IMG/VR virus record: IMGVR_UViG_2713896899_000007
Span: 7,041 to 71,040 of that record
Direction: 5' to 3' (one strand)
From: a virus
Taxonomy: Duplodnaviria; Heunggongvirae; Uroviricota; Caudoviricetes
DNA length: 64,000 nt
Shown here: piece by piece, positions 1-64,000 of the stretch
Position numbering within the stretch: the stretch's first letter is position 1
Layout: the number at the start of each line of letters is the position of its first letter
Notes under the pieces: generated by a model
Database searches by the model: none
What the model was told of the DNA's origin: nothing
Seen by the model: the letters and a program-made list of their open reading frames with translations, nothing else
Made by a program: the position numbers and the translations under genes

Positions 1-1448
1 TCCGACTCCATTCTGGCGGTATACAAAAGCCACAAACCAACTCGGTGAGCCTGGCCTCGGCTTGTACATCCAAATGCTACGACTTCTGTTTTACGCTCAC
101 CATAACGGCGCATTGCGTCCTGATCTTCAACGTACTCGATATTTTGCTTATAACCGTCCTCCTTGTTGTTGTAGGTTACGAGCGCAACGGATGGGCGATC
201 TTTACGCGCAGAACCTTTATAGGTAAACAGTCCATCTTTGACGTTGGAGTTGGTAAACATCATTACCGGATCTGATGGGCTATCCTGCATGATGTTAACC
301 ATGCCACCAGCCCAAAACACCATGCCGCGGAATGCACCGGCAATATCCTGAATTAATCGGTATGCGTCTTGTCGACTGGTGATCTGCGTATTGATTGCAA
401 AGCGTTTCTCTTTACCCCCAAAGCCATCATCGACCTCTTCGTCACAATATCGACCAATCTGGTAGAGCTGGCCGAGGTCAATCATGGATTCCGACACAAA
501 TTGCCCAAGACCATACCGAGTATTGGTAAGCAAATCGTAGAGAATCCACGCAGGGTTTGAAGAAGACAACAGCTTAAAAGTACCGTCCCATACGCCGACA
601 TAAGTATTGGTGTATTCGTTGTAGTTTGACGGTACTCGGATTTTGATACCGCGCACCAAATACGAACGGGAAGGCATTGTGCTACCAAACTGCTCTGAAT
701 TGACCTTCAAGCCAACAAGAGCAGAGTTAGGGTAGTTCATTGGCGTGTCGACAATCTCACCGATGGAATCAACCCATGTGTCGTTGTAGAGGTACTGGCT
801 ACTGTTATCATCTGTAAGACGAATTACCCTAACCTTGTATGCACGACCAGGCTTAGGCAGTTTCAGCTCATAGCTACGGTAATACACGCCGGTTTTCTTT
901 GCCGTTAGCGTGATATCAACGCTTTTCTCACCTTCTGCCACTACATCAGAAAATGTTGCGTCTCCGTTGGCGATCTGGAATTTGTACTTCACCGTAGTGC
1001 CGTTTGTATCGCCAGAGCTTTTATCAACGCTACGTAAAGAGGGGAATTTCATGATGACACGAACGCGATCAGCTTCATCGTTATCGATTGAAACCGTAAC
1101 GTCGTGTGTTTTTTTAAGCTGAATATTTACGGACTTAGGCGTTTCGACAAAATCAAAACCAGCCATTGGCGTCTGGTCTTGTGAGCCGTCACGAAAATCC
1201 CATGTAATACCGCTGAAGTTGGAAGAGCCATCTTCATTCAAGATCGGTAAATCGTCGATGAAGATCGACTTTGCGCCATTTACCAGGCCACCGATAACCC
1301 CCTCGCCAAGAAGGTCGAGGATGGCTGCCATAGCACGAGAATTGACAGTATCATCAGCTTCAACCGGTGTACGGCTGGAGCTTTTACTTTTCTTGCCACC
1401 AGCACCGGCAATAAGAAGCGGTAATTTTTTCTTCTTGAACTGTTCCAT
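1..1448 (-). CDS. tail tip / host-specificity protein, lambda J-like (N-terminal part; continues past left edge)
   Basis: My own translation from ATG 1448 (AAGGA RBS) gives MEQFKKKKLPLLIAGAGGKKSKSS...SNPAWILYDLLTNTRYGLG...AFGCTSRGQAHRVGLWLLYTA. The frame stays open to nt 1. It follows the I-like gene as in the lambda M-L-K-I-J order. It is absent from the ORF track because it has no stop in the window. Confidence 0.75.
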   Translation of the reverse strand, partial: MEQFKKKKLPLLIAGAGGKKSKSSSRTPVEADDTVNSRAMAAILDLLGEGVIGGLVNGAKSIFIDDLPILNEDGSSNFSGITWDFRDGSQDQTPMAGFDFVETPKSVNIQLKKTHDVTVSIDNDEADRVRVIMKFPSLRSVDKSSGDTNGTTVKYKFQIANGDATFSDVVAEGEKSVDITLTAKKTGVYYRSYELKLPKPGRAYKVRVIRLTDDNSSQYLYNDTWVDSIGEIVDTPMNYPNSALVGLKVNSEQFGSTMPSRSYLVRGIKIRVPSNYNEYTNTYVGVWDGTFKLLSSSNPAWILYDLLTNTRYGLGQFVSESMIDLGQLYQIGRYCDEEVDDGFGGKEKRFAINTQITSRQDAYRLIQDIAGAFRGMVFWAGGMVNIMQDSPSDPVMMFTNSNVKDGLFTYKGSARKDRPSVALVTYNNKEDGYKQNIEYVEDQDAMRRYGERKTEVVAFGCTSRGQAHRVGLWLLYTARMES

Positions 1449-1465
1449 GTCCAAAAAATCCTTGA

Positions 1466-2059
1466 TTACATAAGCTGGTCGATGGTGATAGAAGAACTCA
1501 CGACCTGTGAGCCAACTAAAATTTCCTCGCCATAGATAAGCTGTACAGGGTTCCCCTGGTTTGTTGTGTTTTGAGGTCCATCAAAGTAATAAGAGTTCGA
1601 GTTATCCGCCTGCCTCACACTTTCGTTAGTGGCTTGCGGAGATATGATTTGCGCTATACCGCCCATCATCAGTGACAAACCGAGAGGCGCAAGAGCGGGC
1701 AAGCCAAAAAAAGATGCCACCAATAAAGTGGCTCCAACAACCGTCTGAAACCACCCAAAAGCAGATCCGCCGCTTCCTCGCGGAACAGGGGTAATGCGAA
1801 TTTTGGCAATGTTTTCAGACTGCCCCATCATCTGATATTCACTCTCGTCCACAGACCACTTGTGGCCTTGTTTATTGGTGATCTGGATGTGGTATCTGTC
1901 ATAGGTTTTGATGTTGCGCTTCATCCATGCTTTAAACCCAGGCTTGTTGGCCTCAATTAAATCCAGAGCCTGTTTTGTATTGCGCACCTTTAGATGCCAG
2001 TGGCGGCCAAAATGTTTGGCCATAGGGCCGCCAAGCTGCACATGAACTAACTCAGACAC
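1466..2059 (-). CDS. tail assembly protein, lambda I-like
   Basis: 197 aa. C-terminal hydrophobic Gly-rich segment (GGSAFGWFQTVVGATLLVASFFG) typical of gpI. Sits between the K-like and J-like genes. Confidence 0.8.
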   Translation of the reverse strand: MSELVHVQLGGPMAKHFGRHWHLKVRNTKQALDLIEANKPGFKAWMKRNIKTYDRYHIQITNKQGHKWSVDESEYQMMGQSENIAKIRITPVPRGSGGSAFGWFQTVVGATLLVASFFGLPALAPLGLSLMMGGIAQIISPQATNESVRQADNSNSYYFDGPQNTTNQGNPVQLIYGEEILVGSQVVSSSITIDQLM

Positions 2060-2844
2060 GTCTCATCTCCCTTGAGCAAGTCTCTGTGACGCAAGTGATG
2101 CGTCGTATGTTTCTGATACATCCCGCCGTAATAAGCACGACAACTTAGGCGGTCGATCTGGTGATGAAGAATCATTCCATCGCCGATATAAACCGCGCAG
2201 TGGTCAGGCATTTTCCCGTATTGGATAAAGAAGATGTCCCCACGTTGAGGCTCTGTTCCGGGCGCAAGACGCACCAATCCCTCGTTACGGTAGTTCTGAT
2301 CGAGAATGTCGTTATCGCCGGTGTACCACGATGGAATATGCAGGTGTGCGTTCGGGTTTAGTTCGACGTTAAACTCACGCTTCAAATAGTCCCGACACAA
2401 CATCCAGCAATCGAATACGCCAAATACATACGGTCTGCCCAGGTATGGCATTTCGAAACCATCAGGTGTGATCACATTCATCTCGCTAAAATGGAAAGGG
2501 GCATCTCCCTCAACATTCTTGCGAATAGCCAGAATCATCCACGGAACTTCCGTCGCTTCGCAGCCTGCACGATCGGCATCAGATGCTTCTGCTGATTCAT
2601 CAGTATGTGAATGCCAGATTGCGATAACATCACCCGCATCCTCTGCCGCCATAATGTCGTCAACGTGCATTACAAAAGTGTTCTGCGGGTTCTCCGAAAC
2701 ATTCCGCGCTTCCATAAAGCGATATTTGTCGCCATTAGTTCTAACCAGAAAGCCACACGCTTCATTAGGGTAGCGATTTATGGCGCAGAGATAGATTTGC
2801 TGCATAACGTCAGAGCCAAGCTCAGGGATTGCTTTATTACCCAT
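2047..2844 (-). CDS. tail tip assembly protein, lambda K-like (MPN/JAB + NlpC/P60)
   Basis: Motifs NEACGF, HSHTDES and DCWMLCRDY...HCAVYIGDG align to my recollection of lambda K. ATG 2844 has a GGAG RBS. The ORF-track start at 2871 is a TTG. Confidence 0.8.
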   Translation of the reverse strand: MGNKAIPELGSDVMQQIYLCAINRYPNEACGFLVRTNGDKYRFMEARNVSENPQNTFVMHVDDIMAAEDAGDVIAIWHSHTDESAEASDADRAGCEATEVPWMILAIRKNVEGDAPFHFSEMNVITPDGFEMPYLGRPYVFGVFDCWMLCRDYLKREFNVELNPNAHLHIPSWYTGDNDILDQNYRNEGLVRLAPGTEPQRGDIFFIQYGKMPDHCAVYIGDGMILHHQIDRLSCRAYYGGMYQKHTTHHLRHRDLLKGDETCLS

Positions 2845-3535
2845 ACCGCGTAGCTCCAATAAATCCGCCAAAATGGATCACACCGTCGGCAAAATAATTC
2901 CGACGCGCATTACAGGCGTCATAACGTTTTGTGCAGTAATCCGCACCAGACATAGACGTCTGCTGGTTATTTTTGTCGAAATATGGACCGGTATAGCCGC
3001 ATTCTGGCCCTCGGTATTTCCACGGGCAGGTGTTTTTAATGATCTGACGATACGGCAGTTGCACCCCCATCAAATCGAACACACTGGACAATTCAAACTC
3101 GACAACCTGATGAGTTTCGAGAGTTTTCTGTTCGATAAACCACATTTCATCCGGGAAATGTTGGTTTGGATCTGCTGTTGGGTTGCCGTCTTTAAAATTA
3201 ACGGCATCGAGGAAGCGAGCCAGCGTCATCTTGCGAATAATGCGGCAGCCAACAAGATCGTCGTTTGCCTGAACTTCCGCAGAGACGGTTCCGGCAAAGT
3301 TCGACACCTGAATTTTTGGACGTGGCAACGTTCCCTGGCCAGTTTTGTCAAAGCCTGATGCTTTGATTGGCCACGGCTCGTATGTCACTCCTTGCCAGAC
3401 GACCGGTTGCATCAGTTCGTTTGTTCCGGCATGGAAGAATAGCTTCCCCCCTGAAGTTGTGTTCGACATATCCAGTACGAACAACTCAATGAGTGCAGAG
3501 GGAGATAAGCTCTGAATATCAGCTTTAATTCCCAT
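2837..3535 (-). CDS. minor tail protein, lambda L-like
   Basis: ARFLDAVNFKDGNPTADP and the Cys cluster (CPWKYRGPECGY...C..C) resemble lambda L. ATG 3535 has an AAGGA RBS. Confidence 0.85.
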   Translation of the reverse strand: MGIKADIQSLSPSALIELFVLDMSNTTSGGKLFFHAGTNELMQPVVWQGVTYEPWPIKASGFDKTGQGTLPRPKIQVSNFAGTVSAEVQANDDLVGCRIIRKMTLARFLDAVNFKDGNPTADPNQHFPDEMWFIEQKTLETHQVVEFELSSVFDLMGVQLPYRQIIKNTCPWKYRGPECGYTGPYFDKNNQQTSMSGADYCTKRYDACNARRNYFADGVIHFGGFIGATRYG

Positions 3536-3617
3536 TGTTTCATCCTTGAAATAAGTAGGCGCTAACATCCTGTCAGCGCCACAATAATAGTAAATTAGTA
3601 CTTACTTATCCAGATAC

Positions 3618-3953
3618 TTAAGCCTCAAATACTTGTCTGAATGGAGCGGTTAATACTGCGTACCCTTGATATCGCTTGACCGTATGACTGTCGCATACAA
3701 CTACAATCCGTTTTCCTCTTGGATTAACCCAATAGAACGACTCAACACCTGCTCGCTCAGTCAGGAAGTCATCGATTGCATTAATTTCGTTGTATGATCT
3801 GGTAAAGGTTAACGACCATTCTTCTTTAATACGATTAAGACCTTGAGCCTGTCGCTGCTCGTAGTCATCACCAAAATTAAGTACCGTTACATTCGGTTTT
3901 ACGCTTTTTTCAGATTCGTAATCTGGATACCAATTAAACGTTTGTCTTTCCAT
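3618..3953 (-). CDS. minor tail protein, lambda M-like
   Basis: 111 aa. FGDDYEQRQAQGLN and FLTERAGVESFYW align with lambda M as I recall it. Confidence 0.8.
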   Translation of the reverse strand: MERQTFNWYPDYESEKSVKPNVTVLNFGDDYEQRQAQGLNRIKEEWSLTFTRSYNEINAIDDFLTERAGVESFYWVNPRGKRIVVVCDSHTVKRYQGYAVLTAPFRQVFEA

Positions 3954-3995
3954 CTCACATCCTTGTGAGACAGCCCCGACCGGGGCAGTCGATAG

Positions 3996-6900
3996 TTAGT
4001 TACGTTGAGTGTTTGGGTTGAGTGATCCGCCAGGGCGTTTTTCTTGAGCGATAGTCTCAAGTACGACGGCTTTCACCCGTTTAGCAGCATTGTTCCATAT
4101 GCTTTCTGTATCGCCGGATTCTGTCGTGCTACCGTCACTATGGACGTTGATCTCAATTGATACAGGAGAAAGAACATTTCCGCCTCCACTCATACCATCG
4201 GTACTGAGCGTTACAGGGATTGTTCGGCCATCAGGCAATGGAACATACGCCTCATTCATAGAACCTTCCCCAAACAACGCTAATTGAGGTGAGTTAGCAA
4301 TACCGCCTTTCTGGTATGCCCGGAGCGGGATCACGCCGTCTTTTCCGAATATTCCTCCATTTGCAAACTTCGGGATTGCAGGAATGCCTTTAGTTCCGTC
4401 AGCCACACTGCTAGTTGCGGTTTTAGCAGAGCTTGATGTCACACTGTCGAAACCACCACCTGCCCATACTGAAACCAACCCAGATGCAACTGTCGCGCCG
4501 AAATTCAACCACTTATTACCAGAGCCGGAAGCATTAGCTCCAAGCATTGCAAACGCGGCAGACAGAGCACCGGTAACAGAGCTGAGGTTCTGCATCGAGA
4601 AGATGGAATCCTTCACTGCTTTTGTCTCAGCATCTTTGGCTTCGGTGCTATCAAATAGCCCTGATACCCAGCTACCAATCGCATTTGTTGCTGTGCCAAT
4701 TGCGCTGGTGGTCTGCTGTGTCGTTTGCCCCAATCCAGTTACCGAACTGGACGTCTCCTTCGTGGCTTCTCCTACCGACTTGTCGCCGTTAACAGTGTTG
4801 CCCATTCGTACCCCTTGATTGGCAACGGCGGAAGCAACCCCGGTCAGCAAATTACCACTCTGTGAACTACCAGCTGCGGTGGTTCCCATCCCCAACATGT
4901 TCATTAGAGGCAGCGTGATCTGCGACTTCACGACCATATTGGTGATATCTTTCAAAATGGACTGAGACAGGCTGGAGAAGCTCATCTTCCCGTTAATAAC
5001 GAAATCAGTCAGGACATCAGTTAAGCCACTAAACAAATCAGTCCAGGTGCTTTCGATCTGCTCTGCCAGGTTTTCGTATTCCAGTGCCAACTTCTGCGTC
5101 GCAGTCCCCGTCTCTTTAATAAGCGCGGTATTGCCAGCAGCAATAAGTTGATTGATTTTCTTTGTATAAAGCGCCACGACTTTAGGATCAGACGCCTTAT
5201 CACGAAGTTCTATCAACGCTTTGAGATTGCGGTTGTAGGTGTCTTCGAAATCAGCAACTTTCTCTTCACGAGACGGCGTATAGCCAGCACTAATAATGGA
5301 ATCCGCCTCCGGTGCCCAAGTGGAGATCATCTGCTCAACATTGCGGCGATTAAACATCTCGCGATATTCAGGTGTCGCATTTTTGAGGTCCTCAAGACGT
5401 TTTTTCGCCTTGTCGATCATCTCTTGAGTGATGAACTCGTTAGGAACCGCATTAGCCAAATCTGTCAGCGATTTCGTTGTATCGCGAAGAGACTGATCAA
5501 ACGATACCGTAGCCTTAGAGCTTTCACCCATTTGCCCCATAAGCTGATCGGCTTTGTCCAGAGCCTTCTGGTATCCGGCTGCCAGTTTCTGTTGCGCTGC
5601 CTGTTCCTTCTTGGCCGCACGCTGCGAGGCGTTAGCTGATCGTTGGGCTGCTTTCTCGGCAGCTGCTGCATCCTGTTCACGAGCTTTAGTCAGTGCAGCA
5701 ATGGCTGCGGCACGCTCTTCATCGCTCATTTTCTCCAGAGAGCTGGCACTGGATGCTTTCTGCAAATTAAGCTGCGTCTTGAGTTGTTTAGGCCCAATAA
5801 TCGGCTTACCTTCGAAGTCCATCATCGGAGTGCCGTCAGGCAAAGTACGTTGATAAGTCGCAGAATCCATCTGGTTTCGCATATATTGCGCCAGCGCCTT
5901 CTGAGCTGCTTTATCAGTTGTACCTAACCCCAGAACAGTCCCCTGGTTTGACATTACGCCCTTACCAGTTTTGGCAGCGTTATCTCTCTCGAACTCTGCC
6001 TGAGTCAGTTCCTGAGCGACGACTTCCAAATTCTCCTGATAACCACGAATACTGCCTTGCAGTTTCTTGATCTGCTCGGTGTTTCCTTCCTTTTTCGCTT
6101 TTTCAAGCTGATCATTAAGAGTGGCTATTTGCCCCTCGACAGCATTCTTACGAGAAGAAAGTGAATCAACCAGTTTTTGCGCAGGCTCCAGATAGCTTTT
6201 GTTTACCGTTTCACGTAACGGTGCCAATAGTTTGTTCTTTTCGTCATCAGAAAGTGAATCGTCATCATTGATTTTTTGGATCTTCTCCAGAGCCTCTTGA
6301 CGAGCTTTAGCGAATGTTGCCGCAAAGTCTCTATTCTCTTCCCGTATTTTCTCTATCTGTGATTCTGCCGCATCTTTTGCAAGACGTTTGGCTACAGCAA
6401 TGTCTCCGCGTTCAATTGCCCCAGTAGTTTTATCGCGTTTCTTACGAAGGTCATTTAGCTCATTTTCTATACGCTTACGTTCATCCTGATTAATCTTTAC
6501 TGTAGTTCCGGCCATACCCGGCCCATAAACCACCTTTTCGCCAGATTTTAACTCTTGTTCCTTTTGCGTGATTTGTTGCTCAAGACGCGCTTTATACTCC
6601 GCCATCTGTGCACGTTTGGCCGCTGTCATCGCCTCTGGTATTTTCCTAATCTCGTCAACGACCTTTGAAGTTTCGCTGCGGAGCATGGTCATGTACGTGA
6701 TTAGGCCAGCAACAGCTACAGTGGCAACTGTAAATGCTGCCCCTATAGGGTTTGCTGCAATGAACGCCGTTAATCCAGCAAAAGCGCCTTTAAGCCCCGT
6801 AATCGCCCCACGGATGGCGAAAATAAGAGAGGGGATCGGAGCCAGCCCCATACGTGCCGCACGATTGAATCGAGTTACTGCTGTAGCGCCGAGGTTAAAT

Positions 6901-8582
6901 GGAGTCTGTATGGCGGTCGCCATCGTGGCAAAGGTGCTAACCATCTGGCTGCCAGCGCCAACTCCCCCCATGATCCCTGCTCGCATCAGTTTGAACGCAA
7001 CCATCGCGGCCACGACCTTACCGAGATTAATTACCAGCTCTTGGTTCTTTGCTAACCATTGAGCAAGCTGACGCAACCCATCGATTGCCGTCGTTAACCC
7101 CGAACCTAAAGAATTGGCAAACGAAATCCCTTCGGCGCTATTCATGATTGAAGCCAGTTCTTTCATCCCCTTTGATAGAGAATCCAGATATCCGGCCTGA
7201 CCAACTCGATCAGCAAATAACGTGAATGACGTCTGAAGTTGCGCCAGCGCACCTGTGTAGGTTTGCATCATGTCTTTCGCTGCGTTCTCGTTCTCCGCAC
7301 GCAGACCAACAAACATCAGAGACAACGCCTGCTTTGCCTCAACCGTACCGCTGGCAACGGCTTTAGTTAGTTCCCCCATAGTGATGCCTGCGGCGTCTGC
7401 CATTGCCTGCATCGCGTTAGGAACGGCTTCACCTAATTGCTGACGTAGCTCTTCCATTGACACGACGCCCTTACCGGACATCTGCTGAACGGCCACAGCC
7501 GCACGTTTCAACAGCTCACTATCACCACCAAAACGAGCAACGGAGTCCACCAGCGCCTTCAGAGAACCATCGGTTGGATCTAAGCCAGCAGAACGAAACT
7601 TCACGAAGGAGTCTGTTAACGCCTGCATCGCGAACGGCGCATTTTGAGCCATGTCTACGATGTACTTCATATCATCAGCGGCAGCCTGGCCAGGGTTGGA
7701 CTTCTCCTTATTCAACCCTCGAAGCATCACCCGCATACGTTCCATTTCGGCCGCAGCTTCAACAATAGGCTTCTGCCACCCAAACATGATGTCAGTAACC
7801 GTTCTGGCTGCATCTCCGATCTCGCCAAGCAGGAAAATGTTGCCACGAAGGCCAGAGAACATACCTCCTTCGTTATTTTTACCGCTGTGGCCAGAAGCGC
7901 CGCTACGCTGCCTGCTACCGCTACCACCATCGCCACTTCCAGATGTACGAACGCGTACCGGCTTGCTAATCAGTTGCTGACGTCCGATAACTTCGTCCAT
8001 CTGCTCACGAACCTTTTTCAGTCCCTCGGCAGCCTGACTCGTTGTGACACCCCAATTACTGAGTCGCTTCGTCGTGGTATTAAGGCGCGTATTCATGCCA
8101 CTCACGGACGCAGAGGCTTCTTTGACCTCCGTACCAAAGCGGCTTGCGCTTTTGCTTGCATAGGTCGCCCAATCAGAGAAATCATTTAGCTCTGATTGCA
8201 CTTTACGTAATGACGCGGTGAGTTTATCTACTGAAGAAGTTGTCGTATCGACGCGCTCAATCAGGGCTTTAAGACCAGAATTGAGGCTGGTGATGTTGCC
8301 ACGCATTTTACGCGTAGCATCTGAAGCAAGCTCAAAACCGGCAGCTACATCCTGTAGTTTATCTGCCGTAGAATCGAGCTTGCTTTCCAGAACGCCAATG
8401 ATACGGGCGACCGAACCCAAAGAGCGTTCAAAGGTTTGGATTTTTTGAGCAGGCTTTGTTACCTGCTCACCAAATCGAGTAAGCAGTTTCCCCGCACGAT
8501 CGATTGACGCTGTAAACTGTTTGTCTTCCAGCGACAGGATAAACTCTACGTTTTGTGACATTCCCTTGTCATCCTCTGCCAA
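3996..8582 (-). CDS. tail tape measure protein
   Basis: 1528 aa, coiled-coil rich with central hydrophobic/Gly-rich segments. Lies between the chaperone genes and the M-like gene. The start is ambiguous (TTG 8582 or ATG 8561). Confidence 0.9.
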   Translation of the reverse strand: MAEDDKGMSQNVEFILSLEDKQFTASIDRAGKLLTRFGEQVTKPAQKIQTFERSLGSVARIIGVLESKLDSTADKLQDVAAGFELASDATRKMRGNITSLNSGLKALIERVDTTTSSVDKLTASLRKVQSELNDFSDWATYASKSASRFGTEVKEASASVSGMNTRLNTTTKRLSNWGVTTSQAAEGLKKVREQMDEVIGRQQLISKPVRVRTSGSGDGGSGSRQRSGASGHSGKNNEGGMFSGLRGNIFLLGEIGDAARTVTDIMFGWQKPIVEAAAEMERMRVMLRGLNKEKSNPGQAAADDMKYIVDMAQNAPFAMQALTDSFVKFRSAGLDPTDGSLKALVDSVARFGGDSELLKRAAVAVQQMSGKGVVSMEELRQQLGEAVPNAMQAMADAAGITMGELTKAVASGTVEAKQALSLMFVGLRAENENAAKDMMQTYTGALAQLQTSFTLFADRVGQAGYLDSLSKGMKELASIMNSAEGISFANSLGSGLTTAIDGLRQLAQWLAKNQELVINLGKVVAAMVAFKLMRAGIMGGVGAGSQMVSTFATMATAIQTPFNLGATAVTRFNRAARMGLAPIPSLIFAIRGAITGLKGAFAGLTAFIAANPIGAAFTVATVAVAGLITYMTMLRSETSKVVDEIRKIPEAMTAAKRAQMAEYKARLEQQITQKEQELKSGEKVVYGPGMAGTTVKINQDERKRIENELNDLRKKRDKTTGAIERGDIAVAKRLAKDAAESQIEKIREENRDFAATFAKARQEALEKIQKINDDDSLSDDEKNKLLAPLRETVNKSYLEPAQKLVDSLSSRKNAVEGQIATLNDQLEKAKKEGNTEQIKKLQGSIRGYQENLEVVAQELTQAEFERDNAAKTGKGVMSNQGTVLGLGTTDKAAQKALAQYMRNQMDSATYQRTLPDGTPMMDFEGKPIIGPKQLKTQLNLQKASSASSLEKMSDEERAAAIAALTKAREQDAAAAEKAAQRSANASQRAAKKEQAAQQKLAAGYQKALDKADQLMGQMGESSKATVSFDQSLRDTTKSLTDLANAVPNEFITQEMIDKAKKRLEDLKNATPEYREMFNRRNVEQMISTWAPEADSIISAGYTPSREEKVADFEDTYNRNLKALIELRDKASDPKVVALYTKKINQLIAAGNTALIKETGTATQKLALEYENLAEQIESTWTDLFSGLTDVLTDFVINGKMSFSSLSQSILKDITNMVVKSQITLPLMNMLGMGTTAAGSSQSGNLLTGVASAVANQGVRMGNTVNGDKSVGEATKETSSSVTGLGQTTQQTTSAIGTATNAIGSWVSGLFDSTEAKDAETKAVKDSIFSMQNLSSVTGALSAAFAMLGANASGSGNKWLNFGATVASGLVSVWAGGGFDSVTSSSAKTATSSVADGTKGIPAIPKFANGGIFGKDGVIPLRAYQKGGIANSPQLALFGEGSMNEAYVPLPDGRTIPVTLSTDGMSGGGNVLSPVSIEINVHSDGSTTESGDTESIWNNAAKRVKAVVLETIAQEKRPGGSLNPNTQRN

Positions 8583-9236
8583 ATATTTGCATCAGTTGCT
8601 CTTTGGCGTCAGGGTCTGCCTTATCCTGGCTTGGATCGTAGACTTTATCTGTTACGACTGGTCTTCCAATCCTGAGTTGCAAACCCTCCATGAACGCCTT
8701 CACAGCCTCGCCATCCGCCTGGGACGCACGGGCGACTTGTAAGTTGCGGACATCCTCTTCCGCACGCAGACGGTCTATATTGCGACTGAGCATCCAGAAC
8801 ATCGTGAGAGGTATGTTCAATAGCTCTAATGGCGACACGGCGTAGTGAGCAACTACACGACTGAAATAGAATCCGAGATCTATTGAGACGGTCCTTGTCC
8901 CGGATTCATCACGGGAAATTACTTTGCCCCTTCGCCAGCCGCTTTTTCGTTTTCTTCATCAATCACTTCCATAGCGAAGGTGAAGATCTGCTGGAGTTGC
9001 GGAACAGTCAGTTTTTCAAGAATTTCGTCAGGTACTGAAGGGATAACCTTACGAACCAGATCTGCATAAGCTGTCACTTGCTCAACAGGAGACATGTTCA
9101 TGAGATCTTTTCCTTCCATCTGCTTGATGGAAACGAACAGACCTACCGTCATTTCAACGATGGGATATTCCTGACCGCCAAATTTGATGCTTTTCTTCGG
9201 AGGCAGAATGGAATCTAGATCGAGTAATTTGGTCAT
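8569..9236 (-). CDS. tail assembly chaperone, -1 frameshift product (G-T-like)
   Basis: The -1 frame is open from the GAAAAAG site (8942-8948) through ORF 8569..8838. That ORF lacks its own ATG (its first codon is GTG). My frame arithmetic (codon low ends 0 mod 3 going to 1 mod 3) equals a -1 shift. Confidence 0.6.
8919..9236 (-). CDS. tail assembly chaperone (lambda G-like)
   Basis: 105 aa acidic protein directly upstream of the tape measure gene. AAGGA RBS. Confidence 0.7.
   Translation of the reverse strand: MTKLLDLDSILPPKKSIKFGGQEYPIVEMTVGLFVSIKQMEGKDLMNMSPVEQVTAYADLVRKVIPSVPDEILEKLTVPQLQQIFTFAMEVIDEENEKAAGEGAK
8942..8948 (-). promoter_or_regulatory. candidate -1 ribosomal slippery site GAAAAAG
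   Basis: A-rich heptamer 7 codons before the G stop. Its position is analogous to the lambda G/GT frameshift. Confidence 0.5.
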
Positions 9237-9291
9237 TGGTTAAAATCCTTTTAAAAGAGAGGCCCATCCTGAGCCTCTGCTTAATTACTGA

Positions 9292-10038
9292 TTAATCTGC
9301 GGGGTTAATCGTTACTGACTTAGTTGCCTTCTTACCACCGCTATTGCTGGTGAAGGAGATATTTGTAGAACCCTGCGCCACACCACGTACCAGACCCGTT
9401 TGATCTACCGTGGCCTTTTCCTGGTCTTCGGATTCCCAAACACCGGTTTTGTCTGCGGCATCAGCTGGAGTGATTTCGGCTGTCAGTTGCACAGTTTCTC
9501 CAGCTTTTACGGTTGGAGATTCCGGTGAGATCGACACAGTTTTTACCGGTTTAGGGCCGCTCATTCTTCCCAGAACGCCTTCGTCATCAGGGTACGCACT
9601 GAACTGAACAGAGAACACACGAACATCATCAGACTGGTAAGTCATGGTGAAGTTACCTGCGGTCGCAGCTTTCGGGATAGTCAGAACGTAGTCGGTAGTG
9701 TCCTGCGGAGTCAGAACCAGCTCTTTGGCTACGTCGATCAGGTTGACACCCTGTGCGGAAGTGATGGTCACCGCATTGTCGTCTTCGTTCAGAGTAGACC
9801 CCGGCATCAGATCGACCATATTTTTCAACACAGACTCGGCCAGCGGCGCAGTAATGGTAATGTTACGACCCTGCACCAGCTCGGACATAATTGTCTGGCC
9901 GTGCTGGTCGACGGTGACTTTCAGCGTTTCAGTGGCTACTTCAACCTGAACACCACCTTTGGTGTAACCCAAATCCACACCACCAAACGACACCTTACAG
10001 GCACCAAGTTTGATGTTTTTTACATGGGTATTAGACAT
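9292..10038 (-). CDS. major tail protein with C-terminal Ig-like (Big_2) domain
   Basis: The C-terminal VSISPESPTVKAGETVQLTAEITPADAADKTGVWESEDQEKATVDQTGLVRGVAQGSTNISF is a Big_2 pattern. ATG 10038 has a GGAG RBS. Confidence 0.85.
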   Translation of the reverse strand: MSNTHVKNIKLGACKVSFGGVDLGYTKGGVQVEVATETLKVTVDQHGQTIMSELVQGRNITITAPLAESVLKNMVDLMPGSTLNEDDNAVTITSAQGVNLIDVAKELVLTPQDTTDYVLTIPKAATAGNFTMTYQSDDVRVFSVQFSAYPDDEGVLGRMSGPKPVKTVSISPESPTVKAGETVQLTAEITPADAADKTGVWESEDQEKATVDQTGLVRGVAQGSTNISFTSNSGGKKATKSVTINPAD

Positions 10039-10112
10039 TGATGGAAAACTCCTTTTTCCGTTAATTCTACGCATTCATTGCGCTAATGGTAAGTATATAC
10101 TTACCGATTAAC

Positions 10113-10496
10113 TTAATTCAATAAATAGCCAGCAAATTCAACAGGAATGCCTGCTTCTATTAATGCCCCATCATTTTTGGGATAAATGATTGGCATCGCC
10201 ATCGGTCGTACAAGTCGAAAATAAACACCACCAGATTCCGTTTCCTCTACTGGAAGCATCTCAATGATTTTATTGGCTTTCTCAACCGTCGTAGTGATTG
10301 ACGAACCACGCACAATGATTGTGAATGATTCGTGATAAAAGCCCTGTAGCTCATGATCGATGCTGATGCCGGTATTTGGGTTAATAAGCAGGACGCCAGA
10401 TTTCACATTGGCAGGCAAGTAGTGACAGAAAATGTCAGTCCCGACCGTGCCAATCTTTGCCTTCTGCATCAAACTTGCAAACGCTTCGATAAACAC
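10113..10496 (-). CDS. tail terminator / completion protein (position of lambda U)
   Basis: Called by synteny only. GTG 10496 has a GAGG RBS just after the upstream stop. The longer ORF overlaps the upstream gene. Confidence 0.5.
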   Translation of the reverse strand: MFIEAFASLMQKAKIGTVGTDIFCHYLPANVKSGVLLINPNTGISIDHELQGFYHESFTIIVRGSSITTTVEKANKIIEMLPVEETESGGVYFRLVRPMAMPIIYPKNDGALIEAGIPVEFAGYLLN

Positions 10497-10497
10497 A

Positions 10498-10971
10498 TTA
10501 ACCTCTCGTAAAACCGGCTTTTCTGGCAGCCTCAAGAATCGCTTCTGAGAACTGCTTCTCGCTAATTTCCACCGCTCTTTCCAGAAAGTGTGGCCCAACA
10601 CGGGGTTTAACACCGGCAATTGGTGGGTTTGTCACGTTCTTCATTCGAGAAAGATAACCGAGTCGGTATTTACCCAGCTCCATGTACTTAGCATAGTCAC
10701 CTACTTCTACGCCCGGATGCCCCTGACGTGGTTTTGCTCCAGACACAGAAAGCTCAATACGCAGCCCTGAATAACCTTCTTTAATCACCCTGGCAAAGAT
10801 GGCTGTCTCCAGAGATCCGGTTTCCAGCGGGGCCATTGCACGGCTGAGACGCTCAACCAAACGCGCCAGCTTTTCCATGTCCCGAATAAGATATCGCTTA
10901 AATGCTTTCTGGCTGTTGTTGAGTCGATTCCCCGCACGTTTGAACTGATGCGCATCGTATTTCAGACCCAT
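10498..10971 (-). CDS. HK97 gp10-like tail completion protein
   Basis: 157 aa. Called from the family-like N-terminus and its position between the connector genes and the tail genes. Confidence 0.6.
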   Translation of the reverse strand: MGLKYDAHQFKRAGNRLNNSQKAFKRYLIRDMEKLARLVERLSRAMAPLETGSLETAIFARVIKEGYSGLRIELSVSGAKPRQGHPGVEVGDYAKYMELGKYRLGYLSRMKNVTNPPIAGVKPRVGPHFLERAVEISEKQFSEAILEAARKAGFTRG

Positions 10972-11306
10972 ATATTCGCCCCTACTTCAAGATGCCCTGG
11001 TCTTCCTCGTAGTCCCCAGCGGCGATGAACACTGGACACCTTTAATTTTTGACCTTCAAGGATCAGTACATCATCAAGTTGTACAGCCGCTCCCAAAGGG
11101 ACAACTAACACAGCATCAAACAGCTCCAGACTCGCCTTACCACGACTACCAGAGCTATCAGCACGAACTGACGATTTCTCATTACTCTGTTCGAACTTAA
11201 CCACGCCGACATTCGTCTTCCTGACGAATTGTAATTGCGCCTCACCGTAAACGTTCTTTGCGCCAAAGCGGTAGATCGCAATTTCTGTTTGCCATGAAAT
11301 ATTCAT
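10962..11306 (-). CDS. head closure / head-tail joining protein
   Basis: ATG 11306 has a GGAGAG RBS. About 114 aa. Called from synteny. Confidence 0.5.
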   Translation of the reverse strand: MNISWQTEIAIYRFGAKNVYGEAQLQFVRKTNVGVVKFEQSNEKSSVRADSSGSRGKASLELFDAVLVVPLGAAVQLDDVLILEGQKLKVSSVHRRWGLRGRPGHLEVGANIWV

Positions 11307-11385
11307 GCTCTCTCCCTGTTGTTGTCGGTCGCTCTCATTACTGGCCAAAAAACCTTTCGACCAAAAGTAAATAATGCGACTGGCG

Positions 11386-12219
11386 TTACGCACGGCGAAC
11401 AATCATACGGTTGTTGATGTAACTGACCAGCAAGCGCCAGGTACTGCGAGCCACATGCACGTTTGCAGCTTTGCCGGTACGGTACATGTTGGTTGTTTCA
11501 CCGATGGACTCTGACAAAATGCCATCTTCTCGTGCTGCGGCAACATCATTGCCATTTGCGATCTCACACGCTTCGTTGACAACGGCAAGCATCAACGCTT
11601 CTTTGAAGTAGTCAGGGAACTCTTCAAACTTCTCCTGCGTCATCTTTTCCCAATCGACTAAATCATGCCGGTACGCTCCATCTGCTCCCCACGGAATGTC
11701 ATACACATTCAGCATATTTTGAGGGCGATCGTATCGGTCAAAGTCGATACGTAGAATTTTGCGGATTGAGAACGGTAAAGTTTTAATTCGTCTGGTAGCC
11801 TCAATGAGACGCTTGCGCATTAAGCCTTCACCATCCGACAGCAAAGTGTCCCCATTCAGCATATCGATCGCCTGCATTTGAGCATCAGCGACAGTTGCAA
11901 ACGACTGTTCTGGTATCGACAGTTCAAAACTATTCAGCAGAACATACATTTGCCGCTCTTCATGCGTCAGACCCGATGCAACAGCCTTCACAATGACGTA
12001 CCGCAGATCGCGTTCTTTCTCAGAGAGCTGGTTATATTCAGCCGACACGACAACCGGAATCGACATTTGACCGCTGGTAATTTCTAGCGGCTCGCCATCA
12101 ACGAGAATAGCCCCGGTGCTGTCCTTTACTGTGTAGGTGGCAGATTCGATATCCAGCACGTTGAAGGCAAATGAAAGAGAAACAGCTTCACCGCTACGAT
12201 ACGAGTCGATCTGCGCCAT
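11386..12219 (-). CDS. putative head-tail adaptor / head completion protein
   Basis: 277 aa ORF in the head-to-tail junction block. No motif recognised. Confidence 0.45.
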   Translation of the reverse strand: MAQIDSYRSGEAVSLSFAFNVLDIESATYTVKDSTGAILVDGEPLEITSGQMSIPVVVSAEYNQLSEKERDLRYVIVKAVASGLTHEERQMYVLLNSFELSIPEQSFATVADAQMQAIDMLNGDTLLSDGEGLMRKRLIEATRRIKTLPFSIRKILRIDFDRYDRPQNMLNVYDIPWGADGAYRHDLVDWEKMTQEKFEEFPDYFKEALMLAVVNEACEIANGNDVAAAREDGILSESIGETTNMYRTGKAANVHVARSTWRLLVSYINNRMIVRRA

Positions 12220-12653
12220 TACTCACCGCCTTGTGCTTTCAGGATGCCTTCAATCATCTCGACAATTCCTTTCGCTTTGACACCAACCTGATTACCAATC
12301 ACACGTAGACCGGCAATGCCTTCATTGTCTGCAATTGACTCCAACTCTTCTCGTGTGAAAGTCTGGATCTGTTTGGCCGGTTCATCTGGTGTCCCACGTT
12401 TCATTGGCACAATGTCAGGTGCTGCTGGCTCGGTAATCAGGTCTGCGGTCAACTCGCCACGATCACTGTATGCGGCAGACGGAGAAACATTTTTGCCCTC
12501 GACTGTTGATGCTCGCATTGAGGCACAAATCCTTTGCTGATCGATAAAAGGCAACTCCGCTACGGACACCCCGTTCTCGAACTGAACGCCGCACAACATT
12601 CCCGAATAACCGGAAAATTGCGGTTCTAATAAAACAATTTTTGCTGGTTTCAT
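12219..12653 (-). CDS. hypothetical structural-module protein
   Basis: 144 aa. ATG overlaps the downstream start. Lies in the head module. Confidence 0.5.
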   Translation of the reverse strand: MKPAKIVLLEPQFSGYSGMLCGVQFENGVSVAELPFIDQQRICASMRASTVEGKNVSPSAAYSDRGELTADLITEPAAPDIVPMKRGTPDEPAKQIQTFTREELESIADNEGIAGLRVIGNQVGVKAKGIVEMIEGILKAQGGE

Positions 12654-12697
12654 AACGCATTCTCTCTACATGGGCGGCTTTCGCCGCCCAATATTGA

Positions 12698-13618
12698 TTA
12701 TTCCTTTGCAGCAGTGACTTCTACGGTCGCTGTCGCTTTGTGGCTACCATCTTGGGTAGTAACCTCGATTGTGGCAGTACCAGCCGCAACGCCAGTTACA
12801 ACACCGGTTTCGCTATCCACCGTTGCAAATTCGGTATTTTTGGATTCCCAAGTAACGGTTTTATTTGTTGCTCCTGCCGGCTCGACATTTGCGGTCAGCT
12901 GAACAGTTTTGTTTGCCTCAACGGTTGTGCTATTTGGGTCGATTTCGACGCCGGTAACAGCCACAACAGGCGCAGTTACTTCCACCGTTGCAGTTGCCTT
13001 TTTGCTGCCATCTTGGGAAACGATCTCAATCGTCGCAGTGCCAACTTCTACACCAGTAACGTTCCCGCTCTGGTCTACCGTTGCCTTATCTTCATTTTTG
13101 GAAGACCAGGTAACAGTCTTATTCGTCGCATTTGACGGCTGAACATTCGCTTTCAGACTGACTGATTTCCCTTTCTCAACAGAGGTTGAGTCTGGCGTTA
13201 CCGTTACGGATTGAACGGCTACCGGATTTACGGTGACTTCCACTGAAGCGGAAAGCTGGGTTTCCTGATCAGTTGCAGTAATTTTTACTTTGCCTGGGGC
13301 TACGCCAGTTACTAATCCAGTGCCGTTAACGGTTGCAATTTGATCATTGGCTGACTTCCAGGTGAATGAACTGGCACTCTTACCCATACTAATACCTGCA
13401 CTAAGTTGAACAGTTTTCCCAACCAAAACTGATGGTGAAGCCGGAGTTATGTTTACGGATTGGGAGAGGGGAACCGCCTGCAAACAAGCAGATAGCTGAC
13501 TTTGTTGCCGCTCGGTTAAAGGTTCATCGGAGATAGAATTGGTAAATCCGGCACGGCACATATGCCCCGTAAAATCCGAAAATGCCTCTTCCGTAATCTT
13601 CATCTTTTGTTCTGGCAT
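12698..13618 (-). CDS. Ig-like (3x Big_2) head decoration-type protein
   Basis: Three repeats of the ...V.P.S..V..GK.V.L.A.V.P..ATNKTVTW.SKN...ATVD..G.VTGV..GTATI pattern, each ending ATATVEVTA. Directly downstream of the capsid gene. Confidence 0.75.
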   Translation of the reverse strand: MPEQKMKITEEAFSDFTGHMCRAGFTNSISDEPLTERQQSQLSACLQAVPLSQSVNITPASPSVLVGKTVQLSAGISMGKSASSFTWKSANDQIATVNGTGLVTGVAPGKVKITATDQETQLSASVEVTVNPVAVQSVTVTPDSTSVEKGKSVSLKANVQPSNATNKTVTWSSKNEDKATVDQSGNVTGVEVGTATIEIVSQDGSKKATATVEVTAPVVAVTGVEIDPNSTTVEANKTVQLTANVEPAGATNKTVTWESKNTEFATVDSETGVVTGVAAGTATIEVTTQDGSHKATATVEVTAAKE

Positions 13619-13625
13619 TTCTCGC

Positions 13626-13660
13626 TCCTACAAAAAGGGTGGGCGTATAGCCCACCCTTT
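13626..13660 (-). terminator. rho-independent terminator after capsid gene
   Basis: Stem aagggtgggc/gcccaccctt followed by a T-run on the minus strand. Confidence 0.7.
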
Positions 13661-13691
13661 AACATAGATAACTACCTATCTACTACACTGA

Positions 13692-14567
13692 TTAAATTTT
13701 TACATTGGTCAGTGCAGCGATAGCCTTATCGTGCTTATTCGCCAGAGAGCAGTACCACTTCACACGGGTACGTACTGCGTCTTTGTTCTGTACAGTACCA
13801 ATGTTTTCAACAACGATACCTGCGTTGTCGCCGCCATACAGACCAGTAACGCCGTTCTCTTCTGACAGATGCAGGCAGTAGATGCTTGCTTTGCCAGCAT
13901 CGGTCGGGATGAAGTCGTTGATGATGAACGGAACGCCGTTATGACACAGCATCGGACGACCGAAGTTCTCCATCATGATTTCAGACGGACCTACGTTTAC
14001 TGTACGCAGCAGCGCACGGTAAGCACGAAGGTGCTCTGAACGCATCATGATGCAGTCAGCACCAAGATCTTTCACCGCATCGACCAGTTCGTCGAACATA
14101 GAGAAAGTCATAGATGCACCGGCGATATCGATCTTCTGATCTGCGTGCATCAGGCGTGGAATGCCGTCAAACGCTTTGTTGTTGGTGCTGGAGTCACCCA
14201 AAATCAGATTGCGACGGAACGCACGAGCCAGACCTTTAACTTTCTGACGAACCTGAATAGCCAACTGGTTATTGGTGTCGGCCATAGTGGTCGCCAGGAA
14301 TTTATCAACGTCTACGTCACCAGCCAGAATACGCAGTTTCGCAACGCATTCTTCGAAGGTTGCTGCACCTTCCGGGATGGTGTCGTTAACGTCGATGAAG
14401 GTAGCTTCACTCAGCGTTTTTTCACGGTTGTACAGATATGCCTTTGAATTAATTTTCATAAAAGGCAGGATGGCAAACAGGTCATCGCGATCAATGATAG
14501 TTTCGATCACACCCTGTTCGAGTTCGTTGTTAGACAGCTTTTCAGCTTCTTCACGCAGTAATGGCAT
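13692..14567 (-). CDS. major capsid protein
   Basis: 291 aa. Sits after the scaffold and portal genes and is followed by a strong terminator. Composition is typical of HK97-fold capsid proteins. Confidence 0.8.
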   Translation of the reverse strand: MPLLREEAEKLSNNELEQGVIETIIDRDDLFAILPFMKINSKAYLYNREKTLSEATFIDVNDTIPEGAATFEECVAKLRILAGDVDVDKFLATTMADTNNQLAIQVRQKVKGLARAFRRNLILGDSSTNNKAFDGIPRLMHADQKIDIAGASMTFSMFDELVDAVKDLGADCIMMRSEHLRAYRALLRTVNVGPSEIMMENFGRPMLCHNGVPFIINDFIPTDAGKASIYCLHLSEENGVTGLYGGDNAGIVVENIGTVQNKDAVRTRVKWYCSLANKHDKAIAALTNVKI

Positions 14568-14592
14568 CTATCAATTCCCTTTGATTTAGATG

Positions 14593-15480
14593 TTACTTAA
14601 GTCCAATTTTCCCCAGACCGGAGGCCAACTTATCCATAGTCGACTTGTTCTTCGGTTGGGATATTGTGTAGGTCGATTTGGAATGTGAGCCTACACCCTG
14701 CTTGGCTTCGCTACGCATCAATGCGTCAGCTTCCGGATCTGCCCGCACAATGCGTTCAATCGCGGATTCAAACGGCAACGGCTTACCTTCACCGTCAACC
14801 AGAACAGCTCGTTCTTTATGACCTGCCGGTTTGTCATAACCCACTACGCTACCGTCTTCACCCACTTCAAAATGAGAACCGTAGATCACGCGGGCTTTTG
14901 CCGGAGTCATCAGAACTTTGTCACGTAGGAAGAGAGAGTTACTGAAGGAAGCGCCCACGGTCATCTCGACTAATTGAGATTTCAGTGATGCGTTTTCACT
15001 TTCCAGTGCTGCATAACGTTCGTCACGCTGTGCCAGCTCTGCCTGGTGTGCTTCGATCATCTGTTTTTTAACAGCATCGAACTCACCACGACGCTCCAGT
15101 TCAGCTTGCTCCGCCTCACGACGTGCGTTTTCTGCGGCCTGTTCAGCTTCTAAAAGCTGGCGAGCACGCGCCGGATCGATATCACCGTACTGAGCAAGCT
15201 GATCGGCCAATGTGCGCTCTTTCTCTTTGCGCTTCATGTTCTCCTTCAGCAGTTCAGCACCAGCTTTCTTGGTTTTACGAAGTTCGGCCAGTAACTCTTC
15301 CTGAGTCATGCCAGCGTATTCGTCATCGCCCTTCGGCTGCTCTTTTTGTTCACCCTGTTTGTCAGGATCTTGTGTACTCTGCTCATTATCAGCAGCTACA
15401 CCGCCAGCGCCTCCACGCTCATGCGCCTCAGCGACATCCATCAGACCACGACGGGCCAAAAGCATTTGCCACAGATTCAT
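14593..15480 (-). CDS. scaffolding protein
   Basis: Highly charged coiled-coil (EQAAENARREAEQAELERRGE...) between the portal and capsid genes. Confidence 0.7.
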   Translation of the reverse strand: MNLWQMLLARRGLMDVAEAHERGGAGGVAADNEQSTQDPDKQGEQKEQPKGDDEYAGMTQEELLAELRKTKKAGAELLKENMKRKEKERTLADQLAQYGDIDPARARQLLEAEQAAENARREAEQAELERRGEFDAVKKQMIEAHQAELAQRDERYAALESENASLKSQLVEMTVGASFSNSLFLRDKVLMTPAKARVIYGSHFEVGEDGSVVGYDKPAGHKERAVLVDGEGKPLPFESAIERIVRADPEADALMRSEAKQGVGSHSKSTYTISQPKNKSTMDKLASGLGKIGLK

Positions 15481-15501
15481 AAAAATTCCTTTTGTTACTT
15501 A

Positions 15502-17076
15502 TCACTCGTTCTCTTGAGTAGATGAGTCCCCATTCCCTCGGGGTTGATCTTGCCCGCTTTCTTGGGCTGCACCACGATCATAAGTAAGTGCTGACTTATT
15601 TTCAAGGGTATTTAGATCATTTTTTGGCGGAAAATTCAAGAGATCTTTATCAAATTCCTTTTTCATCGCCTCAGTAATGTTCGGGAAAATCTTCTCAATA
15701 AGCATTTCCATCTGGTGACGACGTACAGAGTCCGGTGCCTGAAGTAATGACAGTTTCTCGGCAACAGAAAATTCATCTGTAAGGCCACGAATATCGAAAC
15801 TTTCTGGATACGCTATTAAAGAGTGGTCTTCGTCCAGATCTACCCCCATCCATTTCGCAACCAGTAGCATGATTTGGCGTTCAGCCCTTTCCAGACGCTC
15901 TGCTTTTGTGACAAGCAAGCTATTTACACGCTGGAAGTCATACATTTTTGCGGCACCAGATGAGTTATCGATTCCCTGTGCGTTGTCCTGCTTCGTTCGC
16001 TCACCAGCTACACCAACTGAATGGTAGATTTCGTTAATCACCGTCTTAATCGTAGTGATGATCATCTGAGCTTGTTTCGGGTCTGGTGACAGATAAAACG
16101 GCTGGTTTCCACCTTCAGAATCGTAGGTGAAGACTCGCTTTGTGCCCATTTCAAGCACTTTAGTGTGGTTTTCATCACCAGGTAAAAGCGACTGTACCGG
16201 TATAGCCAACTGGCTAAATGTCTGATCCTGAATAATGGCATCAAGGTTTGACAGATAGTTTGCAACCGCACGATCAAGATAAGCGATATCATCGATCAAC
16301 GATGGGCTGAAATACGGTGATTCACTTTCTCCAATACAATCAACAGGAAACACAGGAACTACGCCGAGATTATGCTCACCGCTATCCTCTAAAATAACTT
16401 TTGCCTGACGGCGACCTGCTCCACCAGCGCCCTTCTTCACTTCCTCACGGAACAGATACCACTCGTTTTGTGTCCACAGACGATAACGTTGGTATTCCTG
16501 ACCTGTAGAAGTAAAAGGATCTGCGTCATCACGAGCGACTTCCACAATTAACGCCCACAACATATTCCCGTCGTCGTCCCATGCCACATCCAGCATTTGC
16601 TGAGGTGAAATCCAGTAGGCGTAGGCGCGAGCATCTTTCTTTTTCTCGTCAGCTACTGACTCAACATCACCACTCATCGTGCTATCGACAACAACCCATA
16701 TGCGACCGTAAATAGACGACTGCAAATCAATAGCGGCCATAAATGAGTCAATAGAGGCATTCTGGCGAGTCGCACGTTTCCAGAAATTGCGGATCTGCTC
16801 TGGTGCCTCTTCGATATTTCTATGAATGTCTTCTTTAAAGAGATATTTGTTGATGAGGTTTACCACCTCACGAGTGTGGTTGAAGCGATAAGCACGCTCA
16901 ACTCGCTCCTTAAACTCCTGATCTCCCTCTTTAAAGTAACGAAAGATATTGTCTGTAAACCAACCACGCCCGCCAGCGTAAGTGCTGGCGAGGAAGTCCC
17001 AATGTTCTTTTTTCTTTTCGTATTCCGGGTGGCGTCGCGCCACCAGATCCTTAATTTGTTTGTCGTTCAATTCCAT
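15502..17076 (-). CDS. portal protein
   Basis: 524 aa, immediately downstream of the large terminase. Confidence 0.8.
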   Translation of the reverse strand: MELNDKQIKDLVARRHPEYEKKKEHWDFLASTYAGGRGWFTDNIFRYFKEGDQEFKERVERAYRFNHTREVVNLINKYLFKEDIHRNIEEAPEQIRNFWKRATRQNASIDSFMAAIDLQSSIYGRIWVVVDSTMSGDVESVADEKKKDARAYAYWISPQQMLDVAWDDDGNMLWALIVEVARDDADPFTSTGQEYQRYRLWTQNEWYLFREEVKKGAGGAGRRQAKVILEDSGEHNLGVVPVFPVDCIGESESPYFSPSLIDDIAYLDRAVANYLSNLDAIIQDQTFSQLAIPVQSLLPGDENHTKVLEMGTKRVFTYDSEGGNQPFYLSPDPKQAQMIITTIKTVINEIYHSVGVAGERTKQDNAQGIDNSSGAAKMYDFQRVNSLLVTKAERLERAERQIMLLVAKWMGVDLDEDHSLIAYPESFDIRGLTDEFSVAEKLSLLQAPDSVRRHQMEMLIEKIFPNITEAMKKEFDKDLLNFPPKNDLNTLENKSALTYDRGAAQESGQDQPRGNGDSSTQENE

Positions 17077-17102
17077 TTGAATAACCTTAGATAATTACTT
17101 AC

Positions 17103-18359
17103 CTATCTAGAACCACCAAGAATAACACGGTTTTTGACTGGATACCTACGATGTACTGGATAGCCCAATGCGTCTGCACTATGCTCAATGCCACCTGTCT
17201 TATCCATATCTCGTGTTCCAGGCTTGTAGATGACTTTTTCCAGTGAATCAATCAAATGCTTGCACTTCGGATCGATATACAACCGGATATCTCCAGATGC
17301 GGTCATCAGCATTCGGTTAACAGCATTAACACGATCCGCAATTGGCGGGTGCTTTTTCGAATAATCGACACGTAAGAATCCCTTCTCTTTGAAAATGTCG
17401 ACGTCAGACTCCCCGCGAGCATGTTGGCGATAAGCACCTGCCGGATCTGGAAATACCGTTATCTGTGATTTCCAGCGCCAGAAGCGTCTCTCAAGCTCAT
17501 CACAAACCTCTGCCGTGTTAGAGGAAAAGAGCACCAATTCATCAATTGCCCATAGCTCACCATTTGGCTGAGGTTGCAAAATTACTGAAGACATCGGGTC
17601 AATGTTGAAGTCCTGCCCTACCCATATAGGCAACCGAGGGTTGAACTGAAGCGGTTTTACATGCACGTTACGATCGAACGGGTAGTAAACGCGCCCGGAC
17701 ATGTTCTCAAAGCTCGCCAGGTACTCCTGAGCGAACGATTTCGGGTCCATATCGTTCTTAGCAGCTTCAATTTCCGCCGTAGGTACAAACGGAGAATCGG
17801 CAGTTACAAACTGCCAGCTCTTCCACTGTCCCTTTCTTTGCAGCTCTACGTTCTGGCCTATAGTCCACAGTTTGTGAAATTCCGAGAAGCCTTTTGGCGT
17901 ACCAATGATCAGTGCACCGCCGCGTGTCGATGAAAGAGTAGGTCGTAACACCTTGTACCAGGTGTCAGCCTTCATATCCTGAAATTCATCAAGCACTACA
18001 AAATGCAACGCTACGCCGCGCAGAGTGTCAGGCTTATCAGCACCTTTGAGGGCGATCTCCGAACCGTTCTTCAACACGATTGTCATCGTGGTGTCGTTCT
18101 TTTTCCTAACCCACTTACGAGGCAGAACTTCCTGTAGATCGTCCCACAAAATCTGGCGAGCCATCTGGTAAGTAGGAGCGACATACCAGACTCTTTGCTT
18201 TTTTTCCTTTGCCGCCGCACGAATAATAGTGGAGATCGACAACCGGGATTTTCCCCAGCGTCGACCAGCACAAACAACTTTAAATCGATGCGGAGACTGG
18301 AAGACTTTCATCTGTCCAGAATGCAGTTGCACAAGACTGAGCGAGGACGGGATTGCCAT
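17103..18359 (-). CDS. terminase large subunit
   Basis: Walker A GRRWGKS and Walker B HFVVLDEF, with a C-terminal nuclease-like half. ATGA overlap with the upstream gene. Confidence 0.9.
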   Translation of the reverse strand: MAIPSSLSLVQLHSGQMKVFQSPHRFKVVCAGRRWGKSRLSISTIIRAAAKEKKQRVWYVAPTYQMARQILWDDLQEVLPRKWVRKKNDTTMTIVLKNGSEIALKGADKPDTLRGVALHFVVLDEFQDMKADTWYKVLRPTLSSTRGGALIIGTPKGFSEFHKLWTIGQNVELQRKGQWKSWQFVTADSPFVPTAEIEAAKNDMDPKSFAQEYLASFENMSGRVYYPFDRNVHVKPLQFNPRLPIWVGQDFNIDPMSSVILQPQPNGELWAIDELVLFSSNTAEVCDELERRFWRWKSQITVFPDPAGAYRQHARGESDVDIFKEKGFLRVDYSKKHPPIADRVNAVNRMLMTASGDIRLYIDPKCKHLIDSLEKVIYKPGTRDMDKTGGIEHSADALGYPVHRRYPVKNRVILGGSR

Positions 18360-18991
18360 TATTCGTCCTCCCCTTCACTTCCATCATCTGTCGCATCAAA
18401 TTCGCTTAGAGCTTCTTCTTCCAACGTCTCAAGCAATTCGTCATCGATGATTTCAGGCTCGTCGTCTTCCTGACGTAATTTCGCCACCTGGGAAGGCGTA
18501 AGCTCACCAAATACCAGGTTCGGAATTTCTTCCTCGTCATTTTCAGCATGATCCATGCCCAATGCTTTGGACGAAACTTCAAAGCATTTTGCAAGGGTAT
18601 TACTGGCTCTCTGTAAGCTCTTGAGAGAATCCTCAATCGCCCCTAAAGGCTTACCATCACGTTTGGCCGTAGTGACTTCGACCATCACCATCTGCCCCAA
18701 CGCATACGCCCAGCCGTCATAACGTGTACGACGTTCTTCTATCTTTTCCGCACGGGCTTTAGCGCGAAGCTCTGCGTCAGATTTAAGAGACTCACGAACC
18801 ATCTTCCCAACAGAGTCCGCGCCTTTCTCTAATCCTCGCTTTTTGAAATGTCTGGAGAGTGTTTCACGACGAATGCCGTACTCTTCCTCCAGCTTTGAGA
18901 GTGTATATTCGCCTGACGTCCATTTGGCTTCAGCTTCGGCCCACTCCGCTGGTGTCAGGCGAGTTTTTACCTCGTCTTTTTCGACCGTCAT
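18359..18991 (-). CDS. terminase small subunit (HTH, acidic tail)
   Basis: N-terminal HTH-like YTLSKLEEEYGIRRETLSRHFKKRG and an acidic C-terminus. Translationally coupled to TerL. Confidence 0.65.
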   Translation of the reverse strand: MTVEKDEVKTRLTPAEWAEAEAKWTSGEYTLSKLEEEYGIRRETLSRHFKKRGLEKGADSVGKMVRESLKSDAELRAKARAEKIEERRTRYDGWAYALGQMVMVEVTTAKRDGKPLGAIEDSLKSLQRASNTLAKCFEVSSKALGMDHAENDEEEIPNLVFGELTPSQVAKLRQEDDEPEIIDDELLETLEEEALSEFDATDDGSEGEDE

Positions 18992-19086
18992 AGATCCCTC
19001 TAAAACACACAGAGCGCGTCCATGCGCTCTAAAACAACTTGTTTACTGCGTATGCTAACCAACTTGTTTTCTGGGGTGTTTAATTA

Positions 19087-19185
19087 GGTCTGGGCATGTC
19101 TTACTAAGCCTGCTTCCGTATATATTTAATAAGTTACTTATTATTTATATATACGGAAGCAGGTCTTTAAATAAGCTCCCAGACC
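19087..19185. repeat. nested inverted repeat (17-bp perfect arms inside 8-bp outer arms)
   Basis: cctgcttccgtatatat (19109-19125) pairs with atatatacggaagcagg (19147-19163). Outer arms are ggtctggg (19088-19095) and cccagacc (19178-19185). A second copy lies at 50158-50210. Confidence 0.85.
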
Positions 19186-19187
19186 GA

Positions 19188-19454
19188 TTACATCACCAGT
19201 AACTTCGCTTTGGCTCGACCTAAAGTGGTTAACCCAAGAGTCCGGCGGTGATAGCGATTGTCACTGCGTTGGCGCGTATGCCCTTTCTCCACCAGCCCCT
19301 TTTTTATCAGAGCGCGAATTGAGAACTGAATACTTTGCTTGGTTGTCTTGTACGGCAAAACTTCAAGCAATTCGTCCAGATCAAGTAGATGACCTCGCTC
19401 ATAACCGAGATTGAGCGTTTTGATGATGTCCTTTTGTTTATCGGTTAACGTCAT
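19188..19454 (-). CDS. small winged-helix-like DNA-binding protein
   Basis: 88 aa. TTKQSIQFSIRALIKKGLVEK resembles an HTH-wing. Last gene of the ParB operon. Confidence 0.5.
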   Translation of the reverse strand: MTLTDKQKDIIKTLNLGYERGHLLDLDELLEVLPYKTTKQSIQFSIRALIKKGLVEKGHTRQRSDNRYHRRTLGLTTLGRAKAKLLVM

Positions 19455-19463
19455 GGCAAATCC

Positions 19464-20354
19464 TTATGCCGGTAAAGCAATTTCTAACGGTTTATCCAAA
19501 GGTTGTTTGTCGAATGCCAGCAGTGGCAGCGTGTCAGGCAGTCGACGACCAAAGTCAGGGTTTCGATACACACCATACAACGGAGACGTAAAGCTCAGGT
19601 TGTGAATGTCCTTGAGCAGCTTCACAATGCTGGCCTCGTCCACCAGACTGTCGGCAATGTCCTGAATCGTCGTGCCACGATTCCGCCCAGCTTTTGCCAG
19701 GGAACTGTTCTTGTGGTAGTCCGCCACCAGATCACGCAGTGCACGGCGACGACGAGACTCGCTCATTGCGAACAACTCTTTGACGATCGCCTCGTTATCA
19801 CCCGGGTCAGAACGGAAATGGCGCTGGAATACACGCAGTGCACTTTCATAGCTCTTCGGTCGCTCAGGGCGGATGAACTTAAACCCCGCTTTCATGGCGA
19901 AGGGATTGTATTTGCTCATCGAGGACTGGATCTCAATGATTGGCCGGTCATGCATCCTGCTAACCAGGTTAATCATTCGATAAGAGACGCCTACGCCACG
20001 ATACTGAGTATCCACAACTGAGCGACTGATCACCGCAAAGTTGTTATTCACGTACCGACCCCAGTACTGGTTAGCCACGGTGGTATTAGTGGTTGGTTTC
20101 AACTTAGGAAACATGCGGTGGCGAGGTGCCAACAGTAGTTTCGGGTAAGCCATAACCACGACGCCCACCAGACGGTCATCAAGTTCGCAGCGATAGTAAG
20201 TTGGCGCGAAAGGTTTGCCGTCTGTTTTGTAGTGAAGCGACTTAAGAGCGTGCCAGTCCTCTACAGTTCCCTTTGTAACAGTCATTCGCTCCAGAAAGTC
20301 CAGATGACGCGGAAACTCTTCAGGGCGGTAGCGTTTAATGATGATGTCCGTCAT
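19464..20354 (-). CDS. GNAT-like acetyltransferase-domain protein
   Basis: VVDTQYRGVGVSYRMI fits the GNAT Q/RxxGxG/A acetyl-CoA loop. 296 aa. ATGA-coupled to the upstream ATPase. Confidence 0.5.
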   Translation of the reverse strand: MTDIIIKRYRPEEFPRHLDFLERMTVTKGTVEDWHALKSLHYKTDGKPFAPTYYRCELDDRLVGVVVMAYPKLLLAPRHRMFPKLKPTTNTTVANQYWGRYVNNNFAVISRSVVDTQYRGVGVSYRMINLVSRMHDRPIIEIQSSMSKYNPFAMKAGFKFIRPERPKSYESALRVFQRHFRSDPGDNEAIVKELFAMSESRRRRALRDLVADYHKNSSLAKAGRNRGTTIQDIADSLVDEASIVKLLKDIHNLSFTSPLYGVYRNPDFGRRLPDTLPLLAFDKQPLDKPLEIALPA

Positions 20355-21016
20355 GAATGGACCTCATCGTGACTACCATTGTGATATTCCACCTTCACGC
20401 GTTCTTTGTAGTGCTTGGTGATCTGCATATCCGGGCGCAGCGCGTTCTTCAGGTCTTCGTGAGTCGTCGCCACCATTACCGTCGCACCAACCTTTCGAGC
20501 GGCACGCTGGAGGTTAGACGCCACAACCTGAGCGGTTACACGGTCGAGAACAGCGCCGAACTCGTCAGCAGCCCACACTTTAGCGTCTGACTCAATCAGT
20601 TTGGCAATCTTGAGACGATATTTCTGGCCGTCTGACATTTCAGAAGGCTTGCGAACAAACAGATATGCATCGTTCAGACCAGCCATAGATAACAACCCAA
20701 GCGCATCACTGGTCGTTTTGCCCAACTGATCGATGACGTTAACCTCATTATCGAAGGTAAAATCATCGATGGAGGCTACAGACAGCCCTTCATCCTTCAT
20801 CTGTCGTTGCAACTCGCGCAGCACAACGGATTTGCCGGAACCGGATTGGCCGGTGATGTACACCACATCGCCCTGCTTCACTTCCAGCTCCAGATTGTCG
20901 TAAAGCGTCCACTCTTTTTCGTCCAGGCCAAGCCCGAACGACTCAGCGATTTCCAATGTGCGCGTGGTTTTATTTACGCGTGTCTGAAACGATACGTTGA
21001 TGATGTATTTGCTCAT
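20351..21016 (-). CDS. ABC-type ATPase (stand-alone nucleotide-binding domain)
   Basis: Walker A GQSGSGKS, signature MSDGQKYRL, Walker B VWAADEF. Confidence 0.8.
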   Translation of the reverse strand: MSKYIINVSFQTRVNKTTRTLEIAESFGLGLDEKEWTLYDNLELEVKQGDVVYITGQSGSGKSVVLRELQRQMKDEGLSVASIDDFTFDNEVNVIDQLGKTTSDALGLLSMAGLNDAYLFVRKPSEMSDGQKYRLKIAKLIESDAKVWAADEFGAVLDRVTAQVVASNLQRAARKVGATVMVATTHEDLKNALRPDMQITKHYKERVKVEYHNGSHDEVHS

Positions 21017-21681
21017 GCAGCCATCTCCCCGGAAGAGATCTTCTCCGCATATGCCACAAATGCGTCTACCCCGCTTTCTCCCGTCATTTCTTCCATGTGG
21101 GCAAGCAAATCACCAACAACAATGGCAGAGCCAGCAGGGAGCGTTTTAAAGCCCAATACGTCGACAACACGTACTTCTTCCGCTGCAACTTCACGACTGA
21201 TCTCGGTGTGTTCATCCTTCTGTCGTTTAGTTTCTTCGCCAAGATCGATAACTAGCGAGTCGGTGTCCATTTCTTCTGTCATACTGCCAACGAGAACATT
21301 CAACTCACGCTCTTCAAAGCCGAAAACCTCGATATCGTCCAGAACAAGCGACTCAAGCTCTTTCTGTAGCTTAATTGCATCGTAATCAATGCTGGCAAGT
21401 CGGTTATCTTCAAGGCGCTTCGCACGAACCTCGTCATCACTGAGATCATCGCGAACAATAACCGGTACGCGCTCAAGTCCAGCAAAAATTGCAGCCTCAC
21501 GGCGGCCGTGGCCAGTAATAATTACGTCGTTCTTATCGACCGTAATTGGCTGGTCAAATCCGCGCTTTTTAATGGCTGCGGCTAGATCTCGGATCTGCTG
21601 TTCATCATGCTTTTTGGCATTCATCTCATAGGGAATAAGATCTGCCGGGTCGCGATATACGATTTCAAACTTTTTGGTCAT
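21013..21681 (-). CDS. ParB-like nuclease (ParB/Srx) domain protein
   Basis: ITGHGRREAAIFAGLERVPVIV motif. ATG 21681 overlaps the upstream TAA (TAATG). Confidence 0.8.
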   Translation of the reverse strand: MTKKFEIVYRDPADLIPYEMNAKKHDEQQIRDLAAAIKKRGFDQPITVDKNDVIITGHGRREAAIFAGLERVPVIVRDDLSDDEVRAKRLEDNRLASIDYDAIKLQKELESLVLDDIEVFGFEERELNVLVGSMTEEMDTDSLVIDLGEETKRQKDEHTEISREVAAEEVRVVDVLGFKTLPAGSAIVVGDLLAHMEEMTGESGVDAFVAYAEKISSGEMAA

Positions 21682-22361
21682 TACATACGCTCCTTGTAGT
21701 AGTCGACCAGCCACACCAGAGCCTCACCAGCGTTCTCCATTTCATTACCGGTGTTAATAGCCTGCTCTTTGATGATGTTTTTTATGGTTTCTGCAACACG
21801 ATCTGACGCATCGAAAGTTACTTTGAAGCGCATGGTCTGATGTTCCGCACCCACACGTTCGGTTTTCTCCCGTTTGTCGGTATCGACAGGCTCATCACTA
21901 CCACGAGACAACGCCTCCAGTGCTTCAAGGTCGATTGCCGCCTCTTTTGCTAAAACCATCGAGATTTCGTCGTCATACGGGGCGATTTCAGACAGTTGAT
22001 AGTCAAGTTCTGACTGAATTTCTTCAATGAAGCGTTGCAATGCGATTTGGTCGTCTTCACCGTATCGCTCGTTGTCCACCAGTGACATCTGTTTTGCCAC
22101 GACATCGCTAATTTTGCCCACAGAAAGCACCGGAACCGTTGAAATTCCTTGCTCAATAGCAGCACGCCAGCGATGTTCGCCGCCGAGGATTTCAAAAAAT
22201 CCATCTTCAAGTTCACGAGCCAAAATTGGCTTAAAAAAGCCCAATTTTTCGATAGAACCTTTCAGTTTTTCAAAATTCTGCGCACCAACCGAATTGGTGT
22301 TCCAGGTATTCGGGCGAAGGTTGGCAACATCAACCTGCAAAATCGTGATTTTTACATCCAT
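21681..22361 (-). CDS. ParB-like nuclease (ParB/Srx) domain protein
   Basis: ILGGEHRWRAAIEQGISTVPVLSV motif. ATG 22361 is preferred over GTG 22379. Confidence 0.8.
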   Translation of the reverse strand: MDVKITILQVDVANLRPNTWNTNSVGAQNFEKLKGSIEKLGFFKPILARELEDGFFEILGGEHRWRAAIEQGISTVPVLSVGKISDVVAKQMSLVDNERYGEDDQIALQRFIEEIQSELDYQLSEIAPYDDEISMVLAKEAAIDLEALEALSRGSDEPVDTDKREKTERVGAEHQTMRFKVTFDASDRVAETIKNIIKEQAINTGNEMENAGEALVWLVDYYKERM

Positions 22362-22379
22362 TTTATTGCTACAATCCAC

Positions 22380-22397
22380 TAAGTAACTGCTTACTTA
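22380..22397. promoter_or_regulatory. TAAGTA-type palindrome in divergent promoter region
   Basis: TAAGTAActgcTTACTTA is immediately followed by TATAAT (22397-22402), between the parB-like gene and the helicase gene. Confidence 0.6.
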
Positions 22398-22443
22398 TTA
22401 TAATAGCCAAATAACATACAAAAGGCACTAAGGAAAGAGGTTT

Positions 22444-24003
22444 ATGACTGTTCGGATTGTATCTAACGCAGTTAATGCGCTTATTTCTGGCGCAGATGAC
22501 AAGGTAAAGCAACTGGTGCAGCAAATGTTGAGCTACGAAGTCGAGACTGGCGACTGGAAGGGCACAAGCACGATGTTCAACTGGAGTAAAAACTCGTTCC
22601 CTGCTGGCTTTGCCAAGCCTGTAGCGGCGAACTTGAACAAGGCGGGCATCAAATGTGTTCATATCCGCAAAGACAAAGCCCCGGCGCTTGGTAAACCAAA
22701 TCCGGCGGTTAACCCATTCCCATACAATCCTGATTATGCGTATCAGGATCAGACTGTGGAAACACTGGTTCGAGAGGGAATGATGATTGCGCAGATCGCT
22801 ACTGGTGGCGGGAAATCTAACGTTGCCTGCAAAGCAGCTGCACGTATCGGTCGAATGACATTATTTTTAACAACCCGCTCTGTTCTGATGTTTCAAATGG
22901 CCGAAAACTTCCAGAGATCCATCGACTACCGCGCCGAAAATGGCGAACCGTGGTTAAAAGACCAAAAGGTTGGAGTCATTGGCTCGGGTGAGTTCCAGGT
23001 ATCACGACATATCAACGTCGCTACAGTTCAAACTCTTGCAAGTTTCCTCGAAGAACCACCACGCGATGCAACACCAGATAAGAAAAGCTACCACCTCAAA
23101 CGTCGGGAGTTGGTGAAACGCTTCCTTTCAAGTGTCTCTCTTCTTATTCTGGAAGAGGCGCATGAGTCTTCAGGCTCAAATTTCTATGACATCGCCAGAT
23201 TATGTGTGAACGCAGACTATCGTCTGGCGCTTACAGCCACGCCGTTCATGAAGGATTCGACGGAAGCCAACATGCGCCTGATGGCGGTGGCCGGGCGAAT
23301 TGAAATTAAAGTCACAGAAAAGTACCTGATTGATCGAGGCATTCTGGCAAAGCCGTACTTCCTTTATCATAAAGTTGCCTACAAACCAGACGAGGCCAGA
23401 ATCAAGGCAGAACTTGCCAACAAACACCTCAATTTTAGAGTAGGTATGAGTACTGCCTACCAAAAGGCTTATCAGTTGGGGATCGTGTATAATTTGGGAC
23501 GTAACGAGGCCATTGTTCGCGAAGCATTGCTCTATAAGCAACATTCTCTCAATTGTATGACTCTGGTTCGCCTTAAACGCCACGGGCAAATCCTGATGGA
23601 AATGATGAAAGAGTCCGGCCTTAGAGTTGACTTCATCTATGGGGAATCTAACCAGGCGACAAGGCAAGCAAAGCTGAACAGTTTAGCGTCTGGAGAAATA
23701 GATGTTTTAATAGGCTCGACTATTCTGGATGTCGGTGTTGATGTGCCAAGCGTTGGTGCGGTCATTCTTGCTGGTGGTGGGAAAGCAGAAGTTGAAATGA
23801 GGCAGCGTGTCGGTCGTGGCTTACGAGCCAAGAAGAATCAGGCAAACGTGTGTTTTATCACTGATTTCATTGACACTAGCAACAAATACCTGTTGTCTCA
23901 CTCTTATGAGCGAAAACACATCATCGACACCACACCTGGCTTTGCAGAAGGTGTATTGCCTATTGATGGCGCATTCGATTTTGGAGTTCTGAAACGAGAT
24001 TAG
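22444..24003 (+). CDS. SF2 DEAD/DEAH-box helicase
   Basis: Motif I ATGGGKS, motif II LILEEAHE, motif III LTATP, motif VI QRVGRGLR. AAGGAAAGAGG RBS. Confidence 0.85.
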   Translation: MTVRIVSNAVNALISGADDKVKQLVQQMLSYEVETGDWKGTSTMFNWSKNSFPAGFAKPVAANLNKAGIKCVHIRKDKAPALGKPNPAVNPFPYNPDYAYQDQTVETLVREGMMIAQIATGGGKSNVACKAAARIGRMTLFLTTRSVLMFQMAENFQRSIDYRAENGEPWLKDQKVGVIGSGEFQVSRHINVATVQTLASFLEEPPRDATPDKKSYHLKRRELVKRFLSSVSLLILEEAHESSGSNFYDIARLCVNADYRLALTATPFMKDSTEANMRLMAVAGRIEIKVTEKYLIDRGILAKPYFLYHKVAYKPDEARIKAELANKHLNFRVGMSTAYQKAYQLGIVYNLGRNEAIVREALLYKQHSLNCMTLVRLKRHGQILMEMMKESGLRVDFIYGESNQATRQAKLNSLASGEIDVLIGSTILDVGVDVPSVGAVILAGGGKAEVEMRQRVGRGLRAKKNQANVCFITDFIDTSNKYLLSHSYERKHIIDTTPGFAEGVLPIDGAFDFGVLKRD

Positions 24004-24005
24004 TT

Positions 24006-24284
24006 ATGAGCGAAAAGAAAACAACTTATTGCCAAGTGGCATTGTCTGATAAGGCCAATGAAAAACTTGGAAAATTTCAAATAAAACTCAAAGAGAAAAA
24101 AATCAAGATGTCTAAGGCTGAAGTTATCAATGCCATTCTGGAGACGATGACTATGGCTGAATTTGACAAAGTCACATCTGCCGTTGGGGTTTCCGCTAAG
24201 ACGCGTGAGAAAATCATGCGCATCTATGAAAACTCCAATATGACAAAAAAAGATCTAGAGGAAATACTGAGCAGGTTGCCGTAA
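24006..24284 (+). CDS. small hypothetical protein (possible ribbon-helix-helix)
   Basis: 92 aa. Starts 2 nt after the helicase stop. KMSKAEVINAILE resembles an RHH helix. AT-rich. Confidence 0.4.
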   Translation: MSEKKTTYCQVALSDKANEKLGKFQIKLKEKKIKMSKAEVINAILETMTMAEFDKVTSAVGVSAKTREKIMRIYENSNMTKKDLEEILSRLP

Positions 24285-24349
24285 CATTTCATATTTACCC
24301 CCTATCAACTAATTCTATGATGTGCTCACTTGTTAGAAAGGAGCACATC

Positions 24350-24916
24350 ATGAGTTGGTTAAAAGAATTATCATTTGTTGACACCACTGGCGCTAAGAAA
24401 AATCATTCTTTCTGGAAAGTCAGCGATCCTTCTGATTTTCTTGTTGGTGCTAATGCTGCTTTTGAATTGCTTAACTTTTATCAACGTTATCCTGAAATGA
24501 AACACAGTCCACTCCTGTACAGAATAACAAACGATATGAATAGGTCTGGTTTATTATCAAGTGAGTCAGCGAAAGGCTTTTTTAGCAAAATTACGCCACA
24601 CATATCATTCGATGCAGCAAACGAAATTGATTGTCTATCCACGAAACCTCAAGAACAATTATCTGTACCACCTGAGAAAAAACAAAGACGAATTGCCAGC
24701 ATTGAAAATATATCGAAAGAGCTTCGCACAACAACGTTGAGGCTGCTGAACTTTCTTACGCTACTTAATTGGATAGATGATCAAACATTGATTCCATCAA
24801 CCGATGCGTTGGATAACAGAGTACTTAGGCTGAACAAAAAATCGCAATTTGGTTTTGTGTTCACCAAAAAAGGTGAAGATTTAATCAAAAGAAAATATAG
24901 ATTATTGAATGATTAA
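24350..24916 (+). CDS. hypothetical protein
   Basis: ATG 24350 has an AGGAG RBS. Followed by hairpin acatgcaggtg...cacctgcatgt. No recognisable domain. Confidence 0.55.
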   Translation: MSWLKELSFVDTTGAKKNHSFWKVSDPSDFLVGANAAFELLNFYQRYPEMKHSPLLYRITNDMNRSGLLSSESAKGFFSKITPHISFDAANEIDCLSTKPQEQLSVPPEKKQRRIASIENISKELRTTTLRLLNFLTLLNWIDDQTLIPSTDALDNRVLRLNKKSQFGFVFTKKGEDLIKRKYRLLND

Positions 24917-25061
24917 TAGTCTACATGCAGGTGTATGAGAGCACCTGCATGTGATATTCATCACATTTTTTGAAGTACACACCTCCGGCTGAAAAAATTT
25001 CTTGATTGGCAGAACGATATTTGTAGGCTTTTCAATTGATAACTAAGGTCGGATACTGTAG

Positions 25062-25550
25062 ATGAGTATTTCCATAAACAAAATAATTAACTCTTTACGA
25101 CATAAAATATCACATGGAAAAGATGTTCTTTTTAAAGACAAATATTATCTATTCAACCTAGAGTTGTACAAATGCACAAAATTTTATATCACTCGGAACC
25201 GTAAATATTCAGCTTCAATCACAAAAGACATGAAGAAAATCTCTTCAGAAGAGTACTTCATATCACATATTTATATCTACCCATTTAAATTAGAACCATT
25301 AAATATAATTCTTCCAACAATAAAAGGGGTTGAACTTGAAGGTTATACTTTAAGCTCTAACTTTAATGATATGGGTGTACAAAAACCAGGGACAAGGTCA
25401 TACTACGCCTACAAAGTAAAATGCAATAACTACAACGCACTTAACATGCTAATCAGCAAACTTGAAACGGAGATAGTCGAAGGAAATCTAAATGATGATC
25501 ATGAAAAATTAGAACAAATAGAAAAACTTAGAAAGTGTGATGTTAAATAA
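25062..25550 (+). CDS. hypothetical protein (Lys/Asn/Ile/Tyr-rich)
   Basis: 162 aa ORF, first gene of a 3-gene AT-rich operon. Confidence 0.5.
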   Translation: MSISINKIINSLRHKISHGKDVLFKDKYYLFNLELYKCTKFYITRNRKYSASITKDMKKISSEEYFISHIYIYPFKLEPLNIILPTIKGVELEGYTLSSNFNDMGVQKPGTRSYYAYKVKCNNYNALNMLISKLETEIVEGNLNDDHEKLEQIEKLRKCDVK

Positions 25551-25565
25551 TTGGATTATCATGAT

Positions 25566-26165
25566 ATGAAAATGAAAATTTCGTTACTCCTTGCTTGTAT
25601 ATGCCTCCCGGCGTTTTCCGCCAACGCATTATCAGATTTCGTCTCTGACATGCAAAAAACGTACAGCATGTTTACCTCCGAAGACGTAGTAGAATACAAA
25701 TCACGAGGTCTGAATCAGCCAGTTTGGTTCAGATTCTCAGACAACGCAGAAGAAACAATACTTAATGGAGGAAAAGAAAGATTACGGTTGCAAATTAACG
25801 GGACCGCTGTACCAGAAAACGTTAATGTAAACTCTGACGAAGCCATGAAGCCATCTGGAATTGTTTTAGAAGTTCAAGACGGCACACTTTACTGTGATGA
25901 AATGGCTACAACAGGTTGCCAAGTAAACATTAGGGTTGGCAATGAAGAGCCTATCGTTACTTACGCCAAGGCTGAAGGGAATACAAGTGGAAAGGTATTG
26001 TTTATCGATGAAAATATCTCAAAACGTATCGTTCGTGACATACAGAAAACAGCTAACTCTAAATCCGTCGATAAAAAAATCTATGTTGAGGTTCCCTTCT
26101 TTGTCGTTGGTAACAAAGAATTTAAATTTGGGTTGCTGAAAACACCTCTAAGAGTATCAGAATGA
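25566..26165 (+). CDS. secreted/periplasmic hypothetical protein
   Basis: The N-terminus MKMKISLLLACICLPAFSANA looks like a Sec signal peptide. ATG 25566 is preferred over TTG 25551. Confidence 0.6.
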   Translation: MKMKISLLLACICLPAFSANALSDFVSDMQKTYSMFTSEDVVEYKSRGLNQPVWFRFSDNAEETILNGGKERLRLQINGTAVPENVNVNSDEAMKPSGIVLEVQDGTLYCDEMATTGCQVNIRVGNEEPIVTYAKAEGNTSGKVLFIDENISKRIVRDIQKTANSKSVDKKIYVEVPFFVVGNKEFKFGLLKTPLRVSE

Positions 26166-26686
26166 GAACATTGGACATCACCTACGGCATACCGGCTGAA
26201 GTCTGGCCGCGAGACTACGAACATGCTGAAAACATACTTATGTTCTGGCGGAAGAACAACATTCCTGTAAGAGTCACGCTTGAAGACGGTCAGGTGTTTT
26301 GCATGTACGTTCAGGGGACAATGCCTTCCCGCAATAAGCTAGATTTATGCCCGCTTCCATATGATAAAGAAAATCGTATAAGACTCCCACTTGAGCGCAT
26401 TAGCACAATTGAATCAGGTGTAATCGATGGCATTGCTCGCGAGTTCAAAGGTAGGCTAACAATACATCCAGACTATGTTGACAATCAGCCATCACGCCGT
26501 GACTTTTTTGCGATATGTCGCAAGGCTTATCAAAACGACCAATCTATAAGGGTCTACATGGCAGACGGTCGTGAAATTGAAGGGGTGTCAAGAGGCGTTG
26601 ATGCTTGCCAGGTCACTCTTAAGTTAGAAGACGGCAGAAAAATACTTGTTTTCTTCGATTGGGTTGAACGAATCCTTCCATTTTAA
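26162..26686 (+). CDS. hypothetical protein with two Sm/LSm-like repeats (pattern level only)
   Basis: ATGA overlap with the upstream gene. VRVTLEDGQVF..YVQG and IRVYMADGREIEGVSRGVDACQVTLKLEDGRKILVFFDWVERI fit the Sm-fold pattern V.V.L.dG..i.G...g.D...l.L. Confidence 0.5.
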   Translation: MRTLDITYGIPAEVWPRDYEHAENILMFWRKNNIPVRVTLEDGQVFCMYVQGTMPSRNKLDLCPLPYDKENRIRLPLERISTIESGVIDGIAREFKGRLTIHPDYVDNQPSRRDFFAICRKAYQNDQSIRVYMADGREIEGVSRGVDACQVTLKLEDGRKILVFFDWVERILPF

Positions 26687-26697
26687 ATCTATAAGGG

Positions 26698-26728
26698 TAA
26701 TAACCGGCTAAGCCCGGTTATTATTTTA
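26698..26728 (+). terminator. rho-independent terminator
   Basis: gtaataaccgg / ccggttattat stem followed by a T-run. Confidence 0.75.
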
Positions 26729-26878
26729 CATGCCATTCATTTAAAACTCTTTCAATGCCACTCTGTATAAATATATAAGGTTAAAGGCCCGAATTGATTA
26801 TTTATTTAGGGAACACCTTCGACGATCTCGCTTTTATTTCTAGGACTTTCACCCCTGCAAAAAATTTAAAAAAAACAC

Positions 26879-26906
26879 TTGCAATCTTTTTTCACGTATC
26901 GATAAT
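26879..26906 (+). promoter_or_regulatory. sigma70-type promoter (TTGCAA-16 nt-GATAAT)
   Basis: Read directly from the sequence. About 70 nt upstream of the 26982 start, in an AT-rich gap. Confidence 0.55.
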
Positions 26907-26981
26907 TGAACTCGTCGAAAGCGAGCTGGCTAACGACAGTAAAAAATAAATTCATTTTAATTTTTCGTAAGGATGTCCATC

Positions 26982-27632
26982 ATGGCTAACATTATCATTT
27001 CTAAAAAATCCATCATTGAAGCTGCTTCCATTGTATCCGATGAACTGCGCGAAAAAGCAGATCTGGCAACTCAAACATATAACGAACATTATAAAAATGG
27101 TACGCACACTAAAGCAGACAAAGCAAATATGCAAGCTGCGACCACTAAACTTGCTTACTTCATCAACAACGTCGTAAACGCAGTAGAAGACGAAAAATTA
27201 TGCTCTGTTTTCTACTATGCGATTAAAGCAAGCAAACAAGCGCCAGAAGTATTTTTCCGTGATGCTATGACTAATAGTTATTCACTGGAAAAACTGGTTT
27301 ATCTGGTTAAATCCATTAAAGCTGGTAAATGCGTTTATTCCGTCGCTGATATGTCAGGATCTCGTGTATTCGCTTTAATCGATATGATTAACGACGAGAT
27401 CGACACGTTCACCAATGGCGCTGTTTTCGATTTAATGAATGAAGCTAAAAAAGCGTGCGAAATTAAATTGGACGCTGGCTATACTCAAGCCAACCAGTTG
27501 ATCAATCTTTGCGAACGTCTCGGACTTGTTGAAAAAGTCAAAGGAGCTGGGAGCGCCAAAGCTGGTACGCAGCAATATCGCTTCATTAAAAATGATTTCT
27601 ACAATTATTTAGCTGATGCTTTTAAAGCGTAA
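26982..27632 (+). CDS. hypothetical protein (possible C-terminal winged helix)
   Basis: ATG 26982 lies 8 nt after AAGGA. 216 aa. YTQANQLINLCERLGLVEKVKG is HTH-like. Confidence 0.55.
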   Translation: MANIIISKKSIIEAASIVSDELREKADLATQTYNEHYKNGTHTKADKANMQAATTKLAYFINNVVNAVEDEKLCSVFYYAIKASKQAPEVFFRDAMTNSYSLEKLVYLVKSIKAGKCVYSVADMSGSRVFALIDMINDEIDTFTNGAVFDLMNEAKKACEIKLDAGYTQANQLINLCERLGLVEKVKGAGSAKAGTQQYRFIKNDFYNYLADAFKA

Positions 27633-27681
27633 TTAATGAAATCAAGCGCCCACTATGGGCGCTTTAAAGGAGCTTTCAAAA

Positions 27682-27885
27682 ATGGTCAGCTATGACAAGA
27701 TCCGCGCGGAATATCGCGCAAAGTATCGCGCTTATAAACTGGAATTAATCGACGATTTGATCGCGCAACGCGACCAATTAAATTTTACGTTTTCTGATTT
27801 GCTTAACAGTAAACGAGATTGTAAGCGTAAGCGTGAATATTTACGTTTAAGCGCATTAATCGGAAAACTTCAAAATTCTATTTAA
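27682..27885 (+). CDS. small basic coiled-coil hypothetical protein
   Basis: ATG 27682 follows an AAGGAG RBS. The track start at 27655 lies inside a hairpin. Confidence 0.45.
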   Translation: MVSYDKIRAEYRAKYRAYKLELIDDLIAQRDQLNFTFSDLLNSKRDCKRKREYLRLSALIGKLQNSI

Positions 27886-27905
27886 TTTTTTTAAGGAGCT
27901 TAATC

Positions 27906-28133
27906 ATGGTTATTTTCATCTCTGGCGTAAATATCAATAATCATACTCTTGTTTATGATATTGCTGGTTTAGCTGGATATGCTCTAAGTTCTGAAGTGGT
28001 TGATGAAACAACGTTTAAAATAAACATCAATGACGTAGAACATAGAGCGCGCGTAGGAATCAATGAAGCTGATGTTACTTTAATGCTTCAAGAATTTTTA
28101 AACGCTGGCTTTAATATTCACTTAGAAAAATAA
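27906..28133 (+). CDS. small hypothetical protein
   Basis: 75 aa, AAGGAG RBS, followed by a strong terminator. Confidence 0.5.
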   Translation: MVIFISGVNINNHTLVYDIAGLAGYALSSEVVDETTFKININDVEHRARVGINEADVTLMLQEFLNAGFNIHLEK

Positions 28134-28140
28134 AAACAAT

Positions 28141-28165
28141 AGCGCCCACTATGGGCGCTTTTTTC
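28141..28165 (+). terminator. rho-independent terminator (agcgcccactatgggcgct + T6)
   Basis: Perfect hairpin plus a T-run. The identical 21-mer also occurs at 27643-27663. Confidence 0.8.
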
Positions 28166-28625
28166 GTTTACAATACACCCACCATAACGCGCCAATAATG
28201 GCGCTTTTTTATTGTCTTTAACTCACTCCAACAACATAAAAATAAGCGCCAAAATAACGCCATAGACGCGCTTTTATATCCTTGTCAGTACATACCCATT
28301 ACTTAACACATTAACGCGCTTAAAATGCGTTATATTGCGCTATAACGTATGGCTAATCATTAATTTTTATTCTTGCTATGTGATCCGCGTTTAATTGTCG
28401 GCGCGGATCGGCATTTTGTTTTGTTCCGTATCCGCTCGCGTATTATGTGCGCGTGATTTTTCACATAATCACACCACTTAATCACGTATGTGATTATGCT
28501 ACGAAAGAAATCTGGATGTCTCAGGCGACGAAAGTCATCATAATTTTCCCCGCTCACCTGTCCGACAACCGCTGGTTGGATTCCACCAGCTTCCCGATGT
28601 TTTTTCTACATAAAGGCGAATGCAG

Positions 28626-28738
28626 CCGTTTCCCGAAAAAATCCTGGCCGTTTCCCGTCGGCTCATGAATGCGTTCCTTGCCGTTTCTGAAAATTTCCCT
28701 GCGGCAGCTGGTGGCTATAGAGAAAGGGCCGTTTCTGG
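28626..28738 (+). repeat. iteron cluster A (CCGTTTCCCGAAAA-type)
   Basis: Copies at 28626, 28648 (22 bp apart) and 28681. A further copy at 28729 lies inside a hairpin. Confidence 0.6.
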
Positions 28739-28750
28739 CCCTCTTCTCAG

Positions 28751-29233
28751 TTACACGCCATCAAGGATGTGGATGCGGTTGCTTGCGTATACATTCAGCA
28801 TAAAGTTAGCGCAAAACAGTTTCCATGTATCAACGCCAGCGGTATACGTAATGTTTTTGCATTTAATTGCATTGTTGGCGATCTGCGTAGCCAGTGATAT
28901 GGCTTCATGGTCAGTAAAGCCGTATGACGTTTGGGTCTTCATCCAGACAGAAATCTGCGTAGCGAACTCAATCAGCTTGGACTGGCAGAATCGCCCGGAG
29001 CGCACCGGAAAGACGAACGTTCCGAATCCAGAATTTACCACATACGCTTTCTCAAATACCCGAGAGTAACGACGATTGCCAATGATGTCGCGTGCAATAA
29101 TGCATTTTTCTTGTTCTGACAGTTCTACCGTCTCATTGTGACGCCAGGCACCAAGTACTCGTTTTTCAATGTCAGAGAACGTTACAGCGATATTGCCATG
29201 TGCGGGTGCGTTTACAGTAGCGATAAAATTCAT
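28751..29233 (-). CDS. hypothetical protein
   Basis: 160 aa. Has its own conserved promoter (29251-29287) and a hairpin terminator (28726-28743). Confidence 0.6.
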   Translation of the reverse strand: MNFIATVNAPAHGNIAVTFSDIEKRVLGAWRHNETVELSEQEKCIIARDIIGNRRYSRVFEKAYVVNSGFGTFVFPVRSGRFCQSKLIEFATQISVWMKTQTSYGFTDHEAISLATQIANNAIKCKNITYTAGVDTWKLFCANFMLNVYASNRIHILDGV

Positions 29234-29250
29234 GATTAATTCCTTATCGT

Positions 29251-29287
29251 AAATAACAAATTGTTTTCTTGTTGGCGTTAATTATCG
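29251..29287 (-). promoter_or_regulatory. conserved early promoter/leader element
   Basis: Minus strand reads CGATAATTAACGCCAACAAGAAAACAATTTGTTATTT, a member of the roughly 10-copy family. Confidence 0.55.
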
Positions 29288-29438
29288 TTGTACGAATAAG
29301 GCGTCAAAGTGGAAAGTTGCGGTAGCCGGACGGGAACAGGTGGGTTTGTCGGTTGCCTGGAGGTAAGAGGTTGGTGTTTTTAGCCTGCGGGGAACAGGAT
29401 GGTCATTTAAGGCCACCAGCGTTAACTGGTGGCGTTTG

Positions 29439-30137
29439 TCATGCTGGAATCATATCTAATTGAAAAGATTCCATTATATATGTTGGTTCATCGATGTAGT
29501 CCTTCAGCCTATTGTCAAATGACTCAAGCGGATTGTATGGCGGATGATGCCGCTCCGAGTATTCATTTAAAAGATGCCCCATTATCAGTTCGATACCCAT
29601 CTCTACTCCTGAAACTCCGAACCATACATTGTGCGTTAGTTGCTGGGCGTCTGTATCCAGTACGCGAACGCCATCAACAAGATTTATTAGATTCCTGTGG
29701 TTTTCGTGTACTGTAACCTCTCCGCTGGTTAAGTCTATTTCAGCGAGAAAATATGGTCTTTTGCTTCCGTCGGACTTTTTGAAATGACCGTCATAAGCGA
29801 TAGCAAACCACGCTTTACTAAAGTCCTTGTTGGCGTAAGTGGTGCACATACAACTAGGATAATCATCAATGTTAAACCAATCAGGAAACGGATCATCTTT
29901 AGACGAGCCAGCAAAATCATCAGCTAGTTCGTAGCTAATGTCTGGGTTGTACTTGCTGACAAAATCATCTACATCCTCTACATCCTCAACACCTTTCCAA
30001 ACTTTACATCTCTCCGACCAAAAGAATCTCGCAATATCCGAAATGACTGGGAAACGTTTTTCAATTGAATTTATCAACTCTGCATGTTCTTTAAGAGATT
30101 TACGCTTGTTGATAAGCTTCTGAAGATGCGTACTCAT
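29439..30137 (-). CDS. hypothetical protein
   Basis: 232 aa ORF. GATAAT-type promoter at about 30165 with an upstream palindrome at 30188-30210. Confidence 0.6.
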   Translation of the reverse strand: MSTHLQKLINKRKSLKEHAELINSIEKRFPVISDIARFFWSERCKVWKGVEDVEDVDDFVSKYNPDISYELADDFAGSSKDDPFPDWFNIDDYPSCMCTTYANKDFSKAWFAIAYDGHFKKSDGSKRPYFLAEIDLTSGEVTVHENHRNLINLVDGVRVLDTDAQQLTHNVWFGVSGVEMGIELIMGHLLNEYSERHHPPYNPLESFDNRLKDYIDEPTYIMESFQLDMIPA

Positions 30138-30251
30138 TTTTAATTCCTCGTTTGTTTTTGATGTGATAATTATCGCAGTCAGATTAAGGCAGAAAACAAA
30201 TTGTTATCGGGCATAAGAAAATGGCGCGGTTTACGCGCCATTTAAAGAGGA

Positions 30252-30647
30252 TTAAGCGAATACGCTTTCAGGGATTAAGGTGTCAGCAGGAATGCCGGAG
30301 GTAATACGCAGACCGTACTGACCAATCCAGGTGGTGCTGGTGTTCAGGCTGGAGGTGAATACGGAATTAACCATATTCATCATGGTTTCAAACACCTCTT
30401 CATCAACCTGGCGGAAGTAGTTCTCGATTTTCAGCAGCAGCGGGTCAGTTGCATCGAGAATGGACTGGTATTGCGTCGCGTACTCGCCGCCGGAGGCATC
30501 ACCTTTACGCACGATCGTACTGGCCTGTACTTCGGCACCAGTTTCGGTGTTGTACGTAACAACGGTGATTTTTGCCACATTCTTACCTTCGGCGGTTTCA
30601 GAGGCATAGTAAACATCAACTGTCAGTTTTTCGCGTTTAACGGTCAT
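30252..30647 (-). CDS. hypothetical protein
   Basis: 131 aa ORF followed by hairpin aatggcgcg...cgcgccatt (30221-30243). Confidence 0.6.
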   Translation of the reverse strand: MTVKREKLTVDVYYASETAEGKNVAKITVVTYNTETGAEVQASTIVRKGDASGGEYATQYQSILDATDPLLLKIENYFRQVDEEVFETMMNMVNSVFTSSLNTSTTWIGQYGLRITSGIPADTLIPESVFA

Positions 30648-30690
30648 TTCACTCTCCGTAGTGTCTTGGTTATTTTTCTATTTTATAGCC

Positions 30691-30706
30691 GTAAGTATGT
30701 ACTTAC
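30691..30706. repeat. TAAGTA-type palindrome GTAAGTAtgTACTTAC
   Basis: Perfect 7-bp arms, upstream of the 30647 start. Confidence 0.6.
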
Positions 30707-30773
30707 AATACAAAAAAGCCCCGTAAGGATGGCGGGGCTGTCGTACTGTCGACTAATTACCACTTGCACATTA

Positions 30774-31085
30774 TCAGGCTATTGCCATCACTGATGCTCT
30801 CTGAATTTCTTGTTGGGCCACGCGGTTAACTTCCATCAAAGCCAGTTCGAGCTGATGTTCCGGCCACATTCTTTGAAATGCCACCCAGCCTTTTCCACGC
30901 TGGCGACGAACATTCATTACATAACGAGTAAAGGTGTTTTTATCGAAAGACACCGCTGTTTCACGGAACAGACGAATAGAGGTTCCATTGGCAACGATGT
31001 CCAGCAAAGTTAATTGAGCAACTAGCGCAGGCTTCTCTTTTCGCTTCTGGTCTTTGTCCAGACCAAGAACCAATGATTTTTTCAT
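30774..31085 (-). CDS. hypothetical protein
   Basis: ATG 31085 has a GGAG RBS. About 103 aa. Conserved promoter at 31095-31131. Confidence 0.55.
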   Translation of the reverse strand: MKKSLVLGLDKDQKRKEKPALVAQLTLLDIVANGTSIRLFRETAVSFDKNTFTRYVMNVRRQRGKGWVAFQRMWPEHQLELALMEVNRVAQQEIQRASVMAIA

Positions 31086-31094
31086 CACAACTCC

Positions 31095-31131
31095 GTAAAC
31101 AACTTGTTTTCTCAATGGCGTAAATAATACC
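31095..31131 (-). promoter_or_regulatory. conserved early promoter/leader element
   Basis: Minus strand reads GGTATTATTTACGCCATTGAGAAAACAAGTTGTTTAC. Confidence 0.55.
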
Positions 31132-31238
31132 AGTAAGAAAACGGCTACAAAGCATAATGATCAGGTGCATGATCGATATGCAGGTTCCTCCCTGCGGCTA
31201 TAGAGAAATTAAGCCAGCATTGCTGGCTTTGGTTGAGG

Positions 31239-31568
31239 TTACGCGAATACTTCAAGAAACTCCTGAACGTCCCAATGCTGGACAAGGTGAAGATAGACCT
31301 TAGAAATCACGTCATTCTCGCTATCGCATGTGAAGTAGTACTTCTGGCTGCGGTTGTATGTGTCCACACAAAATTCGCTCATATCCATAAAGTCAGCATC
31401 TTCTCCCATGTCGCAAATCATCAAAGCAGGTGCGTCATCACGAGTCATCAGCTCAAGCACCCACCGCGAATTGATCAGAGTGGAAGACCAACCTTCCAGC
31501 TCACAGAACTGGTCAAACTCTTTTTGAGTCAATTTCTTAATTTGGTTGATGTCGATATGTGCAAACAT
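31239..31568 (-). CDS. hypothetical acidic protein
   Basis: ATG 31568 has a TAAGGA RBS. ATG 31589 lies inside the promoter motif. Confidence 0.55.
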   Translation of the reverse strand: MFAHIDINQIKKLTQKEFDQFCELEGWSSTLINSRWVLELMTRDDAPALMICDMGEDADFMDMSEFCVDTYNRSQKYYFTCDSENDVISKVYLHLVQHWDVQEFLEVFA

Positions 31569-31578
31569 AAAGCAATCC

Positions 31579-31614
31579 TTAAACAACATGTTTTCTTATT
31601 GGTGTTATTATCGC
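31579..31614 (-). promoter_or_regulatory. conserved early promoter/leader element
   Basis: Minus strand reads GCGATAATAACACCAATAAGAAAACATGTTGTTTAA. Confidence 0.55.
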
Positions 31615-31928
31615 AATAACGCACAGGCGAAAAAGGATTTTATTCCGGTGAATGTGGTTTTGGCAGTGAGTTTTCAGGTTCAGTACCGAGTACACTTTTT
31701 ACATTATTCTGATTTAGTGGCCGAAGATGGCTGGTGGGCAGAATAATCCTCTCCCCGAAAACCTACTGAAATCGATTGTGACCCGCTGGCTGTCTGGCAC
31801 AATTACGCTGTAGCTGGGCATTCAGAGGGAATCCAGCGGTAAGTTCGCCTGCACGTGAGCGCCTCTCTTCTTACCGCACATTACAGGTGGGTAGCCGCAA
31901 CTCTCCCTCACGCTATACCGGTACGCCA

Positions 31929-32060
31929 CCGTTCCTGAACCGGCATCGAGCCTTTTCCCGAAATCCACACAGGCAACTCTACCGTTTCCCTGAAAATCCC
32001 CAGCCGTTCCCCGAAGGCAACCCAGCCGTTTCTGTAGCGGGATGCAGCCTTTCCCTGTAT
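31929..32060 (+). repeat. iteron cluster B, six copies phased at 22 bp
   Basis: Copy starts at 31929, 31951, 31982, 32004, 32026 and 32048. Consensus is cAGCCGTTTCCCtGAAAA. Confidence 0.75.
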
Positions 32061-32119
32061 GGACCGAAGGCTGACCGTAGGGGTGTTACGGGGGATAAAA
32101 TCAGGAGTTGAATAAATAC

Positions 32120-32990
32120 GAAAAAGGAGGCGACACCCCTACTTCCCTCTCCACTTATACATACCAGGCTTCTTCGCTATACATGTTGTGTTTTCTTCGT
32201 GTTTTATCTGTCTCAACCTCTCTATAGGCGTTAATGCTCACTCCTACCAGAACGTTCTATACGGCGACTATTTCTGTTGGTGGATTAGGTGTGTTGTTTT
32301 CTCTGTCGGTGTATGTGGTTTCGTTCGTTTTGCGGTGGTTCTTCTATGGGGTGTTCTCGTCGTTTTGGTGATTGTTCTTCTCCGTATATGGAGTAATGGC
32401 AGGTGGGCGATTGCTTTCGTTATTGTGTTTGAGTTGTTTGTCTGGAGTGTGTGAAAGGCTTTTGTAGTTATTCGTGTATTGGGTAATGGCGTTTCCCGTG
32501 ATTGTTATGTTTCGTGTCTTTTGGGATTGAGAGAAACCTTGCGGTTACAGGCTTCGTTGGGGTTTCAGTGATTCTGGTGTTTCTTCGCTGTTTGGGGAAT
32601 GGCGTGTCGTGGGTATCGCGCGTGTGAATGTTTTCGGATTGCCTGTGAAAGTTAGGTTGGTTATCCGGTAGCCTGGGAAGAAGAGGTGGGTCTTTTCGGT
32701 AGCCTGCCATAAAGAGGTTGGTTGTTTTTGGGAATGGCATGTGTGTTATTTAGTTGTTTTGTTATGCCTGAAAATAAGTTGTTTATATGGTTGTGTAACG
32801 CAACGGGAGCGATTTTGAGCGTGTGTTTTTGTTGGTAGTGTGTTGAGTCGTCTGTGGTGAAAATTGGACGCTGTGGAGCTGTCTGCTGCGTAGGATTACG
32901 GGTATAAGAAGTGATGTGTGAAAACGTCAATTTTTTAGACCAAATCGGGAGAAAGCGTTGATGTTTCGTTGATCTGTTATTTAGTTGTTT
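32120..32990 (-). ncRNA. candidate long C+A-rich untranslated transcript (hypothetical)
   Basis: A family promoter at 32974-33006 points into a stretch with no credible ORF. The plus strand is 72-85% G+T in the three 60-nt lines I counted. The ends are not defined. Confidence 0.25.
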
Positions 32991-33006
32991 TCTTATTGGT
33001 ATAAAC
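32974..33006 (-). promoter_or_regulatory. conserved early promoter/leader element with no downstream ORF
   Basis: Minus strand reads GTTTATACCAATAAGAAAACAACTAAATAACAG. A partial second copy lies at 32745-32765. Confidence 0.5.
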
Positions 33007-33136
33007 AACTGTAACCTATTGATATTTAAGGATGTGATTGCAGGCATGGAAGGGGAGTAGTGGCGATCAACGGATTCTTATAGAAAAGAATCAAATTGTG
33101 ACCGCCATTATCAACGGTTTGAATATGTTTGCAGAT

Positions 33137-33436
33137 TTACCAGTTCCAGCACTCAAGCCCTTCAACGACCGGCGCACCACAATCAAAATGTACAGAGTCA
33201 AAGCCTACATCAAGTACTTTCTGAATGTTAGCAATCGCGCCTTCGGATATACCATATCGACGCAAGTCGTCTTTCCAGACATCATCCTGTAACCCGGCGT
33301 GGACAATACAACCGCCATCAATTTGTGAAACCCAATCCAGCTCATTGCTTGCGATCATGAATCGGCGAGCATCTTCCTCTGATGTATGAGATGAACTGAT
33401 CAATGCCACCTGGTAGGCTTGGGTAATGTTCAACAT
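33137..33436 (-). CDS. DUF5983-like small protein (recollection of plasmid/prophage family)
   Basis: The ALISSSHTSEED...VHFDCGAPVVEGLECWNW pattern (ISTSH...HFD....L.G...W end) fits the family as I recall it. ATG 33436 has a GGAG RBS. Confidence 0.55.
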   Translation of the reverse strand: MLNITQAYQVALISSSHTSEEDARRFMIASNELDWVSQIDGGCIVHAGLQDDVWKDDLRRYGISEGAIANIQKVLDVGFDSVHFDCGAPVVEGLECWNW

Positions 33437-33447
33437 TTCAACCACTC

Positions 33448-33517
33448 CAAAACAAGTTGTTTTCTTATGTGGCTTATTATCTCTAACAACAAAAGGCAGA
33501 AAACAAATTGTTTTAGG
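33448..33517 (-). promoter_or_regulatory. early promoter with two AAAACAAnTTGTTTT palindromes flanking GATAAT
   Basis: Minus strand reads CCTAAAACAATTTGTTTTCTGCC...GAGATAATAAGCCACATAAGAAAACAACTTGTTTTGG. Confidence 0.6.
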
Positions 33518-33636
33518 TACTGTGTAAATCAGAAGGGATTGTGTCTATATGAAAATGCCCGGCGTGTTGCCGGGCATTGCGAAGAGAGGTTGTTTAATTA
33601 CTTAACCTGGTGGCCAGGTTTAGCACCGGCATCCGG
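33496..33636 (-). repeat. diverged copy of metG 3' end (12 codons + stop) + terminator + phage palindrome
   Basis: Aligns without gaps to 34364-34504 with 18 mismatches. The remnant encodes [12 protein letters not shown]. Confidence 0.9.
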
Positions 33637-34315
33637 CTGCAGGATGGGAGGTTACGTTCGCGCTATGTTGATATTCTGATTGACGCCATTTGTGCCAAAT
33701 CATCTCCTTATAGGATTCATATTGCGTTCGGTACTCTGGCTTCAAGTCAGATATGCCTTTATTCACTACCGCTCGTACGTTTACTAATAATTCGTGCTCA
33801 ATGCCTTTACTCTCTAAATATTCTACAACACCAGCATCGGGGCCAATTGCCCTGCCGTTAAAGACCATTTCCAGCATAAGCTCTGTTTCAGCAAAATAGA
33901 TAGGTGAGGAACCAGGTGCACACAGCTTAATAGCAGTAAGATTGTCCAACAGGTCGGCCAATTTAATCATTCGCGTCTGCATATCCAACGTCTTTTGCAA
34001 TTCGCGAACATTAATAATGAATCTCGCAAGACTATCGCCGTCGTCTGGTTTGGCAACGTTTGCCAGCGCCAGTACCATCTCAGCTACACGATTCCCGAAA
34101 TACTCGCGTACCATTTCGATAGTGATATGGGTATCTTCAATAACACCATGTAATAATGCAGCAGCCTGCATTTCGACAGTGCCTCCGTGCCAAGCAACAA
34201 TCTCACGCACAGAAACTGGGTGTGTAACGTAGTCTTCCCCCGTATATCTACGCTTCTTACCTACACCACCATACACTCCAACGGCAAACATATGAGCTTT
34301 ATCAACAATCGACAT
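33620..34315 (-). CDS. HD-domain (SpoT/Mesh1-like alarmone hydrolase family) protein, HD motif changed to HG
   Basis: GEDYVTHPVSVREIV...AALLHGVIEDT. Paralog of 42687..43328. ATG 34315 has a GGAG RBS. The C-terminal tail runs into the metG remnant. Confidence 0.75.
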   Translation of the reverse strand: MSIVDKAHMFAVGVYGGVGKKRRYTGEDYVTHPVSVREIVAWHGGTVEMQAAALLHGVIEDTHITIEMVREYFGNRVAEMVLALANVAKPDDGDSLARFIINVRELQKTLDMQTRMIKLADLLDNLTAIKLCAPGSSPIYFAETELMLEMVFNGRAIGPDAGVVEYLESKGIEHELLVNVRAVVNKGISDLKPEYRTQYESYKEMIWHKWRQSEYQHSANVTSHPAAGCRC

Positions 34316-34363
34316 AATTTGCTCCATTATTTTGTTAATACTGTTACTCTAACTGATAATAGA

Positions 34364-34504
34364 ACGCAGAAAACAAATTGTTTTAGGGGCTGAGTAAATC
34401 AGAAGGGATTGCGTCTATATGAAAATGCCCAGCAATACGCTGGGCATTGTGAAGAATGGTTGTTTAGTTACTTAACTTGGTGGCCTGGTTTAGCACCAGC
34501 ATCC
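34364..34504 (-). repeat. phage palindrome + metG terminator + metG 3' end (partner of 33496-33636)
   Basis: See the alignment for the partner repeat. The terminator stem is aatgcccagc/gctgggcatt (34422-34446). Confidence 0.9.
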
Positions 34505-36501
34505 GGGCTTAACAGGAAGATATCTTTCCCGCCGGGGCCAGCAGCCATCACCATGCCTTCGGAGATACCGAAGCGCATTTTACGCGGAGCCAGGTTAGCC
34601 ACCATAATTGTGTGACGACCAATCAGTGCCTGTGGGTCTGGATAAGCAGAACGGATGCCTGAGAAGACATTACGCTTTTCACCACCGAGATCCAGTGTCA
34701 GGCGCAACAGTTTGTCAGAACCTTCAACAAACTCCGCGTTTTCAATCAGCGCCACACGCAGGTCAACTTTGGCGAAGTCGTCAAAGGTGATGGTTTCCTG
34801 AATCGGGTCGTCAGCCAGTGGGCCAGTAACTGGCGCGGCAGTAGCTTTCACTTCTTCTTTGGATGCTTCCACCAGTGCTTCCACCTGTTTCATATCGATA
34901 CGGTTATACAGTGCCTTGAACGGATTCACTTTATGGCCCAGCAGCGGTTGCTGGATACCATCCCAGGTCAGTTCTGTATTCAGGAATGCTTCTGCACGTT
35001 CAGTCAGTTTCGGCAGTACCGGTTTCAGATACGTCATCAGCACGCGGAACAGGTTAATGCCCATAGAGCAAATCGCCTGCAGATCTGCATCGCGACCTTC
35101 CTGCTTCGCCACCACCCACGGAGCCTGTTCATCGACATAGCGGTTAGCCAGGTCAGCCAATGCCATGATTTCACGGATAGCTTTACCAAATTCGCGGCTT
35201 TCCCATGCTTCGCCAATCACTTCAGCGGCATCAGTAAAGGTTTTGTACAGTTGCGGGTCAGCCAGTTCGCTTGCCAGCACGCCGTCAAAACGCTTGTTGA
35301 TAAAGCCTGCATTACGGGAGGCCAGGTTAACCACTTTGTTAACAATATCGGCATTCACTCGCTGAACGAAATCCTCCAGGTTGAGATCGATATCATCAAT
35401 GCGCGAAGAGAGTTTCGCAGTGTAGTAGTAACGCAGGCTGTCAGCGTCAAAATGATTCAGCCAGGTGCTGGCTTTAATAAAGGTGCCGCGAGACTTGGAC
35501 ATCTTCGCACCGTTCACCGTCACATAGCCATGAACAAACAGGTTGGTCGGCTTGCGGAAGTTGCTGCCTTCCAGCATGGCAGGCCAGAACAGACTGTGGA
35601 AGTAAACGATATCTTTACCGATGAAGTGGTACAGCTCGGCGGTGGAGTCTTTCTTCCAGTATTCATCGAAGCTGGTGGTATCGCCGCGCTTGTCGCACAG
35701 ATTCTTGAAGGAACCCATGTAGCCAATCGGTGCGTCCAGCCAGACGTAGAAATATTTACCCGGCGCGTTCGGAATTTCAAAACCGAAGTAAGGTGCGTCG
35801 CGGGAGATATCCCACTGTTGCAGACCAGATTCAAACCACTCCTGCATTTTGTTTGCCACCTGCTCCTGCAACGCACCGCTGCGGGTCCATGCCTGCAACA
35901 TTTCGCTGAAAGAGGGCAGATCAAAGAAGAAGTGTTCAGAATCACGCATTACCGGGGTAGCACCAGAAACCACCGATTTCGGCTCGATCAGTTCAGTCGG
36001 GCTGTAGGTCGCGCCACAAACTTCACAGTTATCGCCGTATTGATCTGGCGCTTTACATTTCGGGCAGGTGCCTTTCACAAAACGATCCGGCAGGAACATG
36101 CCTTTTTCCGGGTCGTACAACTGAGAGATAGTGCGGTTTTTAATAAAACCGTTCTCTTTCAGGCGAGTATAAATAAGCTCAGACAGCTGGCGGTTCTCTT
36201 CGCTGTGCGTCGAGTGATAGTTGTCATAGCTGATGTTAAAGCCTGCGAAATCAGTCTGGTGTTCCTGACTCATTTCGCCAATCATCTGCTCCGGTGTGAT
36301 ACCAAGTTGCTGTGCTTTCAGCATGATCGGCGTACCGTGGGCATCGTCGGCACAGATGAAATTAACCTCGTGGCCGCGCATTCGCTGGTAACGAACCCAG
36401 ACATCAGCCTGGATGTGCTCCAGCATATGGCCGAGGTGGATTGAGCCGTTAGCGTACGGCAGCGCGCACGTCACCAGAATTTTCTTCGCGACTTGGGTCA
36501 T
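34468..36501 (-). CDS. metG: methionine--tRNA ligase
   Basis: 677 codons from ATG 36501 ([25 protein letters not shown]...KMSKS...). Near-identical to E. coli MetG as I recall it. The 43-codon upstream extension in the track is spurious. Confidence 0.97.
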
Positions 36502-36658
36502 AGTAGGCATTACTTCTTTGTAGTGAAAAGGGGCTTGATAGTAACAAAATGGCCTTATGTCTGCCATGTGATAACAGCATTTCTCATAAATGATTAAATG
36601 TCGTAGCTGGAGTACACTACAAGGCGACAATTGCGCAAATTAAAATAAAGGAGACGGG

Positions 36659-37759
36659 ATGAGCGAGTCCAAATCGCCGGATGCCCTGAGAGCAATGGTA
36701 GCCGGTACGCTGGCTAATTTTCAGCACCCAACCCTGAAACACAACCTGACTACGCTTAAAGCGTTACACCATGTTGCGTTGATGGATGACACACTGCATG
36801 TCGAACTAATCATGCCTTTCGTGTGGAATAAGCCTTTTGAAGACCTGAAAGAGCAATGTAGTGGTGATCTGCTCCGTATCACTGGCGCAAAGGCTATTGA
36901 CTGGAAGCTGTCGTACAACATTGCCACGCTTAAGCGCGTCAAAAACCAACCAGGCATTAATGGTGTTAAGAATATTATCGCCGTAAGCTCAGGCAAGGGC
37001 GGTGTAGGCAAATCGTCCACAGCAGTAAACTTGGCACTGGCGTTGGCTGCTGAAGGTGCGAAAGTTGGTATTTTGGATGCCGATATCTACGGGCCATCAA
37101 TACCAACCATGCTGGGCGCGGAAAACCAACGTCCAACCTCACCGGACGGTACTCACATGGCACCTATCATGTCTCATGGCCTGGCAACCAATTCAATTGG
37201 CTATCTGGTCACCGACGACAATGCAATGGTGTGGCGTGGACCGATGGCCAGCAAGGCGCTGATGCAGATGTTGCAGGAAACACTGTGGCCTGATCTGGAC
37301 TATCTCGTTCTCGATATGCCGCCGGGCACTGGTGATATTCAGTTGACGCTGGCGCAGAACATTCCTGTAACTGGTGCGGTTGTGGTAACTACGCCGCAAG
37401 ACATCGCGCTGATCGATGCGAAGAAAGGCATTGTGATGTTCGAAAAAGTCGAAGTGCCAGTACTGGGTATCGTTGAAAACATGAGTGTGCATATTTGCAG
37501 TAACTGCGGTCATCACGAGCCAATTTTTGGCACCGGTGGCGCACAGAAACTGGCCGAGAAATACAACACGCAGTTGTTAGGCCAAATGCCACTTCATATC
37601 TCTCTTCGTGAAGATCTGGATAACGGAACACCAACCGTTATTAGTCGTCCAGATAGTGAATTTACGGCTATTTATCGTGACCTCGCAGATCGCGTTGCTG
37701 CCCAAATGTATTGGCAAGGTGAAGTAATACCTGGCGAAATCGCATTCCGCGCAGTGTGA
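36659..37759 (+). CDS. apbC: Fe-S cluster carrier ATPase Mrp/ApbC
   Basis: AVSSGKGGVGKSS P-loop and a CSNCGHH motif. Divergent from metG as in the E. coli chromosome. Confidence 0.95.
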   Translation: MSESKSPDALRAMVAGTLANFQHPTLKHNLTTLKALHHVALMDDTLHVELIMPFVWNKPFEDLKEQCSGDLLRITGAKAIDWKLSYNIATLKRVKNQPGINGVKNIIAVSSGKGGVGKSSTAVNLALALAAEGAKVGILDADIYGPSIPTMLGAENQRPTSPDGTHMAPIMSHGLATNSIGYLVTDDNAMVWRGPMASKALMQMLQETLWPDLDYLVLDMPPGTGDIQLTLAQNIPVTGAVVVTTPQDIALIDAKKGIVMFEKVEVPVLGIVENMSVHICSNCGHHEPIFGTGGAQKLAEKYNTQLLGQMPLHISLREDLDNGTPTVISRPDSEFTAIYRDLADRVAAQMYWQGEVIPGEIAFRAV

Positions 37760-37762
37760 TAA

Positions 37763-37787
37763 AAAGGTGGTGCATTGCACCACCTAA
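37763..37787. terminator. bidirectional hairpin between mrp and humD-like gene
   Basis: aggtggtgca t tgcaccacct. Confidence 0.6.
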
Positions 37788-37796
37788 ACAGTTCTC

Positions 37797-38186
37797 CTAC
37801 ATCACAGGACAATCATCAAACTCGCCACTTCTTGCGTCGTTGATAATGTGAGTGATCACACCAAACACGGCATTGCTGCCCGTGCATCCATCGTCATCCT
37901 TTGGCAATGCTTCCTTCTTACCAGTTCTTAAATCCTCCAGATGCTGACGTGGATACTTCCGGTATCTTTTTACGCGATATTCCCCATCCAGAGCGCATAC
38001 AAGCAGAGAACCATCAACCGGGGTAAGTGAGGAATCGACCACCAGCAATGCGCCCTGCAATATTCCCTCACGATGATGGCTGTCAGCCGCTCTCATGAAG
38101 TAGGTCGCTGAAGGATGTCTAATTATCTGCTGATCAAGAGAAATACGGCTCTCAGCATAATCCGCCGCAGGAGAAGGGAAGCCCAT
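37797..38186 (-). CDS. humD: UmuD'-like S24 peptidase-fold protein lacking the cleavable N-terminus (phage P1 HumD-like)
   Basis: Starts MGFPSPAADY, which aligns to the residues just after the UmuD Cys24-Gly25 cleavage site. The Ser (ADSH) and Lys (VKRY) positions are retained. A LexA box lies upstream. Confidence 0.8.
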   Translation of the reverse strand: MGFPSPAADYAESRISLDQQIIRHPSATYFMRAADSHHREGILQGALLVVDSSLTPVDGSLLVCALDGEYRVKRYRKYPRQHLEDLRTGKKEALPKDDDGCTGSNAVFGVITHIINDARSGEFDDCPVM

Positions 38187-38202
38187 AGCGTTTTGCCCTC
38201 AA

Positions 38203-38222
38203 TACTGTTCATTTATACAGTA
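38203..38222 (-). promoter_or_regulatory. LexA (SOS) box TACTGTATAAATGAACAGTA
   Basis: Perfect CTG-N10-CAG with TA-rich spacer, 17 nt upstream of the humD-like ATG and overlapping -10-like TATACT/TATAAA. Confidence 0.8.
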
Positions 38223-38358
38223 TACATGAAAGAAGCTCACTCAGTGCAACTGATCGGTACATAGCACCAGACAAAGGAACATTATTTTCTCGAACAAGAA
38301 AAGGTAGAAAACAAATTGTTTAAGGCCACAGCTAGTGGCCTTAATGGAGAAGGGATGC

Positions 38359-38883
38359 TTATTGGCTATGGCTAAAAATCAAATGAGACACTTCATTTGG
38401 TTGTAGCTCGTCAAGATCCGGGGCCACAAAACCTTTTCCGAAAGACTTCACAAGTGATTCACCTGCCGCATCATTGTCACCTATTACGCGAAAGTCATAC
38501 GGCAGCATTGCCAGTTGACGACGTAATCCTGCTGAGAAAGTCGAACCTAACAGCGCCCACGAATTTCCGCCCGCGTTGTGCACTGCTGCACTTTTAAAAA
38601 TCGACTCAGTTATCCATATCGGTCCATCTTTTAAAGGAAGATAGGTTCCCCATAGTAGCTGTCTGCCGTGCGCACGTGTGAAATACCGGGCCATCTTCGG
38701 ATTGCTATGCTGCTTAGGAGCGCCTGGTCTGTATGTCTGATACCCGGCCAACATCCCATCAAACCTGTATAGAGGGAATGTAACAACTCCTTCGCTTTCA
38801 TCGATCCACTGTCTATATGGATGCACATCATGGCGGTAGTTACGAGTTAGCAAATGAGCTTCCAGCTTTCCAAATTTAGTCAT
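38359..38883 (-). CDS. Toprim-domain protein
   Basis: The ITESIFKS...VIGDNDAAGE pattern (E...DxD). ATG 38883 has a GAGGGA RBS. Confidence 0.6.
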   Translation of the reverse strand: MTKFGKLEAHLLTRNYRHDVHPYRQWIDESEGVVTFPLYRFDGMLAGYQTYRPGAPKQHSNPKMARYFTRAHGRQLLWGTYLPLKDGPIWITESIFKSAAVHNAGGNSWALLGSTFSAGLRRQLAMLPYDFRVIGDNDAAGESLVKSFGKGFVAPDLDELQPNEVSHLIFSHSQ

Positions 38884-38896
38884 AACTTCGCATCCC

Positions 38897-39751
38897 TCAT
38901 AACACTTCCCATTTATCACCATATTTCTCCATAGCTCTTAGCCAATAAACATGGCCACTAGGCATAGTGATGTGAGGCTCGCCAAACTCTTCTCCATGCA
39001 CATCAAAGATGTCCCCAACAGAGAATTGGGGGATTTCTGTGCCGTTTTCACCTATATGCGTAATTCGTATACGTTTCGGTTGAGATTCGCCCCCTTTGAG
39101 CGAGTTGTTCACGGCTCTTGCAATCTTCTCCCGCAATTGCTGCGTTCCGTGATACGTAACCGCAATATCCCTCAACTCGTTCACCAGTTCTCGAATCTGG
39201 TGATCTTTAAGCTCATTATTTGAGTGATTGGCAACAACTCTGGTTAATTCACCCTTGTCTTTTGCTCTTACGTATGCAGCTCTTGTGCATTCGACCCATG
39301 TATTACCGCCTACATTAACTTCGTAGATTAGGCTGGACTTATCTGTCAATTCGGAACAAATACGGGCCGTGGTCTGGCAACTAGAGCATTCGCAGTTATC
39401 GCGGAAACCGTGGTCTACTGGCTTCGGTTTCACATCATCAACTTTTTCTACCCTATTGGAATTTAAATACTTCGAAGCCTTGCTATGCCAATCGCTGGTT
39501 TTAGGATCTTGTCCATCCATCAAACGCCAGGCTTCAGCGATTAACTCATAACTAGTGACTGTAGCTTCCTGAGCATCACCAATAAGTCGTGTAATCTCTC
39601 TTTCAAGCCGACCGCCTAACTCCGTTTTAGTGCAATGTTCTGACCAATCGCCAGCCTCAAGAAGCGCGAGAATGTTTAAAATATCGTCCAATAGAACGGT
39701 AGTATTTTCGACTTCCTTCTGAAGCTCTCCGGCTGCTGATTTATGCGTCAT
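38897..39751 (-). CDS. hypothetical protein
   Basis: 284 aa ORF in the early operon. Confidence 0.6.
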   Translation of the reverse strand: MTHKSAAGELQKEVENTTVLLDDILNILALLEAGDWSEHCTKTELGGRLEREITRLIGDAQEATVTSYELIAEAWRLMDGQDPKTSDWHSKASKYLNSNRVEKVDDVKPKPVDHGFRDNCECSSCQTTARICSELTDKSSLIYEVNVGGNTWVECTRAAYVRAKDKGELTRVVANHSNNELKDHQIRELVNELRDIAVTYHGTQQLREKIARAVNNSLKGGESQPKRIRITHIGENGTEIPQFSVGDIFDVHGEEFGEPHITMPSGHVYWLRAMEKYGDKWEVL

Positions 39752-40002
39752 TCATCATCCTCATCACAGGTTGAGAGTAGTGGGTTAGTCATTCGTCCTA
39801 CTTGAGTGGCGTAGCCACGCCGACAGAGATTGCGCAGCACACTGTATATTTCGAACATCTCGGTTCGTTCATCGCCAACATCAAGCTCAGATGCCATAGC
39901 GTGGCATTCAGCCGCGAGAGCCGATATTTTCTGAAATAACTCTGCTTTATTCACTGTTCGACTCCTGCGGCGGTTCTGGTAGTGGCATCCAGTGTGTGAC
40001 AT
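39748..40002 (-). CDS. hypothetical protein
   Basis: 84 aa, ATGA-type overlap. Confidence 0.45.
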   Translation of the reverse strand: MSHTGCHYQNRRRSRTVNKAELFQKISALAAECHAMASELDVGDERTEMFEIYSVLRNLCRRGYATQVGRMTNPLLSTCDEDDE

Positions 40003-40246
40003 TGCTAATCAGACCATATTCATTAGTTTGAGGATGATTGCCGTTATCGTCTCCGTATTTAAGACTCTCCATAAAGCCATAATGCCTATCACCATTAACG
40101 CTCACAAAGCCGTAATAAGCAGGTATAACGCCGATCTCACACGTAACCAGCAAAGGAAAACTAGTTCTCCAATTTAGCTCGCCGATTACAGGCATCTGCT
40201 CACTACAGCTTATCCAACCATCAGGAGTAACCGGATAGTTGCGCAT
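39947..40246 (-). CDS. DUF551-like protein
   Basis: The C-terminal ...VTHWMPLPEPP motif is typical of DUF551 as I recall it. Confidence 0.6.
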   Translation of the reverse strand: MRNYPVTPDGWISCSEQMPVIGELNWRTSFPLLVTCEIGVIPAYYGFVSVNGDRHYGFMESLKYGDDNGNHPQTNEYGLISNVTHWMPLPEPPQESNSE

Positions 40247-40545
40247 TGCGACCTTAAATGCCTCATTTTCAGATTATTGAACTGACGCCCGTTTAGAGGG
40301 CCATGTTCTGTCAACATGTTGTGTAATTTCCATGCCGCGTCGTTAACTTCGTTGGATGATCTGGGAGGCAACTTGCAAGTTTGGCTTACAGGTTCTGCAC
40401 TATCAGCTTCGCGCCGCTTCTGTAGCTCTGCTGCCATCGCTCTCACGACTTCAACTGGTGCCCTTGCAGCAAACTCTATGTTGGTGATCAGCTCATTAAG
40501 ATATTGCTCGCCTGGATACTGTTTCTTATCGGTTATAGTAGTCAT
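40210..40545 (-). CDS. hypothetical protein
   Basis: ATG 40545 directly follows the upstream stop. Confidence 0.5.
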   Translation of the reverse strand: MTTITDKKQYPGEQYLNELITNIEFAARAPVEVVRAMAAELQKRREADSAEPVSQTCKLPPRSSNEVNDAAWKLHNMLTEHGPLNGRQFNNLKMRHLRSQCATIRLLLMVG

Positions 40546-40546
40546 A

Positions 40547-40969
40547 TCACTCTCCTTTTCCCTGAAGCATAGCGGCACGGCAGGCGTTCCATCCATCTGC
40601 GTAACAATCTCTGTGCGTCTTGAAATTTGTCACCGCTCTTGGTACATCCTTTACATCTATTTCATCAGGCACAATCGGCGCTGGAGGGGCTGCGTAGACC
40701 TCAATAACTCCATTATCAATAGGCCACTCCCCATCCTTGATGTAGTCACTTGTGCCGTCAACTTGCTGTTCTGCAATGTGGAATGCACCTATTGGTTTTG
40801 CTTCCAGCGAGGCCAGTGCAATTCGTGCCAGTTTTAGATCTCGTTCAACCATCTCAATAACAACTTTGCAGTCCGCACCTTCTTTACTAACACGTCCTTT
40901 CAAGTCTTCCAGATAACTAACGCTTTCGCGTGCATGGGAGATTAACTGTTCTTTGGTTAAGGTGGTCAT
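40547..40969 (-). CDS. ead/Ea22-like protein
   Basis: Coiled-coil N-terminus and a C-terminal ...CYADGWNACRAAMLQ motif common in lambdoid Ea22-region proteins (from memory). Confidence 0.5.
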   Translation of the reverse strand: MTTLTKEQLISHARESVSYLEDLKGRVSKEGADCKVVIEMVERDLKLARIALASLEAKPIGAFHIAEQQVDGTSDYIKDGEWPIDNGVIEVYAAPPAPIVPDEIDVKDVPRAVTNFKTHRDCYADGWNACRAAMLQGKGE

Positions 40970-41154
40970 TAGGCAGCTCTCTCAACAACAAGCAATTCGT
41001 CGTAGTCATAATCAGTTTCGGAACCATCCGTACCGAACAGAGTCACTTTGTCATCTTCCATCCAAAAAGATTTAACCGCACATTGTTGACCTTTAGATGT
41101 TATGAGCACATCACCAGGGATTACGTCTTCAGCGCGAACTTCTAGTGTTCTCAT
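40969..41154 (-). CDS. hypothetical protein
   Basis: 61 aa, coupled starts and stops. Confidence 0.45.
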   Translation of the reverse strand: MRTLEVRAEDVIPGDVLITSKGQQCAVKSFWMEDDKVTLFGTDGSETDYDYDELLVVERAA

Positions 41155-41696
41155 CGTGCTGACCCCTCTTTGGTTAAAATGCCTGCTGCAATGCTGTTTA
41201 TGATGCTGTCAGTGCATGGAGTAGAAAGCTGGGCATCTCCAGCAATTTTCATGACTTCGACATCCGCATATCGAATACCGAGGTGTATCAGACCTGCTAT
41301 ACCTGACTTAAGTCGAACATTTTCCATAAACAGATCCTTTTCCCGCTGTTTAACGGTCTCCAGCTCAACACGCAGTTTCTCAAGCGTTAGGGCCATCTCT
41401 ACGTTCTCCTGCTCAAGACGTCGGATGTGTTGCTGTCTTTTATCCATTTCGTCCAGCAGTGCAATCACATCGGGATCACTATCATCAACTACTGTTACGC
41501 GTGATTTTTCATAATGTTCGTCTGCAAAAGTACGCCCTATCTTAAAATATCCGTCATCACCCTCACCGGAACAGGCATAAACAACATGTGCTCCAGATAT
41601 GCGCTGTATTGACATTTCCTCGCCACAAACAGAGCATTTAGGCGCTGGTTTTGGTGAATAACGTTCACGTAACGTCAGGTAGTAAATCTCGCTCAC
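41151..41696 (-). CDS. ead/Ea22-like protein (zinc ribbon + coiled coil)
   Basis: CSVCGEEM...YAC followed by a long heptad region. Confidence 0.55.
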   Translation of the reverse strand: MSEIYYLTLRERYSPKPAPKCSVCGEEMSIQRISGAHVVYACSGEGDDGYFKIGRTFADEHYEKSRVTVVDDSDPDVIALLDEMDKRQQHIRRLEQENVEMALTLEKLRVELETVKQREKDLFMENVRLKSGIAGLIHLGIRYADVEVMKIAGDAQLSTPCTDSIINSIAAGILTKEGSAR

Positions 41697-42148
41697 TGTT
41701 TATTTCCTTTGCGAAGATCAGCGGCGAAGGCTACTGCGTGATCATGATGTTCAAGTGTGTATGCACACTCAGCAAACATCTCCACGCCCTGCGCACGTAC
41801 TTCAGCCAGAAAAGCATCGGTGGCTGGAGTCTCCGTTAATTCGCTAACCCAATTATCTCCGTGTTCCTCGGCACACATCGCATCGAATGCTCGCTCAGAT
41901 TCTTTCAGGGCTGCATTCTCCGCCGCTAATGCGTCTCTCTGCGCCCGCAACTTCTCAATTTCGGCAGCCATGTAGTAACCAACCATAGCGAAAGTGGCGA
42001 AAGGGTAGTCCGAATCATCAGGAGATACGGAGGCCATTAGCAGACCATCGTGCATGTTCTGGCTTCCATCAGTGATAGATACCGCATAAGAATCGCTGGT
42101 TTCCCGCTTATACAATACGACGACCGGGTTCTTGATTTTCTCTCTCAT
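41693..42148 (-). CDS. ead/Ea22-like protein
   Basis: ETPATDAFLAEVRAQGVEMFA motif. Confidence 0.55.
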   Translation of the reverse strand: MREKIKNPVVVLYKRETSDSYAVSITDGSQNMHDGLLMASVSPDDSDYPFATFAMVGYYMAAEIEKLRAQRDALAAENAALKESERAFDAMCAEEHGDNWVSELTETPATDAFLAEVRAQGVEMFAECAYTLEHHDHAVAFAADLRKGNKQ

Positions 42149-42690
42149 TACGATGCCTCTAACTTGTCTAACTCTTTCAGCCCTTCACGTACCGCGTTCA
42201 CAATGCGTTCCAGATACTGGTATTTCGGGTTTGGTACCGTTGGCCAGTCGGCATACCACGGATCATCACCAAAGAGATTCAGTAGTTTGTTACCGACGCC
42301 GAAACAGCAGCAGCTTTCTTTTACGTCATCGGCGTTTTCCGCCTCGTCCCACATTTCGCGAGCCAGTACGGCGTCTATTTCTCTCTCTCTTCGTAACTTT
42401 ATGATTTCTGACTTCACGAAAAGCAGATTTGCATCGTTGTCATCGTCGACCGTGCTTCGCAGTTGAGGGTCGAAATAGCCGATTAGATACTCGTTGCTGA
42501 CCCGCTTAATGAACGTCTGCACATCATCACCGCCCATAGCAAACCAAGCCGCAGTCCACGCTTTTCCGTAGCAGGTGATGGTGATTCTTCCCTTACCAGG
42601 TTCGTAGTTTTCAATCATCACTCGAACCGGATCGAGGCGTTCCAGATCCGTCAGCACAAAGGAAAGAACATCTATTTTTTCGATCTTCAT
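42148..42690 (-). CDS. hypothetical protein
   Basis: ATG 42690 overlaps the HD gene stop (ATGA). GGGAGG RBS. Confidence 0.55.
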   Translation of the reverse strand: MKIEKIDVLSFVLTDLERLDPVRVMIENYEPGKGRITITCYGKAWTAAWFAMGGDDVQTFIKRVSNEYLIGYFDPQLRSTVDDDNDANLLFVKSEIIKLRREREIDAVLAREMWDEAENADDVKESCCCFGVGNKLLNLFGDDPWYADWPTVPNPKYQYLERIVNAVREGLKELDKLEAS

Positions 42691-43328
42691 GCAGCCTCCC
42701 ACGCGCTCCAGATCAGCGATTTGTGTTTTTCATAACGTTTGATGTGTACCGGTTTCAGAAGCGCAATACCTTCAGTGACTTTCGCCATTGCGCTTAATAA
42801 CAACGGGTGTTCTATACCTATCCTCTCCATGTACTCGACAACATCAGCGTTGGCACCAATCTCCTTCCCGTTAAAAAGTACGTCCAGCATCAGCTCTTTC
42901 TCTGCAAGGTAGATAGCTGAAAACTCAGGATCGCGACTCACGATAGAAGAGGTATTGTCGAGCAGGTCAGCCAGCTTGATCATGCGCGTCTGCATGTCGA
43001 GATTTTGCTCCAGCTCCCGGACATTGATGATGAAACGCTGTATTCGATTGCCGTCTTCTGGCCTTGCGATGTTGGTCAGAGCCTGAACCATTTCAGCTAC
43101 GCGCTCACCGAAGTGATCACGAACCATCTCTATGGTTACATTGGTGTCTTCGACCACATCATGCAGAAGCGCCGCGATTTGCATCTCCACGGTTCCGTCA
43201 TGCAATGCAACAATCTCTCGGACAGCAACCGGGTGGTTGATGTAGTCTTCGCCGGTATATTTTCTTTTCTGACCAACGCCACCATGAGCGCCAGCGGCGA
43301 ACATATGTGCTTCGGAAATACTAGACAT
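42687..43328 (-). CDS. HD-domain (SpoT/Mesh1-like small alarmone hydrolase family) protein
   Basis: GEDYINHPVAVREIV...AALLHDVVEDT...RMIKLADLLDN. The HD dyad is intact. Confidence 0.8.
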   Translation of the reverse strand: MSSISEAHMFAAGAHGGVGQKRKYTGEDYINHPVAVREIVALHDGTVEMQIAALLHDVVEDTNVTIEMVRDHFGERVAEMVQALTNIARPEDGNRIQRFIINVRELEQNLDMQTRMIKLADLLDNTSSIVSRDPEFSAIYLAEKELMLDVLFNGKEIGANADVVEYMERIGIEHPLLLSAMAKVTEGIALLKPVHIKRYEKHKSLIWSAWEAA

Positions 43329-43447
43329 TCTTAACTCCGTTGTTTTCTAGTTGTGGTTATTTTCACAAATAAGAAAAGGTAGAAAACAATTTATTTAAGG
43401 CCACAACTTATGGCCTTTATTTATTCATGCAGAAGAATTTGTAGCGT

Positions 43448-43828
43448 CTAATTGCCGGATAAAATGGGGTGAGGTGCTTGCCAGTAGGCTCCACCGTTCC
43501 ATGTGAACCCCATGCGAATAAGAGTGTTTATTGCGGCTTTGGTAGACTCCGATTCGACACTGGCTTTTCGAAACTCTTGAACCTCTTTCGCCAACTTGTA
43601 TGTAATTGTGCAGGGTACGATTGCAGCCCAGCCTTTCTCATGACTGTTAATGACCATCTGGATGTGACCATCCAGAATAGGTTGATCAGGCATGTTATTG
43701 AAAACGTCTGCCTGTTTTTGAATGTGAAGAAAAAGCCTTGCCAGCTCCATTTGCTCACTACGAGACAAGGGATTATCAAGAGGGCTTTTTGCAAAAGCGG
43801 CTATACGCTGTGCGTCAATGCCAAACAT
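43448..43828 (-). CDS. hypothetical protein
   Basis: 126 aa ORF. Confidence 0.5.
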   Translation of the reverse strand: MFGIDAQRIAAFAKSPLDNPLSRSEQMELARLFLHIQKQADVFNNMPDQPILDGHIQMVINSHEKGWAAIVPCTITYKLAKEVQEFRKASVESESTKAAINTLIRMGFTWNGGAYWQAPHPILSGN

Positions 43829-44532
43829 CAGCGCACCTCACCATCTTTATGGCTGGAGTTAACTTCCGCCATTAAATGTCTGACGTAATCGACAAGAGAG
43901 CCACCTGGTGGAATCTGGCATTCCTCAACTAACTGGAAGTAGATATCCGCTGCATTACGTGTATTGCTACCCGCGCATATTCTTTCTTCCCGAAGTGCAT
44001 GAAGCTCGTTGACCAAACGGTCACACTCTCCGTTACGCTGATCCACAACGGCCTCAAGCTCTGCGACGCGTTCACCTGGCGTCTTACCTTCTTTGCGTTG
44101 GATGGTAACGACGAAATCGCCAATTGCAGGGACGTTGTAATCCAGCTCAAGGTAGTTTTTGGCACCGCTGCGGACGAACTCACCCGCGAACATGGTGGCG
44201 AACATCGCAGAGGCCACTTCGCCGTTGAAAAGTGACTCCAGATCTAACGGAGTCCCGGCAGCAATAGCCTCTTTTGCTGTATCCATTGCATCCATGAACC
44301 GATCAAACTCACTAGCGCGCTTTTCCAGGTCTTTCCATTGCTCGCTCCAACGTTTGGCAACGAAGTCTATGAATGTTTTCGCGGATTCATCAAAATTCCC
44401 CTCAAACTTAACGATGCCTTTATCAATAATGATCTGGCCTACCGCATCCTCTGCATAACCTTTCAATGTAAACTTGAAAGGAAAATCAGAATGGCCTGTG
44501 ACGTTAAAATGCTCTAACTGGAGGTCGTTCAT
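43828..44532 (-). CDS. hypothetical protein
   Basis: 234 aa ORF. Confidence 0.55.
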   Translation of the reverse strand: MNDLQLEHFNVTGHSDFPFKFTLKGYAEDAVGQIIIDKGIVKFEGNFDESAKTFIDFVAKRWSEQWKDLEKRASEFDRFMDAMDTAKEAIAAGTPLDLESLFNGEVASAMFATMFAGEFVRSGAKNYLELDYNVPAIGDFVVTIQRKEGKTPGERVAELEAVVDQRNGECDRLVNELHALREERICAGSNTRNAADIYFQLVEECQIPPGGSLVDYVRHLMAEVNSSHKDGEVR

Positions 44533-44593
44533 GTGTTTTTCTCTTATCGTTTAGTTACTACATTCTTACACAAATTAAGTAAGTATTTACCTA

Positions 44594-46279
44594 TCATTTA
44601 ACGCGTTTGAAAACGTATACGCTGACTGTGATCCCTGTGTCTTCAAACTCGTTGGTAAACGACTTCCCTCTGGCATAAACGTAATTATCCATCGTCATCC
44701 AGTCCAGTATTGGCGCAGTGCCCGGCAATACTGCTACAAGACGCCCGCCGACTTTCAGATGCCCCAGCGCAGCCATCGTGTGCTCTCTATGACGACCAAG
44801 CGAGTACGGCGGGTTCATAACGATTTTGTCGAACTGATAACCTGCGTTGTCCTCAGACCACTTTATGAAGTCGCAGCAAATCGTGTTCGTATACCCTTTT
44901 CCACGCAGGATATCAGCGAAGAGAGGTGCGATTTCTATGCAGGTAACATCTTCCAGATCGGCGTTAATATAGGCCAGAAGATCCCCACGTCCGGCTTGAG
45001 GCTCCAGCAGCTTCTCACCAGGCTTCAATTCAGTGGCTCTGGCAACGTACTCAGCAATCAAGCGTGGGGTAGGGTAGAACTGGTGTGATTTTGTATCCGG
45101 TATTAAACCGGTAGCCACAATCGTATTTAGCGTATGGCCGATGTCATACGGGAACTGCCAGTGCTTTTTCTCCTGCACGCCGCCAATGAAGCTCAGTGTG
45201 CGCTCAAGCTCTTCCACCTGCGACTTCTGGAGAGCTGAATCAGAGAAGTACCATACGCCTTTGTCTTTGCTCAATCGCCCGTCACGAAGCGCAGTGCGAA
45301 CCGGCACGGAGATCGTCTTCTGGATTAACCCGAACTGCTTTGGTGCCCGTGTTTTTGGCGCAGTGCGGCATGGCGCGGGGATTGCAGCAGGCATACTGTA
45401 AGCCAGCACCTCATTCAACTTCCAGGCCACGTCAGGATGTATTTCAAAGTGAACGTTGCCGTTCTTGAACATCTTCACGCGCATCAGATTTCCATCGACG
45501 TTCATCCAGTCACCGGTCTGGCAGTCGTTTGCCCGATACGCAGCTGATAGCACCTCAGCAGTGCGGTTGATGGTAATAAATTCTTTGTGCGCGAAGAAAT
45601 GAAGCAAGACACGCAGATCGTCGATGTAGTCCTCTTTGCGATAGTTCACGCTAACGCTGTCCCGCCAGAAATCAGAAATGCAGTCAGCGATTATCAGCCG
45701 CTCGCTGAAACCGTTTGTCTTATTCGTCTTGTGCGCAGGACTCAGCGCCTTAAACAAGCCATACACGCGCTCAGAGAGATATTTGTGCCTGTCATTCAGC
45801 AAATTAAGCATCGTGGGTATGACCGTTTCTGCTTTGAACTCCGGTACACCAACGAACTCTTTAACCTTCATCTGGTAGCCGGTTCTGTCAGTTTTGATGA
45901 CTTCCTGTTTGCCCTCTATAAACTGCTCGCGCCACTCATCTCGACGGGAAGCTGGCATGATCAGCAAAACGTTAGTCATGTCCGTGACCTTCCTCCAGTA
46001 CTCGGCCCAAATATTCTGTTTCACCCATTCCAGATCGACTTTATCCAACCAACCTCGATTTAAACGCGAGCGATCTTCATCTGGTCGATGGTTTAGTCGC
46101 AGCAGGCGATTAATCATGTTGTGGCGTTCGTCGCCATAAACGAAGTCGTGTACCTGATACATGAAGGCGATCTCTTTCTCGCACTCGGCCACGATTTCGT
46201 GGATGACATTCATTTCCTGACGATAGTCGATAGCCGTGTTTGAGCTGGCATCGTCGATGATGGAAAGGGCTGTATTCAT
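44594..46279 (-). CDS. N6-adenine-type DNA methyltransferase with large N-terminal domain (DUF4942-like)
   Basis: Motif I LEPQAGRG and motif IV NPPY in the C-terminal third. Confidence 0.7.
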   Translation of the reverse strand: MNTALSIIDDASSNTAIDYRQEMNVIHEIVAECEKEIAFMYQVHDFVYGDERHNMINRLLRLNHRPDEDRSRLNRGWLDKVDLEWVKQNIWAEYWRKVTDMTNVLLIMPASRRDEWREQFIEGKQEVIKTDRTGYQMKVKEFVGVPEFKAETVIPTMLNLLNDRHKYLSERVYGLFKALSPAHKTNKTNGFSERLIIADCISDFWRDSVSVNYRKEDYIDDLRVLLHFFAHKEFITINRTAEVLSAAYRANDCQTGDWMNVDGNLMRVKMFKNGNVHFEIHPDVAWKLNEVLAYSMPAAIPAPCRTAPKTRAPKQFGLIQKTISVPVRTALRDGRLSKDKGVWYFSDSALQKSQVEELERTLSFIGGVQEKKHWQFPYDIGHTLNTIVATGLIPDTKSHQFYPTPRLIAEYVARATELKPGEKLLEPQAGRGDLLAYINADLEDVTCIEIAPLFADILRGKGYTNTICCDFIKWSEDNAGYQFDKIVMNPPYSLGRHREHTMAALGHLKVGGRLVAVLPGTAPILDWMTMDNYVYARGKSFTNEFEDTGITVSVYVFKRVK

Positions 46280-46289
46280 AATTACACCA

Positions 46290-46325
46290 TTAAATAATTT
46301 GTTTTCTTATTGGTGTAATTATCGC
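46290..46325 (-). promoter_or_regulatory. conserved early promoter/leader element
   Basis: Minus strand reads GCGATAATTACACCAATAAGAAAACAAATTATTTAA. Confidence 0.55.
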
Positions 46326-46420
46326 AAACTTGAAAAGGCATAAAAGCTGCATTCATAGGCGTTACAGCAGATTTAAGGCGTAAAAATGGGGGCTTTCGCC
46401 CCCTGTCGACTGGTGCAGTA

Positions 46421-46987
46421 TTAGAGTGCGTATTGCGTTTTGTGCGGCTGCTTATTCAAGTCATGGCGATGCGTGAGCTCCCGCATCATGTCTTCAAGGC
46501 GACTCTTTGTGTCGTCGAGCTGGTCGGCCATTGCACCTAAAAGCTGGCGAACGGCCATCGGATTGTCGCTGTTTAGTGATGGCATTTTATAACCTGCTTT
46601 AGAAGACATAAGGTTAATTGCAGACATCAACATCGTTAGAGAGGATTTAAGCCCGGCAATTTCACGATCTTTGCTGGCAATAATCGTCTCACTTTTGTTA
46701 CCGTCATGAGTTCCTTGAGTCTCGCTCACCATATCCAAAGTCGCTTGCAACTTATCGGCTCTCTCTTTTTCAGCAAGGTAATGAACGCCGAAATGATGTG
46801 CTAAAGCTACAACCTGAGTTGGTTCTTCAAAGGTGGAATTAAAATTAAGTACTGTAAACAGTCTCTCAAATATGGAAACGTCTTCTGTTCCCCGAACAAT
46901 GCCTAACATTTTGACAAGTTCATTAGCATCCATTTCTTCGAATAGGGCGTTTTGTTCATCAGCTATTGCTTTGCATTTCTCGCACAT
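46421..46987 (-). CDS. hypothetical protein
   Basis: 188 aa ORF. Promoter element at 47004-47037. Confidence 0.55.
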   Translation of the reverse strand: MCEKCKAIADEQNALFEEMDANELVKMLGIVRGTEDVSIFERLFTVLNFNSTFEEPTQVVALAHHFGVHYLAEKERADKLQATLDMVSETQGTHDGNKSETIIASKDREIAGLKSSLTMLMSAINLMSSKAGYKMPSLNSDNPMAVRQLLGAMADQLDDTKSRLEDMMRELTHRHDLNKQPHKTQYAL

Positions 46988-47126
46988 GTGTTTTCCTTAA
47001 TGCTTAAACAAGTTGTTTTCTTATTGGCTTTATTGTGATGTGGCATATAAGGGGAGCAAGCTAAACGTAAAGGTGCAAACTCTCTATTTTGGTCAACGAA
47101 ACACAAGGGCCATTTGGCCCTTGTCA

Positions 47127-47285
47127 TTAACACTTTGCTTTACGGACTAGCGGATAGGCGAAGTAGATCGCCAAACCAATGAGGACGCCATCAGAAATGA
47201 CAGACATCATCTTTCCCGTAAAATCCACCAACACCGCCATCACCAGAAGAGCAATGACGGTCACAAGCCGGAATCTCTCAAGCAT
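47127..47285 (-). CDS. small two-TM membrane protein (52 aa, not in ORF track)
   Basis: My translation gives MLERFRLVTVIALLVMAVLVDFTGKMMSVISDGVLIGLAIYFAYPLVRKAKC. The ATG overlaps the TerB stop (TAATG). Followed by hairpin 47103-47124. Confidence 0.4.
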   Translation of the reverse strand: MLERFRLVTVIALLVMAVLVDFTGKMMSVISDGVLIGLAIYFAYPLVRKAKC

Positions 47286-47710
47286 TAGAGATAAGCATCC
47301 AGTGACAACTGAAGCGCCTGGGCGATCTTTTTCAGTGCCTGCTCTTCTTGTTCACCAATGCCGTCCTGGTCGGCAATATCAAGGCACAGACACAGAACAT
47401 CGACCGCCTCTGGAGTGCCCGCAATATCAGCCAGCTCACGCATAGCCTGTGCATTAGCGGAACGAGGGGACGCTTCGTAACGAGCACGGATATTGGCGCT
47501 CATTTGGGCAATCTCACCAGCAAACGGAGAAAACGCAGGCAGAGCTGCAATTGTCTTCTCAAGAATGGCAATTTCTTTTGCGTCACATGTGCCGTCGGCA
47601 TAGGAGATCATGTACGCGCCCCACACGGTGGCCTCAACCGCATCACGGTTCTCCATTTTTTTGACTTCGATAACTGCTTTACGAGTTTTCTTTTTGAAGA
47701 AACCTAACAT
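47285..47710 (-). CDS. TerB-like (tellurite-resistance family) protein
   Basis: 141 aa. ADGTCDAKEIAILEK...DQDGIGEQEEQALKKIAQAL shows the two-repeat TerB pattern. Confidence 0.65.
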   Translation of the reverse strand: MLGFFKKKTRKAVIEVKKMENRDAVEATVWGAYMISYADGTCDAKEIAILEKTIAALPAFSPFAGEIAQMSANIRARYEASPRSANAQAMRELADIAGTPEAVDVLCLCLDIADQDGIGEQEEQALKKIAQALQLSLDAYL

Positions 47711-47803
47711 GTGTTTTCCTTTTGTTATTTGTCAAAACAAGTTGTTTTCTAGTTAAATAAATTGCTTACGCAAAGACGGTCAATGCATATGCACTAACAA
47801 CCG

Positions 47804-47992
47804 TCAGAAGTAACCAAGTACCGAACCGACTGGAAAAATAAAAATCCCAACTACACGAGCCAAGGTCATGCCAGCCTGAAACTGGAGATCGCCAGAGCAA
47901 ACAAGTTTTATAATGTTCGATACCCAACCGGCGGCCATGAGGGCCAGAATTGCCAGCCAAATTTTTCCAAAGTGATTTGAAAACCAGTTCAT
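47804..47992 (-). CDS. small membrane protein (2 TM)
   Basis: TAAGG RBS 7 nt upstream. Hydrophobic segments IWLAILALMAAGW and VVGIFIFPVGSVLGYF. Confidence 0.5.
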   Translation of the reverse strand: MNWFSNHFGKIWLAILALMAAGWVSNIIKLVCSGDLQFQAGMTLARVVGIFIFPVGSVLGYF

Positions 47993-48001
47993 ACAACCGC
48001 C

Positions 48002-48496
48002 TTAGTCACAGCATGATCCTGAGTAACTGGATGAATTTGAGGTATCGCATCCACCGCCATCCCATCCAGAGTGACAGGACGCTCCACTGGAGTGGTGGTA
48101 ATTGTCGTCGACGAAGGTGTGGTGATGGATGAATCCGGCATCAAAAGGCTCTGACCGGCTGGAACTGCTACCGTCGCCAGTGAAACTATAATGAGAACGT
48201 AGGCCATTGGTTTCAGCCTCTTTCTTTGAAAATTTTCCATTCGAACTGTCCTTGTTGTTTTTCTCCTTCACTAAAGGCCGTGCATTTTTCGCTTCGCGTG
48301 AAGAACCAGAGGCAACAATCGCCCCCACGTTCGCAACAACTGACGCTTGATTATCTAAACGTTCATTCAGCAACCGAACGGTAGTCTCTAGTTCATCAAG
48401 ACGTGACATAACACGACCGCTAAATAATTCGGCCAAAATTTGACGTAAAGAACGAGGACGTTTAGTTGCAGAAGTGAAATAGGTTTGACGTGCCAT
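48002..48496 (-). CDS. hypothetical protein with Cys/His/Ser/Gly-rich C-terminal tail
   Basis: GGAG RBS. Coiled-coil N-terminus. The tail reads HHHTFVDDNYHHSSGASCHSGWDGGGCDTSNSSSYSGSCCD. Confidence 0.45.
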   Translation of the reverse strand: MARQTYFTSATKRPRSLRQILAELFSGRVMSRLDELETTVRLLNERLDNQASVVANVGAIVASGSSREAKNARPLVKEKNNKDSSNGKFSKKEAETNGLRSHYSFTGDGSSSSRSEPFDAGFIHHHTFVDDNYHHSSGASCHSGWDGGGCDTSNSSSYSGSCCD

Positions 48497-48644
48497 GTGG
48501 ACTCCATCCAGTGTCAGAAAGAGTTGCGGCTGGCGATTGCCAGCCGCCTTTCTCGTTCCATCCTGGAACTGTGTCTTACCGACACATTGTCATCCTGACG
48601 CCGATAAGATACATGATTTAAAATAATAGGTAAATACTTACTTA

Positions 48645-49235
48645 CTAATTGTTATAAACAAAACCAATATCTTTCTTGTGAGGCATATCTGCTGCTGAAA
48701 AAGCTGCGATCTTCGCGAGTCGATCACATATTTCATTTTCACGATGCCCGGCGTGACCTTTAACCCACTTCCAGCGAACATTATGTCGACTTGCGGCCTC
48801 ATCCAGACGCTTCCACAGATCAACATTCTTTACCGGTTTTTTGTCAGAAGTCATCCATCCATTGCGTTTCCACCATTTCATCCACTGTGTCATGCCGTTT
48901 TTCAGATACTGGCTATCAGAGTGCAAAATAACGTTGCATGGATATTTCAAACGCTCCAGCCCGATAAGTGCCCCCATCATCTCCATGCGGTTATTGGTGG
49001 TGCTATGAAAACCATCTGAGAACTCGCGTTCCTCACCACGATACTGGAGAACTATACCGTAACCGCCCGGGCCACCCGGATTTTTAAGGCAAGAGCCATC
49101 ACTGAAGATTTTCACGGTTTTAAGCTGGGGATTGAACTCTACGACAGGCGTTGTGGGATTGGTGCGGGGAGAATTTTTGTTTTTGTCTTTTTTGCGAGTT
49201 TTTGCTTGCGATCGGGCTGGTGTCTTCGACGTCAT
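48645..49235 (-). CDS. rnhA: ribonuclease HI
   Basis: The SDGSC...NNRMEMM...HSDSQY...[18 protein letters not shown] motifs. ATG 49235 has an AGGAG RBS. Confidence 0.9.
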
Positions 49236-49399
49236 ATAAACTCCTGAATCAAGCGCCGCGCCGATTTTTTTCCTCGCGCGTGCGCACACGCGTGCGTGTA
49301 ATAATTATTAAAATAAACAAATTACTTCCCAGTACAGGTTTTTATAAACCTGAACTGAACGAACGAAGTGAGTGAAGTTCACCTCGAACGAAGTGAGAG

Positions 49400-49700
49400 G
49401 TTGTCTTTTCAGGTAATACTCTCCCAGGGAGGTGAGTATAAAATTCCTCACCAACCTGGTCGTTTCATAACCTGAAAAGCTATGGTCTAAGTCTACTGCC
49501 AGCTTAGACTTGGGAAGTTATGGATGACAGCACCCCAGAACCGAGATCTTCCCACACTTTATGAAGGGGAGTACTGGATTCAACCTCTCGAAACACCCCA
49601 GACTCGACAATCATAAAGTGACCCTTGTCTCTGCTCACTTTGGTTCCCCCTTCCCCGACACCTAAACGGCACCGGTTCTACGCTGGTAGTGAGCTTTTTT
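49400..49700 (+). ncRNA. candidate structured RNA (hypothetical; strand uncertain)
   Basis: Nested helices: 49405-49414/49470-49479 (10 bp), 49555-49564/49611-49620 (10 bp), 49537-49543/49671-49677. A further helix, 49633-49639/49688-49694, is followed by T6. Confidence 0.3.
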
Positions 49701-49817
49701 AAACCTGACGCCAGTGACGCTTACCCCCACCCATCAGGTCGAGTCTCCAGTCTATGACTGGAAACTATCAGATCTTAGCACTTACAATTCATCTTATGAA
49801 TAGTTTGTACTTATCTA

Positions 49818-50048
49818 TCATTTCGATTGATTATTTTCTCGACCATGTAGTTGAACATTCAAGGCAAACACCTCGTTGATCAACTCACCTAAAAGCTGTT
49901 CAACAAGTTCGCGATGCTCCCCAAGATGCAAGCACTTAATTGCCCATTCGTACAAGTTGAAAGCCTGCTCGCGATCTTTCATCATTTCACGAGCCTTAGC
50001 CAGAAAATCGCTCTCTACGAGCGCAACAACATTGGTCGGGTATGACAT
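49818..50048 (-). CDS. hypothetical protein
   Basis: 76 aa ORF. Confidence 0.5.
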   Translation of the reverse strand: MSYPTNVVALVESDFLAKAREMMKDREQAFNLYEWAIKCLHLGEHRELVEQLLGELINEVFALNVQLHGRENNQSK

Positions 50049-50157
50049 GTTAGTTTTCCTTAAAGTGGTTCATAAAATCGATTTTAAAGCGTCTGAGAAG
50101 GGGTTCTAGTGGATTCTGTAGTGGTGTTCAGGTCTGGGAGTCTCTGATACAAAACAG

Positions 50158-50210
50158 CCTGCTTCCGTATATTAATAATTAATATGTAGTTATTTATATA
50201 CAGAAGCAGG
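50158..50210. repeat. second copy of the cctgcttccgtatat inverted repeat
   Basis: 15-bp arms with 1 mismatch. ggtctggga lies upstream at 50131, as in the first copy at 19087. Confidence 0.8.
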
Positions 50211-50233
50211 TTAATTACACTCGCCAGAACAAA

Positions 50234-50827
50234 CTAAGCAGCCTTCTTTGATGGTCTTTTTTTCCTGACCACATTCGCAGGATCATACCCTCCCAGACTT
50301 TTCATTACGTCCAAAGGGATCTTGCTTATAGAGTGCCCAGCGTCCTGACAGAATCCTCGAAAAACAACGAGCATACTGCCACCGGGGTTGATGTTTACTT
50401 CTACCTGACCCAAATTGACGTCAGGCTCGACAAACGCTACGCGGCCACCAGACAGAATAATCGTCTCATTCGCATACTCTGTTGCACGCTCATACCACTT
50501 TGTATCGAGGGATTGAGGAATTAGCATCACTGTTGTAACTCCGCGAGCCTGCTCACGTATAGCAGCATCAATCCAGGGGGAGATTTTGGAGTAGGGTGGA
50601 TTGAGGAAGGCAATTGTACCTGGCTGTCCCCATTCAGATTTCAAAGCATCGCGCTCAACGCCTATGAAATTAGGCAGCTTTGCATTGTCCTTGTTGCAGG
50701 CAACGTCAACATCAAATGTCACTCCAAGATAACGTTGAATGGCAGAAAACAGCCAATCAGGTGTTCTCCAGAGGTCACGAAGAGAGTTGTCGCGCTTTCG
50801 CTGTTTGATTTTTTCGGCTGCAATCAT
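50234..50827 (-). CDS. phage-type DNA N6-adenine methyltransferase
   Basis: WRTPDWLF and FLNPPYS motifs. 197 aa. Confidence 0.85.
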   Translation of the reverse strand: MIAAEKIKQRKRDNSLRDLWRTPDWLFSAIQRYLGVTFDVDVACNKDNAKLPNFIGVERDALKSEWGQPGTIAFLNPPYSKISPWIDAAIREQARGVTTVMLIPQSLDTKWYERATEYANETIILSGGRVAFVEPDVNLGQVEVNINPGGSMLVVFRGFCQDAGHSISKIPLDVMKSLGGYDPANVVRKKRPSKKAA

Positions 50828-50837
50828 CTTCTTTCTC

Positions 50838-50857
50838 GATAGGTAAGTGATTACCTA
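50838..50857. repeat. TAAGTA-type palindrome ATAGGTAAgtgaTTACCTAT
   Basis: Perfect 8-bp arms directly upstream of the MTase start. Confidence 0.65.
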
Positions 50858-51009
50858 TTTTTGCATTTGATTTTATGTATGGCAATCAAATAAAACACGC
50901 CAGAAATGCGAACAAGAAGCTCTCTGGCGCGTTTTTGTGGTGCTGGGTATGGGTTAGCTTACCCAGCACTATAAAGCTCTCTATGGGCTTTATTTTCAGT
51001 AGGGGAACG

Positions 51010-51819
51010 TCATCCAATAGTGTACTCCGCGACAAACTTCTTAACGATCGGTGATTCTTCGTTCAATGTTAGATTTCCACCGTCTCTAACAGCAATTCCT
51101 GTAGCTGGAAATACAGCCATCATTTGCCCAGCCTGAGTTGACGCAGTGTTAAGCGGATACGGTTTTTCTGGATTGCTCATTAAAGCAATCTTAATACTAT
51201 TACTTGTAGCCTTCCTTTCTGTGAGAAGGTGTCTCATGGAAATTACCGTGTAAACACTAATATCTGGACCTCCGCTAAACCAATTAAGAAGGTTTAATAT
51301 CTTATCCTTTGCTTTGACAGGCGCGTTTTCGTAAGCGTCTAAGAAAATATCTTTTTCTAAGCCTGCTTTATTGAAAAACGAATCATCTTTATCACTTAAA
51401 GTAAAACGAGGACCTCTTGCAGTACGAGCTTTTTTATTTGTATTGCTATCATTTGACTGTTGAACTTTTAATTCATCATTAACCTCAACACAATCTTCAA
51501 CCTCAATAAATCCCAATTGTTCTGGCTCGTTTTCGGCAGCTTCACCACTTTCAGTGTTAATTACGTTTATAGGCTCATGCGCTAACTCCAACTCATTTAA
51601 AGCGGAGCTGAAATCACCTGCTTTTTCTTCATTGAACAGTTCTTCGGCAACATCATCAGAACTCATGGCTACGCCAGCATCGAGGCCTAGAAGCAGATCG
51701 TCAATATCATCAGTATTCTCAACCTGTGCAGCTTTTTTTACCGGTTCATCAAGTGATTGCAACATAGCTGTCAGTTCGTCCAGATCATCATTTGTCATTA
51801 CATTTTCAACCGAACTCAT
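51010..51819 (-). CDS. hypothetical protein with highly acidic N-terminal half
   Basis: 269 aa. The first 110 or so residues are D/E-rich. Confidence 0.55.
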   Translation of the reverse strand: MSSVENVMTNDDLDELTAMLQSLDEPVKKAAQVENTDDIDDLLLGLDAGVAMSSDDVAEELFNEEKAGDFSSALNELELAHEPINVINTESGEAAENEPEQLGFIEVEDCVEVNDELKVQQSNDSNTNKKARTARGPRFTLSDKDDSFFNKAGLEKDIFLDAYENAPVKAKDKILNLLNWFSGGPDISVYTVISMRHLLTERKATSNSIKIALMSNPEKPYPLNTASTQAGQMMAVFPATGIAVRDGGNLTLNEESPIVKKFVAEYTIG

Positions 51820-51979
51820 GTAAGTCTCCTTCTGTTTGGTTACATTTGCGTTTCGATGGCTACATTTTGACTAAACCTATCAGGCGGAAAAGTATTAAAT
51901 ACAGGCAGGAAATGATTGAAAGGCGACTGTTCTTTAAAAGAAAGCCTACTTTAAACTCTCTTTAAAGTAGGCTTTTGCT

Positions 51980-52537
51980 TTACACAATTTCAGAGGGTAA
52001 TTTAAAAAATCCGTACTTATTACGTGCCTTAAAGAAGCATTGCATCATTAAGTTTGTGTCATATAAGGCACTATGTGCTTTGGCATGATCGTATATAAAG
52101 CCAAGAGAGAAGGCCAACTCTTCAAGGCGGGGACGTTTACCGTCTTCTGTGGCCCACAATCCCGATAACATAGTATCTATAACAGGAACGTCTGGCAGTC
52201 TTACTCCATACCCTGAAAACTCGTGTCGAATAAATGGTATATCAAACGCTTCACCGTTATGAGCAATCCACGCACTACATGCCCCCATATAAGCGCCAAT
52301 TTCGCTGGCATGATTTGACAACAAAGGTTCAGCTGCGAGCTGTTCCAATGAAATGCCATGAACGGCTTGAGCTTTCGGATCTATGTTTCTGCGAGGGTTA
52401 AAACGCATCTCCAGACTATCAATATGTCTCTGTGTCTCCAGTTCATAGCGGGTAATTGCGATTTCAATAATTTTATGACCAGCAAGGAAATCCAGTCCCG
52501 TAGACTCGATATCGATGCCTGCAACAATCGTTGTCAT
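51980..52537 (-). CDS. DnaQ-like DEDDh 3'-5' exonuclease
   Basis: GIDIESTG, HNGEAFDIPF and HSALYD motifs. Confidence 0.8.
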   Translation of the reverse strand: MTTIVAGIDIESTGLDFLAGHKIIEIAITRYELETQRHIDSLEMRFNPRRNIDPKAQAVHGISLEQLAAEPLLSNHASEIGAYMGACSAWIAHNGEAFDIPFIRHEFSGYGVRLPDVPVIDTMLSGLWATEDGKRPRLEELAFSLGFIYDHAKAHSALYDTNLMMQCFFKARNKYGFFKLPSEIV

Positions 52538-52546
52538 CAGAACTCC

Positions 52547-52966
52547 TTACAACTTCTTAGCGCCCTTAAGTAGTGCGCTACGTACAAATTGAGCCGCTTT
52601 TTTCAAAGTTTCTTCACTGGTTTCACAGACAATCGGATCTTTCCACTTACCTGACGCAGTGTTGAGAATATTGATTTGGTTGCTATCCAGACAAACAGAG
52701 ATATAAAGCACCGTGCCACCAGCCAGCATCAAATGCATAGGAAACAGAGGCTTTTTACTGTCTTCACTGAACTGAGACATGGCGATGTTAATGGCTTCAC
52801 CTACTTGTGCGCCAACAAGCCCCTGCGCAGTTTCGAATATGGCACGAATAGCCAGACGAGCCTCTCGATCGGTCATAAGCGACCGGGAATGTTCGTCCGC
52901 TACACGAATCAAAGCCTCTGTTGTTTTCCGATCCAGTTCATCTTCAAGCAACATTTCACTAAACAT
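52547..52966 (-). CDS. hypothetical protein
   Basis: 139 aa ORF. Confidence 0.5.
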   Translation of the reverse strand: MFSEMLLEDELDRKTTEALIRVADEHSRSLMTDREARLAIRAIFETAQGLVGAQVGEAINIAMSQFSEDSKKPLFPMHLMLAGGTVLYISVCLDSNQINILNTASGKWKDPIVCETSEETLKKAAQFVRSALLKGAKKL

Positions 52967-53027
52967 TTTTTATCCTTAACCCATTTTGAGAGTTTTATTG
53001 TCGCAATGTCGAAGAGGCGAACAATTT

Positions 53028-53672
53028 CTAATGAACGGTTACTCGGCCACAGAACCGGTTTTCTATCTTTTCTACAGCGTTATCTAGCATTCTCATCACT
53101 GATCTGGCTCTTGCTTCAACCGTGCGATATCGGTTGGAAACGACGAAGGTTTGCAGATCTCCCCTTTGCGGATGCAGGTGAATTTTTGTCAGTTCCCCGC
53201 ACATCAACGCATCAATACGAGCGACATACAGACGGTCTAATGATGCTCGTTGTGATCGCAAGTAATCTCGCTCTGAGAGAGCGACTCCCGGGCGTAAGCC
53301 AGCAATGGCGTTAAAGTTTGAAATAGCAGTTTTGTGGCAAAACTTTTCGATATCGAGGGCTAACTCAATACACCGATCTTCATTTGTATGGCCGACCAAA
53401 TCCAACGTGTAGGCCATAACATCAGCAGGTGTGCGATCGATAACAAAGCCTTCAACACCACGCGTAAGTAGCTCTATATGCTTTGCTATTTCCATTTGAA
53501 TCTGAAGCCGCTCATATAGAGGCATAGACTCACCTACTCGAACACCGAGGCGGCTCATCAAACTTCCGACACCAGCATCCACGTAAGGGATTCCGTAATG
53601 TTTGTCGATATATTTAGCCAGGGTTGTTTTCCCACTGCCCTGAGCACCAGTGATCCCAATCCGGTAATCCAT
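53028..53672 (-). CDS. P-loop nucleotide kinase-like ATPase
   Basis: GAQGSGKTT Walker A at the N-terminus. Lies in the nucleotide-metabolism operon. Confidence 0.6.
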   Translation of the reverse strand: MDYRIGITGAQGSGKTTLAKYIDKHYGIPYVDAGVGSLMSRLGVRVGESMPLYERLQIQMEIAKHIELLTRGVEGFVIDRTPADVMAYTLDLVGHTNEDRCIELALDIEKFCHKTAISNFNAIAGLRPGVALSERDYLRSQRASLDRLYVARIDALMCGELTKIHLHPQRGDLQTFVVSNRYRTVEARARSVMRMLDNAVEKIENRFCGRVTVH

Positions 53673-54148
53673 TACGACCTTCTGTATACGATCTGCGAAA
53701 AGCCAGGCTCTTCCTCGCTGGCTCGTTGGGTATAAGCTGTTTCAACAGGCACAAAGCCTAAGTTACGCATCATGCTTGCCGGGAAGAATGCATCGGCGTT
53801 TGGTACATCAACGCCGATGTGGGAGAGCCAAATCTCTTCAACATGCGGCATGAATAGCGAGTAAATTTGTTCCCCGCCAATCACCCACACAGGCTCTGGT
53901 AATCGCAACACATCATCCACACCAGCAGGGTAGAATCCATTTGGTACAAAGCCATGAGAGCGCGTCAAAACGAGGTTATGACGCTCTGGAAGAGGGCGTT
54001 TGAGACTTTCCATCGTTTTACGCCCCATAACGACAGTGGCGTTTTTGGTGAGTCTCTTAAATAGCTTCAGATCGGTAGAACAACGCCAGGGCAGTTCGTT
54101 CGCTATGCCGATCTCATAGTTACGGCCAACAGCAGCTATCATCTTCAT
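53672..54148 (-). CDS. folA: dihydrofolate reductase
   Basis: MIAAV...LPW...VVMGRKT...VIGGEQIY pattern. 158 aa. Confidence 0.9.
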   Translation of the reverse strand: MKMIAAVGRNYEIGIANELPWRCSTDLKLFKRLTKNATVVMGRKTMESLKRPLPERHNLVLTRSHGFVPNGFYPAGVDDVLRLPEPVWVIGGEQIYSLFMPHVEEIWLSHIGVDVPNADAFFPASMMRNLGFVPVETAYTQRASEEEPGFSQIVYRRS

Positions 54149-54558
54149 TTGCTCACCTCATAGATGACCGGTCTATGATGAGAGTCAGCTAAAGCGGCAC
54201 GGAGTCGAGGATCGTGCACCAGCGCAGCGATAAGCAGATCGCCTTTATGCTCCGCTAATGTGCGCTTAATATGCTTCTCATAACTGGTGCCATTCGGTAC
54301 AAGATGAAGCCAGTCGTAATCAACGCCAAAATCTTTCAGCCATCGTTTAGTGGGCGCTTCAAGAGTTTCAGAGCGGCTACTGATAAGCACCACTTCAGCC
54401 CCTGAGCGAGCAAAACCACGCAACATACGGCTGGTGGGGAAAATGAGTTCATCACCGGCAATGAGCTGGCCTGCATCCGCGTCAGATACAGATTTACGAT
54501 GGCTGGTATTTGCCAGCACACCTTCAATTTCGCATAAGACATACATACCTCTTGCCAT
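54145..54558 (-). CDS. hypothetical protein (HAD-like N-terminus with Glu in place of Asp?)
   Basis: MYVLCEIEGVLAN resembles the HAD motif I DxDGVLA. ATG 54558 lies 1 nt after the thyA stop. Confidence 0.4.
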   Translation of the reverse strand: MARGMYVLCEIEGVLANTSHRKSVSDADAGQLIAGDELIFPTSRMLRGFARSGAEVVLISSRSETLEAPTKRWLKDFGVDYDWLHLVPNGTSYEKHIKRTLAEHKGDLLIAALVHDPRLRAALADSHHRPVIYEVSK

Positions 54559-54559
54559 A

Positions 54560-55663
54560 TCACACCGCCACTGGAACCTTGATCCACGGTAGAGGGTCAT
54601 AGCCAAGAATCAGAATATCGTCCCATTTGAAATCATCCAGCTCAGACCATTCATGAGGGAAAATAACGACCGGATCTGAATGCTCTGGAGCCTGTCGTTT
54701 CATTAGCTCACACACACTTTCCATGTGGTTATTGTATAAATGCACGTCAAAGCCAAAATGCACAAATGCACCGGCCATGTGACCCGTAATCTTCGCGAGA
54801 AAATGAGTGAGAATGCCATAGCCAGCAATATTGAATGGCATACCAACAAAAGTGTCTACGCTACGCTGTACGAGGCAGGAGTTGAGGATGCGTTTGGGGA
54901 TTCCAAGTTCATCCAGTTCAGTTTCAGTAACACTGCCGTCCATCTCCAGATCGTATAGCATCTTGGTGTAGATAGACTCGTAACCGAGGCGACTGTGTTG
55001 AAGACCAATGTCTGTTGCCATCGTTAAACGAGTTTCAAAATCAAGCTCACGACTCCACAAAGAGAAGGCAAAGTGGCAAGGTGGCAGTTTCATATCCTCA
55101 AGCTCGCCTACGTTCCATGCGTTAAGCATGATGCGACGATCGGTAGGGTTCGTGCGCAGTGTATCGACAATACGCTGTAGCTGATCGATTTCACGGGACA
55201 GCACTACGCGATCTTCACTGATACCCAGGTATCCCTCGACTTTGTACCCGCGTTCACGGAAAGTATCGATCTTGCTCAGATATTCACTATGGCTCACGAT
55301 GCGGGTATCTTCCCATCGACGCCACTGCTTACCGTAAACCGGCCCCAAATCGCCATTCTCATCGGCCCATGCATCCCAAATTTTAACGCCGTTATCCTTG
55401 AGAAATTGGATGTTGCCCGTGCCTTTCAGATACCACTCAAGTTCGACAAGTAGTGGCTTAAGATTTACCGCCTTTCCAGAAATAAGCGGCACAGTCCCAC
55501 CAGTAAGCATGTAGTAAGAGGGAACGTAGCAGGTGCTTAAAGTACCAGTGCCTGTGCGATCATCAGCCTGCACGCCGCTTTTAAGCACCGTCTCAATAAC
55601 TTTTGCATACGATGCGTTTGTTACCTGACCGTTCGTATGCTCACGATTCAAAAGGAGTGACAC
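54560..55663 (-). CDS. thyA: thymidylate synthase family protein with two large insertions
   Basis: DRTGTGT, GDLGPVYGKQWR, LPPCH and GMPFNIAGY motifs. The start is uncertain (GTG 55663 with a GAGG RBS, or GTG 55690). Confidence 0.8.
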   Translation of the reverse strand: MSLLLNREHTNGQVTNASYAKVIETVLKSGVQADDRTGTGTLSTCYVPSYYMLTGGTVPLISGKAVNLKPLLVELEWYLKGTGNIQFLKDNGVKIWDAWADENGDLGPVYGKQWRRWEDTRIVSHSEYLSKIDTFRERGYKVEGYLGISEDRVVLSREIDQLQRIVDTLRTNPTDRRIMLNAWNVGELEDMKLPPCHFAFSLWSRELDFETRLTMATDIGLQHSRLGYESIYTKMLYDLEMDGSVTETELDELGIPKRILNSCLVQRSVDTFVGMPFNIAGYGILTHFLAKITGHMAGAFVHFGFDVHLYNNHMESVCELMKRQAPEHSDPVVIFPHEWSELDDFKWDDILILGYDPLPWIKVPVAV

Positions 55664-55834
55664 AAAAACCTCACAAAGATAAGTAACCACTTATTCATTG
55701 CGTGAGTTTACATTCATTGAGAGAACAAGACCAGACAGATAAAAAAATGGTGGCCATAGGCCACCAAAAACGAATAGTTGTTTCAGAAATTTAACGCGCC
55801 AACGCAATATACACAGATAGATAACTACCTACAA

Positions 55835-56704
55835 TTATTTTTTGATCATTCCGTACATTGCTGAGGCTTTAGCTTGCTCAACAAAGGAGGATAAATCGAC
55901 ATCACTATAGGTTGGAGACTTCAGAATCTTTCCATCGGAAATTCGAAAACCGATCATCTTATCGGTGCCATCAGCATGGCGAAATCCCAGGTCAGAAGAG
56001 TCGTATTTGCAGTTGGCCACAGCATGGCGACGCTCTTCGGCATCTGCAGGCCATAATTTTGTCATGTTGGACCGATGAATTTCGCCAACCAGCTCGACGA
56101 CATTGATACCGAGGAAATCAGCCAGTCGATAGGTCATCATGCACGCCACATAGATTTTGTTCATTACACGGCGCAGTTCCTGAATCAGCTCAGAATCCTT
56201 AACAGTCTTGTTCTCAAGTTTATCTGCCAGCTCTTCGAGCATACATGACGCCTCACGAGCTTCCTGAAATGGCATTGCCATATCATCGAAAACAGTGTTA
56301 CCAGGCACAAAAATTGTCTGCATAAAGCGATCAATGCTCTGTTCCTGCGTGTAATAGGTCATGCCGGTAGAAATACCACCTTTGATGGCGACCATCGTAC
56401 CAACACCAACGTATAAAAAGTCGGCCATTGCATCCAGCAGTTGCTCAATATCCCCATTCATTGCGGCTGGAATACCTTCCACTACAGCTTCTTCATGAAT
56501 CAGGCTTGCACGGAGACGAAGCAGCTCTGGTGTCGGCATAACGCGTCTCGGATGCTGGAAGAGTTCATGAAACTGATCGACCATCTTGTAAATACTTTCA
56601 GTGGCTACACCATGGCCTTCATGCAACTCATATGGTTCTGGCTTAAATCCAATGAGTCGATCGGTGGCAAGTTTCAGGTGGTCAGTCAGTTTGGTAAAGT
56701 TCAT
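55835..56704 (-). CDS. all-alpha NTP pyrophosphohydrolase (MazG/HisE-like)
   Basis: LIHEEAVVE...DAMADFLYV and IHRSNMTKL motifs. Confidence 0.55.
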   Translation of the reverse strand: MNFTKLTDHLKLATDRLIGFKPEPYELHEGHGVATESIYKMVDQFHELFQHPRRVMPTPELLRLRASLIHEEAVVEGIPAAMNGDIEQLLDAMADFLYVGVGTMVAIKGGISTGMTYYTQEQSIDRFMQTIFVPGNTVFDDMAMPFQEAREASCMLEELADKLENKTVKDSELIQELRRVMNKIYVACMMTYRLADFLGINVVELVGEIHRSNMTKLWPADAEERRHAVANCKYDSSDLGFRHADGTDKMIGFRISDGKILKSPTYSDVDLSSFVEQAKASAMYGMIKK

Positions 56705-56781
56705 GCTAGTTTTGTTCCTTCTTAATTCTTGTGATCCATTGTGGCCCAGCGTTGCCAGGCCACATAATGCTTTGTATCGGT

Positions 56782-57924
56782 TTACAGGTCTGCAAACTGG
56801 CTTAGAGAAGCCTTATCCACAGTAGAATCGATCTGACCTACCAGATATGTGCTTTGCTCTGCCTCTTGTGGTGCAATTTGCAGTGTGTCGGTTAACAACC
56901 ACTTGTTCATCCAGACCAGCGGATCGGTGGTAACCTCTGGAAATAAAGCCTTCAGGCCAAGACGATTCATAGCCAGATTGGTGCGGTATTTTACATAGGT
57001 CTTCAGAATATCCGCGTTTAAACCAATCATCGAACCGTCTTTGAAGAGATAGTCTGCCCAGTTCATTTCTTGTTCGGCGACTGATTTCATGGTGTCGTAA
57101 ATGACGTTTTCTTCATCAGCAGCAATCTCTTTCCACAATAAACCTTCGCGACCGGTACGCATGAAGCGGATCATGCGTTCAGTTCCTTCGCAATGCAGAG
57201 CTTCATCACGGGCAATAAAGCGCATAATTTTGGTGTTACCCTCAAGCAACTTCCGTTCGCCAAAGGCAAACGTACATGCAAAACTTACATAGAAACGGAT
57301 CGCCTCAAGCGCATTAATGGACACCAACGTGCGGAAAAGCTGACGGTGCAAAGGGTATGGCTCCCAGCCATATTCATTTACGTACAGACGTTCAAACTCC
57401 TTCTCACCTAACGACTGGCGCTCGCAGGTCATCCCATAAAGCCTGTCATATTCAGCAGAGATACTGATCGCTCGGTTGATGATTTCTTCATCCGTAACAA
57501 TACCGTCAAAAACAATGCTCGGATCGTCCACCATGCCACGAATAATGTGGGTGTAGCTGCGGCTATGGATAGTCTCAGAGAAAGACCATGTTTCAACCCA
57601 CGTTTCCAGTTCAGGAATAGAGATAAGCGGCAGCAACGTTGCATTTGGGCTACGTCCCTGAACTGAATCGAGTAACGTTTGATAACGGAGATTGCTCAGA
57701 AAAATGTGACGTTCGTGGTCCCGCAGCTTCGTGTTGAAGTCGATACGATCGCTCGAAATATCAACTTCTTCCGGCCGCCAGAAGAAAGACAATTGACGTT
57801 CAATCAACTTTTCAAAATCACGGTATTTTTGCTGATCGTAACGTGCCACGTTGACAGATTGTCCGAGGAACATAGGCTCTTTGGTTGCATCATTAGCACC
57901 CAAACGGAACGTTGAATATGACAT
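56782..57924 (-). CDS. nrdB: ribonucleotide reductase class Ia beta subunit
   Basis: [34 protein letters not shown]... closely parallels E. coli NrdB. ATG 57924. Confidence 0.95.
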
Positions 57925-57950
57925 GTGTTTTTCCTTTTGCTTTTTGATGT

Positions 57951-57987
57951 GTTTAAACAAGTTGTTATCTTATTTGTTTAAACAAGG
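57951..57987 (-). promoter_or_regulatory. conserved early promoter/leader element
   Basis: Minus strand reads CCTTGTTTAAACAAATAAGATAACAACTTGTTTAAAC. Confidence 0.5.
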
Positions 57988-58029
57988 CTTACAAATCAAA
58001 GAGAAGGTGGGGATATACCCCACCATATG

Positions 58030-60345
58030 TCAGATTTTGCAGGCTCCGTCGCACTCATCTTCTGGCTCGACGGCAACAGCTTGCGTAAGTGGATTCTTCG
58101 GTTCGTCGTCATCACGCTTTCCTGCCCCATCTCTGGTGTTGTGGTAGTAAAGCGTTTTAACTCCCATCTTGTAGGCGAGAAGCAAATCTGACAGTAGCGT
58201 CATCATTGGGACTTTATCGCCTTCAAAGCGAGAAGGGTCATAGTTGGTATTGGCTGAAATAGCCTGGTCAAAGAACTTCTGGATGATCGCCACCTTTGTC
58301 AGATAGCCGCGGTTGTCCGGCATATCCCACAGGTATTCATACTGTTCCTTCAGTTTTTCAAACTCAGGCACGACCATCTTAACGATGCCGTCCTTAGAAG
58401 ATTTCACCGACACCGGTCCACGAGGCGGTTCGATGCCGTTGGTGGAATTAGTGATCTGGCTGGAAGTCTCGCATGGCATTTGTGCCGTCAGTGTGGAGTT
58501 GCGAAGACCGTATTTTGCAATACGTTCACGCAGTTCTTCCCACGGCATCTTTAACTCAAAGTTGGTTTCGCCACTTTCGTCTAATGAAGAACGGTAATGG
58601 TCGATCGGCAACTGACCAATTGCGTACTTGGTCTGCTCAAACCAGTCACACTCACCTTTTGCTTCAGCAAGTCGGCAGCTGGCATCAAGAAGGTAATACT
58701 GGATAGCTTCGAACGTTTCATGCACCAGTTTATTGCCAGCGGTATCAGAATAACGAACGCCATTCTTTGCCAGGTAATAAGCAAAGTTGGTTACACCGAT
58801 TCCCAGGCTACGACGAGCTTTGGCAGGCACTTCAGCTGCCTCCATCGGATAGTCTTGATAATCCAGTAACGAATCCAGTGCAGCAACGGCATAGAACGCC
58901 ACCTCTTTAAGAGACTCCAGTGAACGGATGGCTCCGAGGTTAAAAGCAGATAGAGTACACAACGCGATCTCACCGTTCGGGTCGTCGGTAAATGTCAGTG
59001 GACGGGTGGGTAGGGTGATCTCCATACACAGGTTTGACTGGCGGACAGGTGCAAGAGCAGGAATGAAAGCGCCATGCTCGTTAATATGATCGACGTTCGC
59101 AATATAAATTCGGCCCGTGGACGCTCGTTCCTGCATCAGAGATGAGAACAGCTCAATGGCAGGTACTGACTTCTTGCGAATTGAATCATCGGCTTCGTAT
59201 TTATGGTACAGCTTTTCAAACAGATCCTGGTCTGTGAAGAAGGCTTCGTACATATCAGGCACATCATGCGGGCTGAACAGAGTGATGTTCTCGCTTCTGA
59301 CGAGTCGACGGTACATTAGACGGTTACTCATGACGCCGTAATCAAGATGGCGAACGCGGTTTTCATCAATACCACGGTTATTTTTCACCACCAGCAGACT
59401 TTCAACTTCAAGATGCCAGATCGGGTAAAACGCTGTTGCTGCGCCACCACGAACACCACCTTGCGAACAAGATTTAACAGCAGTCTGGAAATGCTTCAGG
59501 AATGGAATAACTCCGGTATGGGTGGCTTCACCATTGCGGATCTCGCTGCCAAGCGCACGGATACGGCCAAAACCAATACCAATTCCAGCACGACGTGAAA
59601 CGTAGTCGATAATTGCGGCTGAAGCTGCACTAATACCTTTCAGACTATCGCCAGACTCAATCAGCACACAACTGGAGAACTGACGGGTTGGAGTACGGAC
59701 GCCGGCCATGATTGGTGTGGGCAGAGACAGTTTGAACGTACTTGTAATGTCATAGAAACCTTTGACCATCTCCATACGTGTTTTGCCCGCGCAGTCGTCT
59801 TCCCAATTCTGGAACAGACACATGCCAACCAGCATATAGATATGTTGCGGACCTTCGTGAATCTCACCAGTAACACGGTTTTGTACGAGATATTTGCTTT
59901 GCAGCTGCACCGTAGCCGCATAGCCAAAAAGATCGTCACGTTTAGGCTTAATGTAATTGCCGAGTTCTTCGATCTCTTCAAACGAATAATGTGTCAGCAA
60001 ATCCTTGTCATAAACGCCCTTGTTAACGTTCTTGACAATGTGTTGGTAGAAGTTCGGATAGTCGTAACGACCGAAGGCATCTTTGCGGATTTTAAAAATG
60101 TTCAGGCGGGCAGCCACCTGTGAGTAATTTGGTGCTTCTGGTGAGATCAAATCAGCGGCAGATTTAACCAAAGCCTCATGCAACTGGCTGGTGGTCATCC
60201 CATCAAAAATGCTGGCCACAGCTCCCATTGCTACAGCGGATGCGCTTACGCCACGAATGCCTTCTACGCCATACATTACGACGCGGTTGTATTTTTCTTC
60301 GGATAACGGCTCTGTTTGGCCGTTACGTTTTACGATGCTTATCAT
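58030..60345 (-). CDS. nrdA: ribonucleotide reductase class Ia alpha subunit
   Basis: 771 aa with an ATP-cone N-terminus, the NLCMEI motif and a C-terminal CDGACKI. Confidence 0.95.
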   Translation of the reverse strand: MISIVKRNGQTEPLSEEKYNRVVMYGVEGIRGVSASAVAMGAVASIFDGMTTSQLHEALVKSAADLISPEAPNYSQVAARLNIFKIRKDAFGRYDYPNFYQHIVKNVNKGVYDKDLLTHYSFEEIEELGNYIKPKRDDLFGYAATVQLQSKYLVQNRVTGEIHEGPQHIYMLVGMCLFQNWEDDCAGKTRMEMVKGFYDITSTFKLSLPTPIMAGVRTPTRQFSSCVLIESGDSLKGISAASAAIIDYVSRRAGIGIGFGRIRALGSEIRNGEATHTGVIPFLKHFQTAVKSCSQGGVRGGAATAFYPIWHLEVESLLVVKNNRGIDENRVRHLDYGVMSNRLMYRRLVRSENITLFSPHDVPDMYEAFFTDQDLFEKLYHKYEADDSIRKKSVPAIELFSSLMQERASTGRIYIANVDHINEHGAFIPALAPVRQSNLCMEITLPTRPLTFTDDPNGEIALCTLSAFNLGAIRSLESLKEVAFYAVAALDSLLDYQDYPMEAAEVPAKARRSLGIGVTNFAYYLAKNGVRYSDTAGNKLVHETFEAIQYYLLDASCRLAEAKGECDWFEQTKYAIGQLPIDHYRSSLDESGETNFELKMPWEELRERIAKYGLRNSTLTAQMPCETSSQITNSTNGIEPPRGPVSVKSSKDGIVKMVVPEFEKLKEQYEYLWDMPDNRGYLTKVAIIQKFFDQAISANTNYDPSRFEGDKVPMMTLLSDLLLAYKMGVKTLYYHNTRDGAGKRDDDEPKNPLTQAVAVEPEDECDGACKI

Positions 60346-60390
60346 GTATCACCAAATAAAGAGGGCCACTAAATATAGTGGCCCATGTTA

Positions 60391-60410
60391 ATAGATAAGC
60401 ACTTACCTAT
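60391..60410. repeat. TAAGTA-type palindrome ATAGATAAGcaCTTACCTAT
   Basis: Near-perfect arms between the RuvC-like stop and the nrdA start. Confidence 0.55.
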
Positions 60411-60418
60411 CAATGAAA

Positions 60419-60988
60419 TCAAATGAGAGACTTAAGAACATCGCGCACCTGGCGGAACTGATCCGTTTGCATACCGGTATGGATGGCAGCCACCGCATCA
60501 GCCAAATGTTCGTTTTTGTTCACGAGAACATCCTGTCCAGATTGCTTACGACGCAGCCACGGTGCTTTAGGGTGTTTTTTCGTAGCCCACTGGATAATCT
60601 CTTCTTTCGATGTAGTAAGTTTATTGCCGACAAAATGCTTAATTTCGTTTGGAGTAACCTGGATCAATGGCTTATCCACACACGCAAGTACACCGATACA
60701 AATACCGTAAGACGTCTGCGAACGAGAGTTTTGGCTCCCAACCGGTAGCTCACAAAAAACCATATTTGCCTTATCAATGATTGGCTTCGCAACACGCCAT
60801 ATTTCACTGGCCCGGCGCAGATCGTCACTGTTCACACGAACGGTCTTTTTGTTACTCCCCGCTTTAGTCTCAACAAGAGTAAGGCCGTTAATCTCAAGTT
60901 CGTCCGTCTCAAGGTCTAAAGTGCCCACAGCAAGCCCAAAGTTGCTCATTGAGGGATCAACACCAACTACGCTGATTTTTTTACTCAT
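60419..60988 (-). CDS. RuvC-like Holliday junction resolvase
   Basis: VGVDPS..., ...CELP... and NEHLADAV acidic motifs in RuvC order. Confidence 0.65.
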   Translation of the reverse strand: MSKKISVVGVDPSMSNFGLAVGTLDLETDELEINGLTLVETKAGSNKKTVRVNSDDLRRASEIWRVAKPIIDKANMVFCELPVGSQNSRSQTSYGICIGVLACVDKPLIQVTPNEIKHFVGNKLTTSKEEIIQWATKKHPKAPWLRRKQSGQDVLVNKNEHLADAVAAIHTGMQTDQFRQVRDVLKSLI

Positions 60989-60997
60989 ATAGTCTCC

Positions 60998-61741
60998 TTA
61001 CCATGTTCCCCATATAGGGTTTTCCAATAATCTCGCCTCCAACGAATTGGCTACTATTGCCGTTTGCAACGTTGGTTGGGGATAGTTTGTAAAACCTGAA
61101 TACTCATTTTCCTGCGTGACAAGTTTATCTGCGGCATGTTTAACGCCACTTGCTATGAAATGACGCATGATACCCAACAGCCTCCGACTGTCTGCACTAT
61201 CGTTTGCTAAAACATGAGGGAGCTGAAGTTCGATTTCTACCATTTCTCCATACTTACCAATAAACTGTAGTTTGTCCGCACTGTACTTTTTATCCCTCCT
61301 TTGGATAAGGAAATCAGTAAAAGCATCACCTGGCGATGCCAAACTATCCACCCGCTTATTGGCAAGTCGAATAAGGTTCGTGAAAGCCATACAGTGATGC
61401 GCCCCCATTCCCCCAAAGAACCCTTCGCTATTAATGTTAAGATCTTCAGTTTCATGGGATGCAATAAACCCAGGCCCGACGTTGGGAAGATATCCCCCCT
61501 CAACAAAAGGATTAATCAGGATCGGCGCAATACATCCAGGTGGTAGTGATTTCAAACTTTGCATCAATGGTGTCTCGGATATTAGACCAAGCAACGCGGC
61601 GAATTGTACTCCGTCAATATTGTTGCTGCCCCACAGAATACGTGGAGCCGCACCATTGGAAGTATGCCCATTGATCAGTTTTATCGACTGCATCACTGCA
61701 AATACCTGCAAAAACTGCGAGCGGCTTAATTTAAACGACAT
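60998..61741 (-). CDS. hypothetical protein
   Basis: 247 aa ORF overlapping the upstream stop. Confidence 0.55.
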   Translation of the reverse strand: MSFKLSRSQFLQVFAVMQSIKLINGHTSNGAAPRILWGSNNIDGVQFAALLGLISETPLMQSLKSLPPGCIAPILINPFVEGGYLPNVGPGFIASHETEDLNINSEGFFGGMGAHHCMAFTNLIRLANKRVDSLASPGDAFTDFLIQRRDKKYSADKLQFIGKYGEMVEIELQLPHVLANDSADSRRLLGIMRHFIASGVKHAADKLVTQENEYSGFTNYPQPTLQTAIVANSLEARLLENPIWGTW

Positions 61742-63647
61742 AGCTGCGCCCCTCTTTAACTTCCAGCGTAATAGTTTCCCGGAACCATGACTTCATCTCT
61801 TTATGGGAGATAATCAGCACAGTACCTCGCTCGCGAGCTTTGGACTCCAGAATACCCATGAGGCGTTCAAGACCGGCTGTATCGAGTGCATCGTCAATTT
61901 CGTCGCCGATAAACAAATCGATGTTTTTACTCGCCCGGTTACTAACCAGATCCTGCAATGCCAAAGAACACGCAATGCGAACCTTCCGCTTCTCACCACC
62001 AGAGAGGGTCTGGAACGACTTACTTGAACCTTTCTTCTGCACACTAATGTTGAATTTGTCGCGATACTCACCTTTTTTAGTGACATCCATCGTCGACCAC
62101 TCAGCAGTAATATTCCCGTCAGACAACGTATTGAGATACTCAGCTGTACGTGTATTCAGGAAAGGCGTAACAGACGTCAAAATATGAGAACGCCCCCCGG
62201 CAGGAGAGTAGACCTGACGAGCTTTTTCCAATAGCAACGTTTGTTCCTGAATAGCCTTCAACTCATCTTTTAAGGACTTGAAGGTAGACTTACTGGATGC
62301 CAGGTTATCTTCGTGTCTGGCGATAAGTGCAATAAACGGATTAACCTCTTTTGAGATACGATCTACCTCTGCACGAGCACGAGTAACAAGAGACTCAATA
62401 GCAACAACCTCCTTCTCACGATGACGCAAAGATGAGAGTTGTTTAGTAAGCTCCTCAATCCGGGCAATGATAGCCGTTACATCAGGTGTCGTTTTAACAA
62501 GGGCAGACTCAATGCTTAACGCTTTCTCAAGATTCGTTTTGTGTTTAGCCATTGCCTCTGCAAGTGTCTTCGCCTGACCAATTTCCTGACGTGCTTGTTC
62601 AATGAAATTCTCCTTCACCGTTGATAGATCTTCTTCGCAGTAGGCTTTGCCACAAGTAGGGCATGGCGATCCCACTTTAGTGCCAACCTCTTCTGCTTTA
62701 GTCTTAAAATTGCGCGCGCGGCTCATTGCATCAGCCTGACTATTTTCTGTAGCTTTGATGCTTGCCCGAATATCAGTTATCGCACCACGCACTTTGAGCA
62801 ACTTGGCGTCATGTTCTTCTTTTGAGGCTAACTTTTTGCGCTCACTTTCGATTGCCTTCTCGGTATCACGGATCTGTTCGGGAAGAGTGCGGATCTCAAG
62901 TTCAACTTCCGTTAACTCAACTTCGGCACTTGCCAGCCCAGCCAAGGCATCGTCATAACGTTTAGAACGCTCTTGTTCCCATGATTCAGAGGAGGCTTTC
63001 GCGGACTCAATTTCTGACTGTGTTGCCTCAATGGTCGAGATTGTCGACTCCAATTTGGTTTTAACCACATCCATACGTGCGGCAGCTGCATTAGCTCGCT
63101 CACGAGCAATAGCGTAGGCGCGTGTCAGTCTGTCAACGCCAGCGGCTTCTTCTACGATGGTTTTGAGGTTTTTGTCGGACATTCCAGGTAAATCTGGCAT
63201 AGCTTCTTGGCTCGCATAGATGGAAGCCATGAAAACCTCTTTAGATGCACCGATCAGACGCTCGACGAACTCCTGCGTCAGCGCATCTTTGCCTTTCGTC
63301 ATATCGCCATCTTCACCACGAACGATAAGACGATTTTTGAACTCTTTGTGTTTACGGTGACGAATGATCGCATATCTCTTGCCTTCATCCTCGATGGTTA
63401 CTGCAACACGACAGTTCTTTTCATGGTCGGTAGACAACACATCGTCACCCTTCACACTATGAGCTGTTTCGCCATAAAGACACCACATCAGGCTATTCAT
63501 TAGAGTTGACTTTCCAGAGCCATTACTTGATGCGGAACTATCATCACTATTAACGCCCTGAATTAGCACTAAACCACGCTGATCTAACTCGACCTCCGCG
63601 CTGGCGATAGCCATAAAATTCTCAACCTGGAGCTTTAAAAACTTCAT
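61731..63647 (-). CDS. Rad50/SbcC-like recombination ATPase
   Basis: Walker A NGSGKST, long coiled coil with a CPTCGK zinc hook, signature LSGGEKRKV, Walker B LFIGDEID. Confidence 0.85.
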   Translation of the reverse strand: MKFLKLQVENFMAIASAEVELDQRGLVLIQGVNSDDSSASSNGSGKSTLMNSLMWCLYGETAHSVKGDDVLSTDHEKNCRVAVTIEDEGKRYAIIRHRKHKEFKNRLIVRGEDGDMTKGKDALTQEFVERLIGASKEVFMASIYASQEAMPDLPGMSDKNLKTIVEEAAGVDRLTRAYAIARERANAAAARMDVVKTKLESTISTIEATQSEIESAKASSESWEQERSKRYDDALAGLASAEVELTEVELEIRTLPEQIRDTEKAIESERKKLASKEEHDAKLLKVRGAITDIRASIKATENSQADAMSRARNFKTKAEEVGTKVGSPCPTCGKAYCEEDLSTVKENFIEQARQEIGQAKTLAEAMAKHKTNLEKALSIESALVKTTPDVTAIIARIEELTKQLSSLRHREKEVVAIESLVTRARAEVDRISKEVNPFIALIARHEDNLASSKSTFKSLKDELKAIQEQTLLLEKARQVYSPAGGRSHILTSVTPFLNTRTAEYLNTLSDGNITAEWSTMDVTKKGEYRDKFNISVQKKGSSKSFQTLSGGEKRKVRIACSLALQDLVSNRASKNIDLFIGDEIDDALDTAGLERLMGILESKARERGTVLIISHKEMKSWFRETITLEVKEGRSYVV

Positions 63648-63927
63648 ATAACACCTTTGATACCGTGTGTTAGCTTTTGACCTTCTTTCAATCTGAACTC
63701 CGTATGCGCCGGGAAGGATCTGCGTCTCAATACGCCTTTTCTTGTTAACCTTCCAAGATAAAACGCTACGGGATTTCCTTGTGGCGGGTAGGGCTTGTGA
63801 AACATCACCGTCTGGCCTCGTTCAAGTCTTTTCATCGTGATGGCAAAGTCTCGAAAGCTCCCATAACGACTTTGCCTCACACAGCCTCCGAACTCTCCGC
63901 TTCGGTGAGGATTTCCTGACACAAAAT
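63644..63927 (-). pseudogene. 3' fragment of a gene truncated by IS insertion (position of the SbcD/Mre11 partner)
   Basis: The reading frame is ATGA-coupled to the Rad50-like start. It has only a GTG at the junction, and the IS end begins at 63928. Confidence 0.5.
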
Positions 63928-64000
63928 GGATTTGCCCCTATATTTCCAGACACCTGTTATCACTTAACCCATTACTGGCCTGCTGCCGCAGATATTCCCG
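63928..64000. mobile_element. IS2-like (IS3 family) terminal sequence, runs off right edge
   Basis: tggatttgcccctatatttccagacacctgttatcacttaacccattac...ctgccgcagatattcccg matches my recollection of the IS2 end with a few mismatches. Confidence 0.7.

Follow-up and report, generated by a model that had tools for sequence, protein, structure and literature searches.

A dispersed 18-bp palindrome at gene junctions of SSU5-like phage-plasmids: candidate operators of an element-encoded DNA-binding protein

Introduction

Cluster A mycobacteriophages carry up to about 30 stoperators; the repressor gene has a repressor site of its own, and from one heteroimmune group to another the motif changes along with the repressor (PMC6550527, PMC9283540). 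The stoperators of L5 gp71 and its relatives are dispersed in the short intergenic spaces of lytic operons, and D29 is a repressor-less lytic deletion derivative among these phages (PMC9283540, PMC6550527, PMC5712189). The phage-plasmid P1 has a 9-bp inverted repeat, bound by Lpa, at its 11 late promoters (PMC10695390). The annotated P1 operators Olpa and Oc1a-e overlap promoters; the C1 operators are 17 bp long and asymmetric, and the P1 structural genes are governed indirectly, via Lpa, and not junction by junction. RK2 (IncP) contains a dozen or so dispersed palindromes (OB) at variable promoter positions, the operators of a global regulon under KorB, a ParB-family HTH protein. The lambdoid and 434 Cro-C1 (XRE) operators are palindromes of 14-18 bp that bind HTH dimers and overlap -35, -10 or +1, and in the classical specificity shift a base change in the inner operator is matched late in the recognition helix.

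Here we analyze a window of 64,000 nucleotides (the whole stretch of DNA considered, whose numbering is used throughout) that is 98% identical to the E. coli phage-plasmid Cyrano/pLF82 of the SSU5 family. SSU5-like phage-plasmids, among which are pLF82/Cyrano, Y. pestis pMT1 and Klebsiella plasmids that carry resistance, are widespread in Enterobacterales, with 741 PLSDB plasmids, pMT1 among them, matching the backbone, and their gene regulation is essentially uncharted. The element has two dispersed palindrome families, the second of which is GAAAACAAnTTGTTTTC; the first, our subject, was not found in any paper of the literature searched.

Like the stoperators, this palindrome occurs at tens of sites in the short gaps between genes, in early as well as late lytic operons. 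However, stoperators are 13 bp long, asymmetric, read by a monomer and set in one orientation, whereas the sites here are 18-bp palindromes with equivalent halves, about half of which overlap sigma-70-like promoters, and the candidate binder is a small XRE-type HTH protein. The setting recalls P1 C1, in that many scattered promoters of a plasmid-prophage, that of the repressor's own gene included, would answer to one repressor. The P1 late promoters similarly place a short inverted repeat with AAGT..ACTT by the -10 hexamer, ahead of phage-plasmid morphogenesis genes, but their box is 9 bp long, lies at a fixed distance to -10 and serves the 11 late promoters only; the present motif is 18 bp long, takes four registers and precedes early-type genes too. 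In contrast to KorB, the ParB-like proteins encoded here have no recognisable HTH, and they do not track the motif switch described below. As a predicted operator the palindrome resembles those of Cro-C1 (XRE) proteins in its size, about 14-18 bp, and in its overlap with core promoter elements, but lambdoid operators are clustered at one immunity region while the present sites stand singly at about 28 loci.

Results

The motif is one unspaced 9+9 palindrome of 18 bp, TARGTAAGT·ACTTACYTA (half-site TARGTAAGT, type 1; n=16 in the window). A sequence-only reading had described the family at ten main sites, all of which prove to be real and to lie where it placed them, and at four weaker half-sites, of which 3591-3608 and 49800-49817 are genuine while 14592 and 15494, with scores under 8 bits, are unsupported; the sites at 15581-15598 and 55680-55697 and the long-palindrome centres at 19130 and 50179 are additional. 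Every one of the 16 sites exceeds 14 bits with a 24-nt weight matrix, and no site in the window scores between 8 and 14 bits. The number expected is 0.01-0.9 over all background models together (0.07-0.9 for the weight matrix under an order-3 Markov model of the window), and TARRTAANNNNTTAYYTA at up to two mismatches gives 21 matches, 6 of them exact, versus 2.0 expected. Fifteen of the 16 sites are intergenic, within 8.2 kb of intergenic DNA where 0.014 are expected from a Markov model trained on the window's AT-rich intergenic DNA only, a frequency above what such DNA would yield. Genome-wide counts range from about 26 to 29 (28 in SSU5, 29 in Klebsiella pJN2-26), and sites are found too in Y. 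pestis pMT1 and a Buttiauxella plasmid. SSU5 and pJN2-26 are ~80% identical to the window's element, and positions are conserved in these relatives, 15 of the 16 sites having a counterpart at the matching junction in both. The sites, with weight-matrix scores, are:

Site P, 3591..3608: minor tail protein M / L junction, sense on the minus strand, TAAGTAAGTACTAATTTA; 22.2 bits; orthologues SSU5 15590, pJN2-26 53622; promoter-like TGGATA-17-TATTAT at 3612-3584 (minus), then a terminator-like hairpin at 3580-3558
Site O, 10088..10107: tail completion / tail tube junction; 23.0 bits; perfect palindrome GGTAAGTATATACTTACC at 10088-10105, matrix register 10090-10107; orthologues SSU5 9068, pJN2-26 47137; promoter-like, minus strand, TTGAAT-18-TATACT and TTACCA-17-TAGAAT (10092-10064)
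Site N, 13665..13682: 9 nt past the major capsid protein stop, terminator 13657-13641 immediately downstream; 18.8 bits; orthologues SSU5 5472, pJN2-26 44027, Cronobacter 88463
Site M, 15581..15598: within the 3' end of the portal gene; 24.7 bits; core is the spacer of a predicted internal promoter TTGAAA-17-TATGAT at 15605-15577 (minus; 10/12 promoter match)
Site L, 17088..17105: large terminase/portal junction; 21.1 bits
Motif-like centre, 19130..19147: within a long, imperfect palindrome that spans 19087-19185 and precedes the small terminase gene; 15.2 bits
Site J, 22380..22397: 64-nt divergent region between the helicase operon (plus) and the ParB-like operon (minus); 22.2 bits
Site I, 30692..30709: in the order terminator, site, gene 30252-30647; 14.6 bits
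Site H, 44576..44593: immediately past the stop of a DUF4942 methylase-like gene; 28.6 bits, exact match; orthologues SSU5 84179, pJN2-26 20936
Site G, 48627..48644: immediately past the stop of an RNase H-like gene; 30.3 bits, exact; orthologues SSU5 79905, pJN2-26 16843
Site F, 49800..49817: one good half only, TAGATAAGT; 18.9 bits; orthologues SSU5 78710, pJN2-26 15674
Motif-like centre, 50179..50196: in a second long palindrome, 50158-50210; 20.2 bits; orthologues SSU5 78320, pJN2-26 15286
Site D, 50840..50857: upstream of an adenine methyltransferase gene; 26.2 bits, exact
Site C, 55680..55697: immediately before the thymidylate synthase gene's ribosome-binding site; 20.0 bits; orthologues SSU5 72512, pJN2-26 9790, Cronobacter 50908
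Site B, 55818..55835: at the stop codon of a MazG-like gene; 14.5 bits
Site A, 60392..60409: RuvC-like gene / nrdA junction; 29.7 bits, exact; orthologues SSU5 67776, pJN2-26 5036, Cronobacter 46189 (type 2)

The sites at 10088 and 30691 look like a 4-bp-wider variant in the window, but comparison with their orthologues identifies them as ordinary sites of which one half is degenerate. Long palindromes with a motif-like centre number three in Cyrano, with two found in each of SSU5 and pJN2-26; the 19130..19147 centre belongs to this sub-family and is not a typical site. Taken together the sites span gene junctions of the replication, nucleotide-metabolism, head, tail and lysis clusters, with nrdA, thyX, a dam-like methylase gene, ssb, an sbcD-like gene and replication genes among those downstream. 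At most sites the core begins -3 to 64 nt from the stop codon (median about 9), and many sites stand in co-directional gene arrays, often 0-10 nt past a stop and 11-16 nt before a start. The spacing of 20-60 nt before the next start that had been described holds for about half of the sites, the full range being 11 to about 140 nt. Sites G and H are, as had been noticed, the identical 18-mer in opposite orientations, within one co-directional array.

About half of the sites (A, B, D, I, J, M, O and P) overlap predicted, conserved sigma-70-like promoter sequences that point at the downstream gene, with -35 and -10 hexamers kept across genomes. At site A the core overlaps TTGATA-17-TAACAT (60413-60385), which is followed by a terminator at 60384-60363. 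The -35 box stands in place of the left half at sites B (TTGTAG-17-TATATT; TTGTAA-17-TATATT in SSU5 and pJN2-26) and I (TTGTAA-17-TAAAAT), the promoter geometry of the latter being kept in SSU5 and pJN2-26, where the palindrome is near-perfect. The core of site D covers -7 to +11 of TTGCCA-17-TGcAAAAAT (50885-50857), also kept in SSU5 and pJN2-26, and in the Cronobacter plasmid a TATAAT ends at core position 1. Both promoter features singled out previously, TTACCA-17-TAGAAT by the 10088 palindrome and the TATAAT adjoining the core of site J, are present; site J has a counterpart in SSU5, pJN2-26 and a K. quasipneumoniae plasmid, and is of type 2 in the Cronobacter lineage. Conservation of the two boxes at site M extends to SSU5, pJN2-26 and the K. 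quasipneumoniae and Cronobacter plasmids, the core changing type in the last. These promoters fall into four registers, in which the -10 box begins at core position -4, 17, 20 or 25, and for registers 17, 20 and 25 there are 22 sense predictions versus 1 antisense, each call being a consensus match in AT-rich DNA. The distance from the core to a -10 box is not constant, and the information content beyond +4 is about zero. In all four registers the core falls between about -36 and +11, within the RNA polymerase footprint, which argues for the geometry of an operator and not of a fixed promoter element; the same geometry could also suit a protein that both represses and activates. Three sites (13665, 60392 and 3591) lie between a stop codon and a terminator, and for these an operator role makes sense only if the weak promoters that overlap them are genuine. 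No convincing promoter was seen at site L, where the terminase stop codon forms core bases 1-3 and the portal ATG lies 11 nt beyond the core, a layout shared with SSU5, pJN2-26 and the K. quasipneumoniae and Cronobacter plasmids.

In the Cronobacter/Enterobacter plasmid lineage all 24 sites, mostly at junctions used in type-1 genomes, have switched to TAGGTAGNT·ANCTACCTA (type 2). Each of the 24 Cronobacter sites fits TAGGTAG[T/C/G]TA[A/G/C]CTACCTA better than type 1, while type 1 gives the better fit for 16/16 sites in the window, 29/29 in pJN2-26 and 26/28 in SSU5. Two inner positions are altered; the TA skeleton and the symmetry are strictly kept, and the flanking -35 and -10 boxes are unchanged. 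Since all sites of one lineage switched together, the binder is likely encoded by the element itself, and the concerted change points to an element-encoded specificity partner. Only one such switch was found, so that any Cronobacter-specific substitution 'tracks' it.

Discussion

Three roles had been suggested for the palindrome from the letters alone, and among these the operator of a global regulator is favored by its symmetry as DNA, its variable position in promoter footprints and its concerted change in one lineage. Left and right halves have equal base composition, T5 is invariant in 82/82 half-sites, and at position 3 the two halves vary independently. An RNA hairpin acting in polycistronic transcripts, whether in processing, 3'-end protection or translation control of the next gene, would suit the spacing in co-directional arrays; a perfect palindrome is able to fold, and the genes of the window include one for a homologue of FljA, a post-transcriptional repressor. 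However, over 43 sites standard pairs make up 71.1% versus 71.5% in column shuffles, covariation is 0.166 versus 0.165, and mismatches are balanced between G-U (18) and A-C (13), with 32 others. The 18-mer of sites G and H occurs in both orientations to transcription, site J is in a divergent promoter region, and an Rfam search matched no family to the palindrome. With halves that vary independently and without compensatory changes, we infer a duplex-DNA site for a symmetric (dimeric) sequence-specific protein, and hold a hairpin, including the RNA processing site first suggested, to be very improbable. The same low probability attaches to module-boundary repeats, that is, short homologies for gene shuffling as in T4-type promoter-stem-loop cassettes, with protein binding secondary. 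The sites do stand exactly at gene/module junctions common to mosaic relatives, and accessory genes beside several of them differ among relatives, but 18 bp is short for homologous exchange, one site is kept inside portal coding sequence, and a lineage-wide change of two inner positions that spares skeleton and symmetry is the imprint of a binding protein, not of a recombination need.

A phage-specific middle or late promoter element, working as an activator site like the P1 Lpa box, is in our view unlikely. P1, likewise a phage-plasmid, uses inverted-repeat late promoters (PMC10695390), and its annotated LPhot box, AAGTTACTT-N9-AATAAT, is similar to the type-1 centre AAGTACTT and is present exactly in the long palindrome that precedes the small terminase gene, but the type-2 centre has lost this likeness. 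Several sites overlap or replace the -35 region and have a -10-like hexamer after them; on the other hand, the four registers leave no fixed -10 distance and near-zero information downstream of the core, the overlapping promoters have fair -35 boxes (TTGAAA, TTGATA, TTGTAA), unlike activator-dependent ones, and at sites D and J and the XRE promoter discussed below the core lies at -7 to +11, where an activator cannot work. Sites are also found ahead of early-type genes (nrdA, thyX, dam, ssb) and of replication genes, which, with the missing Lpa homologue, speaks against the late promoter element as it had been put forward: no PF25716 (Lpa) protein was found, and tblastn of Lpa against Cyrano gave one weak match (E = 0.29), to the protein at 24317-24916, which shows no similarity to PF25716 at E up to 1 and has no counterpart in SSU5, pJN2-26 or the Cronobacter plasmid. 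That all sites are kept in SSU5 despite its lack of the candidate XRE repressor does favor an activator. Less probable still is a role in loading or binding the two tandem ParB/Srx-domain proteins (21013-22361), KorB-like or partition/nucleoid-organising. ParB-type sites (parS, the KorB operator) are palindromes 13-16 bp long, with no spacer, and can act at variable promoter distance, two paralogous ParB N-domain proteins accompany two dispersed palindrome families, a motif site is found at the ParB-like operon promoter in all lineages examined, and homologues occur in a distant relative that retains the type-1 motif. Yet only the N-terminal ParB/Srx domain aligns confidently to solved ParB, Noc and Spo0J structures, the segment opposite the Spo0J/ParB HTH being acidic and poorly aligned; no residue in a plausible DNA-reading segment of either protein tracks the type switch, and the partition ATPase gene parA lies elsewhere, with its own small partner and another motif at its promoter.

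We think it somewhat more probable than not, judging from the sequence, that the palindrome is the operator of an element-encoded dimeric DNA-binding protein, most likely the plasmid-state (lysogenic) repressor of lytic genes; a dispersed operator set for such a repressor would be comparable to mycobacteriophage stoperators and P1 C1 operators. Repressor on the core at promoter sites (over the -35/spacer, in the spacer, or over the start) would exclude RNA polymerase, and at junctions too short for a promoter, such as terminase/portal, bound protein would form a roadblock to read-through, so that lytic genes would be silenced while the element lives as a plasmid. The roadblock position at site L is inferred because no convincing promoter is there, and elongation may be blocked at the palindromes by analogy with stoperators. 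More tentatively, and with some doubt on our part, SSU5-like phage-plasmids might possess an undescribed stoperator-like network in which one small XRE repressor acts on about 28 palindromes, as promoter operators and intra-operon roadblocks, type 1 and type 2 being heteroimmune groups that govern superinfection and coexistence, and the second, complementary palindrome family, GAAAACAAnTTGTTTTC, controlling the remaining genes. A defined operator set would provide a transcription-unit map, a concrete lysogeny-switch candidate and ready targets to force induction or silence the element, and type 1 versus type 2 is a sequence marker that may predict immunity or compatibility between these plasmids.

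The leading candidate for the binder is an XRE-family HTH protein (CYRAN_45 in Cyrano) whose gene lies next to the integrase, outside the window, and which gives weak HTH_19/HTH_3 matches, under Pfam cut-offs. The gene is found in 865 PLSDB plasmids with the genus profile of the backbone. The protein has been listed as a putative repressor, with expression in LF82 lysogens about 10-fold above the local background (PMC9928086). Its predicted promoter TTTACA-16-TAATAT ends on position 1 of C[A/G]GTAAG[C/T]ACTTACC, the core lying at +1, in Cyrano, pJN2-26, pMT1 and Buttiauxella, and provided that the XRE protein is the repressor this motif would be the autoregulatory site of a repressor gene. Cyrano, pMT1 and Buttiauxella have the same helix 3 (YKNANNLSLIKSGK); SLIK is kept in pJN2-26 and the K. 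quasipneumoniae plasmid, with SNIK in the type-2 lineage, whose protein is less than 50% identical to every other PLSDB family member. The type-2 motif and a highly divergent XRE protein thus coincide, as a single event. At the start site of the Cronobacter XRE gene there is no clean type-2 palindrome; a hybrid site and three AAGTAAG half-sites, type-1-like, are found.

The XRE gene is absent from SSU5 only, which was isolated as a plaque-forming phage; the absence parallels the D29 deletion derivative. Its 28 sites equal those of other genomes in quality, and with sites intact where the XRE gene is lacking, their binder may be some other protein, one that SSU5 has retained. The small wHTH product of 19188-19454, the binder suggested at first, does not track the switch; its putative recognition helix is identical in one type-1 and one type-2 genome. 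In pMT1 the XRE regulator gene adjoins the F1 capsule operon.

Setting and Enrichment of the Palindromes

Over a 9-kb piece the window shares 98.3% identity with Escherichia phage Cyrano, which is the phage-plasmid pLF82 of E. coli LF82; for the same piece identity is ∼82% with Salmonella phage SSU5 and ∼78% with Klebsiella phage-plasmids such as pJN2-26. The minus strand is the coding strand for most window genes, and the gene clusters were mapped from the Cyrano annotation.

Gene clusters of the window, by Cyrano annotation
1-19 kb: tail, head and terminase genes
∼19-22.4 kb: ParB-like operon
∼22.4-44 kb: accessory and regulatory genes
∼44-64 kb: nucleotide-metabolism and recombination genes

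The palindromes share an 18-bp core, TARGTAAGT·ACTTACYTA (type 1, TAGGTAAGTACTTACCTA), and form a real, strongly non-random family that is positionally conserved and co-evolves with the element. Every site listed in an earlier sequence-only reading is present; of its four weak half-sites those at 14592 and 15494 are unsupported and the remaining two are real, and sites at 15581 and 55680 as well as the centers of two long palindromes (19130, 50179) had been overlooked. With up to two mismatches the degenerate pattern TARRTAANNNNTTAYYTA matches the window 21 times (6 exactly) against 2.0 expected, and a 24-nt matrix built from window, SSU5 and pJN2-26 sites picks out 16 in the window, each scoring above 14 bits, where 0.07-0.9 would be expected. 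No window sequence scores between 8 and 14 bits on this matrix, so that sites and background separate cleanly. Intergenic DNA, 9% of the window, holds 6 of 8 TAGGTAA and 9 of 13 GTAAGTA occurrences. Chance and AT-richness are ruled out by three null models, including one trained on AT-rich intergenic DNA alone that predicts 0.014 sites against 15 observed; the genome-wide scan that the reading had proposed thus places motif frequency well above the AT-rich intergenic expectation.

A Duplex DNA Signal

Three genomes supplied 41 co-directional sites, whose half-site reads T-A-R-G-T-A-A-G-T; T5 is unvarying in 82 of 82 halves, the left and right halves have equal base composition, and the purine at position 3 varies independently between them. 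The flanks are roughly symmetric (AAAAtgA before the core, TcATttt after it), the upstream one being somewhat stronger, in part because stop codons of the preceding gene fall there. TA dinucleotides occupy positions 1, 5, 9, 13 and 17 and are invariant both in type 1 and in the variant (type 2) described below. A "six-frame stop" insulator was considered and rejected: in type 1, stop codons arise in no more than two frames on each strand (TAC at position 9), and a six-frame stop is therefore not the selected property. Nor is there a separate class of motif with four extra central bases (10088, 30691), since the orthologues of these sites are ordinary type-1 palindromes with one degenerate half.

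An RNA processing site, one of the roles first proposed, would call for pairing between the arms in the transcript. In an alignment of 43 sense-oriented sites standard pairs make up 71.1% of cells, as compared with 71.5% when the 3' partners are shuffled among sequences, and the covariation score is 0.166 against 0.165 after shuffling. Mismatches are balanced (18 compatible with G-U on the sense strand, 13 A-C, 32 others), no Rfam family matches anywhere in the window, and one identical 18-mer occurs at 44576 and 48627 in opposite orientations within a single co-directional gene array. An RNA hairpin is rejected on these grounds; that each half independently matches one half-site sequence accounts in full for the complementarity. 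The pattern is the signature of a symmetric protein that would act on duplex DNA.

Conservation and a Lineage-Wide Switch

There are 28 sites in SSU5, 29 in pJN2-26 and, above 14 bits, 26 in Cyrano, and conservation of position in relatives is borne out by 15 of the 16 window sites, for each of which SSU5 and pJN2-26 both carry a site at the corresponding junction.

Conserved site locations
RuvC-like/nrdA junction
MazG-like/thyX junction (two sites)
5' of the adenine methylase gene
3' of the RNase H-like gene
3' of the DUF4942 gene
helicase/ParB-like divergent region
terminase/portal junction
within the 3' end of the portal gene
capsid/Ig-like junction
tail completion/tube junction
tail M/L junction

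A second Klebsiella lineage has 27 sites, and sites are present too in Y. pestis pMT1 and a Buttiauxella plasmid. The 103-kb record IMGVR_UViG_2713896750_000003, a distant relative that was not recovered in PLSDB and whose nucleotide similarity is almost nil, carries several perfect TAAGTAAGTACTTACTTA sites even though its ParB-like protein is 41% identical, one of these sites being directly 5' of the small terminase gene. Among viral contigs outside the SSU5 group, those in which an exact TAAGTAAGTACTTACTTA occurs have no more than one to three sites apiece.

In relatives whose ParB-like proteins are 72-75% identical, the palindromes found at the corresponding junctions are altered. There are 24 sites in the complete Cronobacter sp. 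JZ38 plasmid NZ_CP017663, and their consensus is TAGGTAG[T/C/G]TA[A/G/C]CTACCTA (type 2): G replaces A at position 7, position 8 tolerates more bases, and the mirror positions show the corresponding changes. A type-2 matrix fits better at 24 of 24 of these sites, and type 1 at 16/16 in the window, 29/29 in pJN2-26, 26/28 in SSU5 and 22/26 in Cyrano. The -35 and -10 hexamers around switched sites are unchanged; at the portal-internal site of Cronobacter TTGAAA and TATGAT are retained, although this site is within coding sequence. Concerted change at ∼24 dispersed loci, a single event in these data, points to co-evolution with an element-encoded specificity partner, which would be its simplest explanation, and makes composition, a host factor or sigma-70 itself less likely causes. 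A host transcription factor is therefore an unlikely binder, and to our knowledge the motif matches none of the TyrR, LexA, RcsAB, NarL, OxyR, SlyA or IHF consensus sequences.

The window sites at 13665-13682 and 55818-55835 have a GGTAGTTA center that is closer to type 2 than to type 1, and the Cyrano counterpart of the former reads TAGATAAGTAATTATCTA; these centers may have arisen by drift or may be left over from exchange between the lineages. The DUF4942 methylase-like protein (44594-46279, minus strand) is unusually divergent in the type-2 lineage, with identities of 93% in SSU5, 88% in pJN2-26 and 56% in Cronobacter, and with 27% of its type-1-invariant columns altered in Cronobacter as compared with 11% genome-wide.

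Predicted Promoters, Terminators and the Operator Reading

Sigma-70-like matches are scarcer in the window than expected (10 against 22.5 over 1-20 kb, 16 against 27.2 over 43-62 kb), and ∼10 of these 26 lie on or adjoin motif sites. Across three genomes the sense predictions fall in four registers, with the -10 box starting at core position -4, 17, 20 or 25, and for the last three registers there are 22 sense predictions and 1 antisense.

Predicted promoters at motif sites
TTGAAA-17-TATGAT: inside the portal gene, core as spacer; kept in window, SSU5 and pJN2-26
TTGATA-17-TAACAT: nrdA; kept in window, SSU5 and pJN2-26
T[A/G]GATA-17-TATTAT: tail gene L; kept in window, SSU5 and pJN2-26
TTGTAA-17-TATATT and TTGTAA-17-TAAAAT: -35 box takes the place of part of the left half; conserved in three genomes
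TTGCCA-17-TGnAAAAAT: 5' of the methylase gene, final T is core position 1; conserved in three genomes

In every register the core lies within about -36 to +11 of the promoter. No -10 box stands at a fixed distance from it and information content past +4 is near zero, so that the late promoter element also envisaged at the outset is not supported in that form. Variable placement within the predicted polymerase footprint is operator behavior, not that of an activator box or promoter element. Several junctions are too tight for a promoter (11 nt separate core and ATG at terminase/portal). At 13665, 60392 and 3591 a stop codon is followed by the site, then by a terminator and a ribosome-binding site, and at the latter two the predicted transcription start lies within the terminator hairpin, in its 5' arm.

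We are inclined, by a modest margin of belief, to regard the palindromes as dispersed operators of a dimeric repressor that the element itself encodes, which would occlude the promoters that overlap its sites and act as a roadblock at tight junctions. The regulator-operator role first suggested is favored by the variable placement inside the footprint and by ∼24 dispersed loci having switched together.

Of the systems already described, the stoperators of Cluster A mycobacteriophages come closest: a network in which up to 30 dispersed repressor sites are found, one at the repressor gene, and in which motif and repressor diverge between heteroimmune groups (PMC9283540, PMC6550527). Stoperators differ in being asymmetric, 13 bp long, orientation-dependent and read by a monomer; the SSU5-family sites would work like stoperators and operators yet are outside the stoperator family. 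The C1 operators of P1 are likewise dispersed but asymmetric. P1 Lpa boxes are inverted repeats that also contain AAGT..ACTT, but unlike the present sites they stand at a fixed distance to the -10 box, at late promoters only, and are Lpa-dependent. The motif strings are absent from the papers searched, and nothing on operators of SSU5-type phage-plasmids was found in them. Regulation, and possibly immunity groups, of a widespread and clinically relevant plasmid family become directly testable.

Candidate Binders

Candidate binders were screened for residues that are invariant in type-1 genomes (Cyrano, SSU5, pJN2-26, a K. quasipneumoniae plasmid and, in part, the distant IMG/VR relative) yet differ in the Cronobacter plasmid. 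One candidate, the small wHTH protein (19188-19454) named in the sequence-only reading, does not follow the switch, as its putative recognition helix is identical in pJN2-26 and Cronobacter; its homologues among the 120 matches listed are close SSU5-family relatives only, with at least 75% identity. No convincing Cronobacter change in the DNA-reading segment was found in ParB-like proteins 1 and 2, the small terminase, the FljA-family repressor (26162-26686), CYRAN_113, the ribbon-helix-helix (RHH)-like CYRAN_117 (24006-24284) or the ParG-like partner of ParA.

The ParB-like proteins match solved ParB structures in their N-terminal domain only. These ParB/Srx N-domain proteins are tandem paralogues, 33% identical (21013-22361, minus strand), in an operon directly 5' of the terminase genes that also holds ABC-type ATPases and the small wHTH protein; neither has a recognizable HTH, and toward the C-terminus of each a strand-helix segment stays the same from lineage to lineage. 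CYRAN_117 (92 aa, plus strand, pattern ..YCQVALSDKANEKL...KMSKAEVINAILE..) is listed with the genes that LF82 lysogens express (PMC9928086). The strand with which it is predicted to read DNA varies even from one type-1 genome to another, and for this reason CYRAN_117 probably has its own target. Homology to P1 Lpa is unsupported, with no Lpa homologue found; a 199-aa protein (24317-24916, plus strand) shows a weak, local similarity to the Lpa N-terminus (35% over 52 aa, pairwise E = 0.001), but PF25716 does not match it, and SSU5, pJN2-26 and the Cronobacter plasmid all lack a homologue.

The best-fitting candidate, tentatively, is the XRE protein CYRAN_45, an HTH protein of Cyrano coded beside the integrase and outside the window. 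In the LF82 study it is a putative repressor expressed ∼10-fold over local background in lysogens (PMC9928086). The integrase/XRE-regulator/small divergent (cro-like) gene block is missing from phage SSU5 alone.

Integrase/XRE block
Cyrano: 41090-43038
Y. pestis pMT1: 20001-21485
SSU5: absent

By tblastn the XRE protein is found in 865 PLSDB plasmids, with a genus profile (Klebsiella 348, Escherichia 230, Enterobacter 92, Yersinia 63, Salmonella 49) alongside that of the backbone (281, 213, 91, 62 and 49 in the same order). Because essentially every plasmid-form member carries the block, the candidacy stands despite its absence from SSU5. SSU5 was isolated as a plaque-former and may be a repressor-less lytic derivative, a parallel to mycobacteriophage D29, which is described as having arisen by deletion from a temperate parent (PMC5712189). 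The motif sites of SSU5 are undecayed despite the missing gene, a caveat to the XRE link.

The XRE promoter, TTTACA-16-TAATAT, ends on position 1 of a C[A/G]GTAAG[C/T]ACTTACC site, an arrangement common to Cyrano, pJN2-26, pMT1 and Buttiauxella. Three versions of helix 3 occur together with the type-1 motif: YKNANNLSLIKSGK (Cyrano, pMT1, Buttiauxella), YKNPNILSLIKKGR (pJN2-26) and FENANNISLIKSGR (K. quasipneumoniae plasmid). In type-2 Cronobacter helix 3 is YENANNLSNIKTGR, and the XRE protein of Cronobacter has <50% identity to all PLSDB family members except that of an Enterobacter CP102 sister (95%). By analogy with 434 repressor the Leu-to-Asn position is presumably the residue that reads inner operator bases, and the substitution would then coincide with the changed inner bases of the motif. 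Further caveats are that the switch is a single event and that the region upstream of Cronobacter XRE holds a hybrid site and type-1-like half-sites, with no clean type-2 operator. In pMT1, where the XRE promoter has the same operator-like site, the F1 capsule operon (caf1R, caf1M, caf1A, caf1) directly adjoins the integrase/XRE pair (20001-27373 in all).

Other Palindromes in the Window

A second palindrome family, GAAAACAAnTTGTTTTC, gives 38 strand-hits against 4.3 expected.

GAAAACAAnTTGTTTTC sites
19030-19071, 24017, 26637, 29252, 30192, 31095, 31579, 32770, 33448, 33499, 34369, 38307, 43382, 46290, 47004, 47733, 57953

These cluster between 19 and 47 kb, a stretch almost free of the TAAGTA motif, so that the two regulons look complementary. 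GAAAACAAnTTGTTTTC lies just 5' of the parA start in Cyrano, SSU5 and the Cronobacter plasmid and is the same in the type-2 lineage, with no switch; the FljA-family protein and the RHH-type partner of ParA are candidate binders. Long imperfect palindromes with arms CCTGCTTCCGTATATA... occur at 19087-19185 and 50158-50210, with three in Cyrano and two each in SSU5 and pJN2-26. They are candidates for a bidirectional terminator, a cruciform or a binding site, and the one upstream of the small terminase has a center, AAGTTACTT, that equals the annotated -22 box of the P1 late promoter LPhot.

What the first reader, a model, noticed from the sequence alone, without database searches (positions are those of the whole stretch)
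19087..19185. Large nested inverted repeat upstream of terS, duplicated 31 kb away
There are 17-bp perfect arms (19109-19125 and 19147-19163) with a 21-nt AT loop containing TAAGTTACTTA. They are nested inside ggtctggg/cccagacc outer arms.

A second copy with one arm mismatch lies at 50158-50210, again preceded by ggtctggga (50131). Neither copy has a U-tract, so they are not ordinary terminators.

The first sits exactly where a pac site or late-operon control region is expected.
Basis: seen in the sequence. Interest (0 to 1): 0.5.

Follow-up and report, generated by a model that had tools for sequence, protein, structure and literature searches.

The report
Repeated terminator-like hairpins in a phage-plasmid
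The palindrome upstream of the terminase genes is one of three near-identical hairpins that sit just after stop codons at operon boundaries of an SSU5-type phage-plasmid; they most likely act as transcription stop or insulator signals, so this is an ordinary kind of regulatory feature and probably not a DNA-packaging site.

Summary
The inverted repeats are real and far beyond chance. The window is an SSU5-like phage-plasmid, nearly identical to E. coli plasmid p009_B. That complete genome carries three copies of the core palindrome: A (outside the window, downstream of the parA-side genes and upstream of the DnaB-helicase module), B (upstream of terS) and C (after the Dam-like methylase). All genes here are on the minus strand. 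Each hairpin starts 8-24 nt after a stop codon and ends 109-118 nt before the next start codon. The three loci are syntenic in about 800 enterobacterial plasmids.

My best reading is a family of intrinsic terminator or insulator hairpins kept alike by copying between loci. Copy B, the reported one, is the least terminator-like: it has an extended stem and a poor U-tract. A pac/cos role for B is unsupported but not excluded. The likelier control elements next to terS are two copies of a genome-wide dyad (AAACAAnTTGTTT) and a conserved 5'UTR hairpin.

The parts
19109..19163 (-). Core palindrome, copy B: 17-bp perfect arms (CCTGCTTCCGTATATAT) and a 21-nt A/T centre that can itself partly pair.
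   Evidence: The RNA fold of 19065-19205 gives -58.3 kcal/mol on the sense strand, z = -10.5.
19075..19197 (-). Extended imperfect palindrome around copy B. It includes the outer arms ggtctggg (19087-19094) and cccagacc (19178-19185). The upstream arm starts 2 nt after the stop codon of the 88-aa ORF.
   Evidence: 51-nt arms, 71% complementary; the GGG/CCC outer pairs are kept in 14-16 of 17 sequences, and the two pairs next to the core covary (G-C 7, A-U 6, U-A 1).
19032..19069 (-). Two copies of the genome-wide dyad AAACAAnTTGTTT (19032-19044 and 19057-19069) between palindrome B and terS. Probably an operator or promoter element.
   Evidence: about 22 sites in the complete genome (44 strand matches against 0.68 expected). 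The dyad is conserved at this position in Klebsiella relatives.
19010..19031 (-). Second hairpin in the terS 5'UTR (GAGCGC-atggac-GCGCTC) followed by TGTGTGTTTTAG, then the Shine-Dalgarno sequence and the terS ATG. Looks like a terminator or attenuator.
   Evidence: 8 pairs, 5 of them G-C, U-rich tail. Compensatory changes in the divergent Klebsiella lineage, GGCGTC/GATGCC.
18359..18991 (-). Small terminase gene by position (phrog_867, 'DNA binding domain'). First gene downstream of copy B, 117 nt after the core.
19188..19454 (-). 88-aa ORF (phrog_900, annotated as a DNA-binding protein). Its stop codon lies 24 nt before core B.
50158..50210 (-). Core palindrome, copy C. In the sense direction it reads CCTGCTTCTG...CGGAAGCAGG, giving one U.G wobble in the RNA.
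   Evidence: The fold gives -38.8 kcal/mol, z = -5.3.
50146..50157 (-). U-rich tail directly after hairpin C on the coding strand (CTGTTTTGTATC).
   Evidence: 13 of 17 unique class-C sequences have at least 5 T in the 9 nt after the hairpin on the sense strand, against 0 of 17 on the antisense strand.
50104..50139 (-). Box shared with copy B, downstream of the hairpin in the sense direction (TCCCAGACCTGAACACCACTACAGAA).
50234..50827 (-). Dam-like N6-adenine methyltransferase gene. Its stop codon lies 23 nt before core C.
49818..50048 (-). 76-aa ORF (phrog_5343). First gene downstream of copy C, 109 nt after the core.

Best explanation
The palindromes are a small family of transcribed hairpins that mark operon boundaries in SSU5-type phage-plasmids.

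Mechanism:
- The genes run on the minus strand. Each hairpin forms in the nascent RNA just after an upstream stop codon.
- At copies A and C the G+C-rich base of the stem is followed directly by a U-tract. RNA polymerase therefore terminates there as at any intrinsic, Rho-independent terminator.
- This insulates the next module from read-through: the replication helicase operon at A and the RNase H block at C.
- Copy B, the reported one, uses the same hairpin with an additional outer stem but only a weak U-tract in the E. coli lineage. I infer that it is a leaky or auxiliary barrier, or an RNA 3'-end or RNase III hairpin, placed ahead of the packaging and structural operon. The second hairpin-plus-U-run at 19010-19031 and the dyad operators provide the main control of terS.
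- The near-identity of the three copies is best explained by copying or gene conversion between loci, so that the cassettes evolve together.

Shown: anatomy, synteny, U-tracts, the expression drop at A, and replacement by unrelated terminators in another lineage.
Inferred: termination at C, the role of B, and gene conversion.
For: 1. Position. The hairpins begin 8, 24 and 23 nt after stop codons and end 118, 117 and 109 nt before the next start codon at A, B and C.
2. U-tract on the coding strand. At least 5 T in the 9 nt after the hairpin in 24 of 25 unique class-A and 13 of 17 class-C sequences, although the sequence further downstream differs between lineages.
3. Strand asymmetry of arm mismatches. 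On the sense strand A has 71 U.G cells and 0 C.A, and B has 10 and 0. Six instances carry the fully compensated U-A pair. The class-A core is more stable on the sense strand in 30 of 31 unique sequences.
4. In vivo data. In the near-identical phage Cyrano, the co-directional parA operon (CYRAN_28-30) reads 50, 89 and 55 in LB and about 1,100-1,400 in condition B6, on a scale that includes a pseudocount of 5. The next gene, CYRAN_31, reads about 6, the floor. The 193-bp gap holds copy A followed by TCTTTTAAAG.
5. Functional replacement. In Klebsiella plasmid NZ_CP032196.1 the 5' arm is lost at A and C, and each remnant is followed by a different canonical terminator: CAGGCGC..GCGCCTtattctttgtg (-29.7 kcal/mol) and CAGGCAC..GTGCCTtaatctctgttttt (-18.6 kcal/mol). 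At B the drifted hairpin gains a long U-run.
6. Covariation of the two pairs flanking the conserved core at B.
7. Copying between loci. Identical 55-mers occur at A and B in some genomes, and the three K-lineage loci share a derived 13-mer.
8. Established background. In E. coli, inverted repeats just downstream of stop codons are mostly intrinsic terminators (PMC6060812).
Against: - Copy B has no adequate U-tract on the sense strand in 0 of 17 unique sequences, so for the reported copy termination is only an inference. The RNA-seq drop across B is 2-5 fold, on near-background counts.
- The arm sequence is conserved more strongly (87-96%) than the flanks (75-84%) across genera. A plain terminator does not need that.
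- In the divergent Klebsiella lineage the 3' arm is identical at all three loci, even though A and C can no longer pair. That fits recognition of the sequence at least as well as recognition of a structure.
- At C, one clade has C.A mismatches on the sense strand (9 cells), and the core is not more stable on the sense strand.
- pKPHS1 carries two uncompensated mismatches at B.
- The RNA-seq is per gene, so it cannot place the 3' end at the hairpin.
- My pattern search fixed the arm sequence, so arm conservation in that set is by construction.
- Copy A is read from the closest complete relative, not from the window itself.
Confidence: 0.6

Rival explanations
1. Copy B is not a terminator. It is an RNA processing or stability element: the long, almost perfect double-stranded stem in the polycistronic minus-strand RNA is cut by RNase III or protects an upstream 3' end. 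This would uncouple the stability or translation of the 88-aa gene and terS messages, as RNase III sites do in phage T7.
For: B has 17 perfect pairs plus an upper stem and an outer stem, about 45 pairs over 130 nt at -58 kcal/mol. It has no sense-strand U-tract. The extended fold is more stable on the sense strand in 18 of 21 unique sequences. Pairs next to the core covary.
Against: There are no cleavage data. The same core at A and C carries a U-tract and behaves as a terminator. In Salmonella-type relatives the outer stem of B is followed by TTTT, and in the divergent Klebsiella lineage B has a long U-run, both of which suggest termination.
Confidence: 0.15
2. The conserved arms are a double-stranded DNA site for a sequence-specific protein of the phage-plasmid. 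Candidates are dispersed centromere sites for the ParA/RHH partition system (as in N15), or a site for a regulator acting at three operon starts.
For: Sequence-level conservation of the arms across genera. The same derived 3' arm at all three loci of the divergent lineage, although A and C cannot pair. Copy A lies downstream of the partition genes: directly after the parA operon in Cyrano and about 1.2 kb past parA in p009_B. The copies are dispersed at roughly 31-47 kb intervals.
Against: The spacer between the arms varies in length (core 51-57 nt) and in sequence, which does not suit a rigid dimer. Yersinia pMT1 keeps copy B, but the RHH protein is not found among Yersinia plasmids. The RHH beta-strand is almost unchanged (SLEDE against SIEDE) between lineages whose arms differ. 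A separate dyad, with about 22 copies, is the better operator candidate and also sits at the parA promoter. The U-tract and U.G pattern have no explanation at the DNA level.
Confidence: 0.12
3. Copy B is the packaging initiation site (cos or pac). Terminase would cut at or near the dyad centre, guided by flanking sites next to terS, with a geometry like lambda cosN-cosB-Nu1.
For: B lies 117 nt upstream of terS. The SSU5 record, from virion DNA, begins in the centre of the palindrome. The repeated dyad boxes between B and terS could act as terS binding sites.
Against: There are three copies of the core per genome, two of them far from the terminase genes. Contig ends occur near A (6), B (5) and C (2) alike, which indicates assembly breaks. 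Cyrano's record starts 1 nt from SSU5's, probably by orientation on SSU5; its paper gives no termini data. Other phage isolates of the group do not start at B. B's arms drift and a U-run appears in a lineage with a conserved terminase. The dyad boxes are genome-wide, not specific to terS. TerL typing was uninformative.
Confidence: 0.08
4. The palindromes exist mainly as recombination linkers or as a DNA structure: cruciforms or hairpins that act as replication origins, or as substrates of the phage SbcCD-like nuclease.
For: Copy A is the exact junction between a hypervariable region (15 unrelated upstream families) and a conserved module. The A/T-rich centre would favour cruciform extrusion. 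The element encodes SbcC/SbcD-like proteins, a recombinase and its own replisome.
Against: B and C are flanked by conserved sequence on both sides. No origin features such as iterons or DnaA boxes were seen. Function appears to be retained where the palindrome has decayed. A linker role is compatible with, and secondary to, a terminator role.
Confidence: 0.05

Closest known systems
Rho-independent (intrinsic) transcription terminators of enterobacteria and their phages
   Same: A hairpin with a G+C-rich base directly after a stop codon, followed by a U-tract on the coding strand (copies A and C). Expression stops across copy A.
   Different: The stem is unusually long (14-17 bp plus an A/U upper stem, 51-57 nt in all). 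The same sequence is reused at three loci and conserved across genera. Copy B lacks the U-tract and has an extra outer stem.
PeSL composite terminator/promoter cassettes of T4-like phages (PMC2839356, PMC4122927)
   Same: Near-identical stem-loop cassettes repeated in one genome at gene-block boundaries. At locus A the cassette is the exact junction of a hypervariable region. A conserved promoter- or operator-like box follows the hairpin.
   Different: Only three copies, at fixed syntenic loci. No recognisable sigma-70 promoter after the hairpin. No sequence similarity. Shuffling is seen at one locus only.
Dispersed centromere inverted repeats of the linear phage-plasmid N15 (Sop system; from my own knowledge, not checked in a paper here)
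   Same: A phage-plasmid with a few palindromic sites scattered over the genome, one near the late genes and one near the partition genes.
   Different: N15 sites are short palindromes of about 16 bp bound by SopB. Here the arms are 14-17 bp and separated by a spacer of variable length. They carry U-tracts on the coding strand and are retained in pMT1, where the small ParA/RHH system was not found.
Lambda-type cos region (cosN-cosB upstream of Nu1; from my own knowledge)
   Same: A partly symmetric site a little over 100 bp upstream of the small terminase gene, with repeated boxes in between.
   Different: Three copies per genome. No data on DNA ends. The boxes in between are a genome-wide motif.
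RNase III processing hairpins of phage T7 mRNAs (from my own knowledge)
   Same: Long intercistronic hairpins in polycistronic phage RNA, with similarity between sites.
   Different: No evidence of cleavage. Two of the three copies look like terminators.

Membership tests
Intrinsic (Rho-independent) terminator | Stable hairpin with a G+C-rich stem base in the nascent RNA, co-oriented with the upstream gene and close to its stop codon | tested here: met
   All three copies start 8-24 nt after a stop codon. Mean core folding energy is -21 to -27 kcal/mol.
Intrinsic (Rho-independent) terminator | U-rich tract immediately 3' of the hairpin on the transcribed strand | tested here: inconclusive
   Met for C in the window (CTGTTTTG) and for A (TCTTTT): 13 of 17 and 24 of 25 unique sequences. 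Not met for the reported copy B (CTTAGTAAG; 0 of 17), except in the divergent Klebsiella lineage.
Intrinsic (Rho-independent) terminator | Transcription actually ends there | tested here: inconclusive
   Per-gene RNA-seq of Cyrano shows roughly a 200-fold or larger drop across A and a 2-5 fold drop across B near background. Both sides of C are at background. No 3'-end mapping exists.
PeSL-like composite terminator/promoter cassette | Several near-identical stem-loop cassettes in one genome | tested here: met
   Three copies. Identical 55-mers occur at A and B in some genomes.
PeSL-like composite terminator/promoter cassette | A promoter directly joined to the stem-loop | tested here: inconclusive
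   No sigma-70-type promoter was found on the coding strand. A conserved box (CCCAGACC..ACACCnCCAGAA, the flank of the genome-wide dyad) follows the hairpin.
PeSL-like composite terminator/promoter cassette | Cassettes lie at the junctions of variable gene blocks | tested here: inconclusive
   Met at A (15 upstream families against one downstream family). Not met at B or C.
cos/pac packaging site | A single recognition site next to the terminase genes | tested here: not met
   The core occurs three times per genome and only B is near terS.
cos/pac packaging site | Virion DNA ends or the packaging series start at the site | not testable with these tools
   The only hint is that the SSU5 record starts in the centre of B. 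Contig ends occur near all three copies.
Dispersed plasmid centromere (N15-type) | Presence of the site tracks the cognate partition proteins | tested here: inconclusive
   The RHH protein is in 797 plasmids with nearly the same host distribution as the palindrome, but both are lineage traits. Yersinia pMT1 keeps copy B while the protein has no Yersinia hits.
Dispersed plasmid centromere (N15-type) | The centromere-binding protein binds the repeat | not testable with these tools
   No binding data are available.
MITE / ERIC / Correia-type repeat element | Many copies at variable sites, with presence/absence polymorphism and target duplications | tested here: not met
   One to three copies at three syntenic loci. 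None on any of 5,426 E. coli chromosomes. No flanking duplications were seen.
Any Rfam RNA family | Match at the family's gathering score | tested here: not met
   No hits at gathering thresholds in the window. Only generic microRNA-hairpin matches far below threshold appear.

The most novel reading that the evidence does not exclude
The conserved arms (CCTGCTTCYGTATA / TATACRGAAGCAGG) are the recognition element of a dedicated trans-acting factor of SSU5-type phage-plasmids. One possibility is a hairpin-specific antiterminator. Another is a DNA-binding protein that opens three insulated lytic modules (replication, packaging and structure, nucleotide metabolism) together at the switch from plasmid to phage life. 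In that case the three hairpins would be a coordinated regulatory gate, not passive terminators. The identical derived 3' arm at all three loci of a divergent lineage, kept even without pairing, is the observation that keeps this open.
Probability: 0.15. Interest if true: 0.55.

Novelty: new member of a known kind. Interest (0 to 1): 0.3.

Why it matters
SSU5-type phage-plasmids are common in clinical Enterobacteriaceae; this element was found in about 5% of complete E. coli genomes. Their gene regulation is essentially unstudied. If this reading is right, it gives a first transcription-unit map:
- Three conserved insulator hairpins separate the plasmid-maintenance genes from the lytic modules.
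- A genome-wide dyad probably marks the repressor-controlled promoters.

It also warns annotators that these palindromes break short-read assemblies and can be mistaken for genome ends. The practical value is modest, and the kind of element is ordinary.

Tried and rejected
- Rfam, at gathering and permissive thresholds: nothing real.
- The simple terminator scan missed the palindromes because it allows only loops of 3-8 nt, but it did find the second hairpin at 19010-19031.
- Sigma-70 promoter scan: nothing on the coding strand next to any copy.
- Terminase typing to infer the packaging mode: Pfam gives only generic Terminase_6N/3 hits. The nearest relatives outside the group are mostly 25-28% identical (one Vibrio phage at 41%) and mix T5-like, Jersey-like and other phages, so this was uninformative.
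- Literature searches for SSU5 termini or packaging found nothing. The 2026 phage-plasmid preprint is not held.
- MITE or ERIC-like mobile repeat: rejected, because the sites are syntenic and absent from chromosomes.
- The hits in 'unrelated' plasmids turned out to be SSU5-derived fragments or relatives. The flanks of L006 and L007 match locus A, and L005 shares the replicon type and the par protein.
- A possible fourth half-site at record 36729 is within the chance expectation.
- By eye I found no IHF, DnaA-box or GATC motifs in the core.
- Pfam gave no domains for the small flanking proteins.
- I first took Cyrano's 'septum site-determining protein' (CYRAN_99) to be ParA. It is the apbC gene of a captured chromosomal segment; the real ParA is CYRAN_28.

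Full report
**Observation.** The sequence is as described. Perfect 17-bp arms lie at 19109-19125 and 19147-19163, with a 21-nt A/T centre. They are nested in an imperfect palindrome spanning 19075-19197 that includes ggtctggg (19087-19094) and cccagacc (19178-19185). A second copy lies at 50158-50210 with one arm mismatch. The 15-nt arm occurs 6 times at up to 3 mismatches, against 1.29 expected, and 0 of 100 shuffles reach that number. Only three perfect inverted repeats of 12 bp or more exist in the window. The 9-mer AGGTCTGGG is not enriched in itself.

**Context.** The window is an SSU5-like phage-plasmid. It is 98-99% identical to Escherichia phages CMS-2020a, PhiR41_1 and Cyrano, and about 80% identical to Salmonella phage SSU5 and Klebsiella relatives. 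Over the regions I checked it matches E. coli plasmid p009_B (NZ_CP048306.1, 110 kb, circular), apart from a 16-bp offset and some differences near the window end. Genes around both copies are on the minus strand: capsid, scaffold, portal, terL and terS (18359-18991). Upstream of terS come an 88-aa ORF (19188-19454), an ATPase/acetyltransferase-like gene, an ABC-type ATPase and two ParB_N proteins. Copy C lies between a Dam-like methylase (50234-50827) and a 76-aa ORF (49818-50048).

**A three-copy family.** The complete relative carries three copies of the core:
- A at record 30638-30691, outside the window. In p009_B two further genes separate it from the ParA-type partition genes upstream. 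It lies upstream of a 246-aa gene and the DnaB-like helicase.
- B, upstream of terS.
- C, after the methylase.

The copies are spaced 32, 31 and 47 kb apart. In the direction of transcription each core begins 8, 24 and 23 nt after a stop codon and ends 118, 117 and 109 nt before the next start codon. The core is found in about 800 PLSDB plasmids from Klebsiella, Escherichia, Enterobacter, Yersinia pMT1, Salmonella pHCM2-type, Citrobacter and Cronobacter, with one to four copies each. Core identity is 87-96% where the flanks are 75-84% identical. It occurs in 259 of 5,426 complete E. coli genomes, always on plasmids and never on a chromosome. A pattern scan of IMG/VR and GTDB gave 132 instances. 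By their flanks they fall into the same three syntenic loci: A 58, B 37 and C 30. The few 'unrelated' plasmids with the core carry SSU5-derived segments.

**Evidence for an RNA hairpin that terminates transcription.**
- In the sense orientation the arms read 5'-CCTG(C/T)TTC(T/C)GTATA ... TATAC(G/A)GAA(G/A)CAGG-3'.
- Mismatched arm positions are U.G wobbles on the sense strand and never C.A at A (71 against 0 cells) and at B (10 against 0). At C there are 21 U.G and 9 C.A cells, the latter from one clade. Six instances carry the compensated U-A pair. Many of these cells are inherited, not independent, so I treat this as suggestive only.
- The nine bases after the hairpin on the sense strand contain at least 5 T in 24 of 25 unique class-A and 13 of 17 class-C sequences (TCTTTT..., CTGTTTTG, CTTTTT). 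The sequence beyond that differs between lineages. For class B the count is 0 of 17.
Copy B is followed by CTTAGTAAGAC.
- RNAalifold on 17 B-locus sequences shows almost no variation in the core, but the two pairs just outside it covary (G-C 7, A-U 6, U-A 1).
- Both strands fold strongly, as any palindrome must. The class-A core is more stable on the sense strand in 30 of 31 unique sequences, while B and C show no clear preference.

**In vivo data.** The LF82 study provides per-gene RNA-seq for Cyrano (PMC9928086, S1 Table). The values include a pseudocount of 5. The co-directional operon CYRAN_28 (ParA), 29 and 30 reads 50, 89 and 55 in LB, and log2 10.4 and 10.15 for CYRAN_30 in condition B6. 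The next gene, CYRAN_31, reads 6.2 in LB and log2 2.56 and 2.65 in B6, which is the floor. The 193-bp gap between them contains copy A (CCTGCTTCTGTATA...TATACAGAAGCAGG followed by TCTTTTAAAG), 25 nt after the CYRAN_30 stop codon. I saw no other obvious hairpin there. Across B, CYRAN_123 reads log2 5.5-6.6 in two conditions against terS at 3.7-5.6 and terL at 3.2-4.1. That is a 2-5 fold drop on near-background counts. Both sides of C are at background.

**A divergent lineage as a natural experiment.** Klebsiella plasmid NZ_CP032196.1 is syntenic, with about 71% identity around terS.
- At B the arms have drifted (CCTGATTCTGTAT / ATATAGGAGCCAGG). They still pair through sense-strand G.U wobbles and are followed by CTCTCTTTTTAGTGTTTTTTGTGTGTTTTTT.
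- At A and C the 5' arm is gone, and each remnant is followed by a different canonical terminator hairpin with a U-tract.
- A stop signal is therefore kept at these loci even where the palindrome is not.
- However, the derived 3' arm (ATAGGAGCCAGGC) is identical at all three loci. In some E. coli-type genomes the 55-nt cores at A and B are identical.
- I read this as copying or gene conversion between loci, but it is also the main argument for a sequence-specific partner.

**Copy B and the terS control region.** In the direction of transcription, the interval between B and terS contains the following:
- CCCAGACC, the partner of the outer arm.
- Two copies of the dyad AAACAAnTTGTTT (19032-19044 and 19057-19069).
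- A second hairpin (19010-19031) followed by TGTGTGTTTTAG, the Shine-Dalgarno sequence and the ATG.

The second hairpin is kept with compensatory changes in the divergent lineage, where it has no U-run while hairpin B has one. In either arrangement, one hairpin-plus-U-run precedes terS. The dyad occurs at about 22 sites in the genome, against 0.68 matches expected in shuffles. It occurs about 24 times in the Klebsiella plasmid. Nearly all sites are intergenic, and they include the parA and helicase upstream regions. The box ACACCnCCAGAA seen after the hairpins is the left flank of this motif. I think the dyads, not the large palindrome, are the operator or promoter elements of the late-operon control region.

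**Module junction.** At locus A the 200 nt upstream of the hairpin fall into 15 unrelated families among 53 instances, while the 200 nt downstream form one family (55 of 57). B and C are conserved on both sides. This resembles the PeSL terminator/promoter cassettes of T4-like phages, which mark points of modular exchange (PMC4122927), but only at one locus.

**Packaging site.** SSU5's GenBank record begins in the centre of palindrome B, and Cyrano's begins 1 nt away. The Cyrano paper reports no termini data, and its authors compared the genome with SSU5, so I suspect, but cannot show, that its start follows SSU5's. Contig or locus ends lie within 300 nt of copies of all three classes (A 6, B 5, C 2), as expected if assemblers break at a three-copy palindrome. 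Other phage isolates of the group do not start at B. Terminase typing was uninformative, and I found no literature on SSU5 ends. A pac/cos role for B is therefore unsupported but not excluded.

**Centromere or other DNA site.** The partner of the small ParA is an RHH-type protein (motif FTRSDVIRAAI). It is found in 797 plasmids with the same host spread as the palindrome, except for Yersinia, whose pMT1 keeps only copy B. The variable spacer between the arms (core 51-57 nt) and the coding-strand U-tracts fit a hairpin better than a dimer site, but binding cannot be tested here.

**Verdict.** The family is best read as conserved terminator or insulator hairpins at three operon boundaries, which is a known kind of element. 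The reported copy B is its least typical member and its exact role is unresolved. In E. coli, inverted repeats just after stop codons are mostly intrinsic terminators (PMC6060812). I found no earlier description of these repeats in the literature I could search.

Noticed in passing
window 19032, 19057, 29254, 30194, 31097, 31582, 32778, 33456, 33507, 34377, 38315, 43400, 46308, 47022, 47751, 57971 (13-nt sites; + strand start positions): The dyad AAACAAnTTGTTT, with an extended flank AT(A/T)A(A/C)CACnn(A/T/C)AGA, occurs about 22 times in the complete genome (0.68 matches expected by chance) and about 24 times in a divergent Klebsiella relative. Almost all sites are intergenic and upstream of genes, including parA and the helicase. 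It looks like the operator of a master repressor or a phage-specific promoter element.
   Followed up: partly
window 19010-19031 (minus strand): Hairpin GAGCGC..GCGCTC followed by TGTGTGTTTTAG, just ahead of the terS ribosome-binding site. It is conserved in Salmonella and Klebsiella relatives, with four compensatory pair changes in the most divergent lineage. It may be an attenuator or a hairpin that stabilises the 5' end of the mRNA.
   Followed up: partly
window 51941-51975 (minus strand): A perfect 15-bp stem with a 5-nt loop (AAAGCCTACTTTAAA gagag TTTAAAGTAGGCTTT), 5 nt after the stop codon of the 3'-5' exonuclease gene and followed by CTTTTAAAG. This is a canonical intrinsic terminator of unrelated sequence, with a tail like that of copy A.
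   Followed up: partly
window 46278-46322: A 12-bp perfect inverted repeat (ATAATTACACCA / TGGTGTAATTAT) whose 21-nt loop contains one of the dyad sites. It lies just upstream of the DUF4942 gene start.
   Followed up: no
window about 34468-37759: The chromosomal housekeeping genes metG (methionyl-tRNA synthetase, minus strand) and apbC/mrp (36659-37759, plus strand) sit inside the phage-plasmid, next to an S24 LexA-like peptidase gene (37797-38186). In Cyrano, apbC is expressed in the lysogen.
   Followed up: no
L008 about 33045-33075 (p009_B, minus strand); L141 about 20520-20570 and L140 about 20405-20445 (Klebsiella plasmid): A second family of repeated terminator hairpins (AATCAGGCGAC..GTCGCCTTTTTT; ATCAGGCGC..GCGCCTT; TTCAGGCAC..GTGCCTT), with compensatory changes between copies. 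Reuse of terminator cassettes at several loci seems to be a general habit of these genomes.
   Followed up: partly
window 19188-22379 (minus strand): A five-gene block directly upstream of terS: two ParB_N-domain proteins, an ABC-type ATPase, an ATPase/acetyltransferase-like protein and an 88-aa DNA-binding protein. It is conserved across the group and its function is unknown. In Cyrano the 88-aa gene is induced on its own in macrophage conditions, while the four genes upstream of it stay at background.
   Followed up: no
L143 108-1935 (Cyrano 29307-31134): The gene after parA is annotated as a RelE/ParE toxin in Cyrano, but it carries an RHH-type motif (FTRSDVIRAAI) and sits where a centromere-binding protein is expected. 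The annotation is probably wrong.
   Followed up: partly

Follow-up and report, generated by a model that had tools for sequence, protein, structure and literature searches.

What do two ParB-like proteins, an ABC ATPase, a GNAT-like protein and a winged-helix protein do when their genes stand in a row beside the terminase genes of a phage-plasmid? The window, that is, the whole stretch of 64,000 nucleotides analyzed here, represents an SSU5-like phage-plasmid and is identical in sequence to the E. coli plasmid p009_B; a copy of metG is also carried in it. A sequence-only reading of this DNA had described the five genes as a translationally coupled operon unlike any characterized system and had offered three roles for it, namely partition or condensation, DNA or nucleotide modification, and accessory packaging.

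Operon layout and the five proteins

All five ORFs of that reading were found on the minus strand, in a row flanked by a divergent UvsW-like helicase gene on one side and by TerS and TerL on the other:

22444..24003, plus strand: UvsW-like SF2 helicase gene (Pfam ResIII, DEAD, Helicase_C), divergent
22362..22443, no strand: divergent intergenic region of 82 nt, common to ParB-a and the UvsW-like helicase gene
21681..22361, minus strand: ParB-a, ParB/Srx N-terminal NTP-binding domain, 226 aa
21013..21681, minus strand: ParB-b, full-length paralogue of ParB-a, 222 aa, start ATG 21681
20351..21016, minus strand: stand-alone ABC nucleotide-binding domain without a membrane partner, 221 aa
19464..20354, minus strand: enlarged, basic GNAT-fold acyltransferase, 296 aa
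19188..19454, minus strand: basic winged-helix (MarR/PadR-like) protein, wHTH, 88 aa, always the last gene of the module
18992..19187, no strand: spacer between the module and TerS, with a 16-nt perfect inverted repeat (19110-19125 / 19147-19162)
18359-18991, minus strand: TerS (phrog_867; annotated as 'Terminase small subunit' in phage Cyrano)
17103-18359, minus strand: TerL (Pfam Terminase_6N)

The operon had been placed immediately upstream of the terminase, which is correct: TerS follows after the 196-nt spacer, and then come TerL and the portal gene. The overlapping stops and starts that had been reported across the five genes hold for three junctions read from the sequence, namely TAATG between ParB-a and ParB-b (TAA 21683-21681, ATG 21681-21679), ATGA between ParB-b and the ABC gene (21016-21013) and ATGA between the ABC and GNAT genes (20354-20351). 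At the fourth, the GNAT stop (TAA, 19466-19464) is separated from the wHTH ATG at 19454 by a 9-nt gap (GGATTTGCC). The outer coordinates also need adjustment at the likely true starts of ParB-b (ATG 21681) and ParB-a, whose ORF could reach GTG 22379 but more likely begins at ATG 22361, as annotated in phage Cyrano. The window carries ABC and GNAT as two genes (a split variant), and their coupling is not kept even in close relatives: in SSU5 and Klebsiella phage pJN2-26, an extra ORF of 84 or 183 aa lies between them.

In the spacer, the loop of the inverted repeat contains the palindrome TAAGTTACTTA, the core of which is retained in SSU5 and Klebsiella relatives, and a terminator-like hairpin (19031-19010) lies just ahead of the TerS start. 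The 82-nt divergent region holds another palindrome, TAAGTAACTGCTTACTTA (22380-22397), and relatives have a related one at the same place. Palindromes of the TAAGT..ACTTA type are found on both sides of the operon; with six sites across the window, the palindrome was ruled out as an operon-specific element.

The assignment of two proteins to the ParB fold agrees with Pfam, which finds ParB_N (PF02195) in both (E 3e-13 for ParB-a and 1e-8 for ParB-b). ParB-a further matches phrog_723 (E 2e-79) and, in the PDB, Spo0J/ParB/Noc proteins (E 3e-9 to 1e-5), and its GGEHR and DNxRYG motifs are kept in 68 homologues. ParB-b matches phrog_930 (E 1e-112), has conserved GHGRR and RLADN motifs and is nearest to ParB domains fused to phage DNA methyltransferases, as judged from matches to phrog_498 (ParB-methyltransferase; E 1e-31) and to the N-terminal region of the PADLOC MTase_II profile (E 3e-17). 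The two proteins align with each other in hhalign (99.3% over 198 columns), and the phosphate-loop motifs of both are conserved. Neither contains an HTH_ParB or ParB C-terminal Pfam domain at E<=0.1, and TIGR00180 scored 43 bits in the NCBIfam scan, below its cut-off of 58. Both are acidic (pI 4.5; 4.55 for ParB-a), the acidic C-terminal half of ParB-a ending in a conserved beta-alpha-alpha module. A ribbon-helix-helix-like nature of this module is a guess for which the PDB profile search found no match.

The ABC protein, likewise identified as such in the sequence-only reading, matches Pfam ABC_tran (E 3e-13), phrog_293 (E 2e-59) and phrog_11143, and all of its motifs (Walker A GQSGSGKS, signature LSDGQ, Walker B DEF and the H-loop) are kept across 76 homologues. 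The GNAT protein is strongly basic (pI 9.8) and has the acyl-CoA loop and C-terminal [YF]x[IV][WY]xNPD strand of the fold, with fold and loop conserved; the order of secondary structure elements, followed by eye, places a helical insert of ~90 residues before the last GNAT strands. Sequence search of the PDB with this protein returned noise alone (AlkD, E~1). The winged-helix assignment of the 88-aa protein (phrog_900, E 2e-45; pI 10.2) is confirmed by a PDB search with a profile of 23 homologues, which matched the MarR-family protein ST1710 (E 2e-4). Judging from the conservation of fold, acyl-CoA loop, ABC motifs and phosphate-loop motifs, the ABC, GNAT and ParB enzymes look active.

Conservation of the module and its fused relatives

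The five genes do belong together: the same genes in the same order are present in 58 of the 58 distant viral loci with enough flanking sequence, within the arrangement helicase<>ParB-ParB-ABC-GNAT-wHTH-TerS-TerL. The first viral scan had matched near-identical SSU5-like loci only, and a distant-led alignment was then used; the GNAT-like proteins of the 58 loci found with it are ~40-50% identical to that of the window, and gene order was called from six-frame ORFs scored with custom HMMs. The UvsW-like helicase is a conserved neighbor of the module and at most a possible part of it. Phage nickie and Rhizobium phage RHph_N1_15, both deposited as phage genomes, contain the module, and many related elements in genomes are plasmid-like contigs of 100-118 kb. 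The module belongs to the core genes of a large group of siphoviruses and phage-plasmids of ~100-120 kb, among them the SSU5-like plasmids, which abound in E. coli, Klebsiella, Salmonella and Yersinia (772 matching plasmid records). Its hosts include Enterobacterales, Pseudomonas, Rhizobium, Sphingomonas and, for the fused form, Bathyarchaeia. The view that no characterized system has such a composition also stands: PADLOC gave no system match for the module, NCBIfam no specific family for its proteins, and full-text literature searches (COG2401; ATPase-acetyltransferase fusion with terminase; SSU5 with ParB/ABC) no description of it. Sequence comparison shows the five genes to be an uncharacterized module that is conserved in many phages and also, with its parts fused into single proteins, in archaeal viruses.

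The fused ABC-GNAT proteins number in the hundreds to thousands and are mostly archaeal. The window ABC protein is an orthologue of their N-terminal half (fused homologues P0183 and P0157) and the window GNAT of their C-terminal half; the two window genes correspond, in split form, to a very large family of fused proteins of the COG2401 type. TerL lies directly upstream of the fused gene in at least 39 of the 77 viral contigs of archaeal type, and the stop of one gene frequently overlaps the start of the other. Few genes neighbor the large terminase in archaeal viral contigs as frequently as the fused relatives do, and these contigs often stop within or just past the 3' end of the fused gene. 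An ASCH gene adjoins the fused gene in 13 of 54 archaeal loci with downstream sequence and is absent from the SSU5-like group; besides TerL and ASCH, no Pfam family recurs among the neighbors. Some fused genes reside in replication modules beside DnaB, Pol III alpha or PolB, and fused versions are also present in integrated proviruses.

A ParB gene was not detected beside most fused ABC-GNAT genes in a phmmer search seeded from the window ParBs only. About 50 clusters of 620-700 aa are ParB-Zn ribbon-ABC-GNAT triple fusions, many with precomputed PF02195; their N-terminal ParB domain was not recognized by our Pfam search but was by hhalign against the window ParB family (98% probability, E 4e-14). 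In locus L251, a triple fusion is encoded directly upstream of a 181-aa ORF and TerL. Other fusions involve a family-B DNA polymerase (PolB) or a DnaA-like P-loop ATPase (phrog_5484), and a candidate PD-(D/E)xK-like motif was seen by eye in these proteins. Neither the kinship with the fused family nor the triple fusions had been noticed in the sequence-only reading. The natural fusions appear to tie ParB, ABC and GNAT into one functional unit, and the PolB and DnaA-like fusions, the TerL linkage and the fixed gene order point to a DNA context for it.

Candidate functions

The reading that we favor, to which we assign a probability of roughly 40%, is that the five genes encode one nucleic-acid-directed, ATP-powered, ParB-assisted acyl (probably acetyl) transferase that would mark replicated phage DNA before packaging. 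The two paralogous ParB-like proteins, probably paired, would act as NTP-binding activators or DNA-residence factors; the ABC domain would dimerize on ATP and drive or gate the basic GNAT subunit on DNA, much as N4-acetylation of cytidine in RNA is powered by the TmcA/NAT10 ATPase domain; and the GNAT would move an acyl group from acyl-CoA onto an exocyclic amine of a base. Because ASCH deacetylase genes adjoin the archaeal versions, N4 of cytosine is the leading guess for the target. The winged-helix protein might regulate the operon or provide sequence targeting. In its most specific form, the proposal has ParB-ABC-GNAT using ATP to write a base modification new to DNA, for example N4-acetyl-deoxycytidine or another N-acyl mark, on viral DNA after replication and right before it is packaged. 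Such a system would be of ancient origin and broad distribution; its range would extend from archaeal tailed viruses, where single fused proteins stand beside TerL and ASCH would erase or read the mark, to enterobacterial pathogens with their SSU5/pMT1/pHCM2 phage-plasmids. This version we offer as a tentative possibility.

Several published observations bear on the proposed transferase. Phage ParB-like proteins without a DNA-binding domain are required activators of thymine dioxygenases, and both the dioxygenase/ParB pathways and DNA-modification genes co-occur with terminases (PMC13229309). Fusions of the ParB fold to methyltransferases, ASCH and acetyltransferase domains are documented (PMC12704722), and ASCH proteins deacetylate N4-acetylcytidine (PMC6972931; bioRxiv 10.64898/2026.02.27.708502), stripping ac4C from tRNA (bioRxiv 10.64898/2026.02.27.708502). 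Several points speak against the acyl mark. The SSU5-like group has no ASCH gene, the demonstrated substrates of ASCH proteins are RNA and free nucleosides rather than DNA, and the phmmer search detected no ParB near most fused ABC-GNAT genes. Strict conservation, in 58 of 58 loci, would moreover be expected of a core role in replication or packaging sooner than of an accessory mark against restriction. We know of no modified base in SSU5-like phages and of no reports of odd base signals from the many SSU5-like plasmids sequenced; the operon might not be expressed while the element is a plasmid. Among the three roles first offered, DNA or nucleotide modification is the best supported, accessory packaging has the strong TerL linkage, and partition or condensation is left unsupported.

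A packaging accessory, which we consider doubtful, would have the ParB-like pair bind DNA near the packaging start while ABC-GNAT remodels or acetylates terminase, portal or DNA-bound proteins, thereby clearing or licensing DNA for the terminase. The TerL adjacency of the fused genes, the invariable position of the module directly upstream of TerS-TerL in the SSU5/nickie lineage (and likewise in L251) and the core-like conservation all suit such a role, as do the frequent ends of archaeal viral contigs within or just past the 3' end of the fused gene, which would fit a nearby genome end. In the window, however, the inverted repeat and the terminator-like hairpin part the module from TerS, its upstream region is common with the helicase gene and a separate TerS is present, and some fused genes belong to replication modules (DnaB, Pol III alpha, PolB). 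We know of no packaging system that uses a GNAT. Terminase linkage is, moreover, a property of DNA-modification genes too (PMC13229309).

The same enzyme could instead act on proteins, with ABC-GNAT acetylating phage proteins or DNA-bound host proteins (nucleoid proteins, defense nucleases) in host takeover or anti-defense and the ParBs bringing it to DNA. This is unlikely: hosts as diverse as Enterobacterales and Bathyarchaeia make one shared host protein target improbable, and the ASCH linkage favors base over lysine acetylation. We rate as unlikelier still a writer of N4-acetylcytidine in tRNA or rRNA that would retune translation during infection, with ASCH as the eraser in archaeal viruses. 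An ATPase joined to a GNAT follows the logic of TmcA/NAT10, with which the composition of the module agrees, and the window has its metG copy; the associations with ParB, PolB, DnaA-like proteins and TerL are nonetheless all DNA-related, and no similarity to the tRNA-binding or helicase domains of TmcA was detected. Also in keeping with an RNA writer is that an ASCH of the kind that removes ac4C adjoins the fused genes (bioRxiv 10.64898/2026.02.27.708502).

That the module serves partition or condensation while the element is a prophage-plasmid, the role which the sequence-only reading listed first, is very improbable. Two ParB-family proteins on a phage-plasmid with many plasmid-like relatives of 100-118 kb would suggest it, but the five genes are core in phages nickie and RHph_N1_15, fused versions occur in integrated proviruses, the acidic ParBs (pI 4.5) lack the HTH and C-terminal Pfam domains, and the operon has no ParA gene, be it in the window or in any of the 58 loci. 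The role is unlikely also because the only ParA-type gene on the source plasmid, a small ParA/MinD-type ATPase that together with a 117-aa ORF looks like a type-Ib par locus, sits ~31 kb away. Hardly credible is an addiction module of a GNAT toxin and wHTH antitoxin that only by chance neighbors the ParB and ABC genes. A plasmid-borne GNAT gene with the gene of a small DNA-binding protein behind it recalls TacT/AtaT/KacT, but those are stand-alone two-gene units of a compact toxin (~160-180 aa) and an upstream RHH antitoxin. The window GNAT is larger (296 aa, including a large insert), has its orthologue in the C-terminal half of the ABC-fused proteins, precedes its wHTH partner (the opposite gene order), is always embedded in the five-gene module, which is fixed beside terminase in phages without a known plasmid state, and matches no toxin family in PADLOC or NCBIfam.

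If the module does write a DNA mark, the known modifications of phage DNA would gain an acyl-transfer chemistry with an ABC ATPase as motor, the partnership of ParB-fold proteins with DNA-modifying enzymes, itself shown only recently, would reach further, and the ASCH deacetylases encoded by viruses would be suggested to act on DNA. A packaging function would instead make the module an unrecognized component of terminase systems. Either reading corrects the widespread misannotation as 'ABC transporter' and 'partition protein'.

Comparison with known systems

Full-length homology to the window ABC and GNAT is found in the halves of the COG2401-type 'ABC-type ATPase fused to a predicted acetyltransferase domain' (MK0520-like; PHROGs 293, 886 and 11143), a name also used in the Cyrano record; there, both domains form one polypeptide, whereas the window genes are split. 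We found no paper describing the linkage of this family to TerL, ParB or ASCH. TmcA and NAT10 (Kre33) likewise combine an NTPase with a GNAT to acetylate a nucleobase at the expense of acetyl-CoA and ATP, a mark reversed by ASCH proteins. TmcA, however, works with a P-loop domain of the helicase type and with a tRNA-binding domain, comparison with the window proteins revealed neither a sequence relationship nor a specific one in fold, no helicase-type ATPase, DUF1726 or tRNA-binding domain flanks the window GNAT, and the substrate in the window would be DNA.

The Dnd phosphorothioation (ParB-like DndB, ABC-type ATPase DndD, DndC, DndE) and Dpd 7-deazaguanine (DpdA/DpdB) systems have a similar parts list in outline (PMC10853773): a ParB-fold NTPase, an ABC-class ATPase, a modifying enzyme and a small DNA-binding protein. 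Unlike them, the window operon lacks the DndA/C (cysteine desulfurase, PP-loop) and TGT (DpdA) enzymes and is a phage-encoded core module rather than a cellular defense island; its ABC protein is a minimal transporter-type domain without a coiled coil, and the only PADLOC match to Dnd was a weak P-loop match to DndF (E 0.002). Mom of phage Mu, a GNAT-fold DNA adenine methylcarbamoylase, matched no better than generic GNATs; it is a stand-alone protein that is not known to have ATPase or ParB partners.

Genes for ParB-domain methyltransferases usually belong to prophages and lie close to the packaging genes. ParB-b is most similar to the N-terminal ParB domains of these phage enzymes (phrog_498; fusions of the ParB-CTPase fold are surveyed in PMC12704722), but the window has no methyltransferase domain, and its proposed catalytic partner is a separate GNAT driven by the ABC ATPase. 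The closest precedent is that of the ParB-dependent phage thymine dioxygenases (5mYOX with a ParB-like activator; PNAS 2026, PMC13229309), in which the gene of a DNA-modifying enzyme is accompanied by that of a phage ParB-fold protein which the enzyme needs in order to be active. This protein has an NTP-binding and a C-terminal domain and lacks a canonical DNA-binding domain, and terminase genes often co-occur with such loci. The window module agrees in that its ParB-fold proteins, in which no DNA-binding domain was found, are encoded beside the putative modifying enzyme, and the triple fusions join ParB and enzyme in one chain. None of the five window proteins matches a TET/JBP-type dioxygenase family; where the 5mYOX loci pair an Fe/2OG dioxygenase with one ParB-like protein, the window has an ABC ATPase and a GNAT together with two ParB paralogues.

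Gene content and conservation of the module

Over the 3.2 kb of the module, identity is 99% with Escherichia phage Cyrano, 85% with Salmonella phage SSU5 and 100% with the E. coli plasmid p009_B, and the region matches 772 plasmid records; because of these sequence identities and plasmid matches, we assign the window to an SSU5-like phage-plasmid, of which plasmid position 43985 corresponds to window position 1. All five minus-strand ORFs of the module were located in the window. The sequence-only reading had described them as an operon with overlapping stops and starts, and this holds for three junctions rather than four because the winged-helix gene (wHTH) starts 9 nt past the stop codon of GNAT, the acyltransferase-fold gene. 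The likely start codons of the ParB-like pair are ATG 22361 for ParB-a, matching the Cyrano annotation, and ATG 21681 for ParB-b.

Gene junctions and ParB C-terminal modules (minus strand)
ParB-a/ParB-b junction: TAATG
ParB-b/ABC junction: ATGA
ABC/GNAT junction: ATGA
ParB-a C-terminal module, residues ~170-220, window 21700-21850: MRFKV..DAERI..NAGDALVHL
ParB-b C-terminal module, residues ~170-215, window 21030-21170: GFKRVT..SR.IR.FM..TGK.GA.AL

The domain identities claimed earlier were borne out: Pfam places ParB_N in two of the proteins and ABC_tran in one, and a profile of the 88-aa protein (23 homologues) matches MarR-type winged-helix structures (E 2e-4). All five proteins are covered by phage families (PHROGs 723, 930, 293, 886 and 900). 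ParB-a and ParB-b are acidic (pI 4.5), full-length paralogues (hhalign 99.3% over 198 columns) with conserved phosphate-loop motifs (GGEHR/DNxRYG and GHGRR/RLADN, respectively), and the motifs of the ABC protein are intact. Both ParBs end in a conserved strand-helix-helix module, which may be akin to a ribbon-helix-helix domain for dimerisation or DNA binding; as a profile, the module had no match in PDB.

A lack of co-occurrence outside this genome, which the first reading had named as a ground for refutation, is contradicted by comparison with other viral loci. We scored all six-frame ORFs of 80 diverse viral loci with HMMs derived from the window's proteins and restricted the count to the 58 whose flanks reached 4.5 kb or more upstream and 3.5 kb or more downstream. 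The order seen in the window, namely a divergently transcribed UvsW-like helicase gene, two ParBs, ABC, GNAT, wHTH and, past a 196-nt spacer in the window, the small and large terminase genes (TerS and TerL), is found in 58/58 loci (one with three ParBs), and the portal gene, which also follows in the window, comes after TerL in 56. Pseudomonas phage nickie and Rhizobium phage RHph_N1_15 have this neighbourhood, as do Ectothiorhodospira and two metagenomic contigs with GNAT homologues that are 42-45% identical; reference genomes of Alpha- and Gammaproteobacteria carry the family, often on contigs of 100-118 kb. Small variable ORFs are often inserted among the five genes, including in SSU5 and a Klebsiella relative, and translational coupling is therefore only local; gene set and order are fixed. 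The module is ancient, widespread and uncharacterised; no paper on it was found in the literature.

Elsewhere in the window, the phage-plasmid carries a block of host-like genes (33620-38186), at least 80% of which is covered by 153 plasmid records, with about 190 matching at 95% identity or more.

Host-like genes
34468-36630, minus: full-length methionyl-tRNA synthetase
36659-37759, plus: ApbC/Mrp Fe-S carrier
within 33620-38186: HD_4 protein; S24 peptidase

The plus-strand stretch at 24000-28000 has a GC content of 36-39% (vs ~47% elsewhere) and ORFs that match no family. Cyrano differs from this element here, and the stretch has the look of accessory DNA.

Regulatory DNA around the module

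The spacer past the wHTH gene contains a perfect 16-nt inverted repeat (arms 19110-19125 and 19147-19162, CTGCTTCCGTATAT..), with a second copy at 50159-50209. Both copies lie just 3' of a minus-strand gene, the spacer of the first matches 2-6 sites per genome in related phages, and the repeat could be a terminator or regulatory hairpin. The loop of the first copy holds TAAGTTACTTA, and TAAGTAACTGCTTACTTA lies between the helicase gene and ParB-a. The palindrome TAAGT-N(0-8)-ACTTA is far more frequent than expected (7 matches vs 0.37 expected, at six sites in the window). Several of the sites are intergenic, among them those at either end of the five-gene operon, where SSU5 and Klebsiella phage pJN2-26 keep the palindrome core.

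Palindrome and hairpin
10090, 15581, 19130, 22380, 30692, 55680: TAAGT-N(0-8)-ACTTA sites
19010-19031: terminator-like GC hairpin with T-run, ~20 nt upstream of the start codon of TerS

The palindrome may serve as operator for a regulator that binds as a dimer, perhaps the wHTH protein. Transcription of the late (packaging) operon may pass through the terminator-like hairpin, which would suggest antitermination control.

Fused forms and their genomic company

A GNAT-family profile retrieved 881 representative proteins, many of them 440-900 aa long; in these the profile aligns to the C-terminal half, and the N-terminal ABC domain is a clear orthologue of the ABC protein in the window. One fused protein used as query yielded ~2,100 relatives. 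Bathyarchaeia, Nitrososphaeria and Methanocella account for most of them and Firmicutes prophages for others, and JGI labels many 'ABC-type ATPase with predicted acetyltransferase domain'. The N-terminal extension of longer relatives matches the window's ParB family (98% probability, E 4e-14, 127 columns), and ParB-Zn ribbon-ABC-GNAT proteins of 620-700 aa form ~50 clusters, many with a precomputed ParB_N match. The module parts are one unit. In the unusual fusions P0205, P0173, P0160, P0164 and P0154, the ABC-GNAT part is preceded by a complete family-B DNA polymerase and a Cys-rich linker, interrupted in its ABC domain by an intein with a LAGLIDADG domain, or followed by a C-terminal TFIIB domain. 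Other fusions join it to a DnaA-like P-loop ATPase (phrog_5484) and have a putative PD-(D/E)xK-like motif, read by eye.

On 80 viral contigs with fused genes, TerL is the directly upstream same-strand gene in at least 39/77 cases, and in a Bathyarchaeia provirus TerL and the ABC-GNAT gene overlap by 4 nt. In one locus (L251) a triple fusion lies between an ASCH gene and a 181-aa ORF, and TerL and a Mu-type portal come after these; the window shares this layout. The fused gene lies five genes upstream of TerL in a Desulfofarcimen prophage and between DnaB and Pol III alpha in another phage. ASCH adjoins the fused gene, usually convergent and abutting, in 13/54 loci with enough downstream sequence. 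In the Desulfofarcimen acetoxidans prophage (L005/L088, 9542-11328), Amidoligase_2 and gamma-glutamyl cyclotransferase (GGACT) genes intervene before TerL, and an Amidoligase_2 gene follows the fused gene in a second locus. About 22 of the 80 archaeal-type contigs (L088-L167) end inside, or a few bases from, the 3' end of the ABC-GNAT gene and none at its 5' end; the cause may be a genome terminus close by, hypervariability of the C-terminus or variation in the region downstream.

Possible functions and known systems

Taken together, these findings point to an acyltransferase that is associated with DNA, depends on ATP and has ParB-fold helpers. Our tentative reading, at a probability of roughly 0.4, is post-replicative acylation of phage DNA; N4-acetylcytosine would be the leading guess for the mark because of ASCH and the analogy with TmcA/NAT10. 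Against DNA acylation count that we know of no modified base in SSU5-like phages, that this group has no ASCH, that GNAT resembles Mom or TmcA in structure no more than it resembles other GNATs, and that conservation in 58/58 loci looks more like a core function.

A packaging accessory role is less likely: the TerL linkage fits it, but the inverted repeat and the terminator-like hairpin separate the module from TerS, and replication modules are where some fused genes are located. That proteins bound to DNA are acetylated is less probable still, and acetylation of RNA slightly less again. Plasmid partition, also suggested from the sequence, is not supported and is very improbable, since ParA is absent nearby, the acidic ParBs lack a ParB HTH domain, the module belongs to the core genes of phages whose genomes were deposited as such, and a small ParA-type ATPase lies ~31 kb away on the plasmid, probably in the real type Ib-like partition locus.

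ParA-type locus, outside the window
NZ_CP048306.1 (L280), 31877-32904: ParA/MinD-type ATPase (222 aa), then 117-aa ORF

A GNAT toxin-antitoxin system does not fit in size, gene order or conservation.

In 2026, DNA thymine dioxygenases that act after replication were shown to require activation by phage ParB-like proteins, which are composed of an NTP-binding and a C-terminal domain and have no DNA-binding domain; in the dioxygenase contigs, ParBs (27%) and terminases (19%) are among the commonest co-occurring domains (PMC13229309). According to a 2025 survey, the ParB-CTPase fold forms fusions with DNA methyltransferases in phages, with ASCH and MT-A70 in archaea and, in a bacterial protein that bound GTP, with an acetyltransferase (PMC12704722). 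ASCH proteins act as N4-acetylcytidine deacetylases (PMC6972931; bioRxiv 10.64898/2026.02.27.708502). Dnd systems combine ParB-like DndB, ABC-type DndD, a modifying enzyme and the small DNA-binding protein DndE (PMC10853773). We place the module, with its putative substrate and chemistry, among the DNA-modification modules with ParB helpers that are now emerging as a class.
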